Virus record (IMG/VR): IMGVR_UViG_3300046653_000093
Span: 124,001 to 188,000 of that record
Reading direction: 5' to 3' (one strand)
Length of the DNA: 64,000 nucleotides
Notes under the pieces: model-generated
Seen by the model: the letters and a program-made list of their open reading frames with translations, nothing else
What the model was told of the DNA's origin: nothing
Database searches by the model: none
Program-made: the position numbers and the translations under genes
Shown here: piece by piece, positions 1 to 64,000 of the stretch
Layout: every line of letters starts with the position of its first letter
Numbering within the stretch: position 1 is the first letter of the stretch

Positions 1-96
1 TGCGTTTATATAAATGCTACTAAGGCACTTGCCGTTTTTGGATTTGGCAAGTTCATTACAGTCGTTGATTGTTATCTTCCTATATTGATTAGACAT
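1..96 (-). CDS. Partial CDS (runs off left edge): zinc-ribbon-repeat/endonuclease-associated protein
   Basis: Manual translation from ATG at 96 gives MSNQYRKITINDCNELAKSKNGKCLSSIYINA..., resembling the xTIxxxxxxAxxxGGKCLSxxYxN repeat of phage/giant-virus endonuclease-like proteins. Not in the ORF track (too short). Confidence 0.55.
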   Translation of the reverse strand, partial: MSNQYRKITINDCNELAKSKNGKCLSSIYINA

Positions 97-129
97 AGCA
101 TTCCTATCAGTAAGAATATATAATTATGC

Positions 130-810
130 CTATTTATTGCCCCATATTTCTATAAACGTTTTCTTAGACTTCAAATACAGATCTGATAATACTTTCTTCC
201 CGGTAACTCTGCCAATGTGTCTGACAGGCACATCAACAACTTTAAACTCAATACCAAGGCCCTTAGCTCTAAAGGATAGGTCAGTATCCTCGAAGTAAGA
301 TATGAACTTAGTAGAAAATGGACCAACATCGCCTTCTAGAATCAAACGATCCCAAGTAGCAACAGAGGCAGTGATATTCCATCCGCTTAGGTAGAAAAGA
401 AACCCAGTCGTAGGAAGCTTGTTCATCTCACGAACAAAGTTCAAATGAATATCTAACAGCCCAATGGTTGGACCTACAAGGAACCCATTTTGAGCCTCAC
501 GAATAATAGGCTCTGTCCACACAGAATTTTCCTCGGCAATACGAATATCATTGTTGAGGAACATTATGTTTTCATAACCGAGACTGACAGCCCTTTCGTA
601 ACCAGTATTGCACCCCTTAGCAAACCCAAGATTCTTGGAATGTCGTACGACAGACAATCTGGCTGATGATTGTAGTTGTTTGGTACTGTCTGTGCTTCCA
701 TTATCCACTACAACAAACCCATGGTCTTGTGGAAGATGGGATAGATCTGATAATGCGCGCTTTGTATATGCCCAATTGTTCCAGGCCGGAATAACGATAG
801 CTAAACTCAT
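130..810 (-). CDS. Glycosyltransferase family 2 (GT-A; WbbL/rhamnosyltransferase-like)
   Basis: Motifs IVIPAWN, VVVDNGSTD, NLGFAKGCN, FLNND and YFEDTDLSFRA. Confidence 0.9.
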   Translation of the reverse strand: MSLAIVIPAWNNWAYTKRALSDLSHLPQDHGFVVVDNGSTDSTKQLQSSARLSVVRHSKNLGFAKGCNTGYERAVSLGYENIMFLNNDIRIAEENSVWTEPIIREAQNGFLVGPTIGLLDIHLNFVREMNKLPTTGFLFYLSGWNITASVATWDRLILEGDVGPFSTKFISYFEDTDLSFRAKGLGIEFKVVDVPVRHIGRVTGKKVLSDLYLKSKKTFIEIWGNK

Positions 811-822
811 TTATTTCTCCAT

Positions 823-1944
823 TCAAGGTACGCACATGTCTATAATTTTTTGGGCTGCATTATTCCAAGTGAACTTGCTAGCAGTATCTGTCATATTTTG
901 AGCAAACCCAGCTTTCAATGAATCTAATTCAAATACAGCCCTTCGAAGTTTTTGGGCAGCGTCATCAGTATCAATCTCAAAATGAACAGCAAATGGATTG
1001 AATGCCCAATATTGATGATCTCTTGGTGCCCTTGTGATTGTGCCATCTATAAGAATAGAATTCTCATCATTACAGAAATCTAGTTGTCCACCATATCTAG
1101 GAACTACATTAACAATTCCAGAAGCTAGAGCTTCCAATGATGGTAGATGCCAACACTCAGCATAAGTAGCAGAGAAATTTATATCACAAGACTTATAGAT
1201 GTCTGCGATATTTGTTATATATGAATGGACAAACTCTACTTCGGCGTGCTGTGGAAACTTAGATTGAAAAGTTTTAAACAACGCAGTGAAGTCTATGTCA
1301 AATGGATGGTCTTTCTTGTTATGCTTGAATACTTTAGCTATCAAACATACATCATCATCCTTGGTAAAAGCTTTACCAAAAGCCTTAAGAGCTAAATGTA
1401 ATGCTTTGCGCCGATGTGGCTGGGCAATATTAAGAAGTATCTTCTTTGTCTTCCTAGTATTTAGCTTGAATGTATTATCACTCTTGAAATCTTCAAGATT
1501 TATTCCATGAGGAACTACCATCATCTTTTCTATGGGGATACCCATACTAATAAATACATCTCTAGAGAAATTAGATGAAGGAAGAACAAGGTCAGTTGAT
1601 TTGTAAAACTTAGAAAAACCTTGAAGTAATGCTAAGTACTTATCATCTGACCTTTTATTGTTGTATTCGTAATTCCAAATACCAAATCTATTCTTTGTAC
1701 CCCATTTAAGATAATTTGGCCAATTATGAGGTGCTGTGTAGCTAATTTGGCAGTCATATAATCCAGATGGTTCTTGTTTAACAAATGGCATTATATCCTC
1801 TGGTATAAATCTCTTTTCAAGTCCATCTGTAGAAATAAACTCTACATTATGTCCTAACTTAATAAGTGATCTGCCTAAATTCTGCCCAACCACACTCCAA
1901 CTATGATTTTGGCCAAATAGAAATTGTTGGATTTTTATTCTCAT
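823..1944 (-). CDS. Glycosyltransferase family 4 (GT-B)
   Basis: PSSNFSRD, VVPHGINLEDF, RRK, E-x7-E motif ECWHLPSLEALASG, C-terminal FTWNNAAQKI. Confidence 0.9.
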   Translation of the reverse strand: MRIKIQQFLFGQNHSWSVVGQNLGRSLIKLGHNVEFISTDGLEKRFIPEDIMPFVKQEPSGLYDCQISYTAPHNWPNYLKWGTKNRFGIWNYEYNNKRSDDKYLALLQGFSKFYKSTDLVLPSSNFSRDVFISMGIPIEKMMVVPHGINLEDFKSDNTFKLNTRKTKKILLNIAQPHRRKALHLALKAFGKAFTKDDDVCLIAKVFKHNKKDHPFDIDFTALFKTFQSKFPQHAEVEFVHSYITNIADIYKSCDINFSATYAECWHLPSLEALASGIVNVVPRYGGQLDFCNDENSILIDGTITRAPRDHQYWAFNPFAVHFEIDTDDAAQKLRRAVFELDSLKAGFAQNMTDTASKFTWNNAAQKIIDMCVP

Positions 1945-1982
1945 ATACTATATGAGATATTGAATTACATATCCTCGACTTA

Positions 1983-2117
1983 TTACTCGCAATCACCTGC
2001 ATCGCAAGCTACCGCTCCGGCATCCGAAACAGATGCATCAGCTTGGTGATTTGGCTTGTTGGTACAAGAGACTAATAAAACCGACAAAAACAAAAACAAT
2101 GCAACGAACCCTTTCAT
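1983..2117 (-). CDS. Small lipoprotein (44 aa)
   Basis: Manual translation MKGFVALFLFLSVLLVSC-TNKPNHQADASVSDAGAVACDAGDCE: basic N-terminus, hydrophobic core, lipobox LVSC; GGAGA RBS upstream. Not in the ORF track. Confidence 0.75.
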   Translation of the reverse strand: MKGFVALFLFLSVLLVSCTNKPNHQADASVSDAGAVACDAGDCE

Positions 2118-2131
2118 TTTATTCTCCATTT

Positions 2132-2189
2132 TAAAGCAGCAATACCCAGTCACTCATAAATGAATGGCATTAGGTAACTACTGTTTTAG
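2132..2189 (-). promoter_or_regulatory. Long imperfect RNA hairpin just 5' of the lipoprotein RBS
   Basis: On the - strand UAAAACAGUAGUUACCUAAUGCCAUUCAU pairs with AUGAGUGACUGGGUAUUGCUGCUUUA using several G-U pairs. Confidence 0.4.
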
Positions 2190-2193
2190 TTTT

Positions 2194-5193
2194 TTATGTT
2201 ACGCCAGAAGCGAACAAACCAGCAACTTGATTTGATGGAATCACCAATGGTGTATTATTCCATCCGGCTTTCTTGAGATATACCGTGATCATGATCTTGG
2301 TTCTCAATTCGTTATACAAGGCACTATTTGATATATCATTCATCGTAAGCGTCATCAAGCCAGTAGCCTGGTCCATATTTACGCCAATGATATTATCTAC
2401 AATAATACCGTAGCCATCCTGATCCATTCCATCCTGATTTGGGAATATTGATTGAATCGACACACCAAATCTCACTTGATTTTTAACAAATGCATCAAGT
2501 TTTACAGTAGTACAATCAGAAAACCTAGCCGCCGGATATCCAGCTGAAGTAAAACCATCTCCATCGTCTACAACAAGTTTCTGGAACACGTTGATTATAG
2601 CGTGATTGAACATTACCTCTTGCGGAAGTTCCAAGACAATAAAATGAATGTCAACGTCTTGCTTGAAATAGTTGCCATCCTTATCGATGATTTGCCCTTT
2701 GCCAATAATAAGATTATCCGGAACGAAGAAATCATTTCTTCCAGGATCGCATGCGCCTCCGAATTCAAATGGATCTATGCAAACAACAGGAGTTGTATTT
2801 GAGCACTGACCAGTTATTTGATCTACCAAGCTAGCAGTTGAGCTGGGAAATGTAAATGTCGCAGGAACAAGCCTGGCATTACTACTAACTTGAAGCATGT
2901 AGTCTTTCCAGAACAATATTGGGTTTACAACAAATGGTAGTGGGATAAATGGCACTGCAAGGAAAGCAGGATCATCAGCTGAAATATCCGGTATGCTATT
3001 ATAACCGTAGTATTGTAGCTCAATACTAGACAAATTAGATATATCTACTACATTTAGACTATCACCATTGATTCTAATATACCCATCGCAATTGTTGTAT
3101 CCATCATAACGACAGCAATCATAATAACCATCATAACGACCGGTTGGGTTTTGAACCTCTATTTCAAGGTGCGTAAAGCTAGAGCCTGCTGGGAATGAGT
3201 GATAGCCGTCCTTAGAAACATATGCTGAAATCCTATCAACATCTGCATGCGTAATATAGCCATCTCCATCAACATCAGCTCGAATGATCTCTAGAGTATC
3301 AAAAACCCCAGCATTAATTAGAGCCTGCGTTGATTCTAAAGATAACGATTGCCCAAGGAGAGCTGTGGCACGATCTATATCGCTTGAGTCAATAACTCCA
3401 TCGCCATTAACATCTCCATACCCATCTGTGCACAATCGTACGTTAGAAATGGTGTAACCAATACCTGCGCAATTATTATTTGGAATTAGTTTGCTACCAA
3501 TAAGCTGCTGCGAAATCAAATCAGGATTTGGATTTATTACAATAAACTTATTGCCCTTAGCTAATCCAGGGAAGATTTGAGTACCAGAAATTATGTTGTT
3601 CACTTTGGCATTGACATCTCGCGCACAGCCAATGATCAAAGGATCATTAGATTCACTCAATGTAGCCAAGTTGGCATTGGTAACGAAACTAAAACTTGGT
3701 TCGAACTGCTGGCGTGAAAAAACTGGATTGCCAGTACGCTCATCTTGTTGCTGTTGAGATTGTGATTCAATAGCTTCTACTACAGCAGTGTTTAGAGTGT
3801 TTTGCCCGGTATCTGCAAATGGGTTTTGGCCAAATGAATAATCTACAACCGCACCCAGTTCATTGACTATGGTCTTTGTAATCTGGACACCATTACCAGC
3901 ATCATAGGCCATACCATCAGCAACCTTGGCGGCATCTGACCATACTTGATACCAAATATCTTCTTCTGTAACATCTGTCCATTCACTGGTGAATATGGAA
4001 AGACGATCATCTGTACTCTGACTGTTTCCTATTCCCGTAAACAAAGTACCAACGCTACTGTCTCCGGCACGTCCAATTGAAATGGCATAATATTTACCTG
4101 GTACAATAACAGGATTTGATGCGTTACCAAGAATTGAATTGTTGTATATCAGGTCAATTGGTTGAAGAACATCAGTAAGAATGTAACCTAGATTCTGCAA
4201 GCTTTGCTTGTTGATGCTAAACTGAGTTATCGGAATAGGATTTGGATCAAATTCAATTGCCAACCCAGGCACCAATTCATTTGGAGAAGTAATGGTGCTT
4301 TGAAGCTCGTATACACTAACTACAAGCTCTCCACTCCAATCGAAATAATTGGCTATAACCGAACCATTCTTACGAACGCCAAGTAGAACGGTAATCTTCT
4401 GGATATTATTGCATTTGGCCAAAAACTTTTCAGCTACACGCGTTGTAACATCTCCAGTAGCAAATTCAAAATCTCGCTTCACAGTTGTATTGATTTGAAG
4501 AGCATCAACATTATATTGAGGCCCAATACCTGCCTGAATCGTTTGAGCTAAGGTAACCGCTGGGTTTGGAGATGAGTTTTTGAAATCTCTGAAAAATAAG
4601 TTCGGTTGCACATCTTGTGCAATCATAATAGGATCGCGAGACAACTCAAGTGCCGTTGTTTCTCGGATAACTACACGTCCCCCTAGAGCACGAGAACAAT
4701 TGTCATTACCAAGAAAGTCATTAAAGAATACCGAAAGTATTCGGGTGTAGTGTTTCTTGGTAACTTGCTTCTCTTTCTTGTAAAAGTAAAAACTATCGTA
4801 TTGTATGTTTTCCTGGAAATCCAAACCAATAATCAATACCTTGGTACTGAGACGGCCTCCAACATTCGAAAACCCATTAGCATCAGAATCAGATAGTTCT
4901 ACTTCAAGTTGATTTCCCAACTTACTATCACTCGGTTGCGCTAATGGCCTCAGACCAGTACCATCTAAATCGTGAGATGCTATCAGTGCCTCTTGATCAG
5001 AGAACATATTATCAGTATCAAAAACTACATTTTGAGCCGATGCAGATGGAAGTACGCCCGAGCCAAAGTGATTTTGTATAATCGAAGCATCAATCTTGAC
5101 ATTCCGATCTTGCTCTGTAGTCATATCGGTCTGATCGACTTGCTGACCGTCGTACCAAAGAACTTGAATTTGTGATACTGGATTTTGGTTCAT
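2194..5193 (-). CDS. Tail/baseplate-associated virion protein with a dockerin-like (paired EF-hand) domain
   Basis: Directly downstream of the wedge genes; GDVNGDGVIDSSD...ADVDGDGYITHAD duplicated Ca-binding loops; 7 DGY motifs. Confidence 0.6.
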   Translation of the reverse strand: MNQNPVSQIQVLWYDGQQVDQTDMTTEQDRNVKIDASIIQNHFGSGVLPSASAQNVVFDTDNMFSDQEALIASHDLDGTGLRPLAQPSDSKLGNQLEVELSDSDANGFSNVGGRLSTKVLIIGLDFQENIQYDSFYFYKKEKQVTKKHYTRILSVFFNDFLGNDNCSRALGGRVVIRETTALELSRDPIMIAQDVQPNLFFRDFKNSSPNPAVTLAQTIQAGIGPQYNVDALQINTTVKRDFEFATGDVTTRVAEKFLAKCNNIQKITVLLGVRKNGSVIANYFDWSGELVVSVYELQSTITSPNELVPGLAIEFDPNPIPITQFSINKQSLQNLGYILTDVLQPIDLIYNNSILGNASNPVIVPGKYYAISIGRAGDSSVGTLFTGIGNSQSTDDRLSIFTSEWTDVTEEDIWYQVWSDAAKVADGMAYDAGNGVQITKTIVNELGAVVDYSFGQNPFADTGQNTLNTAVVEAIESQSQQQQDERTGNPVFSRQQFEPSFSFVTNANLATLSESNDPLIIGCARDVNAKVNNIISGTQIFPGLAKGNKFIVINPNPDLISQQLIGSKLIPNNNCAGIGYTISNVRLCTDGYGDVNGDGVIDSSDIDRATALLGQSLSLESTQALINAGVFDTLEIIRADVDGDGYITHADVDRISAYVSKDGYHSFPAGSSFTHLEIEVQNPTGRYDGYYDCCRYDGYNNCDGYIRINGDSLNVVDISNLSSIELQYYGYNSIPDISADDPAFLAVPFIPLPFVVNPILFWKDYMLQVSSNARLVPATFTFPSSTASLVDQITGQCSNTTPVVCIDPFEFGGACDPGRNDFFVPDNLIIGKGQIIDKDGNYFKQDVDIHFIVLELPQEVMFNHAIINVFQKLVVDDGDGFTSAGYPAARFSDCTTVKLDAFVKNQVRFGVSIQSIFPNQDGMDQDGYGIIVDNIIGVNMDQATGLMTLTMNDISNSALYNELRTKIMITVYLKKAGWNNTPLVIPSNQVAGLFASGVT

Positions 5194-5195
5194 AT

Positions 5196-8100
5196 TTACT
5201 TCACATATTTAATACCAACCGTAGAAACGGCCGGCTTGAGGGCATTGATCAAGGCCTCCAACACGGTTTGGATACGAAGATCTCCTGTAACTATGTTAAA
5301 AGAATCAATGATATTGATGTCAAAATTGAAAATGCCGAAAGTTGGATCGTAAATTACCGCGAAATCATCTGTTTTTTGTACAGATTTATCGAAGTCAAGC
5401 AAGAAAGTTGTGAAAGCATCCGTAATAGATGGGTAGATGAAGTCCGTATTACTGTTGAAGTAAACGTCTCGCGGCTGTCCTGCTATTACAATAGGATCAA
5501 TTGCTTTGTTCGAAATCTTCAAGTTATCAAATCTCGCCTGAGCTCCAAAGTTTCCTGCGAAATCTTGTCCAACCGAGAACTGCTGTACAGTATCAGTAAA
5601 GTTTATATCAGATCTGAAGATTTGGCTTCCCACTCCACCGACAGCCGCCTGGCCCCAGATGACACCTTGCCCGAACAACATATTGCCTTGTCCGAATAGT
5701 TGCGCCCCTCGTTCCTCTCCATCTACGAATAGACGAATCTCATCGTTATTGTCTTTACGATTGAACTTGAATGACGCACGAATTCTATGCCATGTATCGC
5801 GAGGCCAGAACACAGGCTGTCGAACTTGATATTCTTTGCTATTGGCATTTATGGTGAAGCAAATAAAGCCCTGTGGATCTTTGGAGATTGTCAACCTATC
5901 TCCACGAACACCAGTTGGAATATATGCAACTTTTACCGGAGTGTTCTGATATGGCAATGGAGTATTCAAGATGAGAGTTCTTCCATCACTGGCAATACTT
6001 CCACCATTGAAATATTCAGTTCCCTGCAAAGTTGTATCGTTAACCAAGCGCACATACAATACGCTACTGGCTCGTCTAGATAGTTTAACACGACCCTTCG
6101 TGATGCTTACGTCTTCTTCGATGATATTAGCAGCGGCATCGAAGTATATTCTAACTCCAGGATCATTATAGGTATCATATCTTGGGCTTATCCAGAACTC
6201 AATCAAACCTTCGCTGGCTGTGTTAAGCAAACCGCCATTATCAAATATAAGGCCTCTATCTTTGATTACTATACTGTGACCAAATTTTGAATTGACACTG
6301 CTGCCAGATTGAACGTATTCCTTACTTGCAAAGGTATAGAAATCGCTATCATTAATTAGCGGTAGAGATTCACAATGGAACAAAGCTAGCGTATCTATAT
6401 TCTTAACAAACGGAGATATCTTGGTTGCTCCGGTTGTGATAGATTCCTCATTGTTACCAATCGTTTCGCCAATACGAGTATCCGTAAGTTGTCTGTTCAG
6501 AATTCTAATCTCATCAAGAATACCCTTTACTGGATTTTGTAATGTGATATCATTTCCAATTATTCCAGTTTCCTTTGTCAAAGGATCAAATGGTACGGAT
6601 AGATAAGAGGCAAAGTCAATATCATACCATCCTGGCGGCAACATAAAGGCAGAATCGGTGAAGCCTGCTATCTCCAAAAATATGAATCCGTTTTGGAATC
6701 CACTACGCCCAATGCTGATATTGTACGCAGCATAAGATCCATTGGTGAAGTACCCATCAACACTATGATCTAGTTGAATCGTATAGTTATCTATTTTGTC
6801 TATTATCTTGTAGATACCAGCCGAAGATGGCGGCGAGGTAATTTTGAGCAAGTTACCAACAATAGATGCTGGGAAGTAGCCTTGTAGATCCCTAACTATG
6901 GTATAGCCACCATAGCCATCAGATTCCAAAGAGCCACCAGACTGAGTTTGGTATGCGAACCTAATAACCGGATACAGGTTGTTTCCGTTAGGCTGTGTAA
7001 TTGTGTATGCCTCTTTTATTTCAACGGCTATACTATCGTCGTAGCCATCAATTGGAGCCACATCTACAATAATCGAATCAACTTCTTGCCATTTATTTAC
7101 TGTAAGTTTCTTACCAGGATATGTAAATGTAAGTGTTTCGCTTGTTACGGATCCCAAGGCAGCATATCCATCTAGCTTCACAGTTACTGGAACTGAGAAA
7201 TTAACATTATCTCCAGTAATACGCACTTCCAATATGCGGCCTTCTGTAAGTAAAGCATTTGAATTTTGCAAGAATGTACTTGGTTGTGTGATATCGGCAT
7301 TCTCTCCTGGTCCTGTTCCGAAAATTAAATTATCCCCATAACCGTCAACTAGGAAATTTCCAAAATCATCAATTAAGTAGATAAAACTAGTACCTCCAAA
7401 AGTTGCCTCAAAAATATATCCATCTATCACGGCTGAATTTTCTGGACCGATTGAAGTCAATGGCAATACAACAGTCTTAATAGACACATCATCCAGATTG
7501 ATTGGAGGAGGAAGCCCAGTTTTAAGTAGAGAATTATTACTCCACAGGAATACCCTATCCTTAGATCGCCTATGGTTCAAACCAAACGTTTTGATAAGCA
7601 CAGTATCGCCGGCTAGGGTGTTATCAAAAATTGTCAGAATCCTCTGGTTAAGAGTGTTCCTATCAATTGAGTAAGAAGGGACTCCAGCTCTTGTTCCTGG
7701 AATTTCACGTTCATTTCCATATCCGTCTACAATAAATACACCTATGTTCTTGTAGATATCAATCTCAGTTCCGACAATAAACTGTGGCGGATTAATGATA
7801 AATCTAGCATCATTCAAAGAAGCTGACATATTGGCACTCAAGGTCATCTGAGTCCCCGATGCATTGGATATTACATACTTACCAAACCCTTGTTCCATGA
7901 TGTCAATAGTGTACCCATCATCAAGCGCAGATAGACTTAAGGATGGAGATATTACAATATTAGATCCTTGGGTTGTTATAAGGTCATTGCCAGTTATTGA
8001 ATTTGCAAATACAACCCCAACGATCTGTTCTGGAACCACTGTTCTAAATCTATTATAAGATGCAACATCTGGAATATTACCATAGCGCGCAAGGTTTGGA

Positions 8101-11100
8101 GTTTCAAAACCGTCAACATACAGGTGCATTTCATCTCTACGATCTGAGGAGTTTAGACTCCAAGAGATACCAATAGTATGCTTTTGTCCAGAGCCCCAAT
8201 TTTGTATATCGGCGCTTACTTGGTATACATTTTTTCGGTCTGGTTGTACCAATCCAAAGCCACCACGATCCCATACTTCGAAGACCAAATACCCTCGGCC
8301 GTCCTTGTATAAAGAGAATCGATTCTGAGTTTCATTCTTACCAAAATCGAAGAAATAATGTCGATCGTCTGACATTAATTGAATGCCATCAAACGAAACA
8401 CCTGGGATATATCCATCGCCATATTCATACCCATCAGGGCTGAGAACATCATAGCCATCCAGATGGAATTCAAATTCTACTGTCGAAAGCCCAGACCGTA
8501 AAATGTCAGTATCCTCTGCAAGCCCAGGAACAAAATTCACATCATAGAATGAACCAGATGTGGTAACCGTACCCGAATATACATATCCGTCAGGAACATC
8601 CTTGGCAAGAATCTTCCAATGTTTGATATCAGTGTCATAATAAATGAATATGCCATTTCTGATAAAGATCAAAGCTGGAAGGCCCTCTGGGCTATTCTCA
8701 TCTGTTCTATTGACAGAGAATGTCCCATTCGCAATGGTTGGGTTATAACATCTAGATCCAATATAAATGTTTTCTGCTGGAACTACATAGCCATCTTTGA
8801 ATAGCTCAAAGGTCAAGGTGGCATCATTGTCGATACCATCCCAATCAGTAATAACTGACAACTCAAGAGTTCCTTCTTCCAGTCTCAAGTTGTTGGAAAT
8901 TGGAAGGGTTGCTCCATCTCCAGCTTTCAAAACTGCCAAACCCTGATCGAAGAATCCGGCAGATAAATATGGCGTTCCAAAAACGGAAGATGGTACCTTT
9001 GACAAGAAACTAACGCCTAAAGACCAAAATGCTGCCTCTACAATTTTAGGATCAATTTGGGTTACGCTGGAAATCAGTTCCTTCATTGCCGGTATTGTTG
9101 GACCTTGCGTAAATGTCTGCAAAGCTCCCTGAAGGATATCGCGGTAGATTTCACGATCCAATTCCTCATCAAATACTTGAAGCTCTGGAATTTGAACTAA
9201 AGTTCCGAAGTTCTGAAGCAAGGAGTTGCGCAAAGCTCCAATAGAATACGTTGTGTAATAAGTATCTCCTTCTTTGAATGTATTACTGGTACGATGATCA
9301 ATAACATTATCGCCCCATTCATACGAGACTAAAAGTTCATCTGTTACACTTGAATAATCAACAAAAAAATCTCCACGGTTGTAATCTACAATTGGAGTTG
9401 CCTCTCCATTCATTATAACGGTGTATTGGACATTAACAACATCACCAGAAACTGCAAATGCGTTACTTAGATAAATGACGTTACCAAGAGAATATGTATA
9501 TCCATCGACAAGCTGATATCCATCACTTACTCTGATAACACTTGTGACTTCTCCTACTTCAATGCCCGCTGATATAAATGGTACAGTAATTGTTAGAGTA
9601 CCACTTACCACCTCTTGTGATGTTTGAGCAATTCCTCCAAGGGTAATTACATTGGCCGAGATGGTTGCCGAATCTGCAAAGTTTATTGGGCTTACATGAT
9701 TGTTTAGATCGTACGCGTCATACAGACTACGAAGCGTATCGATATCATCAGTTACCGTAATCGTGTTCTCAAAAACGAAATAAGGATTCGTTGGGTCTTT
9801 GTTTGTGAAGCGCTCATCCGAAACGTCCATGAGGCTTGGTGTTGGGGTTATGGCCGCTTCTCCAAATGAAATGTAATCCAAAATCTTCGAAGGCCCAAAG
9901 TTTGGATTTATACTGTTGTAGACTTGAGAAACTGAGACAACATGAGGATTTACAGGAGAGATAACAGGAATCTTGTAAGAGACCGTTCCAATGCTAAGGC
10001 TTTGATTATTCGTAACTCCTACATATATAATACCATCGCGATAATTTATTTGATACTGACCAATAGATAGCCTGTTGGTATTAATTATCTCTGATAATTC
10101 TTGAGAATCATAATATACCTCAGTAACAAAAACATCATTCTGACTAAAACCAACGCTAGTATTAAAGCTAGACCCAATCACATCATCGGTGTTACCCATG
10201 ATATTTTGGTTCATGACTCTTATTTTTAGCACGCGAACGCTAAAGGCATTGACAAGCTCATTCTCAAGAATCAATGACTCATTCAAAACAGAAGCAAAAG
10301 ACGCCCTCTCTAGAGTGATATTGGTAATTTTTGGTGGAGTTCTTGAATCAAAGAATATCTTGTTATCAGTGATTCTTCTGAGCGTATATATTTCTCCAGT
10401 TGTTTCGTTGTAGATTCTAAAAACATCTGTAATTGGTGCGTTTATAGTATATAGCGAATCCAATGTTGCAAGGCGATTTTGAACTCGCTCATTCAAACTC
10501 TCAACATGTACATTGGCTACATAGTCAATACCAGGGACATAGGTTTGCTCAAAAAGATAGTTGATCTTTGCTGTTTGTGTCACCAATTCTCGAAGAGGGG
10601 ATGCGACAAGATCTCTAAACTCAGGAACATAGGTATAGTCTAAACGAGAAATATATGTTTTTCGGTAGTAGTAATTCATGGCCGGAGGGAAATCTCCAGT
10701 TCCATCATTTTTAATCGCTCCGTAAACGAAAACACGACCGGTTGTATAATCAACCGAATATTCTCCAGGATAATTTGGCAGACCGCCTTCACGATACGGA
10801 ATTTCATTCGAGAAAGCTGGATGAGTATCAATGAACGGAGTCGCTGAATAAGGATCTAAGAACTGAACACCGCCAGATGTTGGTATTTTATCTCCGGCCG
10901 TAACTACCGGAGCATTTTGCAGCGAAAACATCGTGGTAATTGCAGGAGCAACTTCTCTGATAACCTGATTTACCTGAACAACAGAAACGCTAGTATCATC
11001 GATGATACGACCCAACGATTTGTATTCGTAAGAAACTACAATCTTATCATTACCGCTAGGGAGCACAAAGGTTGGATCGTCTTTTAGAGTGTCATTAAGT

Positions 11101-11993
11101 TTGATTTGGTTATTGGCAAGTGTAATCAAACGACGACCGAATGCAGTATCATATTTAGGATCACTGATTTGGTATCCTAGCGTTCTAATATCGTAGGCAA
11201 AGGTATAGCCATCTGAATATTTTATTGTAACTGAAGTTAATTTGGTAACTGGAAGCTTATTCAGCGTCAACGTCAAATCATTATATGTTCCCTTTCCAAT
11301 ACCAAGTACTAAAATCTCATTGGTAACAACATCCCGTTGTAGAGTTATTGGGTCTGATGGGAAACTATCGAAAGCAATTACCCCTTGTATTGTTTCGTCT
11401 GTTGGGGTTAGTCCAACACGCCAAACTTGAAAAGCTCCCTCTTGATTAAGGCGATCCCAAGGACCAAAATTACGAGTTTTCAACTCATCTTTTACGAGAA
11501 TTTCAAGATAATTAGCTGACTTTGCCTGGCCAACATCAGCTTGGGCTTTATTCAATAAATTTGAAGTCTGATTTAATATAGTGCGTACGAATGTTTCACG
11601 AGATAGATTGTAAACACTTTGAGGACCACCCAATAATGTTACTAGGTTATCGCGAGTTGGGTTGTAATCATTCTCGGCTCCTAAGACTCTGGCAACGTTG
11701 GCACGCCCATCTTCAAGCAAGAACTGACGATTGTCTAAGCTTCTGAACTTTACAGCATTTGTAGATTGAAAAACTACCTTGTATCTAGCATATGGAGTTT
11801 GAGGTAATGTGCTAATAATGAAGATATCATCAGCGACCTCAACTGTAAGAACTTCAACATCTGGAACATTTACAACCTCAGACAACACCAATACATTTGA
11901 TTGCCCAATATCAACTGCTAGCGCGGCTGAAAACCTTACCTTAATCGTTCTGCTATCGGCCGCATTTATGTCCAATATTCTAAGATTTGCCAT
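5196..11993 (-). CDS. Very large baseplate wedge protein (P2 gpI/T4 gp7-like core) with LamG/concanavalin-like domains
   Basis: Follows gpJ-like gene. Wedge-like segment LLQNFGTLV...YRDILQGALQTFTQGPTIPAMKELI and C-terminal ALKPAVS; LamG-like strands (EGTLEL, HTIGISW...LYVDG, GILDEIRI, WHRIRASF...LFVDG, FDNLKIS); 16 DGY. Confidence 0.7.
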   Translation of the reverse strand: MANLRILDINAADSRTIKVRFSAALAVDIGQSNVLVLSEVVNVPDVEVLTVEVADDIFIISTLPQTPYARYKVVFQSTNAVKFRSLDNRQFLLEDGRANVARVLGAENDYNPTRDNLVTLLGGPQSVYNLSRETFVRTILNQTSNLLNKAQADVGQAKSANYLEILVKDELKTRNFGPWDRLNQEGAFQVWRVGLTPTDETIQGVIAFDSFPSDPITLQRDVVTNEILVLGIGKGTYNDLTLTLNKLPVTKLTSVTIKYSDGYTFAYDIRTLGYQISDPKYDTAFGRRLITLANNQIKLNDTLKDDPTFVLPSGNDKIVVSYEYKSLGRIIDDTSVSVVQVNQVIREVAPAITTMFSLQNAPVVTAGDKIPTSGGVQFLDPYSATPFIDTHPAFSNEIPYREGGLPNYPGEYSVDYTTGRVFVYGAIKNDGTGDFPPAMNYYYRKTYISRLDYTYVPEFRDLVASPLRELVTQTAKINYLFEQTYVPGIDYVANVHVESLNERVQNRLATLDSLYTINAPITDVFRIYNETTGEIYTLRRITDNKIFFDSRTPPKITNITLERASFASVLNESLILENELVNAFSVRVLKIRVMNQNIMGNTDDVIGSSFNTSVGFSQNDVFVTEVYYDSQELSEIINTNRLSIGQYQINYRDGIIYVGVTNNQSLSIGTVSYKIPVISPVNPHVVSVSQVYNSINPNFGPSKILDYISFGEAAITPTPSLMDVSDERFTNKDPTNPYFVFENTITVTDDIDTLRSLYDAYDLNNHVSPINFADSATISANVITLGGIAQTSQEVVSGTLTITVPFISAGIEVGEVTSVIRVSDGYQLVDGYTYSLGNVIYLSNAFAVSGDVVNVQYTVIMNGEATPIVDYNRGDFFVDYSSVTDELLVSYEWGDNVIDHRTSNTFKEGDTYYTTYSIGALRNSLLQNFGTLVQIPELQVFDEELDREIYRDILQGALQTFTQGPTIPAMKELISSVTQIDPKIVEAAFWSLGVSFLSKVPSSVFGTPYLSAGFFDQGLAVLKAGDGATLPISNNLRLEEGTLELSVITDWDGIDNDATLTFELFKDGYVVPAENIYIGSRCYNPTIANGTFSVNRTDENSPEGLPALIFIRNGIFIYYDTDIKHWKILAKDVPDGYVYSGTVTTSGSFYDVNFVPGLAEDTDILRSGLSTVEFEFHLDGYDVLSPDGYEYGDGYIPGVSFDGIQLMSDDRHYFFDFGKNETQNRFSLYKDGRGYLVFEVWDRGGFGLVQPDRKNVYQVSADIQNWGSGQKHTIGISWSLNSSDRRDEMHLYVDGFETPNLARYGNIPDVASYNRFRTVVPEQIVGVVFANSITGNDLITTQGSNIVISPSLSLSALDDGYTIDIMEQGFGKYVISNASGTQMTLSANMSASLNDARFIINPPQFIVGTEIDIYKNIGVFIVDGYGNEREIPGTRAGVPSYSIDRNTLNQRILTIFDNTLAGDTVLIKTFGLNHRRSKDRVFLWSNNSLLKTGLPPPINLDDVSIKTVVLPLTSIGPENSAVIDGYIFEATFGGTSFIYLIDDFGNFLVDGYGDNLIFGTGPGENADITQPSTFLQNSNALLTEGRILEVRITGDNVNFSVPVTVKLDGYAALGSVTSETLTFTYPGKKLTVNKWQEVDSIIVDVAPIDGYDDSIAVEIKEAYTITQPNGNNLYPVIRFAYQTQSGGSLESDGYGGYTIVRDLQGYFPASIVGNLLKITSPPSSAGIYKIIDKIDNYTIQLDHSVDGYFTNGSYAAYNISIGRSGFQNGFIFLEIAGFTDSAFMLPPGWYDIDFASYLSVPFDPLTKETGIIGNDITLQNPVKGILDEIRILNRQLTDTRIGETIGNNEESITTGATKISPFVKNIDTLALFHCESLPLINDSDFYTFASKEYVQSGSSVNSKFGHSIVIKDRGLIFDNGGLLNTASEGLIEFWISPRYDTYNDPGVRIYFDAAANIIEEDVSITKGRVKLSRRASSVLYVRLVNDTTLQGTEYFNGGSIASDGRTLILNTPLPYQNTPVKVAYIPTGVRGDRLTISKDPQGFICFTINANSKEYQVRQPVFWPRDTWHRIRASFKFNRKDNNDEIRLFVDGEERGAQLFGQGNMLFGQGVIWGQAAVGGVGSQIFRSDINFTDTVQQFSVGQDFAGNFGAQARFDNLKISNKAIDPIVIAGQPRDVYFNSNTDFIYPSITDAFTTFLLDFDKSVQKTDDFAVIYDPTFGIFNFDINIIDSFNIVTGDLRIQTVLEALINALKPAVSTVGIKYVK

Positions 11994-12004
11994 TACTACC
12001 TAAT

Positions 12005-15000
12005 TTATCTAGTATCAAGTTTAGCTAAAACATTGTTCGCTTGTATGTATTGATTACTCTGTGCCGTAATACTTAGTACCTGGCCAGCAGCTCCATCCTT
12101 GTTGAATTCTAAGATTCGAACACGGTCAACTCCATTTACTGTATAAGCCACATTAATAAAATCTGAAGAATCTATGGTCGTAGCCAATGCAGTTGAGTTC
12201 AATGAATTAGTGACTGCATCCTCTACATTTTGAAGAACAACAGCACTAGAAGTATCAAAACCAGGAGAAACGACAATTGCCAAAGTGATATTAACTAAGA
12301 TTGGTACGGCGGCCTTGACTAAAACATCAGCTCCGATAGGTCTTGTTCTTTCGATGTTGAATGTATTGTCCGTAATTACTTGATTTGCATTATAGTGTAT
12401 AGTGATTCTTTCATTTGGCTTAGGAGCTAAATAATCATAATATGCAGTATACCTTGTGCCCTGTACCGGCTGATTCTGAGGCGCAATAGAAAGCGTTGCT
12501 GACTGCGAAGTGGTGGAAGTAAATCCGCTGGAAATTGACACAACATCAACAAATGCAAATCTCTTTTGAGTATACAGAGTCCCACTCTTGCTGAATGATA
12601 CGTTTTCTATATCGCTGGTCTTGCTAATATAGAATGTAACTCTGATCTTATCACCAATCTTTGGCAAATTAGCATTGTTACCAACGGTGTTAGGAATTGC
12701 TATTTGCGTAGGAGTTAGGCTTGAGTTGCTAGTAGCCTCAAATTTAGAAAAACTATTATCACGAATCGAATATCCAAATACATCATAGACATGATCTATA
12801 GAAATCACTTCCGTACCAGATAGTTCCACCTTTTCAAAACCTACCAAACTTATTATTGTAAGATTGGATGGAATTGACTGATTGCTGTTCAAACCCAAAG
12901 CTGTTCGTATCAGGGATGAAAAATCTTGAACCAAACCATTCGCGGTGGCAGTTAATATTTTATCAAAAACTCCCTGGATTGTTGTGCCGGAAACAGTGAT
13001 TACGCCTGGAGAAATAGTTCCAGCAATTGTTAGCTTCAACCTAGTTGGAGCCTTTCTAAGATTGAATTCAATTGGAAGAGCTGTGTTTGGTATCGGCGAA
13101 GGATTTGGAAAGTATATATGAGTTGTCGGTTGAGTTCCAAATATATTACCTGTTCCAAAATAAAACCCATTGTCATTTCTAAAAATTGGCAATGTAGACA
13201 ATGCTGTCGAAGGAACAAGTTGATTGATGTTAGCCAAATAATTGACCTCAACAATCGTCCCGGCAACAACATTGGTTGATGATGGAAGGGTGATTACATT
13301 ATCACTAAAGCTTCCAGAAATACCATTGCTTATGAATTGATCAATGGCATTATACCTTATATTTACTAAATCTCCAATCTGCGCAGTTGTGTCCGTTGGT
13401 AAATAAACAGTAAATCCGCTAAAACTTCCATCTTTGGTACCGGTGTTGAAAACCTCGTCATTATTAGAAGACTCAACTACCGAGACAACATTTGATACCA
13501 AGCCGGTCACAACAACAGCCAACCTATTGCTGATAAGCTGTACAAAGCCATACCCATCAGTAAACACATTAATAGATACAACTGCATTTACCGGATGAGT
13601 AACTGTAACTGTTTTTGTGTTAACTCCAGTTACCACAGACTCTTCTCTGCGCACAACGTTTGAATATCCCCAATCAATACTATCTACAACGTCACGGATG
13701 TTATCAGAGGATACTTTATTATCAAAATCCCAATTTAGATCATAATTGAAAATCCAAACGTAGTCTACTTGAAGAATATCACTTACAGCTGGAAGGGTAG
13801 AACCTGAAATTGTAATGCGGCCGGTGGTGTTTTGGCTCCCTCCGTCTGGATTTTGATTTGTAACTATGTAGCGCTCTCCAGTTGTCTGGTTGAAAACTCT
13901 GGTAACCGCAGTGATTGGGGAGTGAGATAATTGAATGGATGACCGATCTGCCGGACTTACATTGCTATTTTCGTTAACTATTTGAATGTTTTGATTAACT
14001 GCACTAATCAAAGTAACATCAGAAAAATTGGTAGAGTCCTGGCTATTGAATTTACCCTTAGTAATATCCTCTGCTAAATCTCTAATCCTATCATCGACCC
14101 AATGCAAACGATCAAATCCCCATGGGCTTCCAGCGTACACACCGGTGTCTCGCAGCAATTCATAGTTTCCAGATACAACTCTAGATGCATCTACACTCTT
14201 TAGAGCGAAGTTAGAACCGCTAGAAGATCCGGTAATGCTAATGATATTGGTAACTGGCTGATTTGGCAGTTGTTGATTATTGATATCATCAATTCTCTTT
14301 CTAGAGACCGTCTTGTTGGCATCTGTGGTAATTTGCCCAAGAACAAAGTCATTCGAAGGATCAGTTGGATCATCTTTGTTGCTATGATCAAAGTATATGA
14401 ATCCGTCTATAATTTCAACCAAACGGAAGCCATAAGCGTAAAGGTCTACTTTCCCACCAGTCCCTTCAGACACAATCGTCTTGGTGCCATCTGCCGCCGT
14501 GAATACCTGTGTTCCATCGCGAGTCATTAAAGGATCGCCGGGGCCAACCACTAAACAGTCTATGACATCCGAATCTGCTATAATTGTATTCTTATAGCCA
14601 AGAGCAGTTCCGGTATTTGATCCGCTGAAAATACCAAGAATTCTACGTTTGAAAGACGAATCAGTCTCGGCTGAAGCTCCACCTTGAAAGGAAGCTGCAT
14701 TTGTGACATTTGAAACTCCAGGAATCGTAGTATTATTCAGCGAATAACTGGAAATATTTCCATTACTTCCAGTAGATGTGGCTGTTACCTGGGCCTCAAC
14801 GGCATACTGATCTGTGATTGCTGCGAAAGCTAAAGCTGCAGAATACTTCGAGGCAGTGGCTCGATAGGTGTTCTTATTGTTCACAGCTACCGTAAAGGAA
14901 TTGATGACTGTAAACGAAGCTCCATTACTTGCCGTTACCACTCCGCCGGCATTAATTGGAATATCAGCCTCAATTGAATTGAAGGTAAGGATTGCAGTAC

Positions 15001-15262
15001 CAATCGATGGAGACCCTTGCTTACGAGACGCGCCAAAATTGGATGCTAAGGCGTCCAATTCTGAACCTAAAGACAGGAATAGCGATTGAGCTGATTGAAC
15101 GCTCTGCAATTCTTCATACAAGCTTCCCAATTGAACAGCTGGGCCGTCAATAAGAAGATCACGAGCCACCTGACCAGGTTGTAGGTCAAGTTGTGGCTGC
15201 GCAGTTCTGTAAAAATCTATACTTCCGAGAACAATATCATTTGCAGTCCTAACCCGTGCCAT
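12005..15262 (-). CDS. Baseplate wedge protein, gpJ/gp6-like
   Basis: ELDALASNFGASRK, GSNGNI, VTNAASFQGGASAETDSSFKRRI, GTALGY, and C-terminal VNGVDRV; GAGGT RBS. Confidence 0.9.
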   Translation of the reverse strand: MARVRTANDIVLGSIDFYRTAQPQLDLQPGQVARDLLIDGPAVQLGSLYEELQSVQSAQSLFLSLGSELDALASNFGASRKQGSPSIGTAILTFNSIEADIPINAGGVVTASNGASFTVINSFTVAVNNKNTYRATASKYSAALAFAAITDQYAVEAQVTATSTGSNGNISSYSLNNTTIPGVSNVTNAASFQGGASAETDSSFKRRILGIFSGSNTGTALGYKNTIIADSDVIDCLVVGPGDPLMTRDGTQVFTAADGTKTIVSEGTGGKVDLYAYGFRLVEIIDGFIYFDHSNKDDPTDPSNDFVLGQITTDANKTVSRKRIDDINNQQLPNQPVTNIISITGSSSGSNFALKSVDASRVVSGNYELLRDTGVYAGSPWGFDRLHWVDDRIRDLAEDITKGKFNSQDSTNFSDVTLISAVNQNIQIVNENSNVSPADRSSIQLSHSPITAVTRVFNQTTGERYIVTNQNPDGGSQNTTGRITISGSTLPAVSDILQVDYVWIFNYDLNWDFDNKVSSDNIRDVVDSIDWGYSNVVRREESVVTGVNTKTVTVTHPVNAVVSINVFTDGYGFVQLISNRLAVVVTGLVSNVVSVVESSNNDEVFNTGTKDGSFSGFTVYLPTDTTAQIGDLVNIRYNAIDQFISNGISGSFSDNVITLPSSTNVVAGTIVEVNYLANINQLVPSTALSTLPIFRNDNGFYFGTGNIFGTQPTTHIYFPNPSPIPNTALPIEFNLRKAPTRLKLTIAGTISPGVITVSGTTIQGVFDKILTATANGLVQDFSSLIRTALGLNSNQSIPSNLTIISLVGFEKVELSGTEVISIDHVYDVFGYSIRDNSFSKFEATSNSSLTPTQIAIPNTVGNNANLPKIGDKIRVTFYISKTSDIENVSFSKSGTLYTQKRFAFVDVVSISSGFTSTTSQSATLSIAPQNQPVQGTRYTAYYDYLAPKPNERITIHYNANQVITDNTFNIERTRPIGADVLVKAAVPILVNITLAIVVSPGFDTSSAVVLQNVEDAVTNSLNSTALATTIDSSDFINVAYTVNGVDRVRILEFNKDGAAGQVLSITAQSNQYIQANNVLAKLDTR

Positions 15263-15317
15263 GTTACCTCAAAGCTACAAAATAGCATATATCCACTGCT
15301 TTCTGAATACCGGATTA

Positions 15318-15746
15318 TTAGCTAGTTACTACAGCAAAGGAAATAGGCACACTCTGGAAAGCTTTATTGATAACCGTCAGATTCACGAAGTAATATCGAG
15401 GATCATCCTTAGCTTGAACAATGGAGACGTTTTGGACTGCAGAAATTTGCTCTTCAGCTGTTACAATTTGATTGCTCTTTATTTGGTTCTGTTGGAGATC
15501 CTTCAGGCGTTCAATGCTGGCTCGCAATTGCTGAGTTGCAACATCTTGTGCAAAATCTACATCACTAGTTCCAATCAAAACCTGGCTTACTGGAGACCCA
15601 TACGCCGGAAAGAAAGGATTAGACCCCAATTGAGTGCTGACCAGCTTCAGAATATCCTGGGTTAGCTTGTCAGAATCCTCTACAATAGCCAAATCTCCAT
15701 TTTGGATAACTAAATCTCCACCAAAAAGCTTCAAATCAAATGACAT
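15318..15746 (-). CDS. Baseplate wedge/sheath initiator, gp25/gpW-like
   Basis: GDLAIVEDSDKLTQDILKLVSTQLGSNPFFPAYGS signature; size; position before gpJ. Confidence 0.85.
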   Translation of the reverse strand: MSFDLKLFGGDLVIQNGDLAIVEDSDKLTQDILKLVSTQLGSNPFFPAYGSPVSQVLIGTSDVDFAQDVATQQLRASIERLKDLQQNQIKSNQIVTAEEQISAVQNVSIVQAKDDPRYYFVNLTVINKAFQSVPISFAVVTS

Positions 15747-15760
15747 ACACTTATACTCAA

Positions 15761-17398
15761 TTATCCCTTATTTCTTACATCCCCAATTCCGCCATCCTTG
15801 GGAGATCCCTTTAGACGATCAAATATATAATCACCATATTGTAGCAAGCTGGAAACTGCCGATGTTAGCGTTTCATAAGCGGTAACAGAGTTTCCTGGAC
15901 TATTAACTCGATTCTGAGTTGCGTCATTTGCAAGTTCAGTGATACTATTTAACCTAGCCGCAGCGGAGTCATCAATCAAATTAAGTAGTGTTGGAACGTC
16001 CAATGCCCAAAGAGAAAGGTAAATGGCAATAATATCAATGAGGCCAAGCCCACTTACTTCGCCACCAATAATTTCGATTATTCTTAGAGCATCACTACCC
16101 TGTGCTTCCAATGAAGATCTTTTTGAGTTTTCATCAGCTAAATCATTCTCAAAAGTATTAGCCACATTGCTAAATTCAGATATTGTAAAATCGCCATACA
16201 CTAAAGATGAATTATCATCATTGGTTCCAATATCAACTTGTGTCTTTGCAAGAAGAGATTTAACTTTCAATTCAGATAATCTGCGTTCAATTTCCCAAGA
16301 ATCTAGGTAATAGCTTGGGACAACAAACGTAGAATTAACCACAGAACCAGATTCTGGCCCGCCCTCATTAGGCATTGGAATCCAAATTATATCTTTGCCG
16401 ATATCAGCAATTGTCTTCACTGCATTGTAATATACATTAATAAGACCTTTGTATGTCTTGAATAAATCATTTACTGTATATACATCTATCAATCCCTCTT
16501 GGAATAGTCTAGCAGCGTCATCTTCGCTAATTCCAACACCAATCAAACCAGCTTGTGTACTAATATTTGGTACCACTGTTTGAGCAGCTGTAAGCAAACT
16601 CTGTAAAACATTACTTTCACGAAGTTTAGTTCGTATGATAAATTCCAAACCTGGGCGTTTTGCATACTTACCAGATTCATATTCCAAATCTTTTTTATCT
16701 AGAAATGGCTGACCAACTAGCACACTATTAGACCCTGATTTTGGTTCTACATTCGATGTAATAACCAAATCAGTAATGAACGGTGCAAGTGGATGTGATA
16801 CGGTCTCGAACTTATTGACTATTGCAGATCCATCTGAATTCTGGAAAAATCTATTTATATATTGAGTGCGAGCCGGAATTGCCTGTGGTGTTAGCGTAAT
16901 ATCATCAAGTGATCCAACATCAATGGAAAATTTACGCTGACCATTCGGAGTTGCTAGCGAAAGCCCAAAAACAGAGGTGTCGCCATTACGTGCTGAAAAT
17001 AGATTGGTCCTATATTGAGCCCCATTCTCCCTATCAGAAATAGCCTTCTTGACACTATCAGGTATTTTGCCATCTATGCTTTTCTGATGGTCTTTATCCT
17101 TGAGTGGAAAGCCTGGACTAATTAAACTACCATCAGGAGAAATGGTGGGAAGACCAAGCATTCTATAGAACGTATGACATCTGCTTTCCGAAGGTGAGCT
17201 AGATGTGGATAGGTCAGCCTGAATTAAATCACCATTTACAACCGGAGAAACATGACTTCTATACAAATCAATTGGGCGCATAAATTTGGCCACCAAATCA
17301 TTGATGTCTAAATCAATAGCCCTAATATCATCTAATGGATCTTTTGGAAAATGATCCCCGACATTATTAAACCATGTATCTTTGGTAACAGTTACCAT
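15761..17398 (-). CDS. Hypothetical baseplate-region protein
   Basis: 545-aa ORF abutting neighbours within the baseplate operon; no recognisable motif. Confidence 0.6.
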   Translation of the reverse strand: MVTVTKDTWFNNVGDHFPKDPLDDIRAIDLDINDLVAKFMRPIDLYRSHVSPVVNGDLIQADLSTSSSPSESRCHTFYRMLGLPTISPDGSLISPGFPLKDKDHQKSIDGKIPDSVKKAISDRENGAQYRTNLFSARNGDTSVFGLSLATPNGQRKFSIDVGSLDDITLTPQAIPARTQYINRFFQNSDGSAIVNKFETVSHPLAPFITDLVITSNVEPKSGSNSVLVGQPFLDKKDLEYESGKYAKRPGLEFIIRTKLRESNVLQSLLTAAQTVVPNISTQAGLIGVGISEDDAARLFQEGLIDVYTVNDLFKTYKGLINVYYNAVKTIADIGKDIIWIPMPNEGGPESGSVVNSTFVVPSYYLDSWEIERRLSELKVKSLLAKTQVDIGTNDDNSSLVYGDFTISEFSNVANTFENDLADENSKRSSLEAQGSDALRIIEIIGGEVSGLGLIDIIAIYLSLWALDVPTLLNLIDDSAAARLNSITELANDATQNRVNSPGNSVTAYETLTSAVSSLLQYGDYIFDRLKGSPKDGGIGDVRNKG

Positions 17399-19524
17399 TA
17401 TGTACCATCCTCGGCAACATCAGCATCTCCGAATCTCTGCTTATAGCTACCACCCTCTGCGCGATACGAGTAAGATGTCTTATCAATGAATTCATAGGTA
17501 AGAACACTATCGATAATCGCAGTTGGTAATGTATCACTATCTCTATTAACAACTGTAGCAATAGACTCATTATTAACGTAAGCTGTTATCTGGCCACTGC
17601 CGGCCAAATCACTGGTAAGTGACGCAATAAAATCTCCATACCCATCATAAGTAAAGTTAGAGATAGTACCAAATGTTGGAATGGCTTTTATTAAAGCACT
17701 TAATGCTGTAGCAGCATCTGGTGTCACATTCACCGCTAATTGATTGCCTGATTTATCTCTCAATTGAACTGTTACCTGAATATCATTTTTGATAAACTGA
17801 ATGCTTGGATATAGCGAAAAACTACTAGAATATCGATCCGTTGCAGCAATCGTACCCGTGGTATAAAAGTCCAAAGACTGATTCTTCAAAGAATTAAGGC
17901 AATCTGTAATTTCATTTTGGAATATTACTGCGGTATCCTCATTTAGATTTCCACGGAATTTTGCAAGGGCCTGTGTCAAACAAGCTATCGCTCCATCAAC
18001 ATCCGGCAATGGCCCAACCTTATCTAGAACGCTTCTCATATCATTATATTCGGCATTCAATACTGCTGATTCTGAAGCAGTATCAGGTTGGCACATCAAA
18101 CCAATGAGCCCATATTGAATCAGTACCTCGTGATTTATTTTCAGGTTATAGCTAACATCTAAGAAATTGTATCCGTCATCATTTGATGGTAATTGAGATA
18201 AATTCTGAGTCGGTTTGGATACTAATGTTTGGAGAGTGGCCTGAACTCCATTGATGTAATATGGAACATAGCCATCTGGAGTAATCTCAAATACTGAACC
18301 ACCCACTAAGTTCAAAGACCCAGAAGTAATACTAGTATCAAGACTATTATTCCAAGCCGTAGGATATACATTTGGCTTTGTTGTTACGATTACATTTTGA
18401 ACGCTCATATGGCGCTCTATTCCTAAATCAGAAGGATTTCCAAAATTGCTAGGCTTGATAAATATGTTCATATCAAGCGTGTATGGAATTCGAATCAAAG
18501 CTGAGTTGTGATCAAACACATCATTGTTTGGCCAATAAATAAACCCATATTGTGGCGATGGGGTAATGATATCCAAGAATTTAAATTCTGTTGGATGATC
18601 ATCGACAAATTGCCATCGTTGAGGCCTGAGAACAAATGCAGCGGATGATCTCAAGAAATCAAACAAAGGATCTAGTGGAACAATTGAGTCAATTTCCCGC
18701 TGGTAAATTAGGCGACCAGTTTTCAGTATCAAACCATCTGGATTATTACGAATGAATGGCGGGCAAAAATCTGGAGTACAACAATCTTCAGCACCATTAC
18801 CATTCCTATCTCCGCCATTACATACAGAGCGGCCCAAAATTCCCATGAGTGGCTGAATAATGGCAAGTAACGCACTGATGCCCATTAGAATCGTGAATAA
18901 TTGCTCAATTAGACATAATAGAAATGATATCTTTTGAACTGCGGCGAGAGTAGCGTCACTATCATGTACCTGTATTGCACGTAAAAGGATTTTGATATTA
19001 TTTACTATCTGTTTGATGTAGGCAATGATTACTTTGATGATGTATTCTATCAATGCAATGAGAAGTAATATCAACGCCAATATCATAATCAGCAATGCCA
19101 ACCATGGAAACATGGATAGGAAATCTGGTAAGCATCTCTTAAATAAACGCCTAATGGCCTTCAAGGTTGACCATGGATTCATCAGAGCGCAGAAGACATC
19201 TATGATACAAAGTATCATATTCAACAATGCCTGAATGAATTTGTAGATACCTAAGAATGGAGCTATCTGATTGAATAAGCTGGCCAAGGCATCCCAAATG
19301 CCTTTGGTCATAGCATCTGTATTTGGCTGCAATTTAATCCCACCAGGGAACATGGCAAAGATTGTTTCAATCAGATTTATCAGATCTTCTGGAACGCCAG
19401 CTGGAAGGGACAGATCGCCAAATGGATTCTTTGGTACTGAAAATGGCAAACCAAGGCCTGGGATCTGTGGGCTAGGTCCCGGTGGTCCAATCGTAATGTT
19501 AGTATCAGCTGGATTGCAAACCAT
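17398..19524 (-). CDS. Baseplate-region protein with hydrophobic helices and a C-terminal invasin-like Ig domain
   Basis: FPWLALLIMILALILLLIALIEYII hydrophobic stretch; VTVQLRDKSGNQL...GTISNFTYDGYGDFIASLTSDLAGSGQITAYVN matches the Big_1/invasin-D3 pattern. Confidence 0.6.
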   Translation of the reverse strand: MVCNPADTNITIGPPGPSPQIPGLGLPFSVPKNPFGDLSLPAGVPEDLINLIETIFAMFPGGIKLQPNTDAMTKGIWDALASLFNQIAPFLGIYKFIQALLNMILCIIDVFCALMNPWSTLKAIRRLFKRCLPDFLSMFPWLALLIMILALILLLIALIEYIIKVIIAYIKQIVNNIKILLRAIQVHDSDATLAAVQKISFLLCLIEQLFTILMGISALLAIIQPLMGILGRSVCNGGDRNGNGAEDCCTPDFCPPFIRNNPDGLILKTGRLIYQREIDSIVPLDPLFDFLRSSAAFVLRPQRWQFVDDHPTEFKFLDIITPSPQYGFIYWPNNDVFDHNSALIRIPYTLDMNIFIKPSNFGNPSDLGIERHMSVQNVIVTTKPNVYPTAWNNSLDTSITSGSLNLVGGSVFEITPDGYVPYYINGVQATLQTLVSKPTQNLSQLPSNDDGYNFLDVSYNLKINHEVLIQYGLIGLMCQPDTASESAVLNAEYNDMRSVLDKVGPLPDVDGAIACLTQALAKFRGNLNEDTAVIFQNEITDCLNSLKNQSLDFYTTGTIAATDRYSSSFSLYPSIQFIKNDIQVTVQLRDKSGNQLAVNVTPDAATALSALIKAIPTFGTISNFTYDGYGDFIASLTSDLAGSGQITAYVNNESIATVVNRDSDTLPTAIIDSVLTYEFIDKTSYSYRAEGGSYKQRFGDADVAEDGT

Positions 19525-19532
19525 GATTCACC

Positions 19533-21545
19533 TTAGACAGTCCTTCCTGCAGCACCTTCGGTGGCCCTTAATACCAACCTTCCAGTAGCAGGATCTGTTG
19601 TATAGAAATAAACGCTTTCAGCATCGAAATATATATTGCTATTCACTGACTTAAATCTCATACTACCCTCAGACACTATATCAATGTTCTGTGGGGTATG
19701 AATCTTTATTCCCTGAGGATCAATTCTAATCGTATGAAAACTTCCAGAGTTCCATACTCGGATGTCAATAGTTCCATCCCTGGCTTCATTATTGAAAGTG
19801 ACTGATGGAAATCTGGAATCATCAACAATGGTTGGGCCGCCAACCTGCATTAAAATATCACCATCCAATGTGGCGGCTAATGAACGATTGAACTTATCCC
19901 GCCCAACTGCTGCCACCATCCCACCAGCACAATCTAACCACAAACTTTGGCGATCTGCGGTATTCGCTCCAATACTCACAGACAACATACCATCCAATGA
20001 TATTGTTCCACTTCGGCCACCAGCATTTGCCCCAGCGCCAGATACTATCAATTTAGAAGACACAACATCTGTAACCGGGGATACAAAGTTTATAAGACTG
20101 TTTTCATAGCCAGCGTTACCAGAGGATGAATAAGGTTTATCTACCTTGTGGAGGAATAATACATTACTTATATCATGAAATCCTGTTCCGAGTTTTATGA
20201 CGCTTCCATCTAGCCTATTTACTGGGGCTGCAAAGTTCTTGAGAGTATCTTCAGTGCTTACGAGAGATACAGCGCCTTTCCCGTGTGGTTCTAGTTGCAA
20301 ATCTGTATTGTTGGTAACATTATACAGAAGCTGACCACGATCCGTCTTATCTATAAACCCTTTGAGATTGGAAAAGTTTTCGTGGCGAACCAACACCGGA
20401 ACATTACCCGTCTCACTTGAGGCTGGAACATTCCATTTGAATTGTCCTTCTTTATCTATATCAAAGAAGAACCTGCTACGATTACGAGCATAATCACTTA
20501 CATCTGAATAATTAGGCAAATCCAATCCAGGTTTTCTGGCATTGAGTTCGAAGTGATAAGCTATACTCTTTCGAAGTTGCGTTAGCAGGTTTGTAAATGC
20601 TACATTTTGATCATCTGAAGATTTCCTAAATGACAATGAATCAACAATACCACTTGGAAGTATGCTTCTATTGATATCTAGAATGTTTCCATAGATGTCA
20701 ACAACTGTTCCAACAATTACTTCTGCTAAATAGTTTGGCTGATCCAAACTCAAACTCATCGTATCAGTACGGCTTCTCTTTCGTTGGAATGGTAATGGTT
20801 GAGAAAGATCTTGACCGGCATAAATCCTCTCTTCCGCTTCATCGTATGTATATCCAAAGCTATCGATGAATTCATAGTACATTTTCCTGCTTTCCGTTAG
20901 CGCTGGGTTTCGATTAGCCACAGCAGAAACGGATGGGAATGTACTTGGATCAAGACCAATTGGCGTGAGAGAGTTGTTGTATGTATGATCTGTTAGAGAT
21001 GAGCCTGTGACATTTCTTGTACTATCAGAATCTATATCTCGAAGAACTGTACCAGTTACTTCACGGTGTGCTTCTGTAAAGTGCATCTCATTAGCAAACC
21101 TAGAGCTCCATATGTCAAGCATCGAATCTGCTTGAGTAAATGATGTTGAATCTCCTTGGACAACACCATCTTGTGGATCTACAATTAGACCAACATCATT
21201 TTGTACCAACGTAAGCCAACGTCCTGGACGAAACTTGGTTGTTGAAATACGACGAATACCATCAGAATCATATAAGCTGGTTGAGTCTGGTTGATCATAG
21301 CTAACGAATATCCATTCGTTGCCTTGTCCCATAACCACAAAAATGTTTGTTCCCTTTGCTGGATAACCACAGGAAACCTCTCCTCTAGCACCCATCCATC
21401 CAACTGGAAGTTTTATGGGTTGCAAAGTTGGAGAAGAAGCCAATGGCAATTTAACCATCGCAACTTTTCTTTGAATATCAAAACTTTGAATCACTCCACG
21501 AATAGGAATTCCGGGAATTGATCCGATACGAGTGTTAGTTCCCAT
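19533..21545 (-). CDS. Baseplate central spike, gp5/gpV-like
   Basis: N-terminal OB-fold-like (RGVIQSFD...GYPAKGTNIFVV); C-terminal beta-strand repeats (TIRIDPQGIKIHTPQNIDIVSEGSMRF); follows the hub gene. Confidence 0.7.
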   Translation of the reverse strand: MGTNTRIGSIPGIPIRGVIQSFDIQRKVAMVKLPLASSPTLQPIKLPVGWMGARGEVSCGYPAKGTNIFVVMGQGNEWIFVSYDQPDSTSLYDSDGIRRISTTKFRPGRWLTLVQNDVGLIVDPQDGVVQGDSTSFTQADSMLDIWSSRFANEMHFTEAHREVTGTVLRDIDSDSTRNVTGSSLTDHTYNNSLTPIGLDPSTFPSVSAVANRNPALTESRKMYYEFIDSFGYTYDEAEERIYAGQDLSQPLPFQRKRSRTDTMSLSLDQPNYLAEVIVGTVVDIYGNILDINRSILPSGIVDSLSFRKSSDDQNVAFTNLLTQLRKSIAYHFELNARKPGLDLPNYSDVSDYARNRSRFFFDIDKEGQFKWNVPASSETGNVPVLVRHENFSNLKGFIDKTDRGQLLYNVTNNTDLQLEPHGKGAVSLVSTEDTLKNFAAPVNRLDGSVIKLGTGFHDISNVLFLHKVDKPYSSSGNAGYENSLINFVSPVTDVVSSKLIVSGAGANAGGRSGTISLDGMLSVSIGANTADRQSLWLDCAGGMVAAVGRDKFNRSLAATLDGDILMQVGGPTIVDDSRFPSVTFNNEARDGTIDIRVWNSGSFHTIRIDPQGIKIHTPQNIDIVSEGSMRFKSVNSNIYFDAESVYFYTTDPATGRLVLRATEGAAGRTV

Positions 21546-24500
21546 TATCCACCCCCAGCTGCATTACGAGCAGCTCCAGCGGCAGCAGCCGCAGTAGCAG
21601 CACTTGCCGAACTAGAAGAACTTTGAACGGCACCAGCTGCACCACCAGCTCCCGCCCCAGCGCCAGAACTTGCAGCACCAGCAGCGCGAGCTATCGCAAC
21701 CGAATCGTTAGACAAAACTGGTATCGGTTTTGAATCTATAAAAACATCAATGACTGTATTGGCTAAAAACAAACTAAAATTCTCTGGTGATAATGTTGAG
21801 ACGCTACATGTTCTTGCAGCATAAATAGCCGCAGATGATGGTCCTTGAGTATTGGCAACAGGATCCGCTCCAGTATCAGGAAATACCTGAACTCTAGTTT
21901 GATTAGCAGGATCTGTAAAATCTACTTGTTCAATTACAATATCGCTAGCGTTGAGTCCAAATGGCTTTGTCTTACCACTACTGCCAGTATTAAATTTCAA
22001 AGGACTCAATCCGCTAGATGTGTCACCCTCTGGCGAGATAAGCCAATCCTTAACTGTGGTTGCAAATGTAAGCATATCACTATCAAATGAATTACCTGTT
22101 ATATAATAAACTATCTTAACAAAAGGCTTTTGATTTTGGAAAGCTTGTTGGTTTAGACTTCCACTAACATAAAGTAGAATATTACCTAAAATATTCTTGT
22201 TTCGTTCACCATAACGTCCACTAAGTAAAACCTCCAAAGGATCTGAGTCTGGTGGCAATCTAGTATCATTGCCTTGAGGGGTTTGATATGTTGATATCGA
22301 AGAGACGAATGTAAGCGCCCCAAGTGATTTAGCAGACCCTAACATCTCAAATCTTTCACTGCGGTATTGATCGAAAAACCCCTTGGAACTATACAAAACC
22401 TTACCAACGATATCCAACATTGTAGGAATATACTCTCCCGGGCTATGACCATAATTAAGCTCAAGAGTTGTTGATAGATTTCCATATGAAAATGAATGAC
22501 TTACAGATTTTACATAGAAGAGCAGATTTCTATCCTCAATATAAACAACATCTCCCGGCTGATAATATTCATTATAGCCAACAATTCCAACGCTACCCTG
22601 CAGAATATTCTCACGAGCTTCTAGTAAAGCAGCAACGGCAAATGGAGCACATTGAATGTTTGGATCATTAAAGAATGGTGCTTCTATAGATTTCGGCGCT
22701 CGGAATCCATATTGATACCACATATCATAATCAACGGCATAGGCAGAGGTTACCGCATTACCATCATTGGAAGTCTGCAATCCTCCAGGGGGATCTATAA
22801 AACCTTGCCCAAACAAACCATTTACAGATACCATCGTGAATGGTGGTGGGTTTTCAGAAATTGTTAGGCTAACAATTCTATCGGCAGTAAGTATGAATCT
22901 CCGACCAGAGCCAGGGCCCAGGTCATCCTCATCTTCATACTCAATCATATGTTCTAGTATTTGAGGAATTTGAGTTTTACGATTTAGGAAAGGAGCAACA
23001 ACCGCATTAACAACCTGATCGTTCGAATTATTTGCCCCAAGGTCTGGCACAGCATTTACACTAATGCCCTCTTCCAAATTCTTAATGGCCCCCAAAGCTG
23101 ACTTTAGTAACGATTGGCGCTGTGAAACAAACTGAGCTATTTGGGTTATTAGAGCAAGTTTACTGGTTTGACTTCTCTGCCCAATGCGCGAAAATTGAGG
23201 ATCGGAAAATAATTGATCAAGCGTTGGTGGCTCTGTACCAGTCGCAATTTTAATCCTATTACGAATTACTTCTAATGTACTAGTCTGCAAATCAGGGCTT
23301 GGATTGAGCTGAGTAAAGAAAGCACTTACTTGGGTACTGGCCGTAAACTGTTTAGAATTCTTTACTTGAGTAGAGATTCTCTGTTGATAGCTAGATAAAG
23401 ATATAAGTAATGAATGAGTTGGATCCTGATCTTCTGGGTTTGATTGCTGAGAGAATTGTAATAGGTTGGTTCCAGTACCTGTATTCGTCAGGAAGTTGAA
23501 ACTTCCACCATTGGTCGAGTTTCCATTAATTAGGCTAACCATATCTTGATCCGTCAACGCTCCAAGTGCTATTGCGCGCAAACGAATATTATCTTCAACG
23601 ACTTCAATTTGAGTCAACGTATCTTTCACCTGGTTGAAATATAGACTCTCCAAAAAGTCAGGAAAAACCTTGACGCCATTAGAGTCACGGTCTTTGAACA
23701 TCTTGTAAAATACAGAGCTGGGAACTTTATTATAACCCGGTGGTCTTGTTATGATATGGCCCTGACTATTAGCGAAACATTCTAAGCTCAATAGTTTTTT
23801 AACCTGACCAATTTGTTCACCAATATTGGAGTATTGGCTATTGAATAAATCTATCTTGTTGCCAATTTTTCTCTCAAAGGCCATGATGTCAAAGTTCTTA
23901 TCATACTGATCATCTACAATGAATAGATTCTTGTCCTGATTGGCTCTAACTTGCCAAAACCTACGAGCCGTCATTGCAAACAATCTCTGTCGTAATTGTA
24001 GAGCGTCCCTTTGTTTCTGAGATTGATTTTGGCCTGGATTAGAATCTGTGGCCAAAGGATCTGCATTTACATCATTACCAATAACCGTAATACCCACATC
24101 TGGATTATTTACCGAGATGGTATTCATAAAGTTAGTTTGAGCAGTTTGAATATTTGCTTTCAAAGCTTGAATTTTCTGAGCAAACACAACGCTATCTACA
24201 GAAGATGGCACTTTCGCACCTTGGAACATATCATTCTGCTGATACAAAAGTAACTGGTCTTGTGTACGCGCCAGCTCATTCAATTGTTGAGTAAGATTTG
24301 AATTTTGCGTTGTGATATCCAGGCGTTGTTGAGCTATAAATTGTTCAGCTGCCTCATTGATAACCAATTGCTTGTGAGGCACAAAATTTCCCCAAACCAG
24401 ATTGTTTCTCTCAATCTCGGCAAGTAAGCCTTGAATATATGTTGATGCCGCTGGAAGATTGTTCAAGCCATCACGAGCCCCTAATGAATTTCCATTTTCG

Positions 24501-26671
24501 ATTGCGGCCTTCAAGAAGGTATCATAGTTATATGGAACGCCAGTTATCAAAAGAGATATAACATTCATTACATCTTGGCCAGCAAATGGCTTAGCTGTCA
24601 ATAAAATTGCTCTTTCATGTTCGGTATTTGATAGGCGATTTGGACGTTGAGTGAATGTTAATGATTGGATTCCCTGCTTCCAGCGATATACTAATCCTTC
24701 TGGATCGTGTAATACACTACGCCATGAGTCAAAAGAAATCTCCTTTGGAGCATGTGTATATAAAGTTTCTGTTGCTTGGTTTCCTTTGTTCGGTCCGCTT
24801 CTAAAAATAAGCATTCCGCTTTGAAGCAAATCCTTATTTTCCTTCAATAAAGGAGGAATATTTCCGTTTGATGGATTTGTAATTGCAGCTCCAGTAGCGG
24901 CATCAAAGCTTACATCAAATGGAGTTAGAGGATCATAAATAGACGCATTGAACACATCAGAGGATGGCTTGAAATTAACCATGCTCTTATCAAAATATCC
25001 CGTATGATCTTCGCAAGTAAAGTTGATGTTCCACTTACCATCGCTCCAATTACCAGTAACACCCTGACCTCCCTTACCGACAAGACCAGAGAAAATACAA
25101 GGTCCAGTAGGTTGATTGGTGATATCTTGCCTGAACATGCGCCATAACCAACTCGGCATATCAGGACCAACTACGCTAAGCCTTTCAAGATCGTCATAGG
25201 AAGCTCCAACTGGAGCCGACATTGAATTTATCGAACTGTTTATGTTCTTGATAATAGTATCAAATTTTTGAGTAATACTAATACCCAATTCATTTTGTTG
25301 CTTCTTGAAACCTCCGGGCATCCTGGCATCTTCATCAGTCCTGCTTGTCATCCAAATCGTAATCGTATCCATTGGCTGGATGATATATTTGCCATTAAAG
25401 AACAAACGCATTCGGTTGCGCGCATAGTTTGTTTTCAGATTACGAGTCTTCATCTCACGCTGAGAGGTTTCGTGTTGGCTCAATTGTGTAAATATATCAG
25501 AAATGATCTGTTCAAACTTCTTACGCTCAGACGCTGTTAATTGATTATTTTGGCTGATATTTCCACTAGGATTTCCGGCCAAAAATTGTGGTTCAATAGT
25601 AACACTTCCAGTTGAAAATACATTAGCGGCAGACGAAAATACTTGACTGATATTTTTAGCGTTACCAATAGAAGATAAAAAGTTGTTTATTCCAGTAGAA
25701 TATGTGAATAAAATCTCTGTTCCTTCATCATCTATGATTGCCCTAACGCGCTTTGATAGCACAGTGCCTGGGCTTATCTTGAATGTAATCTGACTGGCTA
25801 GACGACCCTGTCTTTCAAGGGCAAGATCTGATTTGAATTTATCAATCGTCTTCTGAAGCTCATTTTCAACAAATACATAATAGCTTCCTGTCCTCATCGG
25901 ATTGGTAACATCTGTAATTGCTTGATCGATATCAGCTTCGGTAATGGTTAGTAAATTATAGGGGTCTTCAAGAGTAAGGCTAGCTTGACCACCACCCCAC
26001 TCTGTAGAGACTGTGGTTTTGATTGAGGTAATATTAGTTAGCTCAAATGTTCCAGGCCCCTCTCCGACATCCTTCCCAAAGACGGCATCATAATCATTAG
26101 TAGTCCAATTACTAAATGCTCCTGGCTCAGAATATGAGATAACCTTTCGCAGCGTATCAATAGCTGCTTTTGTGGATGGGCTAAGCCCATTTGATCCTAA
26201 TGCAGTAAACAGATCATTACTAGAATCTATCAAGTCTAATAATGCTGGTGCTAAAAATGTGTTGAATCTTCCAGAATCAAATGTAAGCTGTTCAATCTTT
26301 GTTAGCTTTTCATATGCCGCTAAAATACGGCACTTATTCTGGAACAATCTTTTTGTTGCAGCTATTAATACTCTCTCTTTTTCTTCTAAGACATCTAGTT
26401 TTGAGTTATCTACCAAAGTAGAAAACATTCTCTTTTTAATTACTACATAAAAATCTGGCTGTTGAAATAGAACAGATCTTCTACGAGGCCTTATATCTCT
26501 AATAAATCCATCTTCGATATAAGTGCGCTCAGCAGACTTATCGAATTTATTAGCATAATCACCTAAACGGCTGTAGGCACCACCAGATACCGTATCCAAT
26601 GAATGAGAGGTATTTTCGCCAATTCCAAATTGATCATTAATAATACCGCCAAGGGAAGCTAAAAAACTCAT
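21545..26671 (-). CDS. Baseplate hub protein (gp27/gpD-like) with large insertions
   Basis: GQASLTLEDP, IQPMDTITIW, IFSGLV, FTCED, ECFANSQGHIITRPP, QPGDVVYI...FYVKSVSHSFSYGNLSTTLELNYG; Ala/Gly-rich C-tail. Confidence 0.75.
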   Translation of the reverse strand: MSFLASLGGIINDQFGIGENTSHSLDTVSGGAYSRLGDYANKFDKSAERTYIEDGFIRDIRPRRRSVLFQQPDFYVVIKKRMFSTLVDNSKLDVLEEKERVLIAATKRLFQNKCRILAAYEKLTKIEQLTFDSGRFNTFLAPALLDLIDSSNDLFTALGSNGLSPSTKAAIDTLRKVISYSEPGAFSNWTTNDYDAVFGKDVGEGPGTFELTNITSIKTTVSTEWGGGQASLTLEDPYNLLTITEADIDQAITDVTNPMRTGSYYVFVENELQKTIDKFKSDLALERQGRLASQITFKISPGTVLSKRVRAIIDDEGTEILFTYSTGINNFLSSIGNAKNISQVFSSAANVFSTGSVTIEPQFLAGNPSGNISQNNQLTASERKKFEQIISDIFTQLSQHETSQREMKTRNLKTNYARNRMRLFFNGKYIIQPMDTITIWMTSRTDEDARMPGGFKKQQNELGISITQKFDTIIKNINSSINSMSAPVGASYDDLERLSVVGPDMPSWLWRMFRQDITNQPTGPCIFSGLVGKGGQGVTGNWSDGKWNINFTCEDHTGYFDKSMVNFKPSSDVFNASIYDPLTPFDVSFDAATGAAITNPSNGNIPPLLKENKDLLQSGMLIFRSGPNKGNQATETLYTHAPKEISFDSWRSVLHDPEGLVYRWKQGIQSLTFTQRPNRLSNTEHERAILLTAKPFAGQDVMNVISLLITGVPYNYDTFLKAAIENGNSLGARDGLNNLPAASTYIQGLLAEIERNNLVWGNFVPHKQLVINEAAEQFIAQQRLDITTQNSNLTQQLNELARTQDQLLLYQQNDMFQGAKVPSSVDSVVFAQKIQALKANIQTAQTNFMNTISVNNPDVGITVIGNDVNADPLATDSNPGQNQSQKQRDALQLRQRLFAMTARRFWQVRANQDKNLFIVDDQYDKNFDIMAFERKIGNKIDLFNSQYSNIGEQIGQVKKLLSLECFANSQGHIITRPPGYNKVPSSVFYKMFKDRDSNGVKVFPDFLESLYFNQVKDTLTQIEVVEDNIRLRAIALGALTDQDMVSLINGNSTNGGSFNFLTNTGTGTNLLQFSQQSNPEDQDPTHSLLISLSSYQQRISTQVKNSKQFTASTQVSAFFTQLNPSPDLQTSTLEVIRNRIKIATGTEPPTLDQLFSDPQFSRIGQRSQTSKLALITQIAQFVSQRQSLLKSALGAIKNLEEGISVNAVPDLGANNSNDQVVNAVVAPFLNRKTQIPQILEHMIEYEDEDDLGPGSGRRFILTADRIVSLTISENPPPFTMVSVNGLFGQGFIDPPGGLQTSNDGNAVTSAYAVDYDMWYQYGFRAPKSIEAPFFNDPNIQCAPFAVAALLEARENILQGSVGIVGYNEYYQPGDVVYIEDRNLLFYVKSVSHSFSYGNLSTTLELNYGHSPGEYIPTMLDIVGKVLYSSKGFFDQYRSERFEMLGSAKSLGALTFVSSISTYQTPQGNDTRLPPDSDPLEVLLSGRYGERNKNILGNILLYVSGSLNQQAFQNQKPFVKIVYYITGNSFDSDMLTFATTVKDWLISPEGDTSSGLSPLKFNTGSSGKTKPFGLNASDIVIEQVDFTDPANQTRVQVFPDTGADPVANTQGPSSAAIYAARTCSVSTLSPENFSLFLANTVIDVFIDSKPIPVLSNDSVAIARAAGAASSGAGAGAGGAAGAVQSSSSSASAATAAAAAGAARNAAGGG

Positions 26672-26684
26672 AAATTACCATATA

Positions 26685-27641
26685 TCACAGTGGACGAGAA
26701 CTCTGCAAAGCGCTGTCAAGAGAGCGTATCGAAGTGGTGAAGATTGCCTGTTGAGAAGGGCTAACACTTCTCTTTGGAGTTTGGGACATCAGTGTTGAAA
26801 AAGAATAAGGGGTACCAAACGATGGATCTGAATTAGATGGGCCATTAACAGCGCTGCGATGCCAAGGCATGAAATTCAAACGAAGACCTCGCTTCTGCGT
26901 TACCGTAAACTCCAAGGTATAATCAAATTGCCCAAGCTTATCAGCTGATTCATTGACTGTCATCGAAGTGAAATAACCTCGGAATACCCAGCCCGACCAA
27001 TACATCTCAGTTTGAAAGGCAATAGACGCTAATGTTGGGCGTGGCTGCAAAGGATCTACATTTCCAGTTTTGATAACATTATTTACCTGACTGAACAGCG
27101 AATTAACACCAGATCCAACAGCGTTTCCGATTCCACCGAGTAATGTTCCAGATCCTTTGATACCACTAAACACGCCGTTACTCAAAGATGCTTGGTCTTT
27201 AGCAGCCTCTGCAGCTAGAGCTATAGGATCAAATGCAACTTGTTCGTTGCGATAGATATCATAGATAACATTGATACCTTCTACGCCAGAAGAACCAGTT
27301 GTTCCAGAGATTGAAACCTTACCAAGTTCTTCTCCCCAATATTGAACCATGTATCCACCACGAGTTCTAATTGGTGCACCAATATGTTTTGTATCTGTAT
27401 ATTTGATACTTTGTGGATTGATATACATCTCCACGATACCAAGCTCTGGCAAAAACCAACGAACCATATTCCTGGTAGCATTGGCTAGACGATAGTTTGG
27501 AATTTGAGCTTGACGAATTTGGCTTCCACTCGGAGACGGAAGAGAAGCTAAACTGGGATCCGCAGAATTTCCGGCCACTGCACCTTGAGCTGTATGAAAT
27601 GATTGGGAAGCTAGATCTGTAATTGAATCCAATATAGACAT
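26685..27641 (-). CDS. Tail tube initiator (gp48/gp54-like)
   Basis: MYINPQSI...RTRGGY..QYWGEELGKVSISGTTG and FRGYFTSMTVNESA...FDYTLEFTV; lies between tape measure and hub. Confidence 0.75.
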   Translation of the reverse strand: MSILDSITDLASQSFHTAQGAVAGNSADPSLASLPSPSGSQIRQAQIPNYRLANATRNMVRWFLPELGIVEMYINPQSIKYTDTKHIGAPIRTRGGYMVQYWGEELGKVSISGTTGSSGVEGINVIYDIYRNEQVAFDPIALAAEAAKDQASLSNGVFSGIKGSGTLLGGIGNAVGSGVNSLFSQVNNVIKTGNVDPLQPRPTLASIAFQTEMYWSGWVFRGYFTSMTVNESADKLGQFDYTLEFTVTQKRGLRLNFMPWHRSAVNGPSNSDPSFGTPYSFSTLMSQTPKRSVSPSQQAIFTTSIRSLDSALQSSRPL

Positions 27642-27642
27642 T

Positions 27643-29715
27643 TTATCTCCTTCCGGTTGCTCGCTGTCTATTCAGCGCCTCATCTTCTTGTTGTATTTGA
27701 ACCTTAATCATTTCATTGAATACCTTATGGTCTCCTAAATCAATAGCTAGGTTTACATTCATATCCTTAAAACTATGCTCAACACCTGAGGGGTTTGTTG
27801 TTGCATTATCGCCAAGCGTTGGTACTGTCGGCAACGTTATCTTGTGTACATCTGGGAGAGATGGAAGACCAAGATCTGACCGATGTCCTGGGGCTATATT
27901 AGAAACTCCGGCTTCTGCCCCTGGAGGTGGCTGATGTATCATTGTATTCTGTGTCGGTGAGGTTGCAGCAGCGTGTTTGCCACCAGATAACATAGAAAAG
28001 AAATCGTTCTTAATGCCTTCTCCAGCCCCAGCCTTTACATTGAAAGCATTCCCCATCATCTCTCCCCAGTCTGGGTTTTGCTGTTGACTGCGTTCTTTAC
28101 CATGGGAAAGCATCTCAACTCCGGCATGCATTGCACCGCCTCTATTATCTCTAATACTAGAAAGCCCCATATTTTCAGCGATTGCTCCTAAGTACTTATC
28201 GACCTCTTTGAACTCAGTATTATAAAACTTATCCTGTCTCAGACGAGCAACTTCCAATGTCTGATGAATTTTCATCATTGTAGTTTGCGTTTGCTCTTGA
28301 AGGCTAGCTCCCTTTCCAAGCTGTCTTTCTAGCGCCAATCCCTTTTCACCTTCAGCGGCACCTGGCTTCAACATATCCATTACACCAGTCTTCATGGCCT
28401 CTAAAATTCTATAAGCTTCCTCATCATTCTTAGCAATACCAGCAACACCAGTTAGATATTGCATTTGCTTATACAACTCTCCAGCAAGAGCCGGATTATC
28501 AACGGCATCTTTCCTGGTAAGAACTGGTCCTCCAAATTGGCTTTGCATTGCCGTCATTGTCTTCTTTACTACCTCATCCATGTGTCCAGTCGCAATAAGC
28601 TCATCAATTTGAAACTTACCAGCCAAGCCACCAGGGCCTCCAGTAGCTCCTGATATAAAGGCCTTCTTGGCTGTATCCATTTTTTCTATACCTTCACCAA
28701 CACTAGTAATTACTTCCTTCATAGCCTCTGGGCTAATCTTACTGTCTGCGAATGCCCTATCAAACGCATTTACAAAATTAGTAGTTGCATTGGTGTTGTC
28801 GCCTAACATCTTGAAGCTACCAGCAATGTTTAATACTGTCTGATTGAAACTCTCCATTCGGAGCTTAGAATCACCAGCTTTGTCGTGCATGTATGCCAGT
28901 GCCTCAGTGGCATCTTTCTCACTAGTGCCAAGGCGCGTATACATATCAGCTACTTGTTTTGCTGCCTCTAGCTCATTCATTTTGGCAGCGGCTGCCATTT
29001 GTGACACTCTTACAGTTTGTTCAGTATCACTCAATGATCCCGGAATTGAAGAAAGGGCTTTATTCAATTCCATTATAGAAGCAACTGTGTGCCCAGTTTC
29101 AGAAGCCGCCTTGATAGACATGTTTACGTAGCCCATATAAGCTTCGCTCATATCTTTGAATCTTTCACCCGATTGATCGGTAACGTCAGCAGCTCGTCCT
29201 TGAGCTAGAGACATACTAATCAATTCTCTTTCCAAGCTAATTACTCGATCTCTCCCTTCCAAAACAGCATTTGAAAAGTTCATTATCTTGGAGTTGCTTC
29301 CGAATATATTATTCAATACTGGCGAAATACTCTTGAAGGCCGTTGTGATTTTTTCTCCAGCTTCTAAGCCAGATTCTCCCAACTTACCCATTCCAGTAAT
29401 GTTTTTATCAATTACCCCAAGCAAATCAAAGGTTCCCTCCATTACCCCAAGCAAATCAAAGGTTCCCTCCTTTACTTTCTGCCCAACAGATGTAAGAGAC
29501 GTAAAACTGCTGAATAAATTTTGAGCGGCTTCTGCTAGCTGATGTATATGATCAGCGCCTTCTTTCCCTACATTTTTGAGTATGTCTGAAAATTTTACTG
29601 TAACTCCAGACAGGCCCTCGAATCTCTTGGCAAATTCACTCACAGCCTCCAAGGTCTTTCCCCCAAGAGCTTCAGCGAACTTTTTTAGATTCTCAAGAGA
29701 AATTGTTTCATCCAT
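27643..29715 (-). CDS. Tape measure protein
   Basis: Ala/Gly/Met-rich helical 690-aa protein after the tube and chaperone genes. Confidence 0.75.
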   Translation of the reverse strand: MDETISLENLKKFAEALGGKTLEAVSEFAKRFEGLSGVTVKFSDILKNVGKEGADHIHQLAEAAQNLFSSFTSLTSVGQKVKEGTFDLLGVMEGTFDLLGVIDKNITGMGKLGESGLEAGEKITTAFKSISPVLNNIFGSNSKIMNFSNAVLEGRDRVISLERELISMSLAQGRAADVTDQSGERFKDMSEAYMGYVNMSIKAASETGHTVASIMELNKALSSIPGSLSDTEQTVRVSQMAAAAKMNELEAAKQVADMYTRLGTSEKDATEALAYMHDKAGDSKLRMESFNQTVLNIAGSFKMLGDNTNATTNFVNAFDRAFADSKISPEAMKEVITSVGEGIEKMDTAKKAFISGATGGPGGLAGKFQIDELIATGHMDEVVKKTMTAMQSQFGGPVLTRKDAVDNPALAGELYKQMQYLTGVAGIAKNDEEAYRILEAMKTGVMDMLKPGAAEGEKGLALERQLGKGASLQEQTQTTMMKIHQTLEVARLRQDKFYNTEFKEVDKYLGAIAENMGLSSIRDNRGGAMHAGVEMLSHGKERSQQQNPDWGEMMGNAFNVKAGAGEGIKNDFFSMLSGGKHAAATSPTQNTMIHQPPPGAEAGVSNIAPGHRSDLGLPSLPDVHKITLPTVPTLGDNATTNPSGVEHSFKDMNVNLAIDLGDHKVFNEMIKVQIQQEDEALNRQRATGRR
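29411..29470. repeat. Exact 30-bp tandem duplication (in frame) in the tape measure gene
   Basis: attaccccaagcaaatcaaaggttccctcc x2, giving EGTFDLLGVM/EGTFDLLGVI. Confidence 0.95.
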
Positions 29716-30060
29716 TAACTAACCACCTTGCGCTTCTTGCGTTTTTTCTTCCCAACTTTATTGGACTCAAGAATTTGTTCACGAACCTTCTTGCTGGTTT
29801 CATCCAAATTCGTGGCCTGCACATTTGGATTCTCCTGACGGATCATTCCTTGAGCCATTTCAAGATTGGAGAAAGATCCAATAAGAATAGCCTGGTTTCT
29901 TAGCTTCTGAGCCTCTAGCTCTTGATCATGAAGCCAACTTTCATATAACCATACCTTTAAATATGCGTTAATATCCTCATAGAAAGGATCATCTGGCAAC
30001 TTATGAAACAATTTCATTAGATATCTAATGAATTGATGCTCAGGTGTCCTGACCACTTTT
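29715..30060 (-). CDS. Tail assembly chaperone, downstream (T) portion, probably reached by frameshift
   Basis: Overlaps the 3' end of 30040..30699 in the +1 frame; no obvious RBS; classic G/GT position between tube and tape measure. Confidence 0.6.
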
Positions 30061-30699
30061 GGAGATGGTTTCCGCCACCTCCTTCGCCTCTTCAACGGTC
30101 TTTGGAATATAACCGTCATAGGTTTCTTGAGTTAAGGCTTCATAGTTGTTGAATAAATGGCTTATAAGCGCATGATCCATTTCATCAATCAGATCTTTAC
30201 GAGCTAGTACTTGCTCCTCATATGGAGAATTAGATGTACCAAGAATAATATCTATTGATTGATTATCTATCAAAAACAAAGAGTGCGACAGTGCTTCAAC
30301 CCTAATTTTTGATAGGCTTGTTGGCGCGAATATCAATCGACCTTCCGAAGTTGTCAAACGCTCTGATTGTTCAACGACCTGAGCTAAGCAATTCTGCTCA
30401 AACGTCTTGAGCGTTCTCAAGCTGAAAACAACTGTGCCATTAGATGTGTCGATAGGAACATCTCTAGTCTTTCTCCCAAGTCCAGTAATAATATCTATAC
30501 GACGCCTGGCATCACCAAGACTCTTATTATCAATCTGTTCCTGATGCTCCTGGGCCTGCCTGCGTAATGTGCTGGCTAGCTCTGGAGTCATCTGAGCTGG
30601 TGGCGGCACTTGAGTTTCTTTGTCGTTTGAAACTACAAACCGCCTCTGTCCCGTTCCAGCGAAATTACTCTCACCAATTGTGCTGCTAATTCTACTCAT
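30040..30699 (-). CDS. Tail assembly chaperone (G-like)
   Basis: Position after the tube; FSLRTLKTFEQ and LISHLFNNYEAL patterns; AGGAG RBS. Confidence 0.7.
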   Translation of the reverse strand: MSRISSTIGESNFAGTGQRRFVVSNDKETQVPPPAQMTPELASTLRRQAQEHQEQIDNKSLGDARRRIDIITGLGRKTRDVPIDTSNGTVVFSLRTLKTFEQNCLAQVVEQSERLTTSEGRLIFAPTSLSKIRVEALSHSLFLIDNQSIDIILGTSNSPYEEQVLARKDLIDEMDHALISHLFNNYEALTQETYDGYIPKTVEEAKEVAETISKSGQDT

Positions 30700-30737
30700 A
30701 GATCACTCCTGTACAGCACTATATATCAGGAATTTGA

Positions 30738-31388
30738 TTATGGAAGGATGTTATCAACCACATTAATCAAACCTGCTGCATCAAGAGAGCCACGGCGCTT
30801 TCCAAGATCTGTCTGCCTTTCAAATGCATCATTATCAATGATGGGAATCTGACGAGCATTTGGAGCAGGAACAACGTTCTGGCCTTGACCGAGATATGAA
30901 TAAATATGCTCAGCTACCCAACCCATCGTTTCAGAAATAACATAATCAGAAACCTGATATGTAACTCCTAAGTTACGAATCCAAACATTCTTGATAACAG
31001 TGGTTATTACGTTATCTGAGCCATTGAATCCATCAGCATCGCTTTCGTCTGCTGCAAAAATATCCAGAATGACAATATCAAAAGGAATACGCTGAGAAGC
31101 GGCATGAATAAAGCCACGCGAAAATGCGGAAGCCATCCTCAAATTGTCGAATCTAACACGAGTGCAATCACCAGAAATATCAGTTGACTTCTGAGGAACT
31201 GAATCGATGTGGCCATCAGTTCCGACCTCATCTATCATATGAATGTTTCGGTCTTCCTTGTAGGATATGCTCTGGATAGCGCCGATTGGATTACCATCGA
31301 CTTGAATAATGATCTCAGTTGAAACGCCCGTGCGGGTAACGTTACGACCTGCATCTGTAAGAATTGAACCAGTATGTGGATATACCAT
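30738..31388 (-). CDS. Tail tube protein
   Basis: IIIQVDGNPIGAIQSISYKEDRNIHMIDEVG; immediately downstream of the sheath; AAGGTGA RBS. Confidence 0.85.
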   Translation of the reverse strand: MVYPHTGSILTDAGRNVTRTGVSTEIIIQVDGNPIGAIQSISYKEDRNIHMIDEVGTDGHIDSVPQKSTDISGDCTRVRFDNLRMASAFSRGFIHAASQRIPFDIVILDIFAADESDADGFNGSDNVITTVIKNVWIRNLGVTYQVSDYVISETMGWVAEHIYSYLGQGQNVVPAPNARQIPIIDNDAFERQTDLGKRRGSLDAAGLINVVDNILP

Positions 31389-31402
31389 TTATCACCTTTA
31401 AT

Positions 31403-33868
31403 TTAGCTATTAAGCTTACCAACGTTGATCAAAATATAAATCCAATTAGTTGGATATACTGGTTGAACAGCCACAGTAATATTCCACTGCCTTGGCTCTA
31501 CTGAATCTCTATTTACAGTCAAACCTCCATAAGTAGTGATCAACCTCTGTTGAATGAAGGTTTGCATTAGAGACTGAGCAACAGCAAACAAAGTAGCTTT
31601 GAATGTTGGAGTCTCTGCTCGTCCAATGTATGGAGCGTAAGCTCTGCGCATAGAGAAGGAGATATAATCGCGAATAAATACAATGCTAATTTCCTCTTCA
31701 GTTGGCTCAAGAGAAGAAACTGTCGTCTTGCCCCAGATTACATTACCACCACCCTGGACAGGAGTAAGTACAGTAATTCCAGAGTTTACGATATTTTCTA
31801 CAACCAATGGAGAGAAAAGCTTGTTACGCAGAATACTAAATCCAACCAATCTCTTATTCGTAAGAGGTTCTTGAATTTGTGTATTACCAGAGAAATAACC
31901 TGCTACTGCCGCCGCAATAAAGAATCCGTCAATGAGAATGTTGTTTGCCCCAGCCTGAACGACAATCTGATCAGGATAGAAGTATACAACTCGGTACGAA
32001 TCTCCAAATGCATCTGGAACACTATAGTTAGCCAAATCCTCGGTATTTCCTACCAAAATATCCGCAACTGATGCGCCTTGAATACCTTCAAGAATACCGA
32101 TGTCTTCAACTGCTGCAGGTTTATTACCAATTACATTATCCGGCGTAAGGCCCTGAATAGCGCCTATGAACAAAAGCCTTTCATGTTTATTGCGGATGTC
32201 GCTCTGTGTCTCAACATGCACTTTTCCATTCTGGAAAATAGCACTAATCGTCTGGCTTGGTAGAGGCACAACCATATCGATATCGATTGCTTCCGCTGCT
32301 GTATAAGCTTCTAGCCATCCGGCATCATAAAAGTCAGCGTCCTTGGCATCTATTAAGGTGCAACGTAGCGACTGACCAAGGCTAAGTGCCATGTCTCTGG
32401 TCCAAAGGATTCGAGCACTAGATAATGATGAATCAACAACTTCGAACTGAATACCATTCTCACTAACAAATGGGGTGGCACGCTTGATTTTTAGCTGATC
32501 TTGAACAACTGCAACAATCTCAAATGTTCCATCGTTTCCATTTATAGAATCGAATATTACCACCGAGCGTGTAGCGGCAAGGTCTTCAAGGCCAAACGCA
32601 ACGGTAGCACTTGATAGCTGAGCATAATAACCATCTACCAAGTAGCCATCGCTTACCAAAACACCATCAGCTCCTTCTTTTTGTACCGAAGACTCTTCGA
32701 CAACCGTATAGGAATATGCAAAGTTATCCAAGAATGTAGCTGGATTTTCTGTGTAGAAAGGCTCCTTATTTGGAATAATTTGAGTCTCTAGCTTGGTAAC
32801 TGGATCAGTTACAAAGAAATGAATATCGTTATCAGAATCTGGGGTAACATTCAAAGGAAGAATGAATGTAACATCATCAACATCATTGAAGCCATCGGCT
32901 GATTTAACAAGATCATATGATAAGCGTCTTGGAACTGAAGGCTTGGCTTGAATTGTATAGATGCCAGGAGTTCCGTTTGCCCATGCTAATTGAGCACCCA
33001 ACGATACTCTATTGGTAACCGATGGTTGTCCATGCTTTGCAATTACAGCATTCAAATCTGAGAAGAACTGTGGATCATTGAGTGATGCAAAAGAGATATA
33101 ACGAGCAGTAAGATTATCTCCACTTACCAAAGTTCCGCTTTGAACTTCAACAACAAAGTTGTCTCCTTCAATGAACGGCGTAGCGCCTTCCGAGATTGAA
33201 AAACTCAAAACTCCATTAGAAATAAGTATTCCATTTGATTGCCAAGTGATTTGATTTCCGTAACCGTCTAGTAGAGTTCCGCTTACCGAACCACGAGCAA
33301 TAAACTTTGCGTAACCATCGATTGGTTGTCCCATCGAATTTCGACGAACGCTTGAGCAACGAATCGTCCAAGTTTCTGGCGGGGCATTCACATCAACGAG
33401 CGTCAGATTTGAGATAGTTCCATTTCCAGAATTGCTTCCAGCCGCCAAATAGAACGAGCCTCCCTGATCTACTAATGAAGCACCCTGCAACAAAATCTCT
33501 CCAGTTGTTGGGTCTACCTCGGCATCATATCCGGGGAAGTTCCCATCAATGGTATGTTCAAACACCTTAAGTGTGATACCATTCTTGAAAAGCAAAGATC
33601 TGTTTTGAACAACTGGAGCTACGACAGTCTGCCCTTTCCCAAAAAGGAAGCGACGCCCATCAGAGCCTTTGGTTGTGGAATAAGTTGGGTCAAACCCATC
33701 GTTGCCCTTGCCATTAGCTGATCCAACAAGAACTTCTTCCGTTAAACCTTCACCAATAATAACTGGTATACGATTACCAACTGGTACGCTAACACCGGTC
33801 TGAATCGTTCTGGTTTCGGAATACGCACCAGGTACAACGCTAGAGGCTCCAGGTATGTCGGCTGCCAT
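31403..33868 (-). CDS. Contractile tail sheath protein
   Basis: N-terminal PGAYSET; C-terminal AAAVAG, EPLTNK, GITVL, WGKTT, EISIVFIRDY, VQPVYPTNWIYI; GAGGT RBS. Confidence 0.92.
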   Translation of the reverse strand: MAADIPGASSVVPGAYSETRTIQTGVSVPVGNRIPVIIGEGLTEEVLVGSANGKGNDGFDPTYSTTKGSDGRRFLFGKGQTVVAPVVQNRSLLFKNGITLKVFEHTIDGNFPGYDAEVDPTTGEILLQGASLVDQGGSFYLAAGSNSGNGTISNLTLVDVNAPPETWTIRCSSVRRNSMGQPIDGYAKFIARGSVSGTLLDGYGNQITWQSNGILISNGVLSFSISEGATPFIEGDNFVVEVQSGTLVSGDNLTARYISFASLNDPQFFSDLNAVIAKHGQPSVTNRVSLGAQLAWANGTPGIYTIQAKPSVPRRLSYDLVKSADGFNDVDDVTFILPLNVTPDSDNDIHFFVTDPVTKLETQIIPNKEPFYTENPATFLDNFAYSYTVVEESSVQKEGADGVLVSDGYLVDGYYAQLSSATVAFGLEDLAATRSVVIFDSINGNDGTFEIVAVVQDQLKIKRATPFVSENGIQFEVVDSSLSSARILWTRDMALSLGQSLRCTLIDAKDADFYDAGWLEAYTAAEAIDIDMVVPLPSQTISAIFQNGKVHVETQSDIRNKHERLLFIGAIQGLTPDNVIGNKPAAVEDIGILEGIQGASVADILVGNTEDLANYSVPDAFGDSYRVVYFYPDQIVVQAGANNILIDGFFIAAAVAGYFSGNTQIQEPLTNKRLVGFSILRNKLFSPLVVENIVNSGITVLTPVQGGGNVIWGKTTVSSLEPTEEEISIVFIRDYISFSMRRAYAPYIGRAETPTFKATLFAVAQSLMQTFIQQRLITTYGGLTVNRDSVEPRQWNITVAVQPVYPTNWIYILINVGKLNS

Positions 33869-34554
33869 TAGACCACCTCATGAATAAGTTTGTTTGTTTT
33901 GTTGTTGATACGCTTCATGCTAGCTCCCAAAATGATATTCTCTTTCGATCTGAGCGGTCTAAGATTCTCCAATCTCCATGCGTCTTTAAACCCAGGATCG
34001 GACTCGCAACTATATACATGAGTAGCCATAGGTTTGATATGATCTAATTGCCAAGTCCAAGTATTTGAATCATTTTCGCCCCATGTTTTTGGATTGTAGT
34101 TGCCCCAATTGTTCCAATTCATCCAAGGTTCGAATTTTGATTCTAAATGCAATTTCAATTCCTCAATAGAATACGGCAAAAATGCCAGAGTATCTATAAT
34201 CTTAGCGATGTTGCGGCTAGTGAGGGCATGCTTGATGCGCCTAGATACTCTTTTCTTCAACTTAATATGAACTTGATTTTCGTAATTTTCTCTATAAACC
34301 CTAACACGGTCTATATTTTTCATCTTCCAATTTTTCTTATAATCAGGATTTTCTTTGGTAAAATTTTTGGTTCTTTCTCTGGCCACGTCTGAGTTTTTTC
34401 TCTGAAAATCGCGACACTCTTCTCTCTCACAATCTATACATTTATTTCTAAAGTAAAGTGGTACTTTGTTCCTGCTTAGGCATTGCCGAAAATTTTTAGA
34501 TATCAAGTCCTTTTTGACGCCACATTTGACGCATATTCTAAGTATATTCTCCAT
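33868..34554 (-). mobile_element. Free-standing HNH-family homing endonuclease-like gene
   Basis: N-terminal CxxC...CxxC; LKLHLESKFEPWMNWNNWG, WQLDHIKP, NLRPL...EN. Confidence 0.8.
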
Positions 34555-34594
34555 ACAATCTCAGCTTTGCATTAAACTTATGCTCAGATATGCG

Positions 34595-35404
34595 TTACAA
34601 AGCCTCGATTTGATCCAGAATCGATATGGACTCACTTATTGCAATATTGGGATTTGTAACGGTTTCAGATCCCCATGCCCTGAAATCTACGCAAAAATTG
34701 ATACGCTCTACTATATTTTCTATTGGAATTAGGCGTCTCCACTCTGTACGAATATCCACGGTAATGGTTGCTTTGTAGAGTTTATCTTGTTGCCTATCTT
34801 CGCCTTCAGAAATTCCGCCAAGGGTTGGCTGCCCAGATTTCACTAACACACCGGCTTTTCTCAAACTATCAAATCTGATATCGGTAAAAAGCAGCATCAC
34901 CATACTTACCAAATTATCCCTATCTAAAATATCTCGGCTTATTACATCAATTGAAATTGTGCCTTCCCATGCACCGGCAAGGTCAATATATTTTGGAATG
35001 AAGAATTCTTTAGCATTACCGTAGCCATCAACTACGAGTTGCTTTTCATGTTCCACCACATCCCTATTTCTGTTTATTGAAATAGGAACGGATCTGGCCG
35101 AAATCATTTTTACCAGAAGAGCAGGGTAGAATATTGCATCGAACCTGAACGCCTCGCCGATGAAGATACGAGTGGTTTGTTCATCATTATTGAGTCCCGC
35201 CTCTAATGACAGATCTGTATGATCAGGAACTTTTGGATAGCCCCACTCATCAGCTACATAATGAAACCAAGAATCCTTCGCAAACTCTTCCCGGAGCATC
35301 CCGATGATGAGTTCCTTAGGATAGGCCATCAGGGTGTTTTGAACAACATGATGGATCTGGTTCAGGTCATGCCTTACAAAGCTTCCAGTTCCCGGGGTGG
35401 TCAT
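34595..35404 (-). CDS. Tail completion/terminator-like neck protein
   Basis: Upstream of the sheath; YPALLV, WEGTISIDVISRD...RDNL, LYKATITVDIRTEW pattern. Confidence 0.6.
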   Translation of the reverse strand: MTTPGTGSFVRHDLNQIHHVVQNTLMAYPKELIIGMLREEFAKDSWFHYVADEWGYPKVPDHTDLSLEAGLNNDEQTTRIFIGEAFRFDAIFYPALLVKMISARSVPISINRNRDVVEHEKQLVVDGYGNAKEFFIPKYIDLAGAWEGTISIDVISRDILDRDNLVSMVMLLFTDIRFDSLRKAGVLVKSGQPTLGGISEGEDRQQDKLYKATITVDIRTEWRRLIPIENIVERINFCVDFRAWGSETVTNPNIAISESISILDQIEAL

Positions 35405-35437
35405 ACCGAAATGCTGGATTATGGCGATACGAATAAT

Positions 35438-38400
35438 TTAGCCAAAGAATGGTCTTGGCCTATAAATTGTGATATTTGCCCACTTTGGATTTGATACATA
35501 TACATTACTTACAGTTATAAATCCAGTAGTTGTAGCCCCACCGACATATACATTGAGATCAAAAAAACCATCGGAAGCCATTACGTGATGTATTGGCATT
35601 ATCACGGTATACGTACCAGGAGTAAGTGGAGACATACTATATGTCTCCACTGGTACGGAATTTTCCGACGCAGCTGCGCTCAAAAACAAATCGCCACCTG
35701 ATGGTACGAAAACCCTTAGATAAATTTCTGCAAAGATAGTATCGCCAGTCAAAAGACTTGTAGAATACTTAACATCATTTGATGATGTATCAGGTAGCGC
35801 TGTTGTTGGGATTGTTACCGGAGCCGTTGGGCTTTGATATGCAATTCTATTATTTCCAAAAGCTAAGCCATTGGTCGTAATTATATATTGGTCATCTATA
35901 ACAAGATGACTGAAAGCATTATCTCGCACCACGCTGTTTGGAGCATGAATCCAACCACCAAAACCAAGCGTGCCATTCTGATGCTCTAACGTATTTCCAA
36001 CAACTACTGTAGGTTGCTCTGTTGCTATCGGGGGAGTAAAGAAATATATTCCCCAGCCATTTGTTGGAATATTCTTTATAACGTTACCAGTGATTGTGCC
36101 ACCACAACCCCAAATTGTTAGGTTGTAATCGAATCCATCAATCTGGTTTCCTGAGCATACAACAGAACCACCATCATTACTAGTAATAATTAGGCCAATT
36201 GGCGTAAATGGATTTGGGGGGCCTGGAATCGGTATAAGCGACAAGAACATTCCTGTATAACCAAGAATGACAACATTTCCAGACACAACACTCTTGAATA
36301 ATCCACTACTAGAAGTAGCATCAGCCTTCAAGAAATATGCATGGTTGTTAGTTACAATATTCTCAACCGGGAACTCTGGTACATCTGTAACTCCAATGCC
36401 ATATGTATATGGAGCCGCAAAGATATTTGCCGTTGCAGAAACGCCAGAATAAATAACCTCGGCTATATTATCCTGCACAAAGAATGATCCGCTCATAGCA
36501 ACATTGAATGGACTTCCCTGAACCATCCATCCTATGTATCCGAACCTGTTATTTCGAATGGATACATTAGAAACCAAAGCTCTGCTGCGTTGAAGATACT
36601 GTCCAGCATTAAGGTTATCTGGAATCCATCTTGATGTGATAATCATTCCCTGTTGAGCATCAACAGTATTTCCTGATATTACAGTATCTATAAATAACTG
36701 ACCATCATTAGCTGGGTCTGTTTCTGTATTTATAAAAGCAAGTGCCAAAGCAGTAGTCGAATTACCAAGGCCAACTGGCGTGCCACCAACAACAACAGTT
36801 CCACTATCAGAAAACCTATTGTTTGTAAATTTTCCGTTAGCAAACTCAGACCCATTTCCATAAACAGCTATGAATGGAGGCCTTTTATTTGAATCTGCAA
36901 AGAAAACACAATTATCCACTCCATAGTTATCAATGAATCCAAGATTGACCATATCTACCAATACAGCTCCCCAGTTTCCATCAGTGCCTGTCAGGCCAAT
37001 CGCGCTGGTATTGAAGAACTCATCAGGATATGTAGTCGCATAGCTAGAAAATGAAGCATCACGGTGTGGATGGTAATTTATAGTAGCTTCTTCAATTCTC
37101 CAATTACCACTCTTAAATGATAGCCCTTTGGCGCTATTTATCTCGTATGTTCCACCTTTAAGTGTAACAAAATTATTGAAGGCTAGTTGCATCTCGGAAT
37201 TGATCGTTACAGTTTTGACCTTTACCTCAGCAACTCCATATTCATTCACCCAGTTCACCAAAGCCTGTGGAGTAATAAAGTTGGCATTGTATCCGGCAAC
37301 TTGTTCCGTTGATGCCCAGGTGAAAGAACCGATATCCTGGTTGATGACATGTCTACGGGCATCAGTCACCAACAATGAAGAGAAGCCACCAGGATCTCCA
37401 ATAGTTACCATGGCTTTAGCTATAATTGTAAGGTCTTTCCTAGTATCTACAATATTTCTAAATGACAGAGATTCCACAAAGTATAGGCTATTTACCTCAA
37501 AGAATTCTACACCGGTATCTTTTACAATGGCTTTTAGCTGTCCCGTTTCAGTCACGCAAATGAAGAACTCAACAACGTTAGTGATAGAAGATCTAACTTC
37601 TGGCAGTTTTACTTCTAGAGAATCAACCGGAACAAATGCGCCATTTACAAGCGCCATACCACCATTAAAGGTTAGCACGGAATTTGTAGCATCTGAAAAT
37701 CCAAACGTAAAGCCTCTAACAACACCATTGGTATGAAGATAACGCTCACCAGCCTCAATAAATTTGATAGCTGAATCTGTAAAGTTTTCCTCTGATAATG
37801 TACCAAATTCTCTCAAATCTGTAACAGACATGAAAGCTTGATCATTGTGACTTACACCGGCTATAACGAAGTATTCCTCATTCTCTATTAGACTACCGAA
37901 TAGCTCAATGTACGTCCATCCCAAGGATGGTATCGTGGTACCAGGATCAGCAACATCGTCTCTAAACTCAATATCAATGAAATTAACAAAGGTAACATCA
38001 TAAAGTCTAATTATGGAATTCTTCTTACCATTGACAACATTACCAATATTTGCGCCATTCAAATCGCTAAGGTATATAGTAAATTCACCAGTTGATGAGT
38101 TGTATCCAATAACGTTAAGTGTAATGTAATTGCGGAAATTAGAGCCGCCATAACCCTTCAACTTTGGTGAGACTCTTCGAATATTCCATCCGGAAAGACC
38201 AGCAACTCCAGTGCCTCCAACACCACCAGATGCTGCACCTGGTATACCTGGCGTGTTAGTAATGCTATCACTCTTGGGAATTCTAGCGCGCTCAACAGAA
38301 ACAGACTTACCAAGGTTATTTATGAATACTTCATGATAGTGGTTGTATCCTAACGGATCGTCACCGACCATATTATTCAAATTGAAAAATACAGAATCAT

Positions 38401-40513
38401 CTGAAAGATAAATCTTAACAGGGCTAGGAATACTAGATAGTGTAGGATCCCCCGTTCCATGAACACCATTTATAACTGTAATGTCTGTTTCTCCAACACC
38501 ACCACAAGTGAACGAAACACTATCAATAATAAATCTTCCATATGCTGTAATATCTGGATTAGTAGGATCTATAGGTTGAACCACAATGGTTCTTCCAGCA
38601 TTCAACCCCTCAGTTGCCAGATCTAATGGAATGGTATATTTTACTGCGTTTGGATAACCAGTTACATTACTAGCTGTGGCAACCCAATATCCATCACCTT
38701 CGGTAAATCTTGGCTTTGCCAAAGAGTCTCTACGATTTCCATTGACAAAAACATTACGCCCACTAACAGGCATAATGATTAGCGTTGAAAAGTTTGCTGC
38801 TGCATCAGCACTTGCAAAAGTACCAATATGGACCGGGGTTGCAAAACCAGCACGGTGTCCACCAAGGCCTAATGCGTCATTGCCATCAACCGCATCTCCT
38901 ACAACATTTCTTACATATATTCCTGGCACCAGTGATAGTGGCGGGGCGTATTGGCCAGAAATAATGCTAAAGGCAGCTCCTCCAATAGAATCCGCCAGCA
39001 TAACACCAAACTCACCCTTGTAATTGAATGCAATAAAACGATAATTGTATCCGGCCTTTCTGAATTGTTTATTTGTCTCCTCAACAATGATATCAAGATT
39101 ATATTTACCAGGAGTTGCTCCAGCATTTCCAGTAATATCGATAGGGGCCAAATTTACAAAAGAAGATGGATTTCCATTTGGATACAATCTAAGATACAAC
39201 AAGTAATGAGTTGCATCTATCTTATTAGCATCAAAACCAATACCAATAGCTACAGCTCCGCGCGGACTTCCTAAAATAACACTATCAACACGAAGGTCTG
39301 AAGATATACTGGTATCTGGGTGAGCACCGGCCGCTGCAACAACGCCCCAAGTATCAATATTGAAATTTGGGCGATCAATTCTAGCAGATCCAAAGTATCC
39401 GTCAGTCCCATCGGCTCTAAATAGATTTGTTGATGTGACTCTAACAGACCAAGAAGATCCTGGCACAAAATTAATGGACTTTATTGGAAGCATTGCCTCA
39501 ACGCCAAAGCCGTAATTAATCCTAACAATATCTCCAACTTTTACATTTGTAAATATATTATCAAAAGAGAAGCTTGTATTTGTTGGGATGAATGTTATAA
39601 CATCATCTCCGTTTCCTATGTTATCATTTGGAGCCAACTGACTAGGCTCTGCCAAATATGCCTGAACTTTTGTTACTGGCACAACATTTACTGTGTATCC
39701 ATCAGACATCAAGTCTTGAATTAGTGCCTTCCTAGAAATTCCATTTGAATTTAGAGTTGCCCGATCAACCCCAATAGATAGGGTTTCTTGATTATCAATG
39801 AAATCTAGAGCCTCTTGAACATTTTGTGTGGTTACTGGAAGCTGCACGAATGTAGAGGCATCCACAGAAATAGCAGCTGCTGTATGAGCTAGAGCTGTAG
39901 CATTTTCGTGCCCAACCAACTCATTATTTATCTCAAGCAATGCTTCGGCGACTTGCGTGGCTGGACGAAGATGATTGTTTCTATCTAATAAACCAGTCCA
40001 CGAATAAGTATCCCTGGAATCAACATGCACTGCATTTATGTCAATATGGCTAGCAACATGTCTCGCTTTAGTCAAATTATCTACGAGAAGTACGCCACCA
40101 GAAATATGAATTAGCAAATTGCTGTTTTCTTCTGCTACAAGCTCTTGAACCAATGCAAGTTGAGACTCAGCCACTGTAATAGCCGAATGCAAATCTGTGG
40201 TGGAATAACTCAGGGCAAGCTTTGTCTCTTGAATTCCGGCATTTGACCCAACTTGATTATCGCTAATTGGAAGAGTAGCCAAACCAATAGCTTGCAAAGC
40301 CTCTGCTCTAGCATTGCCATCAGGGCCAATTAGAACAGAAATACGATCATTCACGCTAGACTTCGATCCTTGCGGATTGATACCAAGCGTTTTCTCAATT
40401 GCAAAAACGGCATCTCTAAGTTGATTGATAGCCTGAGTACCAAACTCAGAGAGATTGTCATCAATCCTCAAAATTGTCGTATCATTATCTAATGAATTTG
40501 GATATCTTATCAT
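35438..40513 (-). CDS. Large virion fiber/appendage protein with a C-terminal beta-helix
   Basis: N-terminal RYPNSLD; HTAAAISV/NVQEALD fiber motifs; Asn-ladder repeats (ISGNTV, IRNNRF, VSGNVV, ITGNVI, VVGNTL). Confidence 0.65.
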   Translation of the reverse strand: MIRYPNSLDNDTTILRIDDNLSEFGTQAINQLRDAVFAIEKTLGINPQGSKSSVNDRISVLIGPDGNARAEALQAIGLATLPISDNQVGSNAGIQETKLALSYSTTDLHSAITVAESQLALVQELVAEENSNLLIHISGGVLLVDNLTKARHVASHIDINAVHVDSRDTYSWTGLLDRNNHLRPATQVAEALLEINNELVGHENATALAHTAAAISVDASTFVQLPVTTQNVQEALDFIDNQETLSIGVDRATLNSNGISRKALIQDLMSDGYTVNVVPVTKVQAYLAEPSQLAPNDNIGNGDDVITFIPTNTSFSFDNIFTNVKVGDIVRINYGFGVEAMLPIKSINFVPGSSWSVRVTSTNLFRADGTDGYFGSARIDRPNFNIDTWGVVAAAGAHPDTSISSDLRVDSVILGSPRGAVAIGIGFDANKIDATHYLLYLRLYPNGNPSSFVNLAPIDITGNAGATPGKYNLDIIVEETNKQFRKAGYNYRFIAFNYKGEFGVMLADSIGGAAFSIISGQYAPPLSLVPGIYVRNVVGDAVDGNDALGLGGHRAGFATPVHIGTFASADAAANFSTLIIMPVSGRNVFVNGNRRDSLAKPRFTEGDGYWVATASNVTGYPNAVKYTIPLDLATEGLNAGRTIVVQPIDPTNPDITAYGRFIIDSVSFTCGGVGETDITVINGVHGTGDPTLSSIPSPVKIYLSDDSVFFNLNNMVGDDPLGYNHYHEVFINNLGKSVSVERARIPKSDSITNTPGIPGAASGGVGGTGVAGLSGWNIRRVSPKLKGYGGSNFRNYITLNVIGYNSSTGEFTIYLSDLNGANIGNVVNGKKNSIIRLYDVTFVNFIDIEFRDDVADPGTTIPSLGWTYIELFGSLIENEEYFVIAGVSHNDQAFMSVTDLREFGTLSEENFTDSAIKFIEAGERYLHTNGVVRGFTFGFSDATNSVLTFNGGMALVNGAFVPVDSLEVKLPEVRSSITNVVEFFICVTETGQLKAIVKDTGVEFFEVNSLYFVESLSFRNIVDTRKDLTIIAKAMVTIGDPGGFSSLLVTDARRHVINQDIGSFTWASTEQVAGYNANFITPQALVNWVNEYGVAEVKVKTVTINSEMQLAFNNFVTLKGGTYEINSAKGLSFKSGNWRIEEATINYHPHRDASFSSYATTYPDEFFNTSAIGLTGTDGNWGAVLVDMVNLGFIDNYGVDNCVFFADSNKRPPFIAVYGNGSEFANGKFTNNRFSDSGTVVVGGTPVGLGNSTTALALAFINTETDPANDGQLFIDTVISGNTVDAQQGMIITSRWIPDNLNAGQYLQRSRALVSNVSIRNNRFGYIGWMVQGSPFNVAMSGSFFVQDNIAEVIYSGVSATANIFAAPYTYGIGVTDVPEFPVENIVTNNHAYFLKADATSSSGLFKSVVSGNVVILGYTGMFLSLIPIPGPPNPFTPIGLIITSNDGGSVVCSGNQIDGFDYNLTIWGCGGTITGNVIKNIPTNGWGIYFFTPPIATEQPTVVVGNTLEHQNGTLGFGGWIHAPNSVVRDNAFSHLVIDDQYIITTNGLAFGNNRIAYQSPTAPVTIPTTALPDTSSNDVKYSTSLLTGDTIFAEIYLRVFVPSGGDLFLSAAASENSVPVETYSMSPLTPGTYTVIMPIHHVMASDGFFDLNVYVGGATTTGFITVSNVYVSNPKWANITIYRPRPFFG

Positions 40514-40524
40514 ATTCTTCTCAA

Positions 40525-42339
40525 TTATATTCGAATAAACTCAAAATCTCCCCAATTGTTATTACTAACAAACATTTGAGTAATAATACCTGAATCTGAA
40601 ACTCCAGCAGATGCCCAAACCTGCACACCAAATGCACCAGGTGATGACTGCGCTTGCCAATAAATAGGAATCGTAACATATTCAAGTGCAGTCGCTGCTA
40701 TTTGAAGAGTAAAGTCAGCAACATCAACTGCATCTTCATAAACTCTAATATTAAGCAAAATAGTACCGGAGGTTACATTAACCTTGAAATATATATTTCC
40801 TCTAATAATATCACCAGTAAGTACACCTGCCCAAGCAACATTTACAAAATTAGCATCAGTATCTTGTATTTGTATATATCCACCAGTGTTACTCACGGTA
40901 AAATTAATTCCATTAGTCGGAAAACCTGATTGAGCCGCAACTGTTGGTTGTTGAATAACATTTCCGCCGGAAAGACGAGTTAGAATTGTATCTAATCCCT
41001 GCGAAAAAAGAACGCCGCCATTAACAAATAAATAAACGCCAGACGGAGCTGTAACCGGAACAGCAGCGCTTTCTGTTATCTGCAGCGTACTACCAGCAAA
41101 ACTAACTTTCCCAAGATTTGAGTTTATGTTTACGTTACCATCGCCACTAAGATTGACACTGAATCCAGCGTTCAAATTTAAGTCTCCACCAATTCCGGTA
41201 TTGCTATTTTGAGCTTGAATAGTTAATGGTTGACCAGTGGCTAATGAAACTTGAGTAGTATCTTGAGATATTGTTGGGGTAACATCATCTGCACTAAATA
41301 TGACGTTAGATATGATATCACCTAAAAATGATATCCCTCCACCAGGCGAACTATATATATAAACATTTCCAGCCACATTGGTGTTCGGGTTATACCCAGA
41401 CTCTAGCCACAAATTACCAGGGCTTCCACCTGGGAAATGTGGTGCACCATTGATAATTGACTGAGCCCTAATAAACATATCAGTGGCAATTTCTACATCA
41501 TGGTCCCCTTGCGATAATAGAGCCGGATAAGCCTTATCAAACATCAGGCCAGTAGCAATAACATCAACAATACCTGGATAGCTAGTTAGATATACATTTC
41601 CTTTTTGGCCATTAAGAGTATCTCCAGATTCAAGAAATAAATTGCTAGGAGATCCAGAAGTATTCGTATTTCTCTGAGAAACGATGCGTAAATCGTTAGC
41701 TGCTCCTGAAGTGCTAATGTCGGCTTGTGTTATAACCGGATCAATAACAGAACTATTGAATTGTAAAATAGGCGAAGTCAAATCAATTGGAGCATCTCCA
41801 CTTATCAAACGTAAAGTTCCCCAATTGGCCGATGTTGAAATATTAGTGCCAGAAGCCAGCCATAATTCACCACCAGTACCTGAGAAAACAGAGTCTAAAT
41901 TACTTTGTGCTTGAATTAGAAAATATGGAGCCCCACCAGGATAATTAGCAGAATCTTGAGATATTAATGGATACGCAGCACTAGCATCAAATATCAAACC
42001 AGAATATCCTCCATCATAGCTTATCTTGAGAGGCGATGGCTCAATATCATTAGTAGTTGTGAACTCAATATCATTAGTAGTTGTGAACATCGGAATTGAT
42101 CCGGGGTTCGTGTCGATACTCCACGGTGTTCCAAGAGTCACAACATTTCCAAGCGTAATTAATAGGTTGTACAAATCAACCAACGCTTGTTGAACGTTTC
42201 CTGAATAAATCTCAGAGATATTGCTGGCTGGATGAATCCAATCCCCGCCGGTCACGTGGGCATTAAAGTCCTGCTTAGCCGTAGCGGAAAATCCAGCTTG
42301 AATAGTCCGATTAGAACCTATGAATCTAGTCCTTGCCAT
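40525..42339 (-). CDS. Fiber-like virion protein
   Basis: HPASNI...NVQQAL N-terminal motif; repeated ISQD...IQAQ...GGxLxLxxG units; C-terminal domain homologous to that of the 1691-aa protein. Confidence 0.6.
   Translation of the reverse strand: MARTRFIGSNRTIQAGFSATAKQDFNAHVTGGDWIHPASNISEIYSGNVQQALVDLYNLLITLGNVVTLGTPWSIDTNPGSIPMFTTTNDIEFTTTNDIEPSPLKISYDGGYSGLIFDASAAYPLISQDSANYPGGAPYFLIQAQSNLDSVFSGTGGELWLASGTNISTSANWGTLRLISGDAPIDLTSPILQFNSSVIDPVITQADISTSGAANDLRIVSQRNTNTSGSPSNLFLESGDTLNGQKGNVYLTSYPGIVDVIATGLMFDKAYPALLSQGDHDVEIATDMFIRAQSIINGAPHFPGGSPGNLWLESGYNPNTNVAGNVYIYSSPGGGISFLGDIISNVIFSADDVTPTISQDTTQVSLATGQPLTIQAQNSNTGIGGDLNLNAGFSVNLSGDGNVNINSNLGKVSFAGSTLQITESAAVPVTAPSGVYLFVNGGVLFSQGLDTILTRLSGGNVIQQPTVAAQSGFPTNGINFTVSNTGGYIQIQDTDANFVNVAWAGVLTGDIIRGNIYFKVNVTSGTILLNIRVYEDAVDVADFTLQIAATALEYVTIPIYWQAQSSPGAFGVQVWASAGVSDSGIITQMFVSNNNWGDFEFIRI
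42040..42087. repeat. Exact 24-bp tandem duplication (in frame)
   Basis: ctcaatatcattagtagttgtgaa x2, giving FTTTNDIE-FTTTNDIE. Confidence 0.95.
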
Positions 42340-42363
42340 ATTCTAATGCCCCAATATTGCGAG

Positions 42364-43176
42364 TTAAAGAATATCTTTGACAATATCAAATTTACGCCTC
42401 AAATACCTATCGGAATCTATAATATCTGAATACAGCCAATTAGCAATCTGTCTGCATATGTTGTTTCCATTATATTGTAAAAGTGAAGTTCTCCATCCGT
42501 TCAAAGACTTTTCTAAACATCTATCTGGTAAGCCTCCATACTCAACAAAGCAAGAATTCATTCCCCTTAAAAAATCTTCAGTACCTCTTGTAGAAAATAC
42601 CATCTGCCCTTTGTGATTTGGTCTGGATTTAGCTTTGTGAATTGCCCAACATCCATCTCCGTCAAAATAACCACGACAAAAAGCAGATAACATATCTTGT
42701 TGTATATTTGGAAATTTTAGAATCTTTGTTTTCCTTGGTAAAATGCCAAACCTCTGTAAATCAACAACCATTTTTGGAGAACAAAAAGCAAATGAATAGC
42801 ATACGGAATTTTCAGACTCAACACGTGTTAATTTGTGTTCTGATCCAAGGTCTTTTTTAAATAACCTTAAATGATCAATATCCTTTTCGGCTAATGCAAG
42901 CCTAACTTGATTCTTGAAAACACACCCATCAGCAGCAATAAAACCAGCCCAATAACAAGATTTTAAAGTGTCATTTGAAAAGAAATCATGATTTACTGGC
43001 AGATTACCATGATTATTGGACTTATAAACAATACCAAAACGCCTCATCATTGAGGATACAACGGCGTGTGAGGTATTATATTTTTCAGCTACTAACCTAA
43101 GAGAGCCTAATAATTCATAATCATTCAACAAAGATATTTTGGTTATTTCTTGAGAATTTTCAAATCTAGCATTCAT
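42364..43176 (-). mobile_element. Free-standing double-motif LAGLIDADG homing endonuclease
   Basis: YWAGFIAADG and FCRGYFDGDG motifs; N-terminal HTH-like SLRLVAEKYNTS; C-terminal YLRRK. Confidence 0.9.
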
Positions 43177-43190
43177 AAAATAATACTGAA

Positions 43191-45284
43191 CTATTCCATG
43201 TTTGATAGTATTATTGTGTGCGAATGATTTAAAACGGTACCCACAATACCCGCCGAGATCGGGTGGTTGTGCCCACGATCTATACTTGTCATTTGATTTA
43301 TTTGGGAAATATGCCTAATCTTCTCATTAATGGTGATTCTATGCATATGGGCGGGTATGCCTCCAGGGCCCATTACCATTCCAATGGAAGTAAGAATCTC
43401 AGATGGAAGAGTACTAGTGTCACGAATTGAACGAACTTGATAAATAGGATCTGTCTTACGTACACGTACTGCGGTGAACTTCTGAGCACCTGACTCAAAA
43501 AGCATAGTCCTATTTCTATCTACATCGATGATTTCATAACGCCATTCTTCAGTTCCATCTTGATTGAATCTGATTATAAAATCCCCATCCTTGACTGTTG
43601 GTGTCACCAACGTCCAACAATTAGCAATATAGGTATTCTCAATACCTGCGTCTTCACGTTTGAAATCTTCCTTGGTTGGTCCAAAGCGAACCAAAATCTT
43701 GCCGTCACTTTCACGTGGATTGAAATATTGTTCATATCCAGTTACCAAAGAAGTTCCATAAGTATCTATTCCGCGATACGTTGTATTTTCGCGTGTAGAG
43801 CTGGTATGCCGCGATTGCTTTCCTGACCATTGACGTCGAAACAAAACTACCCGCTCTCCAGTGACCTGAAGTAGATACTCCTCTCTCATATCCATGTGTT
43901 CTTGAACGCTCAACCCGCGTACGGACCCATCACATTCCGATCCATCGGCATACTCTCCACCAAAATAGGTTCCTACGCACTTTCCTGATAACCAATCTGG
44001 CAAGAATGTACGATCCCAACCCGCTTGATCGTAGATTGGAAATCCGGCATTTGCAACATCTACAACATTGAGGTTGCCAGTTCCTGATAAGATATCTGTA
44101 CGTTCCCGGAACCCATCTTTATTGGTTCTAGCATACTGCTCATCAAATCTGATGGTAACCATACCAATGGCCACATTAAGATCCTGCCAACCTTCCCAAA
44201 GGCGCACAAATGGATTGTCGTGATGATGTCGGTATCCGTCATATCCATCGATAGTATGCGGACGAGCACCGCTAGGGCCTCCATTAACCACATACCCATC
44301 AACATCCACTAGAAAGTAGTCCCCACGTTTGAATGGAATCGTTCCATTATTAATGGCAAAACTCAAAATACCATTAGAAACAATAACTCCATCAGGATTC
44401 CATATTACAGGATCTCCGTAGCCATCTAAAGCAGAGCCTGTTAGAGATCCAATCGCCCCAAACTTAGCATAGCCATCATTTTCAGAACCATCTAGCGAAC
44501 AGAAAATCTTCCAATCTTGAATTATAGATTTTCCATCTATCAATTCCAAATTTGAAATATAGCCATTACCAACATTATTTCCAACACTATAACCATCTAT
44601 ATAAGATAGACTACTCAAAATATCATCTGATAAATAACCACGTTGTAATCCAGATAGATTTGGGAAAATCAAATATTCTGGACAATGACAATGATGCTCA
44701 CGACGTTCTGAGCAATGGCAATGATGTCCCTTATCGCAATGGTGCTCTTCTGAGCAATTGCATTTTGGCCTTAATGTTCCAACATCAACATGAGAATAGA
44801 ATATTAGTTCGTGTCCAATTTTGACAACTCCAATTGGCGGGAACCCGGCAACATCATTCAAATACATGATGTCATCGGTAGCTGTCATATTCTGAACCAA
44901 AACAGCTTCTGGGGCTATTTTAGATCCTGGATCGCCATCTAAGAGCTGATCGTATAGAAGCGTTCCGGATGCATATGCAGATCCCTTTACAGCAAAATAA
45001 TAGGTTCTTCCAGGGCTAAATGCATCAAAAATATTAAGGGACAGAAACTGATCTTTGGTATTCGGCCTAACTATTAGCTTTACGCCCTCATCATAAATCT
45101 TAGTCTGATTTGTAGACCAATATATGTTGTAAAAAAGATCCCAATTACCAGGCTGCTTTTGCTGAATGTATTCCTTGTACCATTGAAGCGCAACAGTATA
45201 CCCATCCCCACCACATACCACTGTACGAACGCCATGGAGTGATGCGTCAAATGTACGCAGAAATACTGGAGGGTTGCATGCCAT
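43191..45284 (-). CDS. Neck/head-closure-like protein with FN3-like N-terminus, His/Cys insert and sheath-like domain
   Basis: VALQW...YNIYWS...PGRTYYFAVK (FN3-like); C-terminal GERVVLFRR...YGT...GY...WTL.TPTVKDGDFII...RYEI (stopper-like); HxH repeats at the C-terminus. Confidence 0.55.
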   Translation of the reverse strand: MACNPPVFLRTFDASLHGVRTVVCGGDGYTVALQWYKEYIQQKQPGNWDLFYNIYWSTNQTKIYDEGVKLIVRPNTKDQFLSLNIFDAFSPGRTYYFAVKGSAYASGTLLYDQLLDGDPGSKIAPEAVLVQNMTATDDIMYLNDVAGFPPIGVVKIGHELIFYSHVDVGTLRPKCNCSEEHHCDKGHHCHCSERREHHCHCPEYLIFPNLSGLQRGYLSDDILSSLSYIDGYSVGNNVGNGYISNLELIDGKSIIQDWKIFCSLDGSENDGYAKFGAIGSLTGSALDGYGDPVIWNPDGVIVSNGILSFAINNGTIPFKRGDYFLVDVDGYVVNGGPSGARPHTIDGYDGYRHHHDNPFVRLWEGWQDLNVAIGMVTIRFDEQYARTNKDGFRERTDILSGTGNLNVVDVANAGFPIYDQAGWDRTFLPDWLSGKCVGTYFGGEYADGSECDGSVRGLSVQEHMDMREEYLLQVTGERVVLFRRQWSGKQSRHTSSTRENTTYRGIDTYGTSLVTGYEQYFNPRESDGKILVRFGPTKEDFKREDAGIENTYIANCWTLVTPTVKDGDFIIRFNQDGTEEWRYEIIDVDRNRTMLFESGAQKFTAVRVRKTDPIYQVRSIRDTSTLPSEILTSIGMVMGPGGIPAHMHRITINEKIRHISQINQMTSIDRGHNHPISAGIVGTVLNHSHTIILSNME

Positions 45285-45298
45285 AATTACATGCTGGA

Positions 45299-45886
45299 TT
45301 ATCCTACAACATTAATATCAACGTTGAATAGGCTCGCTAATTCCAGCAGTTTTTCACGTCTCTCATCTCTTTTTTTATCATCATCTTTATCACGTGTATG
45401 ATGATCGAGCACCTGATCTACGTACTCCTCTGCCTCATCATCGCTTTTGGTATCAGAAATGTACTTAGTCTGATTGCGAAATCCTTCTTGTTCGGTAGGA
45501 TTATCAAGATAATTATCGTCAGTTGAACCAGGAGTTGCCTTGCTACCAGTAGTTTGCTGGCAAACATGAGTCATCTCATGCGGAAGATAATGATCATTTT
45601 CCTTCATCTTTTCATCGATATGAAGCCTTTCATGTGCAAGGTAATTATCATCATCTCCGCCGGTAAACAGGTCAACGTTCAAATAGATGACACCATGATC
45701 TGTACGCGCCGAAACTGGAATTTTGGCAACACAAATTGGCCACAAATCAAGCTCTTCTCTCTTGATATCATACTCCTTAAGCATGTCTTTGACTACATCG
45801 CTGTCAAAAACTCGCTTCTTGAGCTTATCAATAACAGGGGCCAGCTTCTTGTGTGGAAGGCCTTTGGTTACAATCTCTTCCGGCAT
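45299..45886 (-). CDS. HExxH metallopeptidase-like protein
   Basis: HEMTHVCQQ followed by YLDNPTEQEG; start probably at MPEEIV (45886) rather than 45946. Confidence 0.55.
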   Translation of the reverse strand: MPEEIVTKGLPHKKLAPVIDKLKKRVFDSDVVKDMLKEYDIKREELDLWPICVAKIPVSARTDHGVIYLNVDLFTGGDDDNYLAHERLHIDEKMKENDHYLPHEMTHVCQQTTGSKATPGSTDDNYLDNPTEQEGFRNQTKYISDTKSDDEAEEYVDQVLDHHTRDKDDDKKRDERREKLLELASLFNVDINVVG

Positions 45887-45911
45887 AATAAAGTGCGGGA
45901 ATATGCAGGGA

Positions 45912-46343
45912 TTATTCCTGGATGAAATCCTCGTAGAAACTATCACTCTGCTTCAGATTACTTACCTGGGAATCCCAATTGTTCCATAATTCACGGGCAA
46001 GATTGGTAAAGTCATAAAAGTTTAAAACTCCAGGATTATAGCTAATGCCATTATCAGATATAGCTGGCCCTGGAATTTTGCTAGCTACCTCAGATGCTTT
46101 CTTGGCCAGCAACACATAAGCCGCATAAGTTACCAAGATGTCTGAAAGTTGGGCTACATTCTCCTCGTCTTCATCAAAAGAAAAATATGTTATAGCTGGT
46201 ACCATATTGAACGCGCTCAGCGCTAATTGAAGAGCCAACCTAACATCATTGGTGTTGGTTTCATCACTATCAAGCCCAATACGAAATTTAACTACCTCTA
46301 CAAGATTATCTAAAACTGACATGCGAACCTCCAATGGGTTCAT
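45912..46343 (-). CDS. Head-tail-adaptor-like paralog
   Basis: Aligns by eye with the C-half of the 303-aa protein (ALSAFNMVPAITYFSFD / SLTMFNEIPHFTLFTWD; ISDNGISY / INDNGIGF). Confidence 0.55.
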   Translation of the reverse strand: MNPLEVRMSVLDNLVEVVKFRIGLDSDETNTNDVRLALQLALSAFNMVPAITYFSFDEDEENVAQLSDILVTYAAYVLLAKKASEVASKIPGPAISDNGISYNPGVLNFYDFTNLARELWNNWDSQVSNLKQSDSFYEDFIQE

Positions 46344-46346
46344 ATA

Positions 46347-46634
46347 TCAGCCTGGCGGCGGAGGTGGAGGCGGAGGTACATCTAGAGCATTTACAATTGG
46401 CATTAGCTTTGCCGGCAAGGTTCCCTTAAGTAATAAGGTTGTGCCTTGCAGTATCAACCATGGATCTCCTGGTAGAGCGCCACGAATTACCTTGAGAAAC
46501 CCTCCCAGTTTAGGATGCTTAAGAACCCAAGTATCCAGTTGACTTCGATGTCCTAATAGTAGATTGCAAATATACAGTGAAATGATCGCAATCCAAACAT
46601 AATGAACTGTAATAAATGTAATTATCTGCTGCAT
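46347..46634 (-). CDS. Small membrane protein with a poly-Pro tail
   Basis: Hydrophobic IITFITVHYVWIAIISLYICNLLL; ends in PPPPPPPG; start likely MQQII. Confidence 0.55.
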   Translation of the reverse strand: MQQIITFITVHYVWIAIISLYICNLLLGHRSQLDTWVLKHPKLGGFLKVIRGALPGDPWLILQGTTLLLKGTLPAKLMPIVNALDVPPPPPPPPG

Positions 46635-46654
46635 ATAAATATGCACTGATATTA

Positions 46655-47566
46655 TTAGAATATTTGACGTTCGCGGAGATGGCGTAAACGGCGCACTTGA
46701 GGACTTGCACCACCAACGAATGATAGGGTTCCAAGACCGAGGGGTGAGGGTTTCATGTTGTGCTTAATCAACTTACATTTTTCGTACCAAGCATCCATTT
46801 CACTTTTGTACTGAGTATTCAAAAGCTCTGCCTGTTGTGGTGGTGTAAATCCAATACCATTATCATTGATAGTGAACTCTCTACCACGCTCAATCAGAGC
46901 CTGGGCACCTAAAGCCAAATACAACGATCCTTGAACCAAAATGTCATGGAATTGCTCAATAATTGGAGTATCATCCCAAGTGAATAGGGTAAAATGAGGT
47001 ATCTCGTTGAACATGGTAAGAGATTCGCAGATAAAGGCTACCAATTCATCAACTGTAAATACATCGCAATCCTTGTAAATTGGATTGCCATGCTCATCCA
47101 TTCTACGCGCCTTGCCACGAGCCTTGAGCCTTGCCCTTAGTGATTTCACTACATTGTTGATGTTACAGATGGCAATTTGACTAAAATTAAAGCCTGGGTC
47201 ATCTCCTAGTTTATGTAACCCATCAGTATTGAGTCCTGGAAGCTGGGAGTTGAATGTAGTGAATGTATATTCACCAAGTATATTATATTCCTGATAGAGG
47301 CCACTCCAAGCATCTCTCCAAGTTCCAACTGGGGGATAAAGACCAACACAGTAATTGAATTGATATGTACCTACACCAATTCTCATGACGCCAGAACTGG
47401 TTGGACCAACAGCAACGCCACCACTAGGCTGAATAACCGTGACAGTTGGAAAGCTGTCCAAGTCAACAGGAGATCCATCAATAGCGAATTTAGCCGCAAG
47501 AGCTACAATGTCATTTGGTTGTATAATCTCTGAGCGAGGAAGAGTGGCCATACTTCTATGCGCCAT
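46655..47566 (-). CDS. Head-tail adaptor/neck-like protein with an N-terminal Ig-like domain
   Basis: N-terminal beta-rich domain (MRIGVGTYQF...GTWRDAW); helical C-half with FTVDELVAFI and NDNG motif; position in the head-neck module. Confidence 0.55.
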   Translation of the reverse strand: MAHRSMATLPRSEIIQPNDIVALAAKFAIDGSPVDLDSFPTVTVIQPSGGVAVGPTSSGVMRIGVGTYQFNYCVGLYPPVGTWRDAWSGLYQEYNILGEYTFTTFNSQLPGLNTDGLHKLGDDPGFNFSQIAICNINNVVKSLRARLKARGKARRMDEHGNPIYKDCDVFTVDELVAFICESLTMFNEIPHFTLFTWDDTPIIEQFHDILVQGSLYLALGAQALIERGREFTINDNGIGFTPPQQAELLNTQYKSEMDAWYEKCKLIKHNMKPSPLGLGTLSFVGGASPQVRRLRHLRERQIF

Positions 47567-47587
47567 TAAGCGAAGAACTTTGCGTCT

Positions 47588-50500
47588 TCAATACAGCGAG
47601 CTAAGTCCAGTATATAGTTCGGTTGCTTCGCCAAGCACATCAGCTTGTGTTGGAGTTTTAATCATCAATCGTCGTACAGACATATCTCCAGTTGATTGGC
47701 CACCAAAATGTCCAGCATTTATATATAAACGATCTACGCCAATTAAAGTACCTCCGAAATCATTCACTATAGATGTTCCTGATGGATCAATTTTCCAACA
47801 ATGAGTGCCATCAGCAGCATAAACAGCATATTGTAGGGTAGTGTCTGCTACAATTGTATTTCCTATAACAGTTTCAACGCTGCCTCCTTGGCCATAACGG
47901 ATAGCTAATAGAGTAGTACCGCTTTGCGCCAACGTAAAGCTCTGAGCAATACCAGAATCAATCTGGCCTAAATAAATTGTATTCCCAGCTTCTGTAACAC
48001 CAGTCCACCACATAATACCAATTATAAATGGTGGTGTACTGCTTCCGCCATATACTCCCCAATGATAGCCATCAATCAAACTAAGAATCTTACCAGGAGC
48101 CATTGTAGCTATGCGTCGGCCTCCAACAGGATCTGTTGTCATTTGAGGTGTGCTAGTAGCAGTAAGCACCGCAGTGCCCTCACGACTTGCCCATGATGTA
48201 ATCGTGGTACCAGTCAATGATACCCCATGTTCCATATCCCAATAACCACCAGTACTCCACGTTCCACGTTGTGGCAGATCCGGTTCAATGATAGCAAGTC
48301 GTGCTGATTGTTGATGCCTGACACGCCAAGCCTCTCGACCAATTTCAACACATTGAGGTGCTGAATAATGTATCTGCCACAGCGTGCGATCTCCACCATC
48401 CAATCGCGTTAGATATGTACCAGGAACTGTTGCGGCAACCTGATCTTGTGCTGCGCGTACTGCATCAGAACTCATGTATGTCACAGTTGGTGTTGTGGTA
48501 TTCGGGCCTAACCATTCATTCAGACGATGAATTCCGAATTGAATATTCGCACCATATAATCCACGAATCCACGAAATAAGGGCAGTCAAATCTGCGGCAT
48601 AGGTAGCGGCAAGTGTACCAATTGTATTTGCCTCTGCTTCTCCCTGGATCCATAGAGCGTCCGTGAACTCATATAGACTAGTACCAAGTGCAGCGAGTGC
48701 ACCGGCCACAGTAGCCGGCAAATATACATAATCTGCACCGCTTGGCAACCAAGAAGTAATGGGTGTGCCGCCATGCCCACAATTAATTACAATAGCAGGA
48801 ATATTATTTTTAACTGCCTCTGCCTGCCAACCTGTTCGTATGCCGGAGCCACTAGGGCCTGAAATTGGATCTGTATCCCATCCAGTCGTTGTAAGATATC
48901 CGCCATTGTCTCCTAGATAAAATGCATATCCAGGACGAGCTAGTATACCATTACCAACTAGTGTATTAGCGCCTGCCTTGATTGATACCGCGTTACTCTG
49001 ACCAAAAACCAATGTAATTGGCCATTGTGTAGGTAAGTAAGCCATTGCACGCAACTCAGTACATGATACAGTTAATTGTGGAACTGTCCACGCTGATCCG
49101 AAATGCTCTGCCAAATTTTCAACAACTGATCTTGCATTACCACCAAACAGCGTTCTGCTCGTGAAAGTTGCCGTAGTTGATGTGGCCATCACTCCACCAG
49201 CCGCCAAAGTTCCATCAATATATAAGGAGACTGAACTTGGGCCCGCAACAAGCTGCAGACATACCGGGACTGGTGCAACTGGTTGGGTTGTTAATTGAGT
49301 GACAGTGGCTCCGGCATCATTGGTTCGAGTGATAGACCAGACTCCAGTTGGATCGACACTCACTGCAAGACGGCTTGTCGTGCCATTGAGTGAGTATACC
49401 TGTCGCGCAGTACTAGTTGGGCTATGCTCTCGAACCCAAATACACATTTCGATTGTAGCTAATGTACAAGATGGTATTGAGTAGGTTAGAGCACATGAAT
49501 TACCATATCCTTCAACAAGTGCCGAATGACCAAACCAAATATCAGGTGAGAGTACAGGGCAGTAGCCATCAGTCCCCTGGGCCAGGATTAAATCAGTACT
49601 ACCACGAGCAGGAGTAATATAGGATACTTTATCTTGTTGTAAATGCACATTAGATACTGTAATTACTGGGCCAGTTAGAGGAAATCTAGATGCGCCTCTG
49701 GTGCCTATATCACACAACTGCCCTTCAGCAACATTAACTGGAATAAGATTCGTTTCATAAATAACGTCAATCCATCCATCAGTTCTCGCACTAAAGCTGT
49801 ATCCATTATGATATCCAGATGGAGTTGTTAATTCATAAATTGTATAAGAAGTATCGCTACTTGGATATCTTAAACTTTGCAATGAAGGCAATTCAATAAA
49901 TTGTGTAGATGAAAATTCAAAAAATAGATGTTTTGCGTCGTATTCAGCTCCCGGTAAATACGAGAATGTAGCCCGTATCCAGCCAACGCTAGCTAGATTT
50001 CCCGGAGCAAGTCTAGCAAGACGACTACTGGTACCTGATTCAGTCAATGCAGATGCACGCGGAATTCCATCTTTATCAAATAAACTATTGACCGCAGTAA
50101 GCCCAGTCAATGTCCACGTGCCAGCAACTGGATTATTTCCAGACAGCGGCTTAATCTGAACCGTCTGCGTCTGAGAAAAATCAAAGAGCGTTGATGTGTA
50201 CTCAGCTAGAGTGGCAATGGGCGGTGGGCCTTGCCATTCTGCCTCTGTTGCACTTATAGCAGTCAAAACTTGCCCAGGAGTTGGTGCCGCTGAGGCAGAT
50301 ATAGAAACTACCGTAGTAGCAGTCTGTAATCCAGTAGCGTATTGAGCCACACCAATTGGTGTATGTACATGAGACGCATTAGTATTATCCTGTAGATATA
50401 GAGTTACAACGGTTGTGCCGCTTCCGCCAATTTTTATAGCTTTATATTTGATTACCAATCTATCTGTTGATGTTACAGGGAACATTCCTTCGAACGGATT

Positions 50501-51091
50501 TGAATTATATAAAGTAGACGTATTACCAGTAATAATTGGTGTTGTTGTAGAAAATAAATAAGTATCGATATTACTAAGGTTACGAGAATATCCATCAATT
50601 TCTACAACTACATATCCATCATTATTATCGACGCTTATAAAAGTATCAAATGCCCATTCTCCCTGTTGCACAAAAGGCTCTCCAATTGGTACTTCTGAAA
50701 CGAACGTACCAAGGACTACCGTTTGTCCAGAAGATATTGGTGACTTTAGAGTAATTTCAGAGCCAGGAGTATATTGACTAGTTGGAGTTAGCTGATAACC
50801 ATCAGGCAACGCATACCCATCAAGATAGAATACCTCTCCTGCTGCAATGCTTGGAACTGGTGTCTGCCATTGAGCAGATGTGCCATTTATAGCCGTTACA
50901 ACTTGTCCAACGGTTGGCGCTGTCGCTGAAGAAACCGAAACTACGGTAGATGATGTTCTGATTCCGGAGGAAATCCGATCATTTGAAAGGCGAGAGTCGT
51001 TTTGTGAAACATAACCATCCGACATACTATCAAGTTTGGCGCTATCTTCAACGGTCATGAATCCAAAATCATCAGTGAATTTCTTTAACAT
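47588..51091 (-). CDS. Fiber protein with LamG-like and SGNH/SASA carbohydrate esterase domains
   Basis: GQSN, GGTPITSW, WIQGEAE, VRAAQDQVA, IHYS (DUF303/SASA pattern); duplicated TVVSVSSATAPTVGQVVTA...WQ repeat; SLYIDG. Confidence 0.7.
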   Translation of the reverse strand: MLKKFTDDFGFMTVEDSAKLDSMSDGYVSQNDSRLSNDRISSGIRTSSTVVSVSSATAPTVGQVVTAINGTSAQWQTPVPSIAAGEVFYLDGYALPDGYQLTPTSQYTPGSEITLKSPISSGQTVVLGTFVSEVPIGEPFVQQGEWAFDTFISVDNNDGYVVVEIDGYSRNLSNIDTYLFSTTTPIITGNTSTLYNSNPFEGMFPVTSTDRLVIKYKAIKIGGSGTTVVTLYLQDNTNASHVHTPIGVAQYATGLQTATTVVSISASAAPTPGQVLTAISATEAEWQGPPPIATLAEYTSTLFDFSQTQTVQIKPLSGNNPVAGTWTLTGLTAVNSLFDKDGIPRASALTESGTSSRLARLAPGNLASVGWIRATFSYLPGAEYDAKHLFFEFSSTQFIELPSLQSLRYPSSDTSYTIYELTTPSGYHNGYSFSARTDGWIDVIYETNLIPVNVAEGQLCDIGTRGASRFPLTGPVITVSNVHLQQDKVSYITPARGSTDLILAQGTDGYCPVLSPDIWFGHSALVEGYGNSCALTYSIPSCTLATIEMCIWVREHSPTSTARQVYSLNGTTSRLAVSVDPTGVWSITRTNDAGATVTQLTTQPVAPVPVCLQLVAGPSSVSLYIDGTLAAGGVMATSTTATFTSRTLFGGNARSVVENLAEHFGSAWTVPQLTVSCTELRAMAYLPTQWPITLVFGQSNAVSIKAGANTLVGNGILARPGYAFYLGDNGGYLTTTGWDTDPISGPSGSGIRTGWQAEAVKNNIPAIVINCGHGGTPITSWLPSGADYVYLPATVAGALAALGTSLYEFTDALWIQGEAEANTIGTLAATYAADLTALISWIRGLYGANIQFGIHRLNEWLGPNTTTPTVTYMSSDAVRAAQDQVAATVPGTYLTRLDGGDRTLWQIHYSAPQCVEIGREAWRVRHQQSARLAIIEPDLPQRGTWSTGGYWDMEHGVSLTGTTITSWASREGTAVLTATSTPQMTTDPVGGRRIATMAPGKILSLIDGYHWGVYGGSSTPPFIIGIMWWTGVTEAGNTIYLGQIDSGIAQSFTLAQSGTTLLAIRYGQGGSVETVIGNTIVADTTLQYAVYAADGTHCWKIDPSGTSIVNDFGGTLIGVDRLYINAGHFGGQSTGDMSVRRLMIKTPTQADVLGEATELYTGLSSLY

Positions 51092-51102
51092 GTTTATCCT
51101 AT

Positions 51103-52008
51103 TTAGACGGGACTAACCGAAGTAACACCAAATGGCCTTGATGCATTGATTGCATATGTTTCCCATTTGAATTTATATTCATTAAATGAGCTTTGTCCGC
51201 TGTTCCATGTCCAAGCAATAATAGATTCATCGTATGAACTTGTACTCGCAAAAGCAAATTGTGTTGTTGTCTGAGATCCAGGGACAATGGTTATTTCACC
51301 AATAGAACCAATAGAGGTCTCTCGGCTAAATGTGATTACAGCATCCTCTGGTAACCCTCCGGGAGGAGTTACTAACACGTAACCGTCAACCAGCGTGGCA
51401 TATCCAAAACCAACATCACTGCGTACTTCAACATCCTTTTCTGTCCAAGAAACAGAAGCTATGTATGTTCCAATCGCTGGGACACCATTAGGTATACACA
51501 GCCCATGTATATATAATCCTGTGCCTATTCGAGTCATTAGCCTTGGATAATGAACGGCCTTTGAAAGGTCTGGAAATATTACTTGCTGAACAACTGGAAC
51601 ATAATATCCATCATTTGGCCCACGATGATTAACGTGAAAACAATCGTGATGATGACGGCGATGATGGTCATGACAATGATAACCATCAAAACAACTATCA
51701 TGATCAAAATGATTATGATAGTTGTGGTTATTCCACCATCTGTGCCATTCGTGACGATCTGTGGTGTGTCTTACACATGCCGTCCATAAATGATGGTGAT
51801 GATGATGGTTAGAATATCCATCATATCCATCTGGATAGTATCCATCCGGTGGATCTGAATAATATCCGTCTGGCAGAAGATAGCCATAGCCATCTAGCCA
51901 ATTTCCATAGCCGTCCAAATCAGCAGGGTATCCGTTACTATCTAGCACTTGAACTATCAAACGAACCGTCTGTCCAGTATTAGCAAATATGTAATTTACA
52001 GAACCCAT
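51103..52008 (-). CDS. Ig-like virion protein with an inserted DGY array and His-rich segment
   Basis: Flanks resemble the N-domain of the 303-aa protein; 9 DGY; HHHHHH...HCHDHHRRHHHDC. Confidence 0.6.
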   Translation of the reverse strand: MGSVNYIFANTGQTVRLIVQVLDSNGYPADLDGYGNWLDGYGYLLPDGYYSDPPDGYYPDGYDGYSNHHHHHHLWTACVRHTTDRHEWHRWWNNHNYHNHFDHDSCFDGYHCHDHHRRHHHDCFHVNHRGPNDGYYVPVVQQVIFPDLSKAVHYPRLMTRIGTGLYIHGLCIPNGVPAIGTYIASVSWTEKDVEVRSDVGFGYATLVDGYVLVTPPGGLPEDAVITFSRETSIGSIGEITIVPGSQTTTQFAFASTSSYDESIIAWTWNSGQSSFNEYKFKWETYAINASRPFGVTSVSPV

Positions 52009-52022
52009 GCCTATATGCCCGG

Positions 52023-52496
52023 TTATTCGTCGTCAATATTTTTCTTGAAAATAGGATCTACGGCCAAAATCGGAGCACGATCTGCCGCATCCATATCTGC
52101 ATTTTCTGCGGCAAAATCTTCAGCAGACCCCTCATCCATATCCAAATCAGGAAACTCAACTTGTTCAATCTCTGGTGGTTTCCTAACAGTACGAGTTGAA
52201 CCCATATCCAAAACATGAGCCACTTCAATCTTCTTGGTAAATATCTGGGGCGCTACAGACCTAATCTTGATATGCTGTCCTTTCTTGTAAATTGAACCGC
52301 TTTGAATGCTATCATCAATCTGCTTTTTTGTGATATTATACATGGATAAGCCATTTTTCTTTTTAGCAAGCAAATTTAAGCTTTGCCCACGGCGAACTGT
52401 AATGGCTAGATCACTAATTGTAATATCTTGAAAACGATTTATATTCGTAACCCAAAGCTCTTCCGGCTTGGCTAGAGGATAAAACCTTTCCTGCAA
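52023..52496 (-). CDS. Hypothetical protein with an acidic C-terminus
   Basis: ORF 52023..52589 overlaps the csp gene; likely TTG start near 52496. Confidence 0.55.
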   Translation of the reverse strand: MQERFYPLAKPEELWVTNINRFQDITISDLAITVRRGQSLNLLAKKKNGLSMYNITKKQIDDSIQSGSIYKKGQHIKIRSVAPQIFTKKIEVAHVLDMGSTRTVRKPPEIEQVEFPDLDMDEGSAEDFAAENADMDAADRAPILAVDPIFKKNIDDE

Positions 52497-52506
52497 TCTC
52501 TGGCTA

Positions 52507-52785
52507 CTACTTTTCAACTTTATCCTCAGATACAATGGCACAATCGCAGACGGTTGTGCTGTCAGCTTCGCTGACAACAGATACTTCAATCGCCTTTGGT
52601 TGCTTTCGATTATTCAAACCAACAGAGAATATGACCTCTTGACCTTTCTTCAAAGTCTTGAAACCTTCGGTGATAATGTCAGACCAATGTATAAATAAAT
52701 CGGCTTCATCTACTCTGGAGATAAATCCGTAACCAAGCTTGGCATCAAACCAAACAACCTTTCCAACATACTTTTCTTCTTGCAT
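52507..52785 (-). CDS. csp: Cold-shock domain protein (CspA family)
   Basis: GKVVWFDAKLGYGFI (RNP1), DLFIHWSDI (RNP2), GFKTLKKGQEV; GAGGA RBS. Confidence 0.93.
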   Translation of the reverse strand: MQEEKYVGKVVWFDAKLGYGFISRVDEADLFIHWSDIITEGFKTLKKGQEVIFSVGLNNRKQPKAIEVSVVSEADSTTVCDCAIVSEDKVEK

Positions 52786-52829
52786 AATCTTCCTCTTAGC
52801 AGGTATAACCTGCGGCTTTCAGAATTATG

Positions 52830-53129
52830 CTAATATATTGCCTTCTTTTTGAGACCAATCTTAATTTCCAAAATCTCTCGCATTAGCAGACATGCAGCAA
52901 ATTCTGCCAAATCACTATAATGTTTCTCAAGAAAAGCCGTATCGTCCCATGCGAAATTGGTAAAGGGCAGAATAGAATTGAATCTAGAAAGTGCTTGATT
53001 GGCAAATTCCACCAATTGGTCTGTTGTATACACGTCATATTCACGATGACATGTATCTAGTCTCAATTTAATCAGCTTCAGAACAATATTGATATTGTTA
53101 ATGGCTACTTGACTATAATCATCAATCAT
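52830..53129 (-). CDS. Truncated head-tail-adaptor-like paralog
   Basis: NINIVLKLIKLRL...DVYTTDQLVEF...FNSILPFTNFAWDDT aligns with 303-aa NINNVVKSLRARL...DVFTVDELVAF...FNEIPHFTLFTWDDT; start likely MIDDY. Confidence 0.55.
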   Translation of the reverse strand: MIDDYSQVAINNINIVLKLIKLRLDTCHREYDVYTTDQLVEFANQALSRFNSILPFTNFAWDDTAFLEKHYSDLAEFAACLLMREILEIKIGLKKKAIY

Positions 53130-53130
53130 A

Positions 53131-53424
53131 TTAATCCACCCGAACCATTCCCTTATGTTGATCAATGGCTTCTTGATATCCGGTATCTGGTGGCAAAACA
53201 CCAACGCCATCAACTACCAAACCACCTACACAACCAATGGTCTTATGAATTTCTGCTATTCCCAGGGCAGCGATTTGATGACGCTCAAGATCAGACTTCG
53301 CTCCCTTAGCTGCATTCTGAAACTTCTCAAGAAGCTTCCTTACTTTATCTTCGCAGCCTTGCTGACGCGCCAACTGCAAAATGATTCTGATAGTCTCTCG
53401 CTCTGATTGAATTCTTCTTGTCAT
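53131..53424 (-). CDS. Hypothetical protein
   Basis: 97-aa ORF with ATGA overlap to the upstream gene. Confidence 0.6.
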   Translation of the reverse strand: MTRRIQSERETIRIILQLARQQGCEDKVRKLLEKFQNAAKGAKSDLERHQIAALGIAEIHKTIGCVGGLVVDGVGVLPPDTGYQEAIDQHKGMVRVD

Positions 53425-53750
53425 AAAAATACCTTCATTGATTCAGCTTTGGATTTGAAAGGAGGGTTGGCCAAACCAGGGATATTGCTTTTACCATTCT
53501 CTTCATATACCAATGTACGTTTATATGGCAATTTAGTAGATGGAAAAATTCCAATGATCTTGATCTGCGGAGGGGCTGCGTGAATTAGATTATGACAATT
53601 ACTACAGATGATTGCGATATTCATCTCGTGATTGCTAGTATCCGGGTCCGTCCGCTCTACAATATGATGCTTGTGAAGAACAGCTGTATTATTCTCTTCA
53701 CATATCTCACATACACTAGGAACCAGCCTTACTTTCTTACGCCTTCCCAT
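53421..53750 (-). CDS. Small HNH endonuclease
   Basis: CEIC...LHKHHI...NIAIICSNCHNLIH; start likely MGRRKK right after the IscS stop. Confidence 0.8.
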   Translation of the reverse strand: MGRRKKVRLVPSVCEICEENNTAVLHKHHIVERTDPDTSNHEMNIAIICSNCHNLIHAAPPQIKIIGIFPSTKLPYKRTLVYEENGKSNIPGLANPPFKSKAESMKVFL

Positions 53751-53751
53751 A

Positions 53752-54840
53752 TTATGTGAATATATCAGGCTTTGGACAATATTTAACGATGGCCTGAGCT
53801 GCAACTCTAGCCTCTCTATCTCCGTAATCTCCCCATTGGGAAATTCGAATATTGTCCTGAGAACTTCCACCATAACCAAGCGCCGTCATGATTGGATTCG
53901 TATTTGAGTGCAAAGATCCACAAGCAGAACCAAGGCCCACAAATATTCCTTCAGCTTCCAATTGAGCCATTACATGTGGACCCATCTTTTTCCCGATGTT
54001 CAAGAAAGTAGCATGTGGAACTCTAGTTGAATTCTCGCCAATTATTTCAATACCAATTGAACTTACTGCTGATTCAATTATAGAGCGAAATGTCAATGCC
54101 CTATGATATCTTGGCTGTAATGTCTTGATAGCTTCTTCTAATGCCACAGAAGCGGCTATAATCATTCCAGCATCAGGTGTTCCTGGCCGATCAAAGTAAT
54201 ATCTACTTCCAGTCCCAAATTCTCTCCACCATTTATTATCTCTTATATATAAGAAACCAACATTTACAGGACCACCAAATTTATGAGCCCCAAATGCAGC
54301 TATCATCAAATTTGGTATACTAGAAACATTAACTGGAATCTTACCAAGTGATTGGCTCATATCACAAAAGAATGGAACCTTAATGTTCTCTATATCTTGT
54401 ATTGTGCCAGTTTCATTCTGTACATGAATACATATAAAAGCAGACTTTTCAGGAGGTGTAAATGTACAAGCTACAATTCCGTCTTTATTTACAAATAAAT
54501 CATTGTTACCAAAGAGTTCTCTAGCTTTTATTGCCACTGATTTATGTTCGATTGTAGAACAGTATACATTCTTGAAATTCTGTTCGCGTAGAAGTTCCAG
54601 GCCCCATTCGCAGGCTTGAGTGCAGGACGAAGTAAATATGATTTGATTGGGATTTTCTGCGCCGATCAATTTGGCAATTTTGGTTCTAGCTGCCTCAATT
54701 TCAGAAGCTGCTTGCCGTCCTGGCATTGAAATTGACATAGCATGGCCATGTCCCCCAATGGACTTATTGAAGTTTATGTATGCTTCAAGAGCTTTTGGAT
54801 GAAGTGGAATATGAGCATTCGAGTCAAGAAATAATTGCAT
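53752..54840 (-). CDS. iscS: Cysteine desulfurase, IscS/NifS-like (PLP-dependent, class V)
   Basis: LDSNA, IIFTS, TIEHKSV, NETGTIQ, DMSQSLGK, AHKFGGP (PLP Lys), RPGTP, GSACGS (catalytic Cys). Confidence 0.88.
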   Translation of the reverse strand: MQLFLDSNAHIPLHPKALEAYINFNKSIGGHGHAMSISMPGRQAASEIEAARTKIAKLIGAENPNQIIFTSSCTQACEWGLELLREQNFKNVYCSTIEHKSVAIKARELFGNNDLFVNKDGIVACTFTPPEKSAFICIHVQNETGTIQDIENIKVPFFCDMSQSLGKIPVNVSSIPNLMIAAFGAHKFGGPVNVGFLYIRDNKWWREFGTGSRYYFDRPGTPDAGMIIAASVALEEAIKTLQPRYHRALTFRSIIESAVSSIGIEIIGENSTRVPHATFLNIGKKMGPHVMAQLEAEGIFVGLGSACGSLHSNTNPIMTALGYGGSSQDNIRISQWGDYGDREARVAAQAIVKYCPKPDIFT

Positions 54841-54860
54841 TAATAGTCTATATATCCCGA

Positions 54861-55373
54861 TTATACGGTGACTTCTTGAATCATTATGCTGGCATGTTCA
54901 TTAACGGTAGCAACTGGACGACATTGAGCTGTATTGGTTGCCGTTCTCCATTGAAGAAGAATGGTATGCGCTCCTGCAGCTAATCCTGTTTTCCTATATA
55001 CAATAGAAGCCACATTTGGTTGATTTGCTGCCGATGGACGAAGACCCGCTCCACGAACAGCAGCAGCATCAATATTAAGTTGTATATCCATATTTATATT
55101 AGGATTTGTATTACTAATACTTGCAGAAACTTCAATAAGTAAAACAGATCCTGCCGAAATAGTAATGGATTGAGTAAGTAACGTAACAAAAGCAGCTGAG
55201 CCTGTTGTTGTATTTGTGGCTTGTTCAGTAAATGTGCTTTGAAGTAATGTAGCTAATTGGATGGGAGTTTTAAATTCCCAACCGTCATTGGTAGCATTGC
55301 GTTTTAATATAGCATTAGCCACCCCTGCAGGTACGACCTCTGTATTAGTACAATAAAGAGCATGATCTGACAT
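54861..55373 (-). CDS. Small fiber/decoration-like virion protein
   Basis: N-terminal ILKRNATNDGWEFK shared with the 542-aa protein; beta-sandwich C-domain (GLAAGAHTILLQWR). Confidence 0.55.
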   Translation of the reverse strand: MSDHALYCTNTEVVPAGVANAILKRNATNDGWEFKTPIQLATLLQSTFTEQATNTTTGSAAFVTLLTQSITISAGSVLLIEVSASISNTNPNINMDIQLNIDAAAVRGAGLRPSAANQPNVASIVYRKTGLAAGAHTILLQWRTATNTAQCRPVATVNEHASIMIQEVTV

Positions 55374-55427
55374 AATTTACCTTGTAAAGTTTAATTTATT
55401 GCTGAAGATTAATTTTTCTCGACTATA

Positions 55428-57056
55428 TTATGGAGCAATAACTACACTTCCTTGGGCTCTCCAAGCAATCGTAGTACCTACCACACCGGTAACGTTGATA
55501 TTGACTGCCGTGCCAGTGATGGTGAATGTTGCATCTACTGTAAAACCAGTATCAGCCACAGTAGCTTCTACTTTAGTTGTTCCAACCTGAGTTACAGTTC
55601 CACCAGCTCTTCGGAAACCACCGAAAAGTTTGAATGATCCAGAAGCAGTACCATCTGATTTTCTAGCAGTAATCAAGACACTCAAAGTAACCGCATGCAA
55701 ATCTGAGGGGGTATAAGCAGTTATATCAAATGGAGTAGCATTCGTGGTTGTGGTAGTTACATTAAATGTATCTCCGGCGATATTATCCAACTTGGCTTTA
55801 TCGGTAGAGATCATGAATCCATTAACACTCTGCGTAACCGCTGCGTGAATGGTTCCACCACCTCTGGTGCCGTGTTGAGCATCAGTAGCTAGAATGCCAA
55901 CCTGAATGTCATCTGGATTGATGATAATAGATCCATCGGCATTAGCCACGGCATTGAGGGTGATATTACCACTTAGGGTACCACCACCAGTGAGACCTGA
56001 CCCGGCTCCAACTGTTGTAGTTGTTGGTACGGCACTAGCTGGCAAACCTGAAAGCTTTGTGAACTCAGCTGATGACATAAATCCGTTATTGGATCCATCG
56101 GCTAGATTGTGAGCCAAACCACCTTGGCTTCCAGCCGGTTGTTGCCCATGGCTATGAACATGAGCTGCGTCTGAGAATCTTCCTGTTGTCCCTGCCGCAT
56201 CAGTAGTTCCTACATCTTGAACATCAGAAAGCAAACCAGGAACAACACCACTAGCTGCCGCCGTTGATGAAACTTTCCCCAAACCAAAAGCTATTGGAAC
56301 TGTAGCTAAAGTACCTACAATTGCTACATATAATGAAACATTTGTTAGAGATGTTGTTGGAGTAAACGAAACAGGAAATCCATCTGATGTTCTTCTGTAA
56401 TAGAACCACAATCTCCATTTTAGATTAGCTCCAAGATCAGATCTATAGCTAAGAACTCCATAAACTTCCTGAGCATCCTGTCCAACAGGTATCGGACTAA
56501 GTACATCTGAGACCTGAGCTAAAGTACCATCAGATGTAGCAACTTGAACTGTAACACCATGCTGACCTGGAAAATCAGTTGGATTGTAAGGTTGGGTTAT
56601 GGCTGGAGTAGATCCAAGTCCACCTTGTCCAGTTCCGGTTCCTGTTTCAGCTGCAGCACTAGCAAAAGAAGGCGCAACGACCCCAAGAATACCTGAACCA
56701 GCAATTGATCCGCCCGGAGATTGACCAACAAATAGAGCGTCTGCAAGTGATAGTGGTTCACTAGTTCCAGTGGTTTGAGTTTCAGTGATTAGTGTGTAAG
56801 CCGCACGAAGTACCGAACTAACACCAACACTATCGGCATAAGAAGTAGTGGCCGCATCAGATGATCCTGGGCTTGGCGAAGCAACATTAACAATCTTCTG
56901 GCCATTAATATCAATGCTTGAAGCAGCATCATTAAGAATGGTTTCTGGAGACTTCTGTTCCCAGCCATCATTGGTAGTATTGCGCCTTAAAATTCCACGT
57001 CCGACATTGACTGGAAATTCCTCTTTACCTGGACCATATTGTGCAAAACTAGACAT
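55428..57056 (-). CDS. Fiber-like virion protein
   Basis: KIVNVASP...DAAT..Y and GFMS..(E/D)..KL fiber repeats; AGSGLTGGG; AAGGAG RBS. Confidence 0.65.
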   Translation of the reverse strand: MSSFAQYGPGKEEFPVNVGRGILRRNTTNDGWEQKSPETILNDAASSIDINGQKIVNVASPSPGSSDAATTSYADSVGVSSVLRAAYTLITETQTTGTSEPLSLADALFVGQSPGGSIAGSGILGVVAPSFASAAAETGTGTGQGGLGSTPAITQPYNPTDFPGQHGVTVQVATSDGTLAQVSDVLSPIPVGQDAQEVYGVLSYRSDLGANLKWRLWFYYRRTSDGFPVSFTPTTSLTNVSLYVAIVGTLATVPIAFGLGKVSSTAAASGVVPGLLSDVQDVGTTDAAGTTGRFSDAAHVHSHGQQPAGSQGGLAHNLADGSNNGFMSSAEFTKLSGLPASAVPTTTTVGAGSGLTGGGTLSGNITLNAVANADGSIIINPDDIQVGILATDAQHGTRGGGTIHAAVTQSVNGFMISTDKAKLDNIAGDTFNVTTTTTNATPFDITAYTPSDLHAVTLSVLITARKSDGTASGSFKLFGGFRRAGGTVTQVGTTKVEATVADTGFTVDATFTITGTAVNINVTGVVGTTIAWRAQGSVVIAP

Positions 57057-57067
57057 TTGATACTCCT

Positions 57068-57622
57068 TTAAGAAACAACTTCCACATGTGCGTGCCAGTC
57101 AATAGTACCAGATAAGCCTGTAACTATGATAACTATATTGGGCCCACTTACCGAATCGGAAACAGATAAATTTGGATCTTCTATATAATCAGGACTTGGC
57201 ACTAAATCTTGCAATATTGCAGGAGATCCTGCTCCAATACGTTTGGCAGTAAACTCCCTAACAAACTTACCAATAACAACGCCAGAGCTGCGTATTGCAA
57301 TAATAGTTGCCCGAACCGATATAGATCCACCAATAGAAATCGTATGACTATAGAGTGTTGTTGGTACTGAATTGGTTGTTGTAATAGATACAAAATCTTC
57401 ATCTGGTGATGATAAAAATTGAGTATCATCACCCCATTGAACGCTATCTTGACCGTCTATGACATGGAGACCATCAGCTGTTCCAAAAGTACCAGAAGGA
57501 GCCGCTGTGTATCTACCATATCCGTCAATCCAAGCTATAAAACCTGCTTGAACAGCCGTTTGCAAAGCTAATAAATCAAGATTAGCCAAATGAAAGCTTT
57601 GCTTAATATATAGTTCTGTCAT
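57068..57622 (-). CDS. Small virion protein, paralog of the 542-aa C-terminal domain
   Basis: TTTNSVP...VTGLSGTIDWHA versus TTTNATP...VTGVVGTTIAWRA; start likely MTELYIK. Confidence 0.55.
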   Translation of the reverse strand: MTELYIKQSFHLANLDLLALQTAVQAGFIAWIDGYGRYTAAPSGTFGTADGLHVIDGQDSVQWGDDTQFLSSPDEDFVSITTTNSVPTTLYSHTISIGGSISVRATIIAIRSSGVVIGKFVREFTAKRIGAGSPAILQDLVPSPDYIEDPNLSVSDSVSGPNIVIIVTGLSGTIDWHAHVEVVS

Positions 57623-57660
57623 ATCTACAACATGCATAAATATTAGGTATACAATTATAA

Positions 57661-59019
<1,359 letters not shown>

Positions 59020-59388
59020 TTACGTTCCTATATGCCAAATATGAACGTCTACAGTACCAATACCAGCAAAATATATCTCATTCTCTCCTCTTGGTCCAAA
59101 GTCAAGAGTTTGCCCAGAGCTAATACGCCCATGGATATTGTAACCAGAGAAAGAATATATTACGTCTGTTCCGCTAACACCAACCAACATTATTCTACGA
59201 GCCCCGCGAAAAGCTGTACGAACTTGAGGTGTTATTGGGAAAAGCGGATAGTAACCGTCATAGCCATCATAAGGTGTTCCTATCGGCGCAACATATCCAT
59301 CACCCCATGTACCACTTGTTACAGATGTGTTTGTACTTACGACCTTAAAAAAATTGTAATCCTTTCCTGTATTAACTGGCTTGCCCAT
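59020..59388 (-). CDS. Small beta-rich virion protein with a DGY-rich loop
   Basis: GAGGT RBS before MGKPVN; WGDGYVAPIGTPYDGYDGYY. Confidence 0.55.
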   Translation of the reverse strand: MGKPVNTGKDYNFFKVVSTNTSVTSGTWGDGYVAPIGTPYDGYDGYYPLFPITPQVRTAFRGARRIMLVGVSGTDVIYSFSGYNIHGRISSGQTLDFGPRGENEIYFAGIGTVDVHIWHIGT

Positions 59389-59470
59389 TATAACCTCAAA
59401 TACATACAAAAATATACCATTGAGCCTTCTAAAACTTAAATATCAAGCTAGAACATCCATATCTATTATA

Positions 59471-60253
59471 TCATGGCAAGCTCTGCCAAATTATATAGAC
59501 AGTTACAGCTCCAGTTGTCGGAGAATTAGTTTCTGTTACATTTGCGAATATCGCCTGAGATGCTGGGTATATCGCTTCAAATCCAGTTGACTGAGACATA
59601 TCACTGCCTAATGATGTTAGCGCAAATCCGCCAACAATAGATCCTACCGCTACAGATGGTATTATTGTTTGAGAAACAACTATTTGCTGCCCACCAGAAG
59701 TGGAGCCTATACTAATCGCTGAGCTAGGACTACCGCCACCAGTAATTGCTGTCTTCACTCTCAAATCAATTGATATCAATTTCCATCGACCGGAACCAGA
59801 TGGACTAGAAGTCCTAGTATCAATAAGAGTATTGGCAGTAGTTGTAAGATCAATATCAAAAGAAACAGCTATATATGGAGATGGAGCCGCTTGACCAAGA
59901 CGAGTATCTATTCTTGCAATATGTTCGCCAATATATCCGTCTATCGGAGGTGCATAGTTAACTGGTAAATATGATAGCTCTATAAAGTATCCATCAACAG
60001 GATCACTTCCACCAGCCTCATGGGTGCTTGCGTGTGTTGCTGGTGTTCTTGAATTTACATAACCTATCGTCGCATAACCATCGATAGCTAAAAGAATTTC
60101 ATTATCCACAGCCTCTACCATTTCCAGGGCGGCTGAATACCCATCCAATACAGCTCCTAGGCCATCAAGTTTAACCTTATCTGCGGCTGACATTTCTCCA
60201 TTAGCTAATTGAGAAGAAAGAAGACTTGGATCTTTGTAATTTATTGTACCCAT
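59471..60253 (-). CDS. Fiber/decoration-like virion protein
   Basis: GAGGGG RBS before MGTINY; GEMSAADKVKLDG repeat; HASTH..GGSDP module shared with the collagen protein. Confidence 0.6.
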   Translation of the reverse strand: MGTINYKDPSLLSSQLANGEMSAADKVKLDGLGAVLDGYSAALEMVEAVDNEILLAIDGYATIGYVNSRTPATHASTHEAGGSDPVDGYFIELSYLPVNYAPPIDGYIGEHIARIDTRLGQAAPSPYIAVSFDIDLTTTANTLIDTRTSSPSGSGRWKLISIDLRVKTAITGGGSPSSAISIGSTSGGQQIVVSQTIIPSVAVGSIVGGFALTSLGSDMSQSTGFEAIYPASQAIFANVTETNSPTTGAVTVYIIWQSLP

Positions 60254-60324
60254 AAAACCCCTCGCACATGCTGGCGTAGCCGCTGGTTTATCAACAACAT
60301 ACAAAAATATCCGTTGCGCTTCAT

Positions 60325-62492
60325 TTATTGAGCATAGATGCTGTATACATCATTATTTCCTGATTCAGCCACAAGCGATACAGCATTGAGTCCAGTAAGT
60401 GATAGGTTTGAAATTACGAAGGAAGCTCCATTGCCTGTATATGACAAGGTGTTATCAGCTGTAGCCATCCAGATTGTGGCTACATTTGTGGCCATATCTG
60501 GTGCAAGCATGACACAATCTACAGAACCATCAGCATTAACCGTTGCATAGCCTGAAGCCCCACCAACAACTGTACCTAAGGCACCGGTGATCAGGTTGAA
60601 GTTGGCAAATCCAGAGCCTCCACCTACTGCTAAAGCCACCCAATTTCTACCGGTTGGCTTGATACGCACTCGGAAGACAACTGGTCCTCTCACATAACCT
60701 GGTATTGTACCAACCACAGTAGATATATCATGACCGCCAGTGCTATTATCCTCTACCAGTGTTGTGTTGTTCCAAGAAGCGACTCCTGCATCAATAAGGA
60801 ATGAAAGAGTGCCTGTCACAGCCATTGTGCTTGCTACAAGCGAATAGCTTGGTATTCCATGAGCCGAGCCACCAGGAGCCGTTCTCGCCAAAGATACAGA
60901 GCTATTAGGGGTAGTCCAAGGCGCTGGAAAGAATACTGGCGTTGTTCCGTTTAGCGTGACCGAACCACTATTAGTGTAGCGGAACTGTGTTCCCGCCGGA
61001 TTTGGTGGCGTTACTAAATTAACTTTACCGTATGTAACAATATTTCCTGAACCTATAGAGTTAATATTTTCAGGCACAGCTAACTGTCCTCTAACGTTTC
61101 TGATGTCTAAACTGTGGCCCGACACTCCAGTAGTAACCAAGGTAGTTGAACTATCCACAATTAATGCATCGACAATATTATCTTTGCTGATACAAGCATC
61201 ACCATAGATGATACCTGCTGAGATTCCGGACACAAGCAACTTCCCAAAGTGGTTTCTGTTGCACCCAAGAGTTCCATTTGCACCCAAGACTACGAGCGCT
61301 GTAACTAGACCTGGAGTTTGTGCACTCGCATTCAAGTCTGAGATATCATTATCACAGAAATCAGAGCCAGTCCAAAACACGCCTGCAGTACCAATTACAT
61401 TGACAGCCTTGAGTCCGCGAATCGTATTTCGATGGCACCCACACTCATCTGCTGGGATATCAATATTGATCGAAGTTGCGATAAATGGTCCACAGCAGTT
61501 CTCACCAGTGGCCCCATCAATAGTTGAATCCCAAGTAGTATTTAACCATACCGTGTATCCAATATTCTCACTCTTGACATTGCGAACAACAGCACCACGT
61601 TGCCCTTCGATAGCAAACCCAGAACGATTCGAATCAGTGCCATCCAACCCTATCGTAATAACATTATCAACCAAGTTATCTCTACCACTAATATCAAAGC
61701 CAACTAGTGAGGTACTGGATGTTCCTGCTGTTTGCTGGATAATTCCAGGACCAATTACTGAGCATCTCCAAACAGAGATCAACTCAATGAATCGATTGTC
61801 CGCATAGGAACCATCAAAAGCACATAAAATTTTGGCATTATTCAACTTTACATTGAAATTGATTACTGGTGAATATTTATAAATGTTACTTGCAGGTATG
61901 GAGAACAATACAGGGGCATCCAAATTGACAGTTGTGCCAACAACCGATATTGCCTGAAACGAGACCCGTGCACCTTTGTTCGTACTGATCCAAAAATAAT
62001 CTCCAGCTACCAATGGTGTACCAGACCATGTAACTGTGAGACTATTAACTCTAGCCGCAGTAGCTCCAATAGATCCTATTGTGGCGGGAGTTCCTGGGTT
62101 GGCTACAATCGGGCAAGTTCCAAGACCAAAAGTAGTAGTTGTAATTATCGTATTTCCATTAAGATCTAGCGTAATATTAGAACGATATTTCCATTAAGAT
62201 CTAGCGTAATATTAGAACGAGCAGCGATAATGGTGTGATTACAAATATAAGGAAGTGTAGATTTTCTCAACTTTACGGTAGATCCATAAGGTGCCGCTTG
62301 TACAATTGTATTGATTGCAGACCAGTCATCTGTTGTCGAACCATCAATTGGAGGCCCAGCCCAAACGATTACGGAATCATTTCTAGAAACATAACCATCT
62401 GATATGTTATTAAGCTTGATGCTATCTTCCGCTTGAAAGAAACCAAAAGATTCTTCCTTCACATGTCCCGGGAATTTCTGGAATTTAGACAA
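60325..62492 (-). pseudogene. Beta-helix tailspike/fiber gene split by a 35-bp duplication (ORFs 62166..62492 and 60325..62013)
   Basis: DGSTTDDWSAIN...STVKL...Y...I...SNITLDLNG is a pectate-lyase-3-like N-terminus. Removing one repeat copy fuses the two ORFs into a 710-aa frame (...LDLNGNTIITTTTFGLG...GTPLVAGDY...). Confidence 0.8.
62151..62220. repeat. Exact 35-bp tandem duplication causing a frameshift
   Basis: tatttccattaagatctagcgtaatattagaacga x2. Confidence 0.95.
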
Positions 62493-62537
62493 GTTAACCT
62501 CAAATATTTAGCTCCATATATTTACTTACAACAATGA

Positions 62538-62551
62538 TATGCAAAAATATT
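62538..62551 (-). promoter_or_regulatory. Representative copy of intergenic motif NATA-N5-GYATN (candidate phage promoter)
   Basis: AATATTTTTGCATA here; about 15 copies at gene junctions across the window (listed in findings). Confidence 0.55.
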
Positions 62552-62559
62552 CGTTGCAT

Positions 62560-62589
62560 AAACAAAAAGCCCCGGTTTGCACCGAGGCT
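62560..62589 (-). terminator. Rho-independent terminator after the major capsid gene
   Basis: - strand AGCCUCGGU-GCAA-ACCGGGGCU followed by UUUUGUUU. Confidence 0.85.
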
Positions 62590-62621
62590 CTCTGTATTCA
62601 TTTTGAACTAACTAGCTAGCA

Positions 62622-63623
62622 TTATCCGACGATTGTTGACTTGCGAGAAGCAGCAACGGCGCGTGGGTTCACGATACCGATACCAATCTCTTCCGACACA
62701 ACCCATCCTAGTTTTAACTGTTTTGGTTCATCAGCTGGGATAACTTCGATGTCCTGACGGATTGGAAGCACACCAACGAACTCTGGGTCAGAGGCACCGT
62801 AGACTGTTCCTGGTGGAACGATCTTCGAAACCATAATGTCAGCGCCCCAGATGTGAGCATACAGACCTGTCTGAAGAATCTCACGCTGCGTAACTGGATC
62901 AATTTCACCAGCCGAGGTTCCGGAAGATGCCCAGTTAAGGATGTCCGTAAACTCATTGATGTTCATGAAGTACTTCGTTGTTACAAGGTCCCAACGATCA
63001 ATCTGAACCTTGATCTCAACCAAGTCTCTCTTCAACAGACCGCTGTCTGTGATGTCCTGCAACGTGTTTTCAACACTCGATGCTGCGTCGATAGCCGCAA
63101 AGATGTTTGCATCTTCTTGAGCCATCAATTCTTGACGGGCCTTTTGAACGGCACGGTCAATAACGTTGAATCGACGACGACGAACCTCAGAGATACGAAC
63201 TGTTGGGTTCGAATAAAGCTCGAACGTTGGCACAACGATACGATCACCGAACACACGAGACTCACCACCGGTACCATTGCTGGAAATGACGGTAGCTGCT
63301 ACGTCAATATCACGCTCATACTTCGGGTCAACGCCTTGTGGAAGAGGATCAACCACCAACAGACGACGGGCAATTCCCTGATAATCCAAGTTACGACGAA
63401 TTGGGTTCGCCATAGCCTGAGCAAGAGCAAGCTTTCCTTCCTGTGTCATAATCGCACGAGCAATAAGCTCATCGCGCTTTTCGTCATTCAAACCTGGTTG
63501 GCCCGAAAGAGCCATATTTGAAGGCTGGCCCTCTTCGAGGATCGCAGCGTACTTAACTAGCGTATTCAATGCATCCTTTACGGATGTGGCATTCATACCA
63601 CCACGGGTATCAAATAAAGACAT
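62622..63623 (-). CDS. Major capsid protein (HK97-like fold)
   Basis: PIRRNLDYQGIARRLLVVDPLPQG, ELMAQEDANIF, GWVVSEEIGIGIVNPRAV; AGGAG RBS before MSLFDT (63623); strong downstream terminator. Confidence 0.88.
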   Translation of the reverse strand: MSLFDTRGGMNATSVKDALNTLVKYAAILEEGQPSNMALSGQPGLNDEKRDELIARAIMTQEGKLALAQAMANPIRRNLDYQGIARRLLVVDPLPQGVDPKYERDIDVAATVISSNGTGGESRVFGDRIVVPTFELYSNPTVRISEVRRRRFNVIDRAVQKARQELMAQEDANIFAAIDAASSVENTLQDITDSGLLKRDLVEIKVQIDRWDLVTTKYFMNINEFTDILNWASSGTSAGEIDPVTQREILQTGLYAHIWGADIMVSKIVPPGTVYGASDPEFVGVLPIRQDIEVIPADEPKQLKLGWVVSEEIGIGIVNPRAVAASRKSTIVG

Positions 63624-63681
63624 ATATAATCTCCTAATGTTTGTTTGTAAGCTGCCAAAATCCATCAACAGCTAGCGGAAG

Positions 63682-63703
63682 AGGAGGGGAATTCCACCCC
63701 TCC
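63682..63703 (-). promoter_or_regulatory. GC-rich hairpin in the leader of the capsid gene
   Basis: GGAGGGG-tggaatt-CCCCTCC inverted repeat without a U-tract. Confidence 0.4.
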
Positions 63704-63722
63704 AAATCCATATATCGATCAA

Positions 63723-64000
63723 TTATGTAAGCGGAGGCGAGAAGTAGAACAGAGCACGGAATGCTCCACCACTTGGGTTCAGGATTGTTCCTGATGGGCT
63801 CAAGGCAGCCGTTACCAATGTGACCGGGGTTGTTACCAAGCTTCCACCCTTATAAGATTCGAAGTTCAAGAACCTTCCGACAATTGCATAACCATCAGAG
63901 TCAAAGTTCACCGAAGCGTTAGGTGTCAACAGACCAGCAGCCGTTGCGTACAACGGAGCACCAATCTTGAGGCTTGAGTTAGTTGGTACCAAGCCCGTGA
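63723..64000 (-). CDS. Head decoration/cement-like protein (partial, runs off right edge)
   Basis: LKIGAPLYATAAGLLT...AIVGRF pattern; directly upstream of the capsid gene; frame open to the window end. Confidence 0.6.
   Translation of the reverse strand, partial: TGLVPTNSSLKIGAPLYATAAGLLTPNASVNFDSDGYAIVGRFLNFESYKGGSLVTTPVTLVTAALSPSGTILNPSGGAFRALFYFSPPLT

Follow-up and report, generated by a model that had tools for sequence, protein, structure and literature searches.

A two-block intergenic motif as a putative late-gene promoter core in an uncultivated peat phage

What is the short two-block sequence that recurs between genes of an uncultivated, myovirus-like peat phage of about 400 kb, and does it mark where their transcription begins? 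Here, we consider a 64-kb stretch of this phage (the window, w1-64000; positions within it carry the prefix w), for which an earlier note had listed fifteen 14-mers and proposed a candidate late promoter. The same phage is also represented by a 392-kb record, G001, itself only 91% complete, and was compared with the relatives G002, G003, G004 and G005 and the lineages L002, L038 and L044, orthologous gene fronts being followed in up to eight lineages. The search pattern was ATA-N5-GYAT, with shuffles, antisense DNA, coding DNA and N4 or N6 spacers as controls; 100 shuffles served as background for the whole window, and in G001 the inter-ORF pieces were themselves shuffled 500 times with dinucleotide content preserved. 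Start sites were studied in a pool of 60 intergenic co-oriented sites from four genomes.

Each of the 15 listed 14-mers is present on the minus strand (Table 1), and all lie in inter-ORF DNA and are co-directional with the genes, the consistent orientation that had been claimed for them; the observation of a recurrent, oriented intergenic motif is confirmed. Across the whole window, the pattern has 39 matches (25 minus, 14 plus) vs 29.9±5.1 in shuffled DNA, with 4 of 100 shuffles reaching 39, a marginal excess; what stands out is place and direction rather than raw count. The 15 sites fall at gene boundaries, which make up about 1.9 kb of the window (3%), the other 10 minus-strand matches being scattered over about 62 kb of ORFs, and there are no intergenic plus-strand matches in the 64-kb window. 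One further, unlisted match, at w29963, sits in conserved coding sequence and was set aside as chance.

The same holds for the larger record. The sense-oriented inter-ORF pieces of G001 contain 27 matches vs 8.4±2.8 in shuffles (maximum 18), so that about 8 of the 27 are expected by chance, and the antisense pieces contain 10; a slightly different tally gives 28 co-oriented vs 6 anti-oriented intergenic matches and 59 vs 58 in coding DNA. The equal density in coding DNA or on the opposite strand that had been named as the refuting outcome was not observed, the G001 excess being confined to sense inter-ORF DNA, where matches are much denser than in coding sequence, and the fixed 5-nt spacer stands, as N4 (4/7, co-/anti-oriented) and N6 (11/11) spacings show no excess. 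Three relatives, one of them with 27.5% GC, share the excess (G002, 10 matches vs 2.7±1.6 shuffled; G003, 14/6 and G005, 8/1, co-/anti-oriented) and its dependence on spacing. The fuller consensus reads G-R-ATA-W-T-N3-G-Y-A-T-N5-Y-R. No -35 block is present upstream of the sites, and w44001-64000 shows no enrichment of sigma-70-type promoter-like sites (39 vs 52±8).

In orthologous fronts from up to eight lineages, ATA and GYAT are fixed and the spacer and flanks vary. The motif is exact in 8/8 lineages before the tail-sheath operon, with a variable N5, and forms the sole conserved island amid unalignable intergenic DNA before the 604-aa gene in seven lineages. Before the 269-aa gene it is exact in 5/8 lineages and has one mismatch in the other three; all eight, including one that starts with GTG, keep the distance of 6 nt and a pyrimidine ahead of the start. 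Even the relative with 27.5% GC retains both the G and the C/T of GYAT. The 301-aa gene front keeps the motif in L002, G002 and G005 with differing N5 and spacer. At w15306 the motif is kept in G003, where the predicted +1 purine is constant while the preceding 6 nt change, and the G003 front of the w15752 baseplate gene has GCAT and a different spacer at the same spacing. The 697-aa gene front keeps the motif in L002/L038 and in G002 (as GTAT, with another spacer), and in G005/L044 with the ATG farther away. As a counterpoint, some orthologous fronts are without it: the G005 baseplate gene has a Shine-Dalgarno sequence (SD) instead, and the motif is absent before the 697-aa gene in three other lineages. 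The w126 site (125..138) is less certain because the sole relative with an ortholog, G003, has AGA for ATA; the gene behind it, in a glycosyltransferase cluster, leaves the window at its left end. At the w52827 site (52826..52839), the G002 and G005 fronts keep GCATAAT without ATA, and these two sites may belong to another promoter class.

Table 1. Motif sites and an associated hairpin in the window; +1 positions are predictions.
Feature	Position	Strand	Context
motif	125..138	-	predicted +1 w119; ~23-nt leader, weak SD, ATG w96
motif	15306..15319	-	predicted +1 w15300; 38-nt leader, GAGG SD; baseplate wedge gene w12005-15262
motif	15752..15765	-	GTAT, 6 nt to ATG, no SD; predicted +1 = A w15746; baseplate protein w15318-15746
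motif, tail-sheath operon	34579..34592	-	predicted +1 w34573, then conserved 3-codon mini-ORF
motif	35410..35423	-	GCAT, 6 nt to ATG, no SD; predicted +1 = A w35404; conserved 269-aa virion-module gene
motif	42345..42358	-	GCAT, 6 nt to ATG; predicted +1 = A w42339; 604-aa repeat-rich fibre-like gene
motif	43182..43195	-	GTAT, 6 nt to ATG; carried by LAGLIDADG homing endonuclease gene w42364-43176
motif	45290..45303	-	GCAT, 6 nt to ATG; predicted +1 = A w45284; 697-aa gene
motif	46640..46653	-	GCAT, 6 nt to ATG w46634; ORF w46347-46646 start shifts from GTG
motif	52014..52027	-	GCAT, 6 nt to ATG; predicted +1 = A w52008; 301-aa gene
motif match	52826..52839	-	leader ~35 nt with SD; cold-shock-domain gene w52507-52785
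motif	57631..57644	-	predicted +1 w57625, 3 nt before ATG w57622; start shifts from TTG w57709
motif, T-rich spacer	59403..59416	-	predicted +1 w59397, GAGG, ATG w59388; start shifts from TTG w59409
motif, T-rich spacer	60298..60311	-	predicted +1 w60292, SD, ATG w60253; start shifts from TTG w60304
motif, T-rich spacer	62538..62551	-	predicted +1 w62532; SD-bearing leader to TTG w62492
terminator-like hairpin + T run	62562..62595	-	ViennaRNA, 60 nt upstream of w62538 site: -25.7 kcal/mol

The distance from the motif to the start codon gives an indication of where transcripts may begin. In the pooled set, 21/60 sites have an ATG exactly 6 nt past GYAT and no SD, AGGAG-type SDs being found before most other genes of the phage; in G001 and G002 together, this spacing occurs at 12/38 intergenic sites vs 7/147 coding occurrences. 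The base before the ATG is a pyrimidine in 21/21 of this class, and in 50% of 302 SD-led genes. The eight listed sites with longer leaders have a purine at the predicted +1 in 8/8, preceded by a pyrimidine in 6/8, and leaders of 3-40 nt, mostly with a GGAG-type SD of their own. The transcription start had been expected at or just after the GYAT box; the sequence pattern points instead about 7 nt downstream, which for a third of the sites means the first base of the ATG. We infer that +1 lies 7 nt after GYAT and that many late mRNAs would be leaderless. The suggestion that the motif helps to correct start codons is borne out, with four starts moving, to w46634, w57622, w59388 and w60253.

Taken together, ATA-N5-GYAT is probably the core of a -35-less late-gene promoter in this phage and its relatives, possibly giving rise to many leaderless mRNAs and read by a phage factor on the host RNA polymerase; the original promoter interpretation is partly supported, having survived every in-silico attempt at refutation. 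In the proposed mechanism, the host core would read a 12-bp two-block element, GYAT lying at about -10 to -7 and ATA at about -18 to -16, with transcription beginning at the purine 7 nt past GYAT. At about a third of the sites, this purine would be the A of the start codon, yielding a leaderless late mRNA, and we propose that the rigid 6-nt spacing and the missing SD arise because those mRNAs are leaderless; the remaining sites would yield leaders of 3-40 nt, mostly with a normal SD.

The factor that redirects the host core would most likely be the phage's own divergent 219-aa sigma-70-family protein, encoded 23 kb to the left of the window. Of the phage sigma factor or RNA polymerase that the earlier note had suggested, the genome holds the former, and a phage RNA polymerase was not found. 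The protein matches TIGR02937 (63.5 bits; cut-off 42.9), Sigma70_r2 (30.4 bits) and phrog_351 (E 7e-17), and its region 4 scores just below the cut-off for Sigma70_r4_2 (25.1 bits). Orthologs in G003, G004 and G005 share 61-73% identity, and tblastn gave no match to it among 50,697 GenBank phage records. That it reads the motif is a proposal, and a sigma region 4 would fit a -35-box promoter better. A second oriented motif, GTCGAG[AG], lies at -35-like distance from several SD-less ATGs and could be the target of this sigma instead. The phage also encodes a 145-aa GerE/sigma-region-4-like HTH protein, a second candidate factor.

An alternative that we regard as unlikely is an undetected phage RNA polymerase of the AR9/phiKZ kind, which would place AATA at -11 to -8 and the start on the A of GYAT, leaving 8-nt leaders in the ATG class. 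The non-virion RNA polymerases of these phages use short -35-less motifs near or over the start (AR9 late consensus A(-11)ACA-N6-U-A/G(+1), phiKZ T(-3)ATG(+1); PMC7598289); AATA-N5-G-YA fits the AR9 template, the YA within GYAT is a good start-site dinucleotide that would allow a register with +1 on that A, and a polymerase gene might have escaped the incomplete record. Against this, Rpb1_2 and Rpb2_6 have no match at E<=1 in G000, G001 and G002, no beta-prime-type catalytic motif occurs in ORFs of at least 150 aa across the 392 kb, where, unlike in AR9 and phiKZ, multisubunit RNA polymerase genes were not found, and the window's giant ORFs have lectin and dockerin domains and no polymerase domains. 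Such a register would also leave the rigid ATG spacing and the 21/21 pyrimidines unexplained, and it differs from the start 7 nt past the motif that we favour. AR9 leaders are 26-491 nt long (PMC5312081), whereas a third of the peat-phage sites are predicted to have none.

Quite unlikely is a signal at the level of RNA, either a processing site at which polycistronic late mRNA is cut or an SD substitute that positions ribosomes at a set interval from the AUG. It would account for the third of sites lying 6 nt from an ATG, the usual place of the SD that those genes lack, and most sites are inside long co-directional gene strings with no upstream terminator, the hairpin in Table 1 being the only strong terminator-like one found upstream of any site with ViennaRNA. 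However, a majority of the intergenic co-oriented sites have no ATG at 6 nt, the eight listed ones in the window mostly having a normal SD; strict spacing of two blocks around a free spacer is a usual mark of DNA recognition; and the sites share no conserved pairing or hairpin and match no Rfam family. Moreover, two ATG-class sites (G001 13439 and 382598) have no co-directional upstream gene, and translational coupling is therefore no explanation for them.

We think it very unlikely that the host primary sigma reads host-type promoters here with no phage factor, through either a Bacteroidota-like -7 box, whose consensus is TAnnTTTG, or a YATAAT-type -10. Three sites (w59403, w60298 and w62538) contain TATTTTTG, which fits TAnnTTTG, a fourth (w57631) has one mismatch, and w126 and w52827 read GCATAAT, a part that the relatives retain. 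Yet the TTT is unconserved in most sites, no TTTG lies some 20 bp upstream, and the phage, unlike Bacteroidota, makes heavy use of AGGAG-type SDs; only 7/16 have a T where a YATnnT hexamer has its T(-7), and such a hexamer would put the start past the ATG in the ATG class. Finally, chance and composition (AT-rich junctions, start contexts, and stop codons, TAA or TAG, within ATAA or ATAG) are a highly improbable source and found no support when tested here: the whole window exceeds its shuffles only marginally and an upstream stop codon overlaps the motif in 7/15 sites, but ATA is no less fixed at sites whose stop codon is 3-15 nt upstream, the inter-ORF excess survives dinucleotide-preserving shuffling and is missing from antisense DNA and N4/N6 spacings, and the motif is kept in up to eight lineages and at 27.5% GC.

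A -35-less late promoter read by a phage factor on the host core would be a new consensus for a kind of promoter that is already known. The closest parallel is phiEco32, whose gp36-dependent middle/late promoters have tAATGTAtA as their only element and start transcription 6-8 bp downstream of it (PMC8948821). Both systems place a single-region, -35-less promoter, putative in the peat phage, before late genes; phiEco32 uses the host core with a phage sigma-70-family protein (PMC8948821), the counterpart of which is here a candidate, and in both a GTAT(A) block lies equally far from the start, in the peat phage the inferred one. They differ in that the peat phage has two blocks around a free 5-nt spacer, its start is deduced from sequence rather than mapped, and its sigma includes a region-4-like part, whereas gp36 is said to have none.

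In T4, late promoters carry TATAAATA at -10 and are read by the gp55 sigma with gp33 and the sliding clamp. The likeness lies in a -35-less late promoter, AT-rich near -10, before myovirus virion genes. The departure from the T4 consensus claimed at the outset holds, as the motif does not match TATAAATA and ATAAATA is found only in w126; the peat phage has GYAT as a second fixed block, no gp55- or gp33-like gene was identified in it, and the sigma that was found is a two-domain (region 2 plus region 4) protein. In leaderless-mRNA promoters, such as those of mycobacteria and lambda cI, the A/G of the start codon follows a -10 element at 6-7 nt, and leaderless transcripts are described as common in mycobacteria (PMC4633059). 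The peat-phage sites resemble such promoters in the constant 6 nt that separate the end of the promoter from ATG or GTG, the missing SD and the pyrimidine at -1; they differ in their upstream element, GYAT plus ATA rather than TAnnnT, and in also serving SD-led genes.

The genes behind the motif include baseplate, sheath-operon, tail and fibre-like genes, and the 1167-aa esterase/lectin-domain gene (Pfam) that follows the 301-aa gene probably encodes a fibre. The motif had also been said to precede both homing endonuclease genes. This is true of the LAGLIDADG gene (w42364-43176), and relatives 83% identical have neither the w43182 motif copy nor room for that gene; free-standing homing endonuclease genes of T4 likewise carry their own late promoter copy. 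For the second, w33868-34554, the claim needs amending: the motif does precede this 228-aa gene, which is only weakly endonuclease-like, and the w34579 site is the putative promoter, itself conserved, of the tail-sheath operon, into which the gene is inserted in this phage, separating the site from the sheath gene w31403-33868.

All 15 minus-strand copies of ATA-N5-GYAT that an earlier note, made by a model from the sequence alone, had read as a candidate late promoter are present in the window. Counted over the whole window, the motif is barely more frequent than expected by chance, with 39 matches against 29.9±5.1 in shuffles, so it is placement that decides. The 15 sites are confined to the roughly 3% of the window that lies between ORFs, the other ten minus-strand matches being scattered across 62 kb of ORFs, and there is no intergenic plus-strand match within the window; an extra match to the expression at w29963 (w denoting window coordinates) was rejected as a chance match located in coding sequence. 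All 15 are co-oriented with the genes that follow, as had been claimed, and stand before baseplate, sheath-operon and fibre-like genes. The sense-oriented inter-ORF pieces of G001, the 392-kb record of the same phage, hold 27 matches, compared with 8.4±2.8 in 500 dinucleotide shuffles (maximum 18) and 10 in the reverse complements, where the genes are crude longest-ORF calls, which affects the counts close to gene ends. Coding DNA of G001 has no strand bias (59/58 matches), and a spacer of N4 or N6 abolishes the excess (4/7 and 11/11 co-/anti-oriented matches, respectively). The earlier note would have given up its reading had the motif been equally dense in coding regions or on the opposite strand; the excess is confined to sense-oriented inter-ORF DNA. 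When late-block inter-ORF DNA was scanned for dyads without bias, ATA-N5-GCA came up 11 times, against 1.5 expected and 2 in antisense, at rank 19, below the Shine-Dalgarno (SD) and stop-codon signals. Chance would account for about a third of all intergenic matches in the genome.

Searches with two virion proteins, of 697 and 269 aa, gave relatives in the form of records at 64-88% amino-acid identity; three larger records were retrieved, namely G002 (194 kb), G003 (131 kb) and G005 (106 kb, 27.5% GC). An oriented, spacing-specific intergenic excess is common to all three, with 10 co-oriented and 2 anti-oriented matches in G002 (2.7±1.6 in shuffles), 14/6 in G003 (N4 3/1; N6 1/2) and 8/1 in G005 (N4 1/1; N6 0/0). 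ATA and GYAT are unchanged between the fronts of orthologous genes, where the N5 spacer and the flanks vary, and before the 604-aa gene the motif is the sole conserved island in surrounding DNA that cannot be aligned (7 lineages). The exact motif precedes the sheath operon in 8/8 lineages and the 269-aa gene in 5/8, the remaining three being one base off; it is missing before the 697-aa gene in three lineages and before the baseplate gene in G005, where there is an SD instead. Such gain and loss at some fronts is as expected for internal promoters. Two window sites appear doubtful on this comparison, namely w52827, at whose orthologous front the relatives keep only GCATAAT, and w126, where AGA replaces ATA in G003, the one relative with an ortholog. 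The virion proteins of G005 (sequence pieces L057-L062) are 45-70% identical to those of G001, at a G+C content 15 points away from the 43% of that record, which suggests that a single phage clade has hosts that differ widely in base composition.

The aligned sites read [A/G]ATA[A/T][T/C], with W then T after ATA, and have a G two bases 5' of ATA in 31 of 60 cases, as against 19% of coding occurrences. No -35 element was seen, in that no column 15-50 nt upstream of ATA exceeds 0.5 bit among 16 aligned sites. An ATG lies exactly 6 nt past GYAT in 21 of the 60 intergenic co-oriented sites of four genomes (12/38 for G001 and G002 together, against 7/147 coding occurrences). The ORFs behind these ATG-class sites have neither an earlier start nor room for an SD, the N-termini of their proteins are conserved from residue 1, and before the 269-aa gene the 6-nt spacing is kept in 8 lineages, one of them with a GTG start. 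Most other genes have AGGAG-type sites, and no upstream signal in the genome is stronger than AGG-N6-ATG and dyads like it. The base before the ATG is a pyrimidine in 21/21 ATG-class sites, which by our count fall into about ten gene families and are therefore partly non-independent, and in 50% of 302 SD-led genes. At the eight longer-leader sites of the earlier note, the base 7 nt past GYAT is always a purine and the one preceding it a pyrimidine in 6/8. This pyrimidine-purine step, 7 nt past the conserved T, resembles a start downstream of a -10 element and is the basis on which we assign the register, which would place GYAT at -10 to -7, ATA at -18 to -16 and +1 at the purine 7 nt after GYAT. 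A third of the late mRNAs would on this register begin with AUG (GUG in one lineage), and hence be leaderless. Given the rigid 6-nt spacing and the missing SD, a leaderless start is the simplest account; translational coupling is excluded as an explanation at two ATG-class sites, G001 13439 and 382598, since neither has a co-directional upstream gene.

The register suggested in the earlier note, with transcription starting at or just after GYAT, is plausible, since the YA within that box could also serve as a start, but leaves both the spacing and the 21/21 pyrimidines unexplained. Reading YATnnT as a -10 hexamer was rejected because its final T is not conserved and transcription would then begin past the ATG, and reading GYATA as a -35 box like those of forespore sigma factors because the -10 box would then sit within ORFs. 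With the start placed 7 nt after GYAT, transcription of the sheath operon is predicted to begin right at a three-codon mini-ORF, Met-Gln-Ser-stop (Met-Gln-Asn-stop in G003), which is kept in G001, G003 and G005 and whose position was also noted at orthologous places in the sequence pieces L064-L071.

The earlier note expected the motif to be read by a phage sigma factor or RNA polymerase, and of these a sigma gene was found; neither Pfam models nor a catalytic-motif search returned a polymerase. The multisubunit models PF00562 (Rpb2_6) and PF00623 (Rpb1_2) have no match at E<=1 in G000, and PF00562 has none at that threshold in G001 and G002, G001 being 91% complete and very divergent subunits being able to escape; PF00623 covered G000 alone. 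Among ORFs of at least 150 aa in G001 there is no polymerase-like [NSTAG]A[DE][FYL]DGD or DxDGD site, the DxDGD matches being located in acidic or calcium-binding-like repeats (one ORF with a dockerin domain) and in ribonucleotide reductase. A search for the T7 type (PF00940) gave no match and was uninformative, as its control was equally silent, and Pfam and PHROGs scans of large ORFs yielded lectin, dockerin, baseplate-wedge and tail-sheath matches only, or nothing.

The 219-aa sigma matches TIGR02937 over residues 37-215 with 63.5 bits (cut-off 42.9), Sigma70_r2 with 30.4 bits (cut-off 24) and phrog_351 at 7e-17; its match to Sigma70_r4_2 is near threshold (25.1 bits, cut-off 25.7). Its gene neighbours are those for a helicase and a ribonucleotide reductase, and orthologs are present in G003, G004 and G005; tblastn against 50,697 GenBank phage records gave no match. 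Over w44001-64000, the last 20 kb on the right of the window, promoter-like sites of the sigma-70 type show no enrichment, and both these (39 against 52±8) and simple terminator-like sites (7 against 13±3.6) are fewer than in shuffles; host-type signals seem to be avoided in the late block. A terminator-like hairpin, at w62562-62595, precedes only one of the motif sites. Host core enzyme with the phage sigma is the most economical model, and it is by inference that we link this sigma to the motif. The fuller picture is a tentative one, which we think probably does not hold in its entirety: a clade of ~400-kb peat phages without a polymerase of their own, in which a very divergent sigma, with no kin by BLAST among GenBank phages, reads ATA-N5-GYAT as a two-block element of 12 bp in the -10 region and about a third of the late mRNAs start on AUG, forming a clade-wide leaderless late regulon that is possibly tied to a late shift in translation initiation.

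A different target for the sigma has to be weighed, since the region 4 in this protein means that a second oriented motif, GTCGAG[AG], may be recognized instead. In G001 its intergenic copies are 21 co-oriented and 6 anti-oriented, and by our count ~9 of ~25 intergenic copies are followed 26-33 nt later by an ATG without an SD; if that start is leaderless, the distance is like that of a -35 box. A codon effect explains some of this signal, as GTCGAG is strand-biased within ORFs as well (66/29). The motif is found in G003; G005 retains the sigma and ATA-N5-GYAT without any intergenic GTCGAG, a distribution that may weakly favour the link between the sigma and ATA-N5-GYAT. Copies occur at w1974-1979 and w55418-55423 (both minus strand), in G001 mostly at 149-250 kb, and some are beside tRNA genes. 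A second candidate factor is a 145-aa HTH protein of the GerE/LuxR type (sigma-region-4-like), whose gene adjoins that for a Toprim primase; a small antisense ORF that overlaps the 3' end of the HTH gene is preceded by a perfect ATA-N5-GTAT-N6-ATG.

Among described promoters, the closest case is that of phiEco32 gp36, a single element, tAATGTAtA, from which transcription starts 6-8 bp further on (PMC8948821). The two agree in the GTAT(A) block and, with the start predicted here, in the spacing between element and start, whereas gp36 is stated to lack region 4 and the 219-aa sigma has a region-4-like match. As in the class of late promoters without a -35 box that host RNA polymerase reads together with a phage sigma-family factor (T4 gp55, phiEco32 gp36), there is a co-oriented element before late genes, no -35 and a phage sigma-family gene. 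The T4 late consensus is TATAAATA, from which the motif had been said to differ, and indeed TATAAATA is found in none of the aligned sites; the -35-free logic is common to both and the sequence is different. The late consensus of phage AR9 is AACA-N6-T-W, and phiKZ has TATG at the start (PMC7598289). Here AATA-N6-Y-A has the AR9 shape, with T where AR9 has C, and TATG or CATG occurs in 4/15 sites. The late promoters of AR9 and phiKZ are likewise compact, but they need phage polymerases, which were not found here by the searches described, and AR9 leaders are long (PMC5312081). The ATG-class sites would agree with leaderless-mRNA genes, which have a fixed element-to-start spacing of 6-7 nt and no SD. 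The primary-sigma promoter of Bacteroidota combines a -7 TAnnTTTG with a -33 TTTG ~19-21 bp upstream, in genomes that do not use SD, whereas here the exact TAnnTTTG occurs in only 3/15 sites, the in-register upstream TTTG is absent and the genome is rich in SD. On these comparisons, the motif represents a new consensus of a known kind of element.

The correction of start codons for which the motif had been proposed also stands, four longest ORFs with GTG or TTG starts being better begun at an ATG behind the motif (w46634, w57622, w59388 and w60253). The motif was further said to precede both homing endonuclease genes, which applies in full to the LAGLIDADG gene, with a copy of its own; the second, a 228-aa gene, is only weakly endonuclease-like, and its site is that of the sheath operon. 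As that site is conserved and orthologs of the 228-aa gene are lacking in G002, G003 and G005, the gene appears to have been inserted behind an existing promoter, ahead of the sheath gene. The LAGLIDADG gene is missing from 83%-identical relatives, and both genes look mobile.

The window comprises bases 124001-188000 of a 215.8-kb IMG/VR virus record, to which G001 is 99.997% identical (G001 coordinate = w + 281444), and is a virion module encoded almost wholly on the minus strand, with genes also for giant lectin- or dockerin-bearing proteins and glycosyltransferases.

Coordinates of genes and other features (w, window; G001, 392-kb record; L025 and L026, further sequence pieces)
Feature	Coordinates	Strand	Remarks
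Baseplate wedge gene	w12005-15262		
Baseplate protein gene	w15318-15746		
Tail sheath gene	w31403-33868		
228-aa weakly endonuclease-like gene	w33868-34554	-	phrog_2340, E 0.004
Sheath-operon mini-ORF	w34560-34573	-	
LAGLIDADG endonuclease	w42364-43176	-	Pfam 1e-8; phrog_4645 3e-48
Cold-shock-domain protein gene	w52507-52785	-	inside virion module
Class-V aminotransferase	w53752-54840	-	within virion module
Collagen-repeat protein	w57661-59010	-	within virion module
Sigma gene	G001 257748-258407	-	219 aa; ~23 kb left of window
Ribonucleotide reductase gene	L026:1-1158; G001 ~253.8-257.7 kb	-	1308-aa ORF
145-aa HTH gene	G001 382891-383328 = L025:2891-3328	-	GerE/LuxR type
Small antisense ORF	L025:2616-2894	+	

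The phage originates from peat metagenomes and is present in runs of many studies, none of them an RNA run; four peat DNA runs compared with w41001-47000 gave contigs of the same strain only, which hold no information on the motif. No GenBank phage has a nucleotide match to w40000-60000, the sheath has only distant kin there (Bacillus phage G and an Eggerthella phage), and no Rfam family matches in the window. For this uncultivated clade of huge phages, the motif provides an annotation key to operon starts, corrected start codons and SD-less genes, and with the 219-aa sigma it forms a compact candidate sigma-promoter pair, testable in vitro without phage culture. If the leaderless reading is true, a large share of huge-phage virion genes would bypass SD-dependent initiation, which would bear on the control of late translation in such phages. 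The motif suggests that these phages, with 51 tRNA genes and no detectable polymerase, reprogram the host enzyme.

These tRNA genes, as called by ARAGORN, lie mostly in one cluster (G001 117762-227000, for example 185825-197569 and 210332-210422), and one has the anticodon CTA, which reads the amber codon and is labelled Pyl; translation of the long late ORFs with table 11 is normal, and there is thus no sign of recoding in the window. An intein-like insert that contains a LAGLIDADG-type motif was seen in the ribonucleotide reductase gene, which directly follows the sigma gene. Outside the window, the leftmost 135 kb of the genome has a further recurrent motif, the third, TCTTTGGTAA (G001 11906, 28539, 33120, 68005, 76296, 128298 and 133195), some of its copies being followed ~4 nt downstream by a start codon without an SD.

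What the first reader, a model, noticed from the sequence alone, without database searches (positions are those of the whole stretch)
130..1944. GT4 + GT2 glycosyltransferase pair at the distal end of the tail/baseplate operon
Seen: two intact GTs, co-oriented and directly downstream of the DGY-rich tail genes, separated from them only by a tiny lipoprotein gene. Phage GTs can modify DNA, the host surface or virion proteins. Placement in the late structural cluster favours virion glycosylation (inference). Candidate acceptors in the window are DGY tyrosines and the Thr-rich GXT collagen. More GTs may lie beyond the left edge.
Basis: partly seen in the sequence, partly recalled or inferred. Interest (0 to 1): 0.65.

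Follow-up and report, generated by a model that had tools for sequence, protein, structure and literature searches.

The report
Tail-linked sugar-adding gene island, huge phage
The two sugar-transferase genes are real and are the first genes of a roughly 17-kb sugar-chain-building gene island that sits right after the tail genes in a whole clade of very large soil and peat phages, but whether it sugar-coats the virus particle or the host surface is still open.

Summary
Window 823-1944(-) encodes a 373-aa GT4 (retaining GT-B, invariant E-x7-E). Window 130-810(-) encodes a 226-aa WbbL-like GT2. The window is part of a ~392-kb phage, and the pair heads a ~17-kb island. The island holds at least 9 GTs (GT4, 4x GT2, GT10, GT11, STELLO-like, GT9-like), three NDP-sugar SDR enzymes and an FkbM methyltransferase. 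It ends at tubulin and UvsW genes. In 66 of 67 related IMG/VR loci a GT4 ortholog follows the 999-aa tail protein gene. GT4 has co-diverged with that tail protein (r = 0.90). The inner part of the island varies between relatives. No island protein is polytopic. The phage has no Wzx/Wzy-sized membrane protein, no sugar nucleotidyltransferase, no integrase, and a canonical thyA-DHFR pair with no TET/JBP. DNA glycosylation is therefore unlikely. The acceptor remains inferred: a phage (virion) protein is my best reading (~0.45), and host envelope glycan remodelling is a serious rival (~0.33). Tail adjacency alone does not decide this, because Sf6 keeps its O-antigen acetylase right after its tailspike gene. 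GT4 probably starts its own transcription unit. This is a new member of a known kind of viral glycan cluster, of moderate interest.

The parts
823..1944 (-). GT4-family retaining glycosyltransferase (373 aa). It is the first gene of the glycan island and a core gene of the phage clade.
   Evidence: Pfam and PHROG hits. E263-x7-E271 is invariant in 7 orthologs. AF2 model plus Foldseek to PimA, MshA, BshA, PglA and chlorovirus NY-2A 3oy2. An ortholog lies after the tail gene in 66 of 67 loci.
130..810 (-). GT2-family (GT-A, WbbL-like) glycosyltransferase (226 aa), the second gene of the island.
   Evidence: PF00535 E 1.4e-12. Best NCBIfam hit is the rhamnosyltransferase TIGR01556, but far below its cut-off. 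Invariant DNGS.D, NND and EDxDL motifs. PDB 6p61 E 8e-15. Present in 50 of 63 relatives with at least 7 kb of flank.
1967..1979 (-). Promoter-like motif GTCGAGG overlapping GATATGT, 23-35 nt before the GT4 start codon.
   Evidence: GTCGAGA occurs 16 times in upstream regions against 1.3 expected. It sits at the same place before GT4 in L009, L015, L016, L042 and L043. Its function as a promoter is inferred.
1983..2116 (-). Small lipoprotein ORF (lipobox LLVSC) between the tail gene and GT4.
   Evidence: Sequence read directly. Lipobox ORFs occur at the same place in L068, L078 and L088/L091. No family hit.
1..96 (-). 5' end of a 331-aa DUF4379 treble-clef zinc-finger gene that interrupts the island. 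It is probably a mobile insertion and continues left of the window.
   Evidence: Pfam DUF4379 E 8e-10. It is absent, a remnant, or in a different position in relatives. A paralog lies elsewhere in the genome.
2194..5193 (-). 999-aa distal tail/baseplate protein with dockerin-like Ca-binding loops and 7 DGY motifs. It is always the gene before GT4 and is a candidate acceptor.
   Evidence: Dockerin_1 E 5e-7. DGY count. Synteny.
5196..11993 (-). 2265-aa tail/baseplate protein with 16 DGY motifs and a ConA-like lectin domain. It is a candidate acceptor.
   Evidence: Laminin_G_3 E 7e-7. DGY count. Conserved synteny.
12005..15262 (-). Baseplate J / gp6-like wedge protein. It anchors the call that the upstream genes are baseplate/tail genes.
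   Evidence: phrog_6 E 5e-32. Baseplate_J E 4e-21.
57661..59010 (-). Collagen-like fibre protein with about 37 consecutive G-X-T triplets. It is a candidate O-glycosylation acceptor by analogy with BclA.
   Evidence: Translation. Tail-fibre/collagen PHROGs, E down to 3e-27.

Best explanation
The GT4 + GT2 pair is the conserved head of a self-contained, entirely soluble glycan-assembly island of a ~392-kb, probably virulent, contractile-tailed phage.

Shown:
- The island spans G000 109033-125944, of which window 1-1944 is the right-hand end.
- It encodes at least 9 glycosyltransferases.
- It also encodes an RmlB-type NDP-hexose 4,6-dehydratase, an Fcl-type epimerase/reductase, a third SDR and an FkbM methyltransferase.

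Inferred mechanism:
- The phage draws on host NDP-sugars, since it has no nucleotidyltransferase of its own.
- It converts part of them to 6-deoxyhexose donors.
- In the cytoplasm it builds an O-methylated, deoxyhexose-containing oligosaccharide directly on a phage-encoded protein that ends up in the virion.
- The most conserved enzyme, GT4, attaches or extends the inner, conserved part of the glycan. The variable downstream GTs (GT10, GT11, GT2, and GT6 in relatives) make the lineage-specific outer part.
- Likely acceptors are the distal tail/baseplate proteins encoded just upstream or the GXT collagen-like fibre.
- The likely purpose is a variable glycan coat on exposed virion parts, for stability, adhesion, or masking from host or environmental recognition.
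For: - Family, fold and motifs of both enzymes.
- Island content.
- No island protein has more than one hydrophobic segment, and the 91%-complete genome has no Wzx/Wzy/OTase-sized polytopic protein. The machinery therefore suits a cytoplasmic acceptor, which is where virions are assembled.
- No PF00483 nucleotidyltransferase.
- DNA route unlikely: canonical ThyA (TIGR03284 281 bits, cut-off 108) next to DHFR, and no Tet_JBP.
- GT4 follows the 999-aa tail gene in 66 of 67 related loci, down to 31% tail-protein identity. It is directly adjacent in 25 of them.
- GT4 identity tracks tail-protein identity (r = 0.90; means 46% and 45%). It is therefore an old, vertically inherited core gene, not a sporadic moron. 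This fits an acceptor inherited with the phage rather than a host-specific one.
- The conserved head and variable interior resemble glycan loci under diversifying selection.
- A putative late-type motif, GATATA[TG], is enriched before structural genes (7/34 against 11/250, p = 0.002). It also precedes GT4 in 7 of the loci listed and two island genes here.
- No tyrosine integrase, so lysogenic seroconversion is not the obvious role.
- Precedents: mycobacteriophage capsid/tail-tube glycosylation (as cited in PMC12619734); chlorovirus and Megavirinae autonomous glycosylation clusters (PMC9614988, PMC10117803); Thr-linked rhamnose/methyl-deoxyhexose glycans on the GXT collagen-like protein BclA (PMC6222408).
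Against: - No direct evidence for any acceptor. The phage is uncultured.
- Adjacency to the receptor-binding gene is also where temperate phages keep host O-antigen-modifying genes (Sf6 oac).
- The small lipoprotein next door would fit a superinfection-exclusion module.
- Soluble GTs can also act on host lipid-linked intermediates at the inner face of the membrane, with host flippase and ligase doing the export. Lack of phage membrane proteins is therefore not decisive.
- GT9-like, GT4, GT10 and GT11 enzymes are typical LPS builders in bacteria.
- The whole region (tail genes - island - tubulin - UvsW) is collinear across the clade, so conserved adjacency may just reflect a stable backbone.
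- GT4 has its own promoter-like motif, and terminators precede it in L040, L042, L043 and L045. Co-transcription with the tail genes is therefore not established.
- Neither GT is related to mycobacteriophage virion GTs.
- Fusion partners of GT4 in distant relatives are other GT domains, not protein-binding domains.
Confidence: 0.45

Rival explanations
1. Host envelope remodelling. The soluble phage GTs act at the cytoplasmic face on host lipid-linked intermediates (Und-PP-sugar or lipid A-core). The host's own flippase, ligase or ABC transporter then exports the altered glycan. This changes the receptor polysaccharide of the infected cell. The result is superinfection exclusion, or prevention of progeny loss on cell debris. 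The linkage to the receptor-binding genes exists because the two must match the same receptor.
For: - Sf6 keeps its O-antigen acetylase immediately after its tailspike gene.
- Analogous multi-GT/GDP-fucose/methyltransferase islands in cyanomyoviruses are usually read as host cell-surface modification (PMC12801897).
- GT9-like, GT4, GT10 and GT11 families are LPS/O-antigen builders (established knowledge).
- A lipobox lipoprotein, reminiscent of T5 Llp (my knowledge), lies between the tail gene and GT4 in this subclade.
- A SASA/SGNH esterase domain in a 1167-aa structural protein suggests an acetylated surface polysaccharide receptor.
- GT4 has its own promoter-like motif and upstream terminators in relatives.
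Against: - No priming polyprenyl-phosphate transferase, flippase, polymerase, ligase or Gtr-type membrane protein anywhere in the 91%-complete genome.
- No integrase.
- GT4 is a clade-wide core gene that co-diverges with the tail protein across lineages that presumably infect different hosts with different surface glycans. This is harder to reconcile with a host-specific lipid-linked acceptor and host flippase specificity.
Confidence: 0.33
2. DNA hypermodification. The GTs glycosylate hydroxymethylated bases of the phage genome to evade restriction, as in T-even phages and the systems of Pyle et al. 2024.
For: - Phage GTs are classically DNA-modifying (reviewed in PMC12619734 and PMC12801897).
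- The island is followed by replication-type genes (tubulin, UvsW helicase).
- A second GT1-family ORF lies 4.5 kb from thyA.
Against: - The only PF00303 member is a canonical thymidylate synthase above the equivalog cut-off, paired with DHFR, about 270 kb from the island.
- No Tet_JBP (note that the control genomes also did not ring).
- No match to the T4 alpha- or beta-GT families in the Pfam scans.
- Nine or more GTs plus deoxyhexose synthesis and sugar methylation far exceed any known DNA glycan.
- The genome is only 91% complete, so absence is not absolute.
Confidence: 0.05
3. Another cytoplasmic acceptor. The island makes a free or lipid-anchored oligo/polysaccharide, or glycosylates a non-virion phage or host protein (for example to disarm a defence or sensing protein). 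Its position after the tail genes is historical.
For: - A phage-specific unknown protein (338-aa family) sits inside the minimal island of distant relatives, and several island ORFs have no family.
- The distant GT4 fusions hit the Pfam 'GT4-conflict' family.
Against: - There is no positive evidence.
- The size and diversity of the island suggest an exposed, diversifying glycan rather than a single regulatory modification.
Confidence: 0.15

Closest known systems
Mycobacteriophage virion glycosylation (Che8-type; Freeman et al. 2023, as cited in PMC12619734 and PMC12801897)
   Same: Phage-encoded soluble GT genes lie beside the structural genes. In those phages the glycans are attached to capsid and tail-tube proteins in the cytoplasm.
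   Different: There is no detectable sequence relationship (tblastn of both GTs finds no mycobacteriophage). Those phages have 2-4 GTs, against a 17-gene island here. Genome size and phage type differ. Glycosylation is not demonstrated here.
Autonomous glycosylation clusters of giant viruses (chlorovirus A064R etc.; Megavirinae fibril clusters) (PMC9614988, PMC10117803)
   Same: - Virus-encoded cytosolic GTs occur together with a 4,6-dehydratase and an epimerase/reductase for 6-deoxyhexoses, and with sugar methyltransferases.
- Cluster content is clade-specific.
- Relatives have multi-domain GT-GT and methyltransferase-GT fusions.
- A chlorovirus NY-2A GT (3oy2) is the second-best structural match of GT4.
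   Different: Those are eukaryotic viruses of another realm. Similarity is at fold and family level only (15% identity). The acceptors there are the capsid protein or fibrils and are known; here the acceptor is unknown.
Cyanomyovirus 'LPS / cell-wall synthesis and modification' islands (P-SSM2, S-SCSM1, S-SCSM2R)
   Same: - Large contractile-tailed phages carry a block of many GTs (GT2, GT10/NodZ, GT11), GDP-fucose-type SDR enzymes and methyltransferases, with no export machinery.
- The island GT11 is 35% identical to S-SCSM1 gp126.
- The function is also unproven there (PMC12801897).
   Different: There the island lies among auxiliary metabolic genes (hli, petF, 2OG-oxygenases) and is not fixed to the distal tail genes. 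It is sporadic among cyanophages. Here GT4 is a clade-wide core gene.
O-antigen conversion genes next to the tailspike gene of temperate podoviruses (Sf6 oac; P22 gtrABC from my own knowledge)
   Same: A glycan-modifying gene lies directly after the receptor-binding protein gene, with its own promoter.
   Different: Those enzymes are integral membrane proteins acting on the exported O-antigen in lysogens. Here all proteins are soluble, and there is no integrase and no Gtr-type component.
BclA-type collagen-like glycoproteins of Bacillus exosporium (PMC6222408)
   Same: A GXT collagen-like fibre is present, together with deoxyhexose synthesis, WbbL-like GT2s and sugar O-methylation. In BclA the glycan is a rhamnose trisaccharide capped by a 2-O-methyl-4,6-dideoxyhexose.
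   Different: This is an analogy only. No homology of the GTs was tested. The collagen gene lies 56 kb from the island.
T4-type DNA glucosyltransferases and TET/5hmC-linked phage GTs
   Same: They are phage-encoded soluble GTs.
   Different: They belong to different families (no PF09198/PF11440 hit). This genome has no hydroxymethyl-base synthesis gene.
Moraphages (large aquatic phages with four core GT orthogroups; PMC12619734)
   Same: It is a lineage of large uncultured phages in which several GTs belong to the core genome and their role is undecided.
   Different: Kinship to this clade was not tested. Those genomes reach 307 kb and are aquatic. This clade reaches 392-473 kb, and for the window's phage near-identical pieces were seen in peat and permafrost RNA libraries.

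Membership tests
CAZy GT4 / Pfam Glycos_transf_1 (retaining GT-B) | C-terminal Glycos_transf_1 domain above Pfam's gathering score | tested here: met
   28.2 bits against 26.4 (marginal). Glyco_transf_4 N-domain 28.6 against 28.5. phrog_2170 E 4e-32. PF00534 also rings at this place in the genome scan.
CAZy GT4 / Pfam Glycos_transf_1 (retaining GT-B) | Two-Rossmann GT-B fold | tested here: met
   AF2 model with pLDDT 69.5 and pTM 0.68. Foldseek probability 1.00, TM 0.62-0.68 to PimA, BshA, PglA, GlgM and 3oy2.
CAZy GT4 / Pfam Glycos_transf_1 (retaining GT-B) | E-x7-E motif in the C-terminal domain | tested here: met
   E263 and E271 are invariant in 7 orthologs at 65-81% identity.
CAZy GT4 / Pfam Glycos_transf_1 (retaining GT-B) | Retaining transfer from an NDP-sugar to a defined acceptor | not testable with these tools
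   Needs an enzyme assay.
CAZy GT2 / Pfam Glycos_transf_2 (inverting GT-A) | PF00535 domain above the gathering score | tested here: met
   48.3 bits against 23.3. Full-length match to the solved GT-A 6p61, E 8e-15.
CAZy GT2 / Pfam Glycos_transf_2 (inverting GT-A) | Acidic nucleotide/metal-binding motifs (DxD-type) and an acidic base motif | tested here: met
   Invariant D41 (DNGS.D), N86-N87-D88 (a variant of DxD) and E174-D175-x-D177. Assignment of roles is by analogy.
WbbL-type rhamnosyltransferase (NCBIfam TIGR01556) | Score above the family cut-off | tested here: not met
   It is the best NCBIfam hit, but at 44.1 bits against a cut-off of 200.55 and covering only residues 26-116. The protein is WbbL-like in motifs, not a member.
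Phage virion-glycosylation systems (mycobacteriophage type) | GT genes adjacent to structural genes | tested here: met
   GT4 follows the 999-aa tail gene in 66 of 67 loci.
Phage virion-glycosylation systems (mycobacteriophage type) | Homology to the known virion GTs | tested here: not met
   tblastn of both GTs against 50,697 phage records finds no mycobacteriophage.
Phage virion-glycosylation systems (mycobacteriophage type) | Glycan on capsid or tail proteins | not testable with these tools
   Needs virions or co-expression, plus glyco-MS.
Phage DNA glycosylation systems | Enzyme that makes a hydroxymethylated base (dCMP/dUMP hydroxymethylase or TET/JBP) | tested here: not met
   The single PF00303 gene is a canonical ThyA (281 bits, cut-off 108) beside DHFR. 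There is no PF12851, although the controls for PF12851 were silent too. The genome is 91% complete.
Phage DNA glycosylation systems | GT of the T4 alpha/beta-GT families | tested here: not met
   No such Pfam family among the hits.
Gtr-type / Wzx-Wzy-dependent O-antigen modification | Membrane components (GtrA flippase, membrane-anchored GtrB, polytopic GtrC; or Wzx, Wzy, WaaL; or a polyprenyl-phosphate priming transferase) | tested here: not met
   A hydropathy scan finds no island protein with more than 1 hydrophobic segment. Only 7 ORFs in the genome have 3 or more segments, and none is of Wzx/Wzy size. The GtrB-like PHROG hit is weak (E 1e-4, N-terminal 89 aa only). The scan is a simple Kyte-Doolittle window, not a trained predictor.
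Gtr-type / Wzx-Wzy-dependent O-antigen modification | Temperate lifestyle (integrase) | tested here: not met
   No PF00589 in the 91%-complete genome. Serine recombinases were not searched.
Multi-GT glycan islands of large myoviruses (cyanophage CWSM/LPS islands) | Contiguous block of several GT families plus NDP-sugar SDR enzymes and methyltransferase, without export genes | tested here: met
   S-SCSM1 comparison.

The most novel reading that the evidence does not exclude
A globally distributed clade of huge (about 200-470 kb) soil, peat and sediment phages carries a core, vertically inherited, tail-linked and fully autonomous protein-glycosylation system. The system coats exposed virion fibres (DGY-rich distal tail proteins and/or the GXT collagen-like fibre) with lineage-specific glycans. 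These glycans are methylated, deoxyhexose-rich and possibly Lewis/ABH-like (GT6, GT10 and GT11 are present). This would be the bacteriophage counterpart of the giant-virus fibril glycosylation clusters. It would also be the first such system outside actinobacteriophages.
Probability: 0.4. Interest if true: 0.75.

Novelty: new member of a known kind. Interest (0 to 1): 0.5.

Why it matters
Virus-encoded glycan islands are common in large phages, but their targets are almost never known. This case offers a clean test bed.

- One conserved GT4 is fixed next to the tail genes across more than 60 genomes.
- A minimal 5-6-gene version of the island exists in distant relatives, and an expanded 17-gene version exists here.
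- There is a short list of candidate acceptors.

If the target is the virion, phage particles in soils and peat would carry their own variable glycan coats. That bears on adsorption, particle stability, recognition by hosts and grazers, and glyco-engineering of phages. If the target is the host envelope, the island would be a receptor-editing module genetically coupled to the receptor-binding proteins in a virulent huge phage. Either answer can be reached by co-expression and glyco-mass-spectrometry without culturing the host.

Tried and rejected
- **Megablast against phages.** Megablast of window 1-6000 against 50,697 phage records found no match, so there is no close cultured relative.
- **Fold of the conserved 319-aa island protein.** The model has pLDDT 51, too poor for a fold search. 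Only the language-model lead (GT9-like, 0.96) and its Rossmann-like secondary-structure pattern are reported.
- **338-aa family of the minimal islands.** No Pfam hit, and only virus-only hypothetical clusters in the Atlas. It is unrelated to the 319-aa protein.
- **RNA evidence.**
  - Two metatranscriptome libraries (peat, permafrost) hold a few 151-279-nt contigs that are 100% identical.
  - One contig (1912-2062) bridges the lipoprotein ORF and the GT4 start.
  - These are contigs, are sparse, and may derive from DNA carry-over, so they show neither timing nor an operon.
- **Host inference.** The nearest cellular homologs of the Fcl-like enzyme are scattered phyla at 36-40% identity, which is not informative.
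- **GTCGAGA motif as an 'early/non-structural' promoter class.** It is strongly enriched in upstream regions (16 observed, 1.3 expected). Its split between structural and other genes is not significant (p = 0.70), so no timing claim is made from it.
- **The one exception, L070.** Its contig is only 18% complete and has no GT4, so loss cannot be told from rearrangement.
- **Fusion partners of GT4 in distant relatives.** I looked for protein-binding domains (e.g. TPR) and found only further GT, methyltransferase and intein domains.
- **Second GT1-family ORF near thyA.** No PDB sequence match.
- **Searches not run.**
  - Complex prediction was not run, because enzyme-substrate contacts are transient and I do not claim stable binding.
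  - The two large protein searches were not run.
- **Genetic code.** No alternative code was used; all frames are open under table 11.
Full report
**1. The observation**

Window 823-1944 and 130-810 are two intact ORFs on the - strand, of 373 and 226 aa, 12 nt apart.

The 373-aa protein:
- It reaches Pfam's thresholds for Glycos_transf_1 and Glyco_transf_4, marginally, and matches phrog_2170 (glycosyltransferase) at E 4e-32.
- An alignment of seven orthologs shows an invariant E263-x7-E271 motif.
- The AlphaFold model (pLDDT 69.5) matches retaining GT4 GT-B enzymes. These include PimA, MshA, BshA, PglA, GlgM and a chlorovirus NY-2A GT. Foldseek E is about 1e-12 and TM 0.62-0.68.

The 226-aa protein:
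- It matches PF00535 at E 1.4e-12.
- It aligns end to end with the solved GT-A 6p61, E 8e-15.
- It carries the invariant DNGS.D, NND and EDxDL motifs of WbbL-like GT2 enzymes.
- It is far below the cut-off of the rhamnosyltransferase model TIGR01556.

Upstream genes:
- A small ORF has a signal peptide and the lipobox LLVSC.
- A 999-aa protein has dockerin-like Ca loops and 7 DGY motifs. A 2265-aa protein has a ConA-like domain and 16 DGY motifs. From their composition, about 0.2 and 0.7 are expected.
- A Baseplate_J / gp6-like protein lies further upstream.

**2. What surrounds it**

The window is bases 124001-188000 of a 215,808-bp IMG/VR record. That record is a 99.997%-identical fragment of a 391,957-bp record, 91% complete.

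To the left of the window the same strand continues with these genes:
- a DUF4379 zinc-finger gene
- GT2
- a 319-aa protein that a language-model search places next to GT9 heptosyltransferase-like clusters (0.96, a lead only)
- GT2 with a Glyco_transf_7C tail
- an SDR related to 4,6-dehydratases and UDP-xylose synthases
- a 241-aa unknown
- a GT10 fucosyltransferase-like gene (the only gene on the + strand)
- an FkbM methyltransferase
- GT2
- a GT11 alpha-1,2-fucosyltransferase-like gene
- two unknowns
- DUF4254
- a STELLO-like GT
- an Fcl-like epimerase/reductase (237 bits to GDP-L-fucose synthase, below its cut-off)
- a 515-aa unknown
- an RmlB-like 4,6-dehydratase (212 bits)

After these come a TubZ/PhuZ-like tubulin and a UvsW helicase.

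The pair is therefore the head of a ~17-kb, 19-ORF island, including the DUF4379 insertion (G000 109033-125944). The island GC is 36.9% against 41.6% for the genome.

**3. What the island lacks**

- A hydropathy scan finds no island protein with more than one hydrophobic segment. In the whole 392-kb genome only seven ORFs have three or more segments, and none is of Wzx/Wzy/oligosaccharyltransferase size.
- There is no PF00483 sugar-1-phosphate nucleotidyltransferase, so donors must come from host NDP-sugars.
- There is no tyrosine integrase.
- The only thymidylate-synthase-family gene is a canonical ThyA (281 bits, cut-off 108), immediately followed by DHFR, about 270 kb away. No Tet_JBP was found, although the control genomes were silent for that family too.

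A DNA-glycosylation role therefore lacks its substrate-making enzyme. Nine or more GTs also far exceed any known DNA glycan.

**4. Relatives**

- Searching IMG/VR with GT4 gave 31 loci (GT4 identity 36-100%) on contigs up to 459 kb.
- Searching with a profile of the 999-aa tail protein gave 142 confirmed matches; the 77 distinct loci kept lie on contigs up to 473 kb.
- In 66 of the 67 tail-protein loci with at least 3 kb of downstream flank, a GT4 ortholog follows the tail gene. It is directly adjacent in 25. In the rest, 1-5 ORFs intervene, several of them homologs of LAGLIDADG-like, LigT/Acb1-like or multi-copy genes of this phage.
- The exception (L070) is an 18%-complete contig.
- GT4 identity to the window's protein tracks the tail protein's identity (r = 0.90; means 46% and 45%). 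GT4 is therefore an old, vertically inherited core gene.
- Distant relatives have a minimal island: GT4, GT2a, a ~280-aa unknown, a phage-specific 338-aa protein, GT2b, the RmlB-like gene, then tubulin and UvsW.
- The window's subclade has inserted the 319-aa protein, GT2c and a variable block.
- Among 63 loci with at least 7 kb of flank, presence counts are: GT4 62, GT2a 50, GT2b 48, 338-aa protein 34, RmlB-like 32, 319-aa protein 23, GT2c 22, GT10 8, GT11 2 (the flank limits the last figures).
- Fusions in relatives are GT4-GT4, GT2-GT6, methyltransferase-GT2 and GT1_2-GT2. One RmlB-like gene carries an intein. No protein-binding partner domain was found.

**5. Transcription signals (inference from sequence only)**

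- In the 392-kb genome, GTCGAGA occurs 16 times in the 80 nt or less upstream of genes, against 1.3 expected.
- GATATA[TG] occurs 20 times against 4.0 expected. It is concentrated before structural genes (7/34 against 11/250 upstream regions, Fisher p = 0.002).
- GT4 of this phage is preceded by GTCGAGG overlapping GATATGT (window 1967-1979).
- GTCGAGA sits at the same place in five relatives. GATATA[TG] sits there in 7 of the loci listed.
- A perfect hairpin plus T-run separates the tail gene from GT4 in L040, L042, L043 and L045.

GT4 therefore probably starts a transcription unit of its own. In this phage no terminator is visible, so read-through from the tail genes is also possible. The timing class is unknown.

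RNA-library contigs from peat and permafrost are identical to the window. One bridges the lipoprotein ORF and the GT4 start. They are too sparse to show expression pattern and may derive from DNA.

**6. Mechanism**

Shown:
- Two soluble GTs, one retaining GT-B and one inverting GT-A, head a soluble multi-enzyme glycan-assembly island.
- The island has deoxyhexose-forming and sugar-methylating enzymes.
- It is conserved next to the distal tail genes.

Inferred:
- The RmlB-type dehydratase and the Fcl-type epimerase/reductase make an NDP-6-deoxy-L-hexose (rhamnose- or fucose-type).
- WbbL-like GT2s and GT10/GT11 enzymes transfer it, and FkbM methylates a sugar.
- The conserved GT4 acts on the inner part of the glycan or on the acceptor itself. 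The variable enzymes build the outer part.

The acceptor is the open point. I favour a phage-encoded, virion-destined protein (0.45) for four reasons:
- Only cytoplasmic, membrane-independent enzymes are present.
- Virions assemble in the cytoplasm.
- GT4 is a co-diverging core gene rather than a host-specific accessory.
- Working precedents exist in mycobacteriophages, chloroviruses, Megavirinae and the GXT collagen-like glycoprotein BclA (PMC12619734, PMC9614988, PMC10117803, PMC6222408).

The window does encode a fibre with about 37 G-X-T triplets.

The main rival (0.33) is remodelling of the host's surface glycan through host lipid carriers and exporters:
- The position directly after the receptor-binding gene is exactly where Sf6 keeps its O-antigen acetylase.
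- A lipobox lipoprotein sits beside GT4.
- A SASA-type esterase in a 1167-aa structural protein points to a polysaccharide receptor.
- Analogous cyanophage islands are usually read that way (PMC12801897).

DNA glycosylation (0.05) and other cytoplasmic acceptors (0.15) remain.

**7. Comparison and novelty**

Neither GT is close to any GT of a cultured phage:
- GT4: 22-28% identity to Streptomyces phage and Microcystis phage GTs.
- GT2a: only weak hits in unannotated records.

The island as a kind, a virus-encoded autonomous glycan cluster, is known. New here are three points:
- It is fixed to the tail module across a large clade of huge phages.
- Its head gene has core-gene status.
- There is a clear series from a minimal to an expanded island.

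I file it as a new member of a known kind. Interest is moderate (0.5). It would rise to about 0.75 if virion glycosylation were shown.

**8. Limits**

- The phage is uncultured, and the host is unknown (one search was uninformative).
- ORFs were called by a simple longest-ORF rule.
- The transmembrane scan is a Kyte-Doolittle window.
- Many of the 67 loci are related, and some are near-duplicates from different samples. '66 of 67' therefore counts contigs, not independent events.
- The promoter motifs are statistical inferences.

Noticed in passing
window 1983-2116 (-): A small ORF with a signal peptide and the lipobox LLVSC lies between the 999-aa tail gene and GT4. Unrelated-looking lipobox ORFs occupy the same slot in L068, L078 and L088/L091. 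A receptor-masking or superinfection-exclusion lipoprotein next to the receptor-binding gene (as T5 Llp, from my own knowledge) is one reading.
   Followed up: partly
window 1-96 (-) and G000 123101-124000; paralog G001 22765-23763: A DUF4379 treble-clef zinc-finger gene interrupts the island. It behaves like a mobile gene: it is absent in most relatives, a 51-aa remnant in L009, and at other positions in L013, L040 and L045. The paralog has three DUF4379 copies.
   Followed up: partly
G001 genome-wide; e.g. window 1973-1979: The motif GTCGAGA(G/A) lies 20-50 nt upstream of about 16 genes (HNH-AP2 endonucleases, NADAR, IMPDH/GMP reductase, RNase T-like, HAD/PMM-like, DUF4379) against 1.3 expected. 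It is a candidate phage promoter or regulatory site of unknown class.
   Followed up: partly
G001 structural block, e.g. upstream of window 15262, 30699, 63668: The motif GATATA[TG] lies 13-48 nt upstream of structural genes (7/34 upstream regions against 11/250 elsewhere, p = 0.002). It is a candidate late promoter element.
   Followed up: partly
window 47588-51091 (-): A 1167-aa protein in the structural block carries a SASA/SGNH carbohydrate esterase domain (E 3e-7). It is probably a receptor-deacetylating tail spike, which implies an acetylated polysaccharide receptor.
   Followed up: no
window 53752-54840 (-): A class-V aminotransferase (cysteine-desulfurase-like, PF00266 E 4e-28) is encoded inside the structural gene block, near the collagen-like fibre gene.
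   Followed up: no
window 42364-43176 (-); also window 33868-34554 (-): A LAGLIDADG-like homing endonuclease gene and a 228-aa multi-copy unknown lie here. Homologs of both are inserted between the tail gene and GT4, or inside the island, in several relatives.
   Followed up: partly
L100:15392-17491 (IMGVR_UViG_3300032328_001458): The RmlB-like 4,6-dehydratase gene of a distant relative is split by an intein (Intein_splicing E 2e-7; the product is 699 aa instead of about 320). Inteins usually sit in conserved, important genes.
   Followed up: no
L089:12954-15563, L127:12397-13788, L095:11154-17135, L103:13441-18803: Relatives carry multi-domain GT fusions: GT2+GT6, methyltransferase+GT2, double GT4, and GT1_2+GT2 (up to 1228 aa). 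With GT10 and GT11 the clade holds the enzyme families that make ABH/Lewis-type glycans in other organisms.
   Followed up: partly
L095:10902-11114, L097:15082-15333, L108:13186-13374: In the most divergent relatives, small ORFs with a shared, conserved sequence directly precede the GT4 fusion gene. To my eye they look ribbon-helix-helix (CopG/Arc-like), which would hint at separate regulation of the island; this was not tested.
   Followed up: no
L070 (IMGVR_UViG_3300015214_000030): This is the only one of 67 loci where the 999-aa tail gene (60% identical) is not followed by GT4. Downstream genes match G000 ~85-90 kb, which implies a ~36-kb deletion or rearrangement. The contig is only 18% complete.
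   Followed up: partly
G001 15905-17134 (+): A second GT1-family ORF (409 aa; PF00534 33.6 bits) lies 4.5 kb from the thyA-DHFR pair, outside the island. There is no PDB sequence match, and it was not characterised further.
   Followed up: partly
G000 107624-109018 and 105610-107088 (left of the window): A TubZ/PhuZ-like tubulin and a UvsW-type helicase directly follow the island. This order (tail genes - GT island - tubulin - UvsW) is conserved across the clade.
   Followed up: partly
G001 235506-236285 (-): A HAD-family protein has a phosphomannomutase-like match (PF03332 E 2e-8) and is preceded by the GTCGAGA motif. It may link to sugar metabolism, although no nucleotidyltransferase is encoded.
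   Followed up: no
window 2194-5193 and 5196-11993 (-): DGY is strongly over-represented (7 and 16 copies against about 0.2 and 0.7 expected). Several copies in the 999-aa protein lie in dockerin/EF-hand-like D-x-D-G-D-G loops. The motif may therefore be a Ca-binding or turn motif rather than a glycosylation site.
   Followed up: partly
window 60325-62013 (-): There is a sub-threshold match to Latrotoxin_C (20.5 bits, cut-off 25, E 4e-4) in a 562-aa protein of the structural block. It is probably not meaningful.
   Followed up: no

Follow-up and report, generated by a model that had tools for sequence, protein, structure and literature searches.

In a particular set of virion proteins from a clade of uncultured huge phages, the tripeptide Asp-Gly-Tyr (DGY) occurs far more often than composition predicts and appears to behave as a tag. 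The stretch of DNA analyzed here (hereafter, the window) comprises 64,000 nt of IMG/VR record IMGVR_UViG_3300046653_000093, positions 124,001 to 188,000. Its 40 minus-strand open reading frames (ORFs; 20,536 aa) contain 71 DGY where 3.85 are expected, and the trait is common to well over 100 IMG/VR contigs from related phages of 200–480 kb. Our preferred reading, to which we assign a probability of roughly 40%, is that DGY serves as a three-residue surface sequon with a phage enzyme as its reader, the most plausible modification being glycosylation of the tyrosine.

The excess of DGY is robust to the choice of null model. Within-protein shuffles (n = 2000) gave a mean of 3.85 DGY (standard deviation, 1.9) and a maximum of 13. 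When tripeptides of the window were ranked by z-score under independent residue frequencies, DGY came first (z = 34), and it retained that rank under a first-order Markov expectation (12.9 expected, z = 16). Control tripeptides stayed far below, with DGF at 12 (5.2 expected), EGY at 1 (2.3), NGY at 3 (3.7), and SGY at 4 (5.0), as did the permutations GDY (5) and DYG (1) against the same 3.85 expected. A first-pass annotation of the window had counted about 70 DGY in 16 proteins and estimated that three to four would arise by chance. The computed expectation bears out that estimate, and every count listed per ORF agrees exactly with our recount, including the 16 of 26 DG dipeptides followed by Y in the wedge protein; a single site in a 219-aa ORF had been overlooked, which brings the total to 71.

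All genes discussed here lie on the minus strand. The highest count, 16, belongs to a 2265-aa wedge-like protein with beta-sandwich domains (5196–11993), followed by a 301-aa protein (51103–52008) in which an N-terminal array of nine DGY precedes His-rich runs. Seven sites are present in each of three proteins: a 999-aa outer baseplate or fiber protein (2194–5193) with a Dockerin_1 match, a calcium-binding module type, at residues 592–659; a 697-aa protein (43191–45284) that the first-pass annotation called a neck protein; and a 1167-aa fiber-like protein (47588–51091) bearing lectin-like and SASA carbohydrate-esterase domains (Pfam SASA, E = 3e-7; Laminin_G_3). The 821-aa tail sheath (31403–33868; Foldseek probability of 1.0 to the phi812, T4, and P1 sheaths) and a 277-aa fiber-like protein (59471–60304) have four each, while three are found in a 708-aa baseplate-region protein (17398–19524), a 1691-aa virion protein (35438–40513), and a 129-aa protein (59020–59409; a tandem pair among them). 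A 449-aa collagen-repeat fiber protein (57661–59010; Pfam Collagen, E = 1.7e-11) carries two. Single sites occur in a baseplate J-like protein (1085 aa; 12005–15262; Pfam Baseplate_J, E = 4e-21), in proteins of 269 aa (34595–35404), 213 aa (57068–57709), and 108 aa (62166–62492), and close to the C-terminus of the 219-aa protein (30040–30699). One more lies in the C-terminal 89 aa of a 232-aa decoration-type protein (63723–63992), which has two in full; its gene stands immediately upstream of the capsid gene, the position of the decoration protein gp26 in Bacillus phage G.

Other proteins of the window have no DGY at all, as the first-pass annotation had recorded. These are the tail tube protein (216 aa; 30738–31388; phmmer matches to phage G gp179/gp180), the putative tape measure (1708 aa; 21545–26671; named solely from size and position), the major capsid protein (348 aa; 62622–63668; PDB 6wkk, phage G gp27, E = 1e-93; PHROG major head protein, E = 2e-76), a family 2 glycosyltransferase (226 aa; 130–810; Pfam Glycos_transf_2, E = 1.4e-12), a GT1/GT4-type glycosyltransferase (373 aa; 823–1944; Pfam Glycos_transf_1/Glyco_transf_4), a cysteine desulfurase, and the product of a LAGLIDADG gene.

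At the nucleotide level, the degenerate pattern GAYGGNTAY has no match on the plus strand of the window and 73 on the minus strand, 71 of which are in frame. A DNA-level repeat or sequence motif can be ruled out, given the 13 different 9-mers that encode DGY in the window, their near confinement to one frame, and the lack of matches on the opposite strand. Codon choice within DGY follows general codon usage, and all 16 codon combinations are encountered clade-wide. The varied codons and the almost exclusively in-frame pattern indicate selection at the protein level, in line with the argument of the first-pass annotation. The flanks of the 71 sites sort into 64 unrelated contexts, which leaves only about seven sites to be explained by paralogous segments. 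Such segments include one with two DGY common to the 697-aa protein and a sheath insert, a DGYDGY-plus-His-run segment common to the 697-aa and 301-aa proteins, one of the four sites of the 277-aa protein (paralogous to the collagen-like protein), and the site of the 108-aa protein (paralogous to the N-terminus of the 1167-aa fiber). Tandem DGY pairs use identical codons in 28% of cases versus 14% by chance, and this excess implies that some copies were born by slippage.

Across all fetched loci, we counted 1381 DGY against 141 expected (9.8-fold). Near-variants remained close to or below expectation, with NGY at 0.8-fold, EGY at 0.5-fold, DGW at 0.4-fold, and DAY and DSY at about 0.9-fold, apart from DGF at 1.6-fold. 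The enrichment was strongest in the decoration protein family (81 DGY versus 2.7 expected, 30-fold; 61 homologues) and the 999-aa family (408 versus 16.8, 24-fold; 75 homologues), followed by the families of the 708-aa (30 versus 1.3, 23-fold), 697-aa (18 versus 0.9, 20-fold), and 219-aa (14 versus 0.7, 19-fold) proteins, the sheath (151 versus 9.8, 15-fold), the 1691-aa protein (178 versus 11.9, 15-fold), the 269-aa protein (40 versus 3.1, 13-fold), and the wedge (446 versus 39.7, 11-fold). Baseplate J-like proteins are weakly enriched (26 versus 7.5). DGY is absent from the tube (0 versus 2.0; 62 homologues), major capsid protein (0 versus 2.5; 60 homologues), and 373-aa glycosyltransferase (0 versus 3.7) families, as well as from the 318-aa and 690-aa families, and the tape measure family shows no enrichment (1 versus 2.2). 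The partition extends clade-wide, with certain virion families at 11- to 30-fold and inner virion and non-virion proteins at or below baseline. The earlier claim that DGY is restricted to outward-facing virion proteins holds as a restriction to particular virion families; that these are the outward-facing ones is what we infer, most of the assignments having come from size, gene order, or incomplete domain matches. Non-virion proteins encoded downstream contain 23 DGY versus 25.6 expected (observed/expected, 0.90) and neither accumulate nor avoid the motif. Were a promiscuous enzyme in the cytoplasm to modify DGY wherever it occurs, avoidance might be expected, and its absence counts against a sequon.

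Alignment of a 731-aa segment of the wedge protein from 69 homologous fragments revealed how sites are gained and lost. The 307 DGY in this alignment are distributed over 67 columns, 57 of which have low occupancy. Many sites are insertions of DGY alone, and others stand where relatives have turn-like NGT, PGD, or SGN. In columns with recurrent DGY, the remaining sequences are gapped (309) or carry unrelated residues; among the non-gap alternatives, DGF appears twice, EGY once, and NGY never (3 of 333). Permutations are likewise rare (DYG, 18; GDY, 5; YGD, 5). The rarity of both variants and permutations signifies that each of the three residues counts, as does their order. DGY sites come and go as a whole unit, all or none, with fast turnover, and distant homologues, like phage G, lack DGY at the corresponding places. 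Together with the strong enrichment and the lack of enrichment of NGY and EGY, this unit turnover supports the proposal of the first-pass annotation that DGY is a short linear motif.

Predicted structures place most of the mapped sites in loops. In an AlphaFold 2 (AF2) model of the wedge (residues 1040–1770), 12 of 13 DGY fall in inter-strand loops. In the sheath model, sites 184 and 201 lie in loops, whereas 407 and 412 are at the end of a long hairpin, where one DGY ends the first strand and the other spans the turn. Both models combined assign 14 of 17 sites to inter-strand loops and three to strand ends, one of these being the hairpin tip, broadly as the first-pass annotation had anticipated; its observation of tandem clustering and loop insertions was also confirmed. 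All four sheath sites reside in inserted domains, and the conserved C-terminal core has none. Hydrophobic periodicity around DGY is weak. The DGY-rich wedge region is predicted to form a string of beta-sandwich domains, with glycan-binding modules among its weak Foldseek neighbors.

The candidate machinery for reading the motif is encoded beside the tail genes. Wherever the sequence of a relative extends far enough, these are followed by a syntenic cluster for glycan synthesis with at least 11 recognizable enzymes. Among them are about six family 2 glycosyltransferases, one each of GT1/GT4, GT10-like, and GT11 type, a nucleotide-sugar dehydratase/epimerase, and a methyltransferase of the FkbM type. 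The 999-aa gene, on the same strand, is the immediate upstream neighbor of the cluster. Homologues of the 373-aa glycosyltransferase (45–81% identity) occupy the same place in relatives L084–L093, directly downstream of the 999-aa protein. The 226-aa glycosyltransferase, for which the NCBIfam match is rhamnosyltransferase-like, is the first visible gene of the cluster, which runs past the low end of the window (continuation seen in L078). Of the 13 cluster-region proteins, 11 have no membrane-span-like segment. We found no family 8 (glycogenin-type) enzyme in the cluster, no member resembling a known tyrosine-specific glycosyltransferase, and no recognizable S-layer-type membrane O-oligosaccharyltransferase in the cluster region. 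DGY and the cluster are found together across relatives, as the first-pass annotation had supposed, but their co-occurrence does not discriminate between readings, since essentially all relatives with sufficient sequence have the two traits alike. The contig of the only DGY-poor lineage stops before the expected place of the cluster, and L169 and L173, with reduced DGY (4-fold), still have cluster homologues. The cluster could serve other ends, such as DNA glycosylation or alteration of the host surface. The proposed link between DGY and the glycosyltransferases is guilt by association, set against a single outgroup genome.

That outgroup is Bacillus phage G (Donellivirus gee), the nearest cultured relative, whose capsid protein is 53% identical. 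Phage G shares homologues of the sheath, tube, baseplate J, and sheath initiator but differs in having no strong DGY enrichment (33 versus 21.6 genome-wide, with six of the 33 in one repeated domain). Homologues of the wedge and 999-aa proteins are absent, phmmer returned no phage G match to any of the 13 cluster-region genes, and the two annotated glucosyltransferases of phage G stand amid nucleotide-metabolism genes.

A mechanism built on the sequon reading would run as follows. DGY would be exposed in loops and hairpin turns of the sheath inserts and of the wedge, fiber-like, 697-aa, and head decoration proteins, and the existence of a reader would account for its selection as a unit. Phage virion proteins assemble in the cytoplasm, and the reader would be a soluble phage enzyme produced late in infection, presumably a protein from among the cluster enzymes. 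The tyrosine would be the acceptor and a glycan the product, with O-glycosylation followed by glycan extension by the tail-adjacent cluster. The outcome would be a sugar coat outside the particle, its density shifting with DGY gain and loss. Stated in full, the proposal that this clade performs its own cytoplasmic tyrosine O-glycosylation at a DGY sequon, tuning a glycan coat over sheath, baseplate, fibers, and head decoration by site gain and loss, is tentative and somewhat doubtful.

Several known systems offer partial parallels. Three-residue sequons are familiar from N-x-S/T and from the D-(S/T)-(A/I/L/V/M/T) motif of general O-glycosylation in Bacteroidota. The likeness is that a minimal motif picks surface positions and can be gained or lost quickly in loops, as in viral glycan shields; the differences are the residues, the proposed tyrosine acceptor, and the cytoplasmic compartment. 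Chloroviruses and mimiviruses decorate virion proteins without the host secretory pathway, using their own multi-enzyme glycan machinery (methyltransferase and fucose- or pentose-related enzymes), although these are eukaryotic viruses with other acceptor residues and unrelated proteins, so the likeness is only functional. Closer to hand, mycobacteriophages encode their own virion glycosylation, with glycans reported at the C-terminal ends of the subunits of capsid and tail tube (Freeman et al. 2023, as summarized in PMC12619734). Shared features are phage glycosyltransferases near structural genes and a proposed glycan coat outside the particle. Here, however, the capsid and tube families are the ones devoid of DGY, the candidate sites are internal-loop tyrosines of sheath, baseplate, fiber, and decoration proteins, the gene cluster is far larger, and the glycan would be a predicted one. 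Tyrosine-linked glycans occur on S-layer proteins of Paenibacillus alvei and Thermoanaerobacter according to the excerpted text of PMC2943079, which describes no DGY-type sequon for them. Our proposal has in common with this system a Tyr-linked glycan, a self-assembling surface protein, and multiple sites. S-layer glycans are assembled on a lipid carrier, and a membrane oligosaccharyltransferase transfers them en bloc on the far side of the cytoplasmic membrane, whereas most cluster enzymes here look soluble.

A serious rival, though on balance an unlikely one, is that DGY acts unmodified, as a binding loop presenting Asp and Tyr on a glycine turn to an extracellular ligand such as a capsule, exopolysaccharide, other surface polymer, or metal ion. 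Weak individually, the numerous sites across sheath, head, and fibers would add up to multivalent adhesion, similar to the role proposed for Ig-like decoration domains in other phages. The outward-facing distribution and the predicted loop positions fit this too, and fast turnover suits selection on number rather than position. The glycan-binding modules among the structural neighbors of the wedge, the lectin-like, dockerin, or carbohydrate-esterase domains on several DGY carriers, and the His-rich runs adjoining DGY arrays in the 301-aa and 697-aa proteins likewise speak for binding. Yet a generic sticky surface should accept variants, and GDY, DYG, YGD, SGY, NGY, and DGW are unenriched; moreover, no ligand is known, and the conserved neighboring glycan cluster is left without a role. 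Sequence specificity weighs similarly on a purely structural account, which we regard as improbable, in which an Asp-Gly hairpin turn with a strand-initiating Tyr lends stability to beta-rich proteins and has spread, with no reader involved, by drift or small duplications. Most mapped sites do lie at strand–loop boundaries, relatives often carry other glycine turns at the same places, and tandem pairs bear the mark of slippage. For such a turn, however, Asn for Asp or Phe for Tyr should do, and neither the clade-wide frequencies of NGY, DGF, and DGW nor the near absence of variants at DGY columns agrees with that. The tube is equally beta-rich and unenriched, as are phage G tail proteins, and distant homologues fold without DGY.

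The same motif-like behavior would be produced by a different modification, whether phosphorylation, sulfation, nucleotidylation, oxidation, or cross-linking of the tyrosine or isoaspartate/succinimide formation at Asp-Gly. No other sequence forms succinimide as readily as Asp-Gly, and sulfation sites and some kinase sites typically have acidic residues close to the tyrosine, both of which accord with DGY. Spontaneous isoaspartate formation, on the other hand, has no need of a tyrosine, and the ORFs scanned in and beside the window yielded no recognizable kinase, sulfotransferase, tyrosinase, or Fic-type enzyme; we judge this explanation quite improbable. Least probable of all is a docking role, in which some other part of the virion or an assembly factor, such as a cement protein, fiber, or chaperone, would recognize the loop. 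The motif is present on many structural proteins that need decoration or joining, and the dockerin-type module of the 999-aa protein suggests modular protein–protein attachment, but the tandem arrays and the rapid shifts in site number and position among close relatives are unlike stoichiometric interfaces, and no candidate partner was found.

The sequon hypothesis can be checked with a few genes and peptides and without culturing the phage. If true, DGY would be the first defined sequon for phage virion glycosylation and the first tyrosine-glycosylation sequon in any system. It would represent a new protein-modification code, the simplest known for tyrosine, and the cluster would supply a candidate enzyme set for attaching tyrosine glycans to folded proteins. 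Should DGY instead act unmodified, the virion would display a minimal loop for adhesion or recognition in very many copies, which would also be new. Under either reading, its enrichment provides a simple signature of apparently outward-facing proteins in poorly annotated phages. As a sequon, it would give huge phages an evolvable means to shield or functionalize the whole outer particle, in the manner of the glycan shields that animal viruses carry.

The Asp-Gly-Tyr (DGY) tripeptide occurs 71 times among the 20,536 residues encoded by 40 ORFs of the window. Amino acid composition predicts 3.85 occurrences, and 2,000 shuffles within proteins gave a mean of 3.85 and a maximum of 13. A first-pass annotation had claimed an excess over a few expected copies from the sequence alone; that excess is borne out, as are its counts per gene, to which we add one overlooked site in a 219-aa ORF (30040-30699). 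DGY is by a wide margin the most over-represented tripeptide (first-order Markov expectation, 12.9; z = 16). Tyrosine follows 71 of the 175 DG dipeptides in the window, and the excesses of DG and GY are wholly accounted for by DGY. Among the control tripeptides that the annotation had proposed for comparison alongside shuffled sequences, DGF is slightly raised (12 vs. 5.2 expected) and neither EGY nor NGY is enriched in the window; the same is true of SGY, DAY, DSY, GDY, and DYG. The enrichment is real and acts at the protein level. Codon choice within DGY tracks overall codon usage, as anticipated by the earlier remark that codons vary, and a DNA repeat is rejected as the cause because a degenerate DNA pattern for DGY never occurs on the plus strand, and of its 73 minus-strand matches 71 are in frame. 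Paralogous duplication is likewise rejected, given that the 71 sites fall into 64 unrelated flanking contexts; common modules (the sheath insert and the 697-aa protein; the N-termini of the 1167-aa and 108-aa proteins) account for only ~7 sites. Across 1277 unique contexts, preferences for an extended motif were weak only: Gly is the next residue at 18% of sites, the positions directly downstream are poor in Lys, Arg, and Pro, and hydrophobic periodicity is faint.

The substantial ORFs of the window all lie on the minus strand, and the window is a structural module of a huge phage (IMG/VR match: IMGVR_UViG_3300021077_000115, 391,957 bp). Two glycosyltransferases at the low end are accompanied by a 999-aa protein with a dockerin module (2194-5193), a 2265-aa wedge-like protein (5196-11993), baseplate J, a sheath initiator, the sheath (31403-33868), the tube, a LAGLIDADG endonuclease, a cysteine desulfurase, a fiber with lectin-like and SASA esterase domains, a separate collagen-like fiber, and the major capsid protein (62622-63668). 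At 53% identity to gp27 (PDB 6wkk, E 1e-93), the capsid protein makes Bacillus phage G the nearest cultured relative; the comparison concerns 62622-63668 of the window and 23289-24137 of the fetched stretch L374. Matches to phage G extend to the sheath, tube, baseplate J, sheath initiator, and a few further proteins, so the metagenomic clade (phages of 200-480 kb) is a relative of the largest cultured phage. Scanning 20 virion proteins against PHROGs gave almost no matches, and neither the 697-aa protein nor the sheath profile had a sequence match in PDB.

Several genes of the module have features of their own. The dockerin of the 999-aa protein is of type I, with paired calcium-binding loops (residues 592-659); a Cys-rich stretch holding three DGY comes next. 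The cysteine desulfurase is of the NifS/IscS type (Pfam Aminotran_5, E 4e-28) and sits in the middle of the module (53752-54840) with a small HNH-like ORF (53421-53879), and the LAGLIDADG homing-endonuclease-like gene (42364-43176) lies between virion genes. The lectin-like and SASA-type carbohydrate esterase domains of the 1167-aa fiber-like protein (47588-51091; residues about 549-918) suggest, from sequence, a receptor-modifying (deacetylating) tail fiber. A weak Latrotoxin_C match of the Gly-rich 562-aa protein (60325-62013; E 4e-4, 20.5 bits, cut-off 25) is probably due to chance.

Beyond the window, DGY enrichment is a clade trait, far broader than the first-pass annotation could see. 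IMG/VR searches retrieved 76 loci for the sheath and 15 for the wedge; a 999-aa protein profile gave 79 and the capsid protein gave 80. Most of these loci come from contigs of 100-480 kb. DGY is enriched 8-25-fold in the structural ORFs of nearly all loci, for a sum of 1381 vs. 141 expected over the fetched loci. A DNA scan for triple DGY returned 45 loci, ~20 of which encode the triple motif in frame, vs. a chance expectation of ~0.05 by our estimate, which assumes roughly 1e11 bases in the collection. About 12 of these in-frame loci represent contigs of this group or homologues of the wedge, 999-aa, baseplate J, or sheath proteins, some at only 28-35% identity. Triple-DGY arrays also occur in the fetched stretches L350, L359, L368 (1554-aa proteins), L354 (394-1659), and L369 (a 301-kb contig; DGY 12 vs. 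0.9 expected), with no BLAST homologue of window proteins in the fetched stretch; they may belong to other parts of related phage genomes or have arisen independently. The whole genome of phage G holds 33 DGY vs. 21.6 expected. Four large phage G proteins (gp424-gp427; L379 20002-37435) have a common repeated domain with DGY inside a longer conserved motif, and its six copies make up most of that small excess. A general property of myovirus tail proteins is rejected because phage G is not comparably enriched.

Each ORF in the fetched loci was matched to its best homologue in the window, and observed and expected DGY were compared by family. Enrichment is highest, at 30-fold (81 vs. 2.7), in a 232-aa protein upstream of the capsid gene (partly encoded at 63723-63992), in the position of the phage G decoration protein. 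High values were likewise obtained for the 999-aa (408 vs. 16.8; 24-fold), 708-aa (30 vs. 1.3; 23-fold), 697-aa (18 vs. 0.9; 20-fold), and 219-aa (14 vs. 0.7; 19-fold) proteins, the sheath (151 vs. 9.8; 15-fold), the 1691-aa (178 vs. 11.9; 15-fold) and 269-aa (40 vs. 3.1; 13-fold) proteins, and the wedge (446 vs. 39.7; 11-fold), with baseplate J lower (26 vs. 7.5; 3.5-fold). No enrichment is seen in the tube (0 vs. 2.0; 62 homologues), the tape measure (1 vs. 2.2), the 318-aa (0 vs. 2.1) and 690-aa (0 vs. 1.7) proteins, the capsid protein (0 vs. 2.5; 60 homologues), or the GT1/GT4 (0 vs. 3.7) and GT2 (2 vs. 1.6) glycosyltransferases. The reported absence of DGY from the tube, tape measure, capsid protein, and glycosyltransferases thus corresponds to families at baseline. 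The inner virion proteins pooled give 1 vs. ~9.6 expected, a sum of ours over non-independent homologues on which we do not rely, and the 165,638 non-virion residues encoded downstream of the tail module across 79 loci show no avoidance of DGY (23 vs. 25.6; observed/expected 0.90). Where function is known, the split separates outward-facing proteins from inner or non-virion ones: sheath from tube, and decoration from capsid protein. We infer an outward position for the other enriched families.

The first-pass annotation had predicted that DGY would map to surface loops, and the AlphaFold models are consistent with the loop placement. A model of wedge residues 1040-1770, built from a 69-sequence alignment (mean pLDDT 81), is all-beta; 12 of its 13 DGY are predicted in loops or hairpin turns of two to five residues between strands, and the other is at a strand end. 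Foldseek with this fragment gave only weak beta-sandwich neighbors at low TM-scores. The sheath model (mean pLDDT 80) has a Foldseek match to solved sheaths with probability 1.0. In this model, sites 184 and 201 lie in loops, 407 terminates one strand of a long hairpin, and 412 spans the hairpin turn. All four sheath sites fall in the inserted region and none in the conserved C-terminal core (Pfam match, residues 617-716).

Alignments trace the gain and loss of sites. The sheath sites are of two ages: 184 is present in 27 of 42 homologues and 201 in 30 of 42, with unrelated residues such as PGL or DSS at these positions in more distant homologues, and 407 and 412 are confined to the four closest sequences, within an insertion. 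The wedge carries 16 DGY in the window phage vs. 0-11 in ten full-length relatives, with none in the most distant (35% identical), and new sites stand in place of the relatives' NGD, NGT, PGD, or DG-. Over wedge residues 1040-1770, 69 homologues contain 307 DGY in 67 alignment columns, an upper bound on distinct sites because loop insertions may spread one homologous site over adjacent columns; 57 columns are occupied in ≤10% of sequences, and many are insertions of DGY only or of short DGY arrays. Same-composition permutations of DGY occupy 3-5 columns. At recurrent columns, sequences lacking DGY have a gap in 309 cases and match at none, one, or two of the three positions in 130, 126, and 77 cases; the 77 two-position matches include DGF twice, EGY once, and NGY never. 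These statistics indicate that the three residues are gained and lost together, and a lost tyrosine is not swapped for phenylalanine. In tandem DGY pairs the codons are identical 28% of the time vs. 14% by chance; slippage contributes to them, but the arrays outlast codon divergence. The sheath insert (residues 170-215) and the 697-aa protein (43191-45284; residues 255-300) have a homologous segment with two DGY at matching spacing, a small domain having been exchanged between them. In the 301-aa (51103-52008) and 697-aa proteins, DGYDGY precedes a His run (six consecutive and three, respectively) and then a common Leu-Trp segment, which may constitute a metal-binding module common to both.

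A re-ranked scan, aimed at a relative poor in DGY whose downstream region is also available, turned up a single DGY-poor lineage (stretches L094, L123, L176, and L383; IMGVR_UViG_3300025867_000038, Ga0116170_10000062), with no site in its 2203-aa wedge homologue and two in its 984-aa homologue of the 999-aa protein. DGY seems to have been lost secondarily here, given that the closest relative (51% identical) is enriched. The sequence stops ~300 bp past the 984-aa gene in both contigs, including a 96-kb metagenome contig, ahead of the place expected for the glycan cluster described below.

The two window glycosyltransferases begin a cluster that extends into L078, the region just beyond the low end. 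It comprises six family-2 glycosyltransferases, one GT1/GT4, one GT10-like enzyme, one GT11 fucosyltransferase, an FkbM-type methyltransferase, an NAD-dependent sugar dehydratase/epimerase (L078 14291-15220), three proteins without a match, and a zinc-finger protein matching no enzyme family. A membrane-span-like segment is absent in 11 of the 13 proteins of the cluster region, and none of the enzymes resembles a known tyrosine glycosyltransferase. The dehydratase/epimerase, which we read from its motifs as a putative UDP-xylose-synthase type, shares 75-86% identity with enzymes from bacteria (Myxococcota, Xanthomonadales, and many other groups) and is far more conserved than any other gene here; apparently it was acquired recently or is under strong constraint. 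Homologues at this identity come from many phyla, leaving no usable signal for host inference. The core gene order is kept directly after the 999-aa gene in the nine wedge-search relatives that reach that far (L084, L086-L088, L090-L093, and the shorter piece L079), and cluster homologues lie downstream in every one of 79 loci with several kilobases of downstream sequence. They are still present in a lineage with reduced DGY (L169/L173). None of the 13 proteins has a phmmer match in phage G, whose two annotated alpha-glucosyltransferases sit among thymidylate-synthase-type genes.

Strict specificity for residues and their order, all-or-none turnover, placement in loops, restriction to apparently exposed virion proteins, and baseline frequency elsewhere suit a motif recognized by some other molecule. 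The five features are at odds with a structural preference, with a compositional effect, and with a feature of the DNA. The only candidate reader in view is the conserved glycan cluster beside the tail genes. This, together with the precedents of tyrosine-linked glycans on bacterial S-layers (PMC2943079) and phage-encoded virion glycosylation in mycobacteriophages (as summarized by PMC12619734), leads us to rank a tyrosine glycosylation sequon first, with a probability of roughly 0.4. The co-occurrence of DGY with the cluster, proposed by the first-pass annotation as a check, was found in all loci with enough downstream sequence but is non-discriminating because both traits are near universal in the clade. 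Also counting against the sequon are the lineage with reduced DGY that keeps cluster homologues, the lack of likeness between the cluster enzymes and known tyrosine glycosyltransferases, and the failure of non-virion proteins to avoid DGY. The earlier interpretation is partly supported: the motif and its pattern of apparent exposure are solid, and tyrosine glycosylation is a candidate chemistry. The main rival, that DGY is an unmodified loop binding an external ligand, is rather unlikely. Still lower follow a purely structural turn, which conflicts with the five features, another modification of DGY, and a docking site for a virion component.

As a glycosylation sequon, DGY would work, by analogy, like sequon-directed surface glycosylation systems and like virus-encoded cytoplasmic glycosylation. 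It would differ from the mycobacteriophage type in target, since the capsid and tube of this clade lack DGY, and from the S-layer type in mechanism, with no membrane transferase recognized and the cytoplasm as the compartment. Large aquatic "moraphages," with Bacteroidota hosts, are reported to have four putative glycosyltransferase families among their core (or near-core) gene groups (PMC12619734). Literature searches on DGY motifs in phages and on "Asp-Gly-Tyr" gave no relevant paper. The DGY signal on the virions of this clade is strong, specific, and undescribed.
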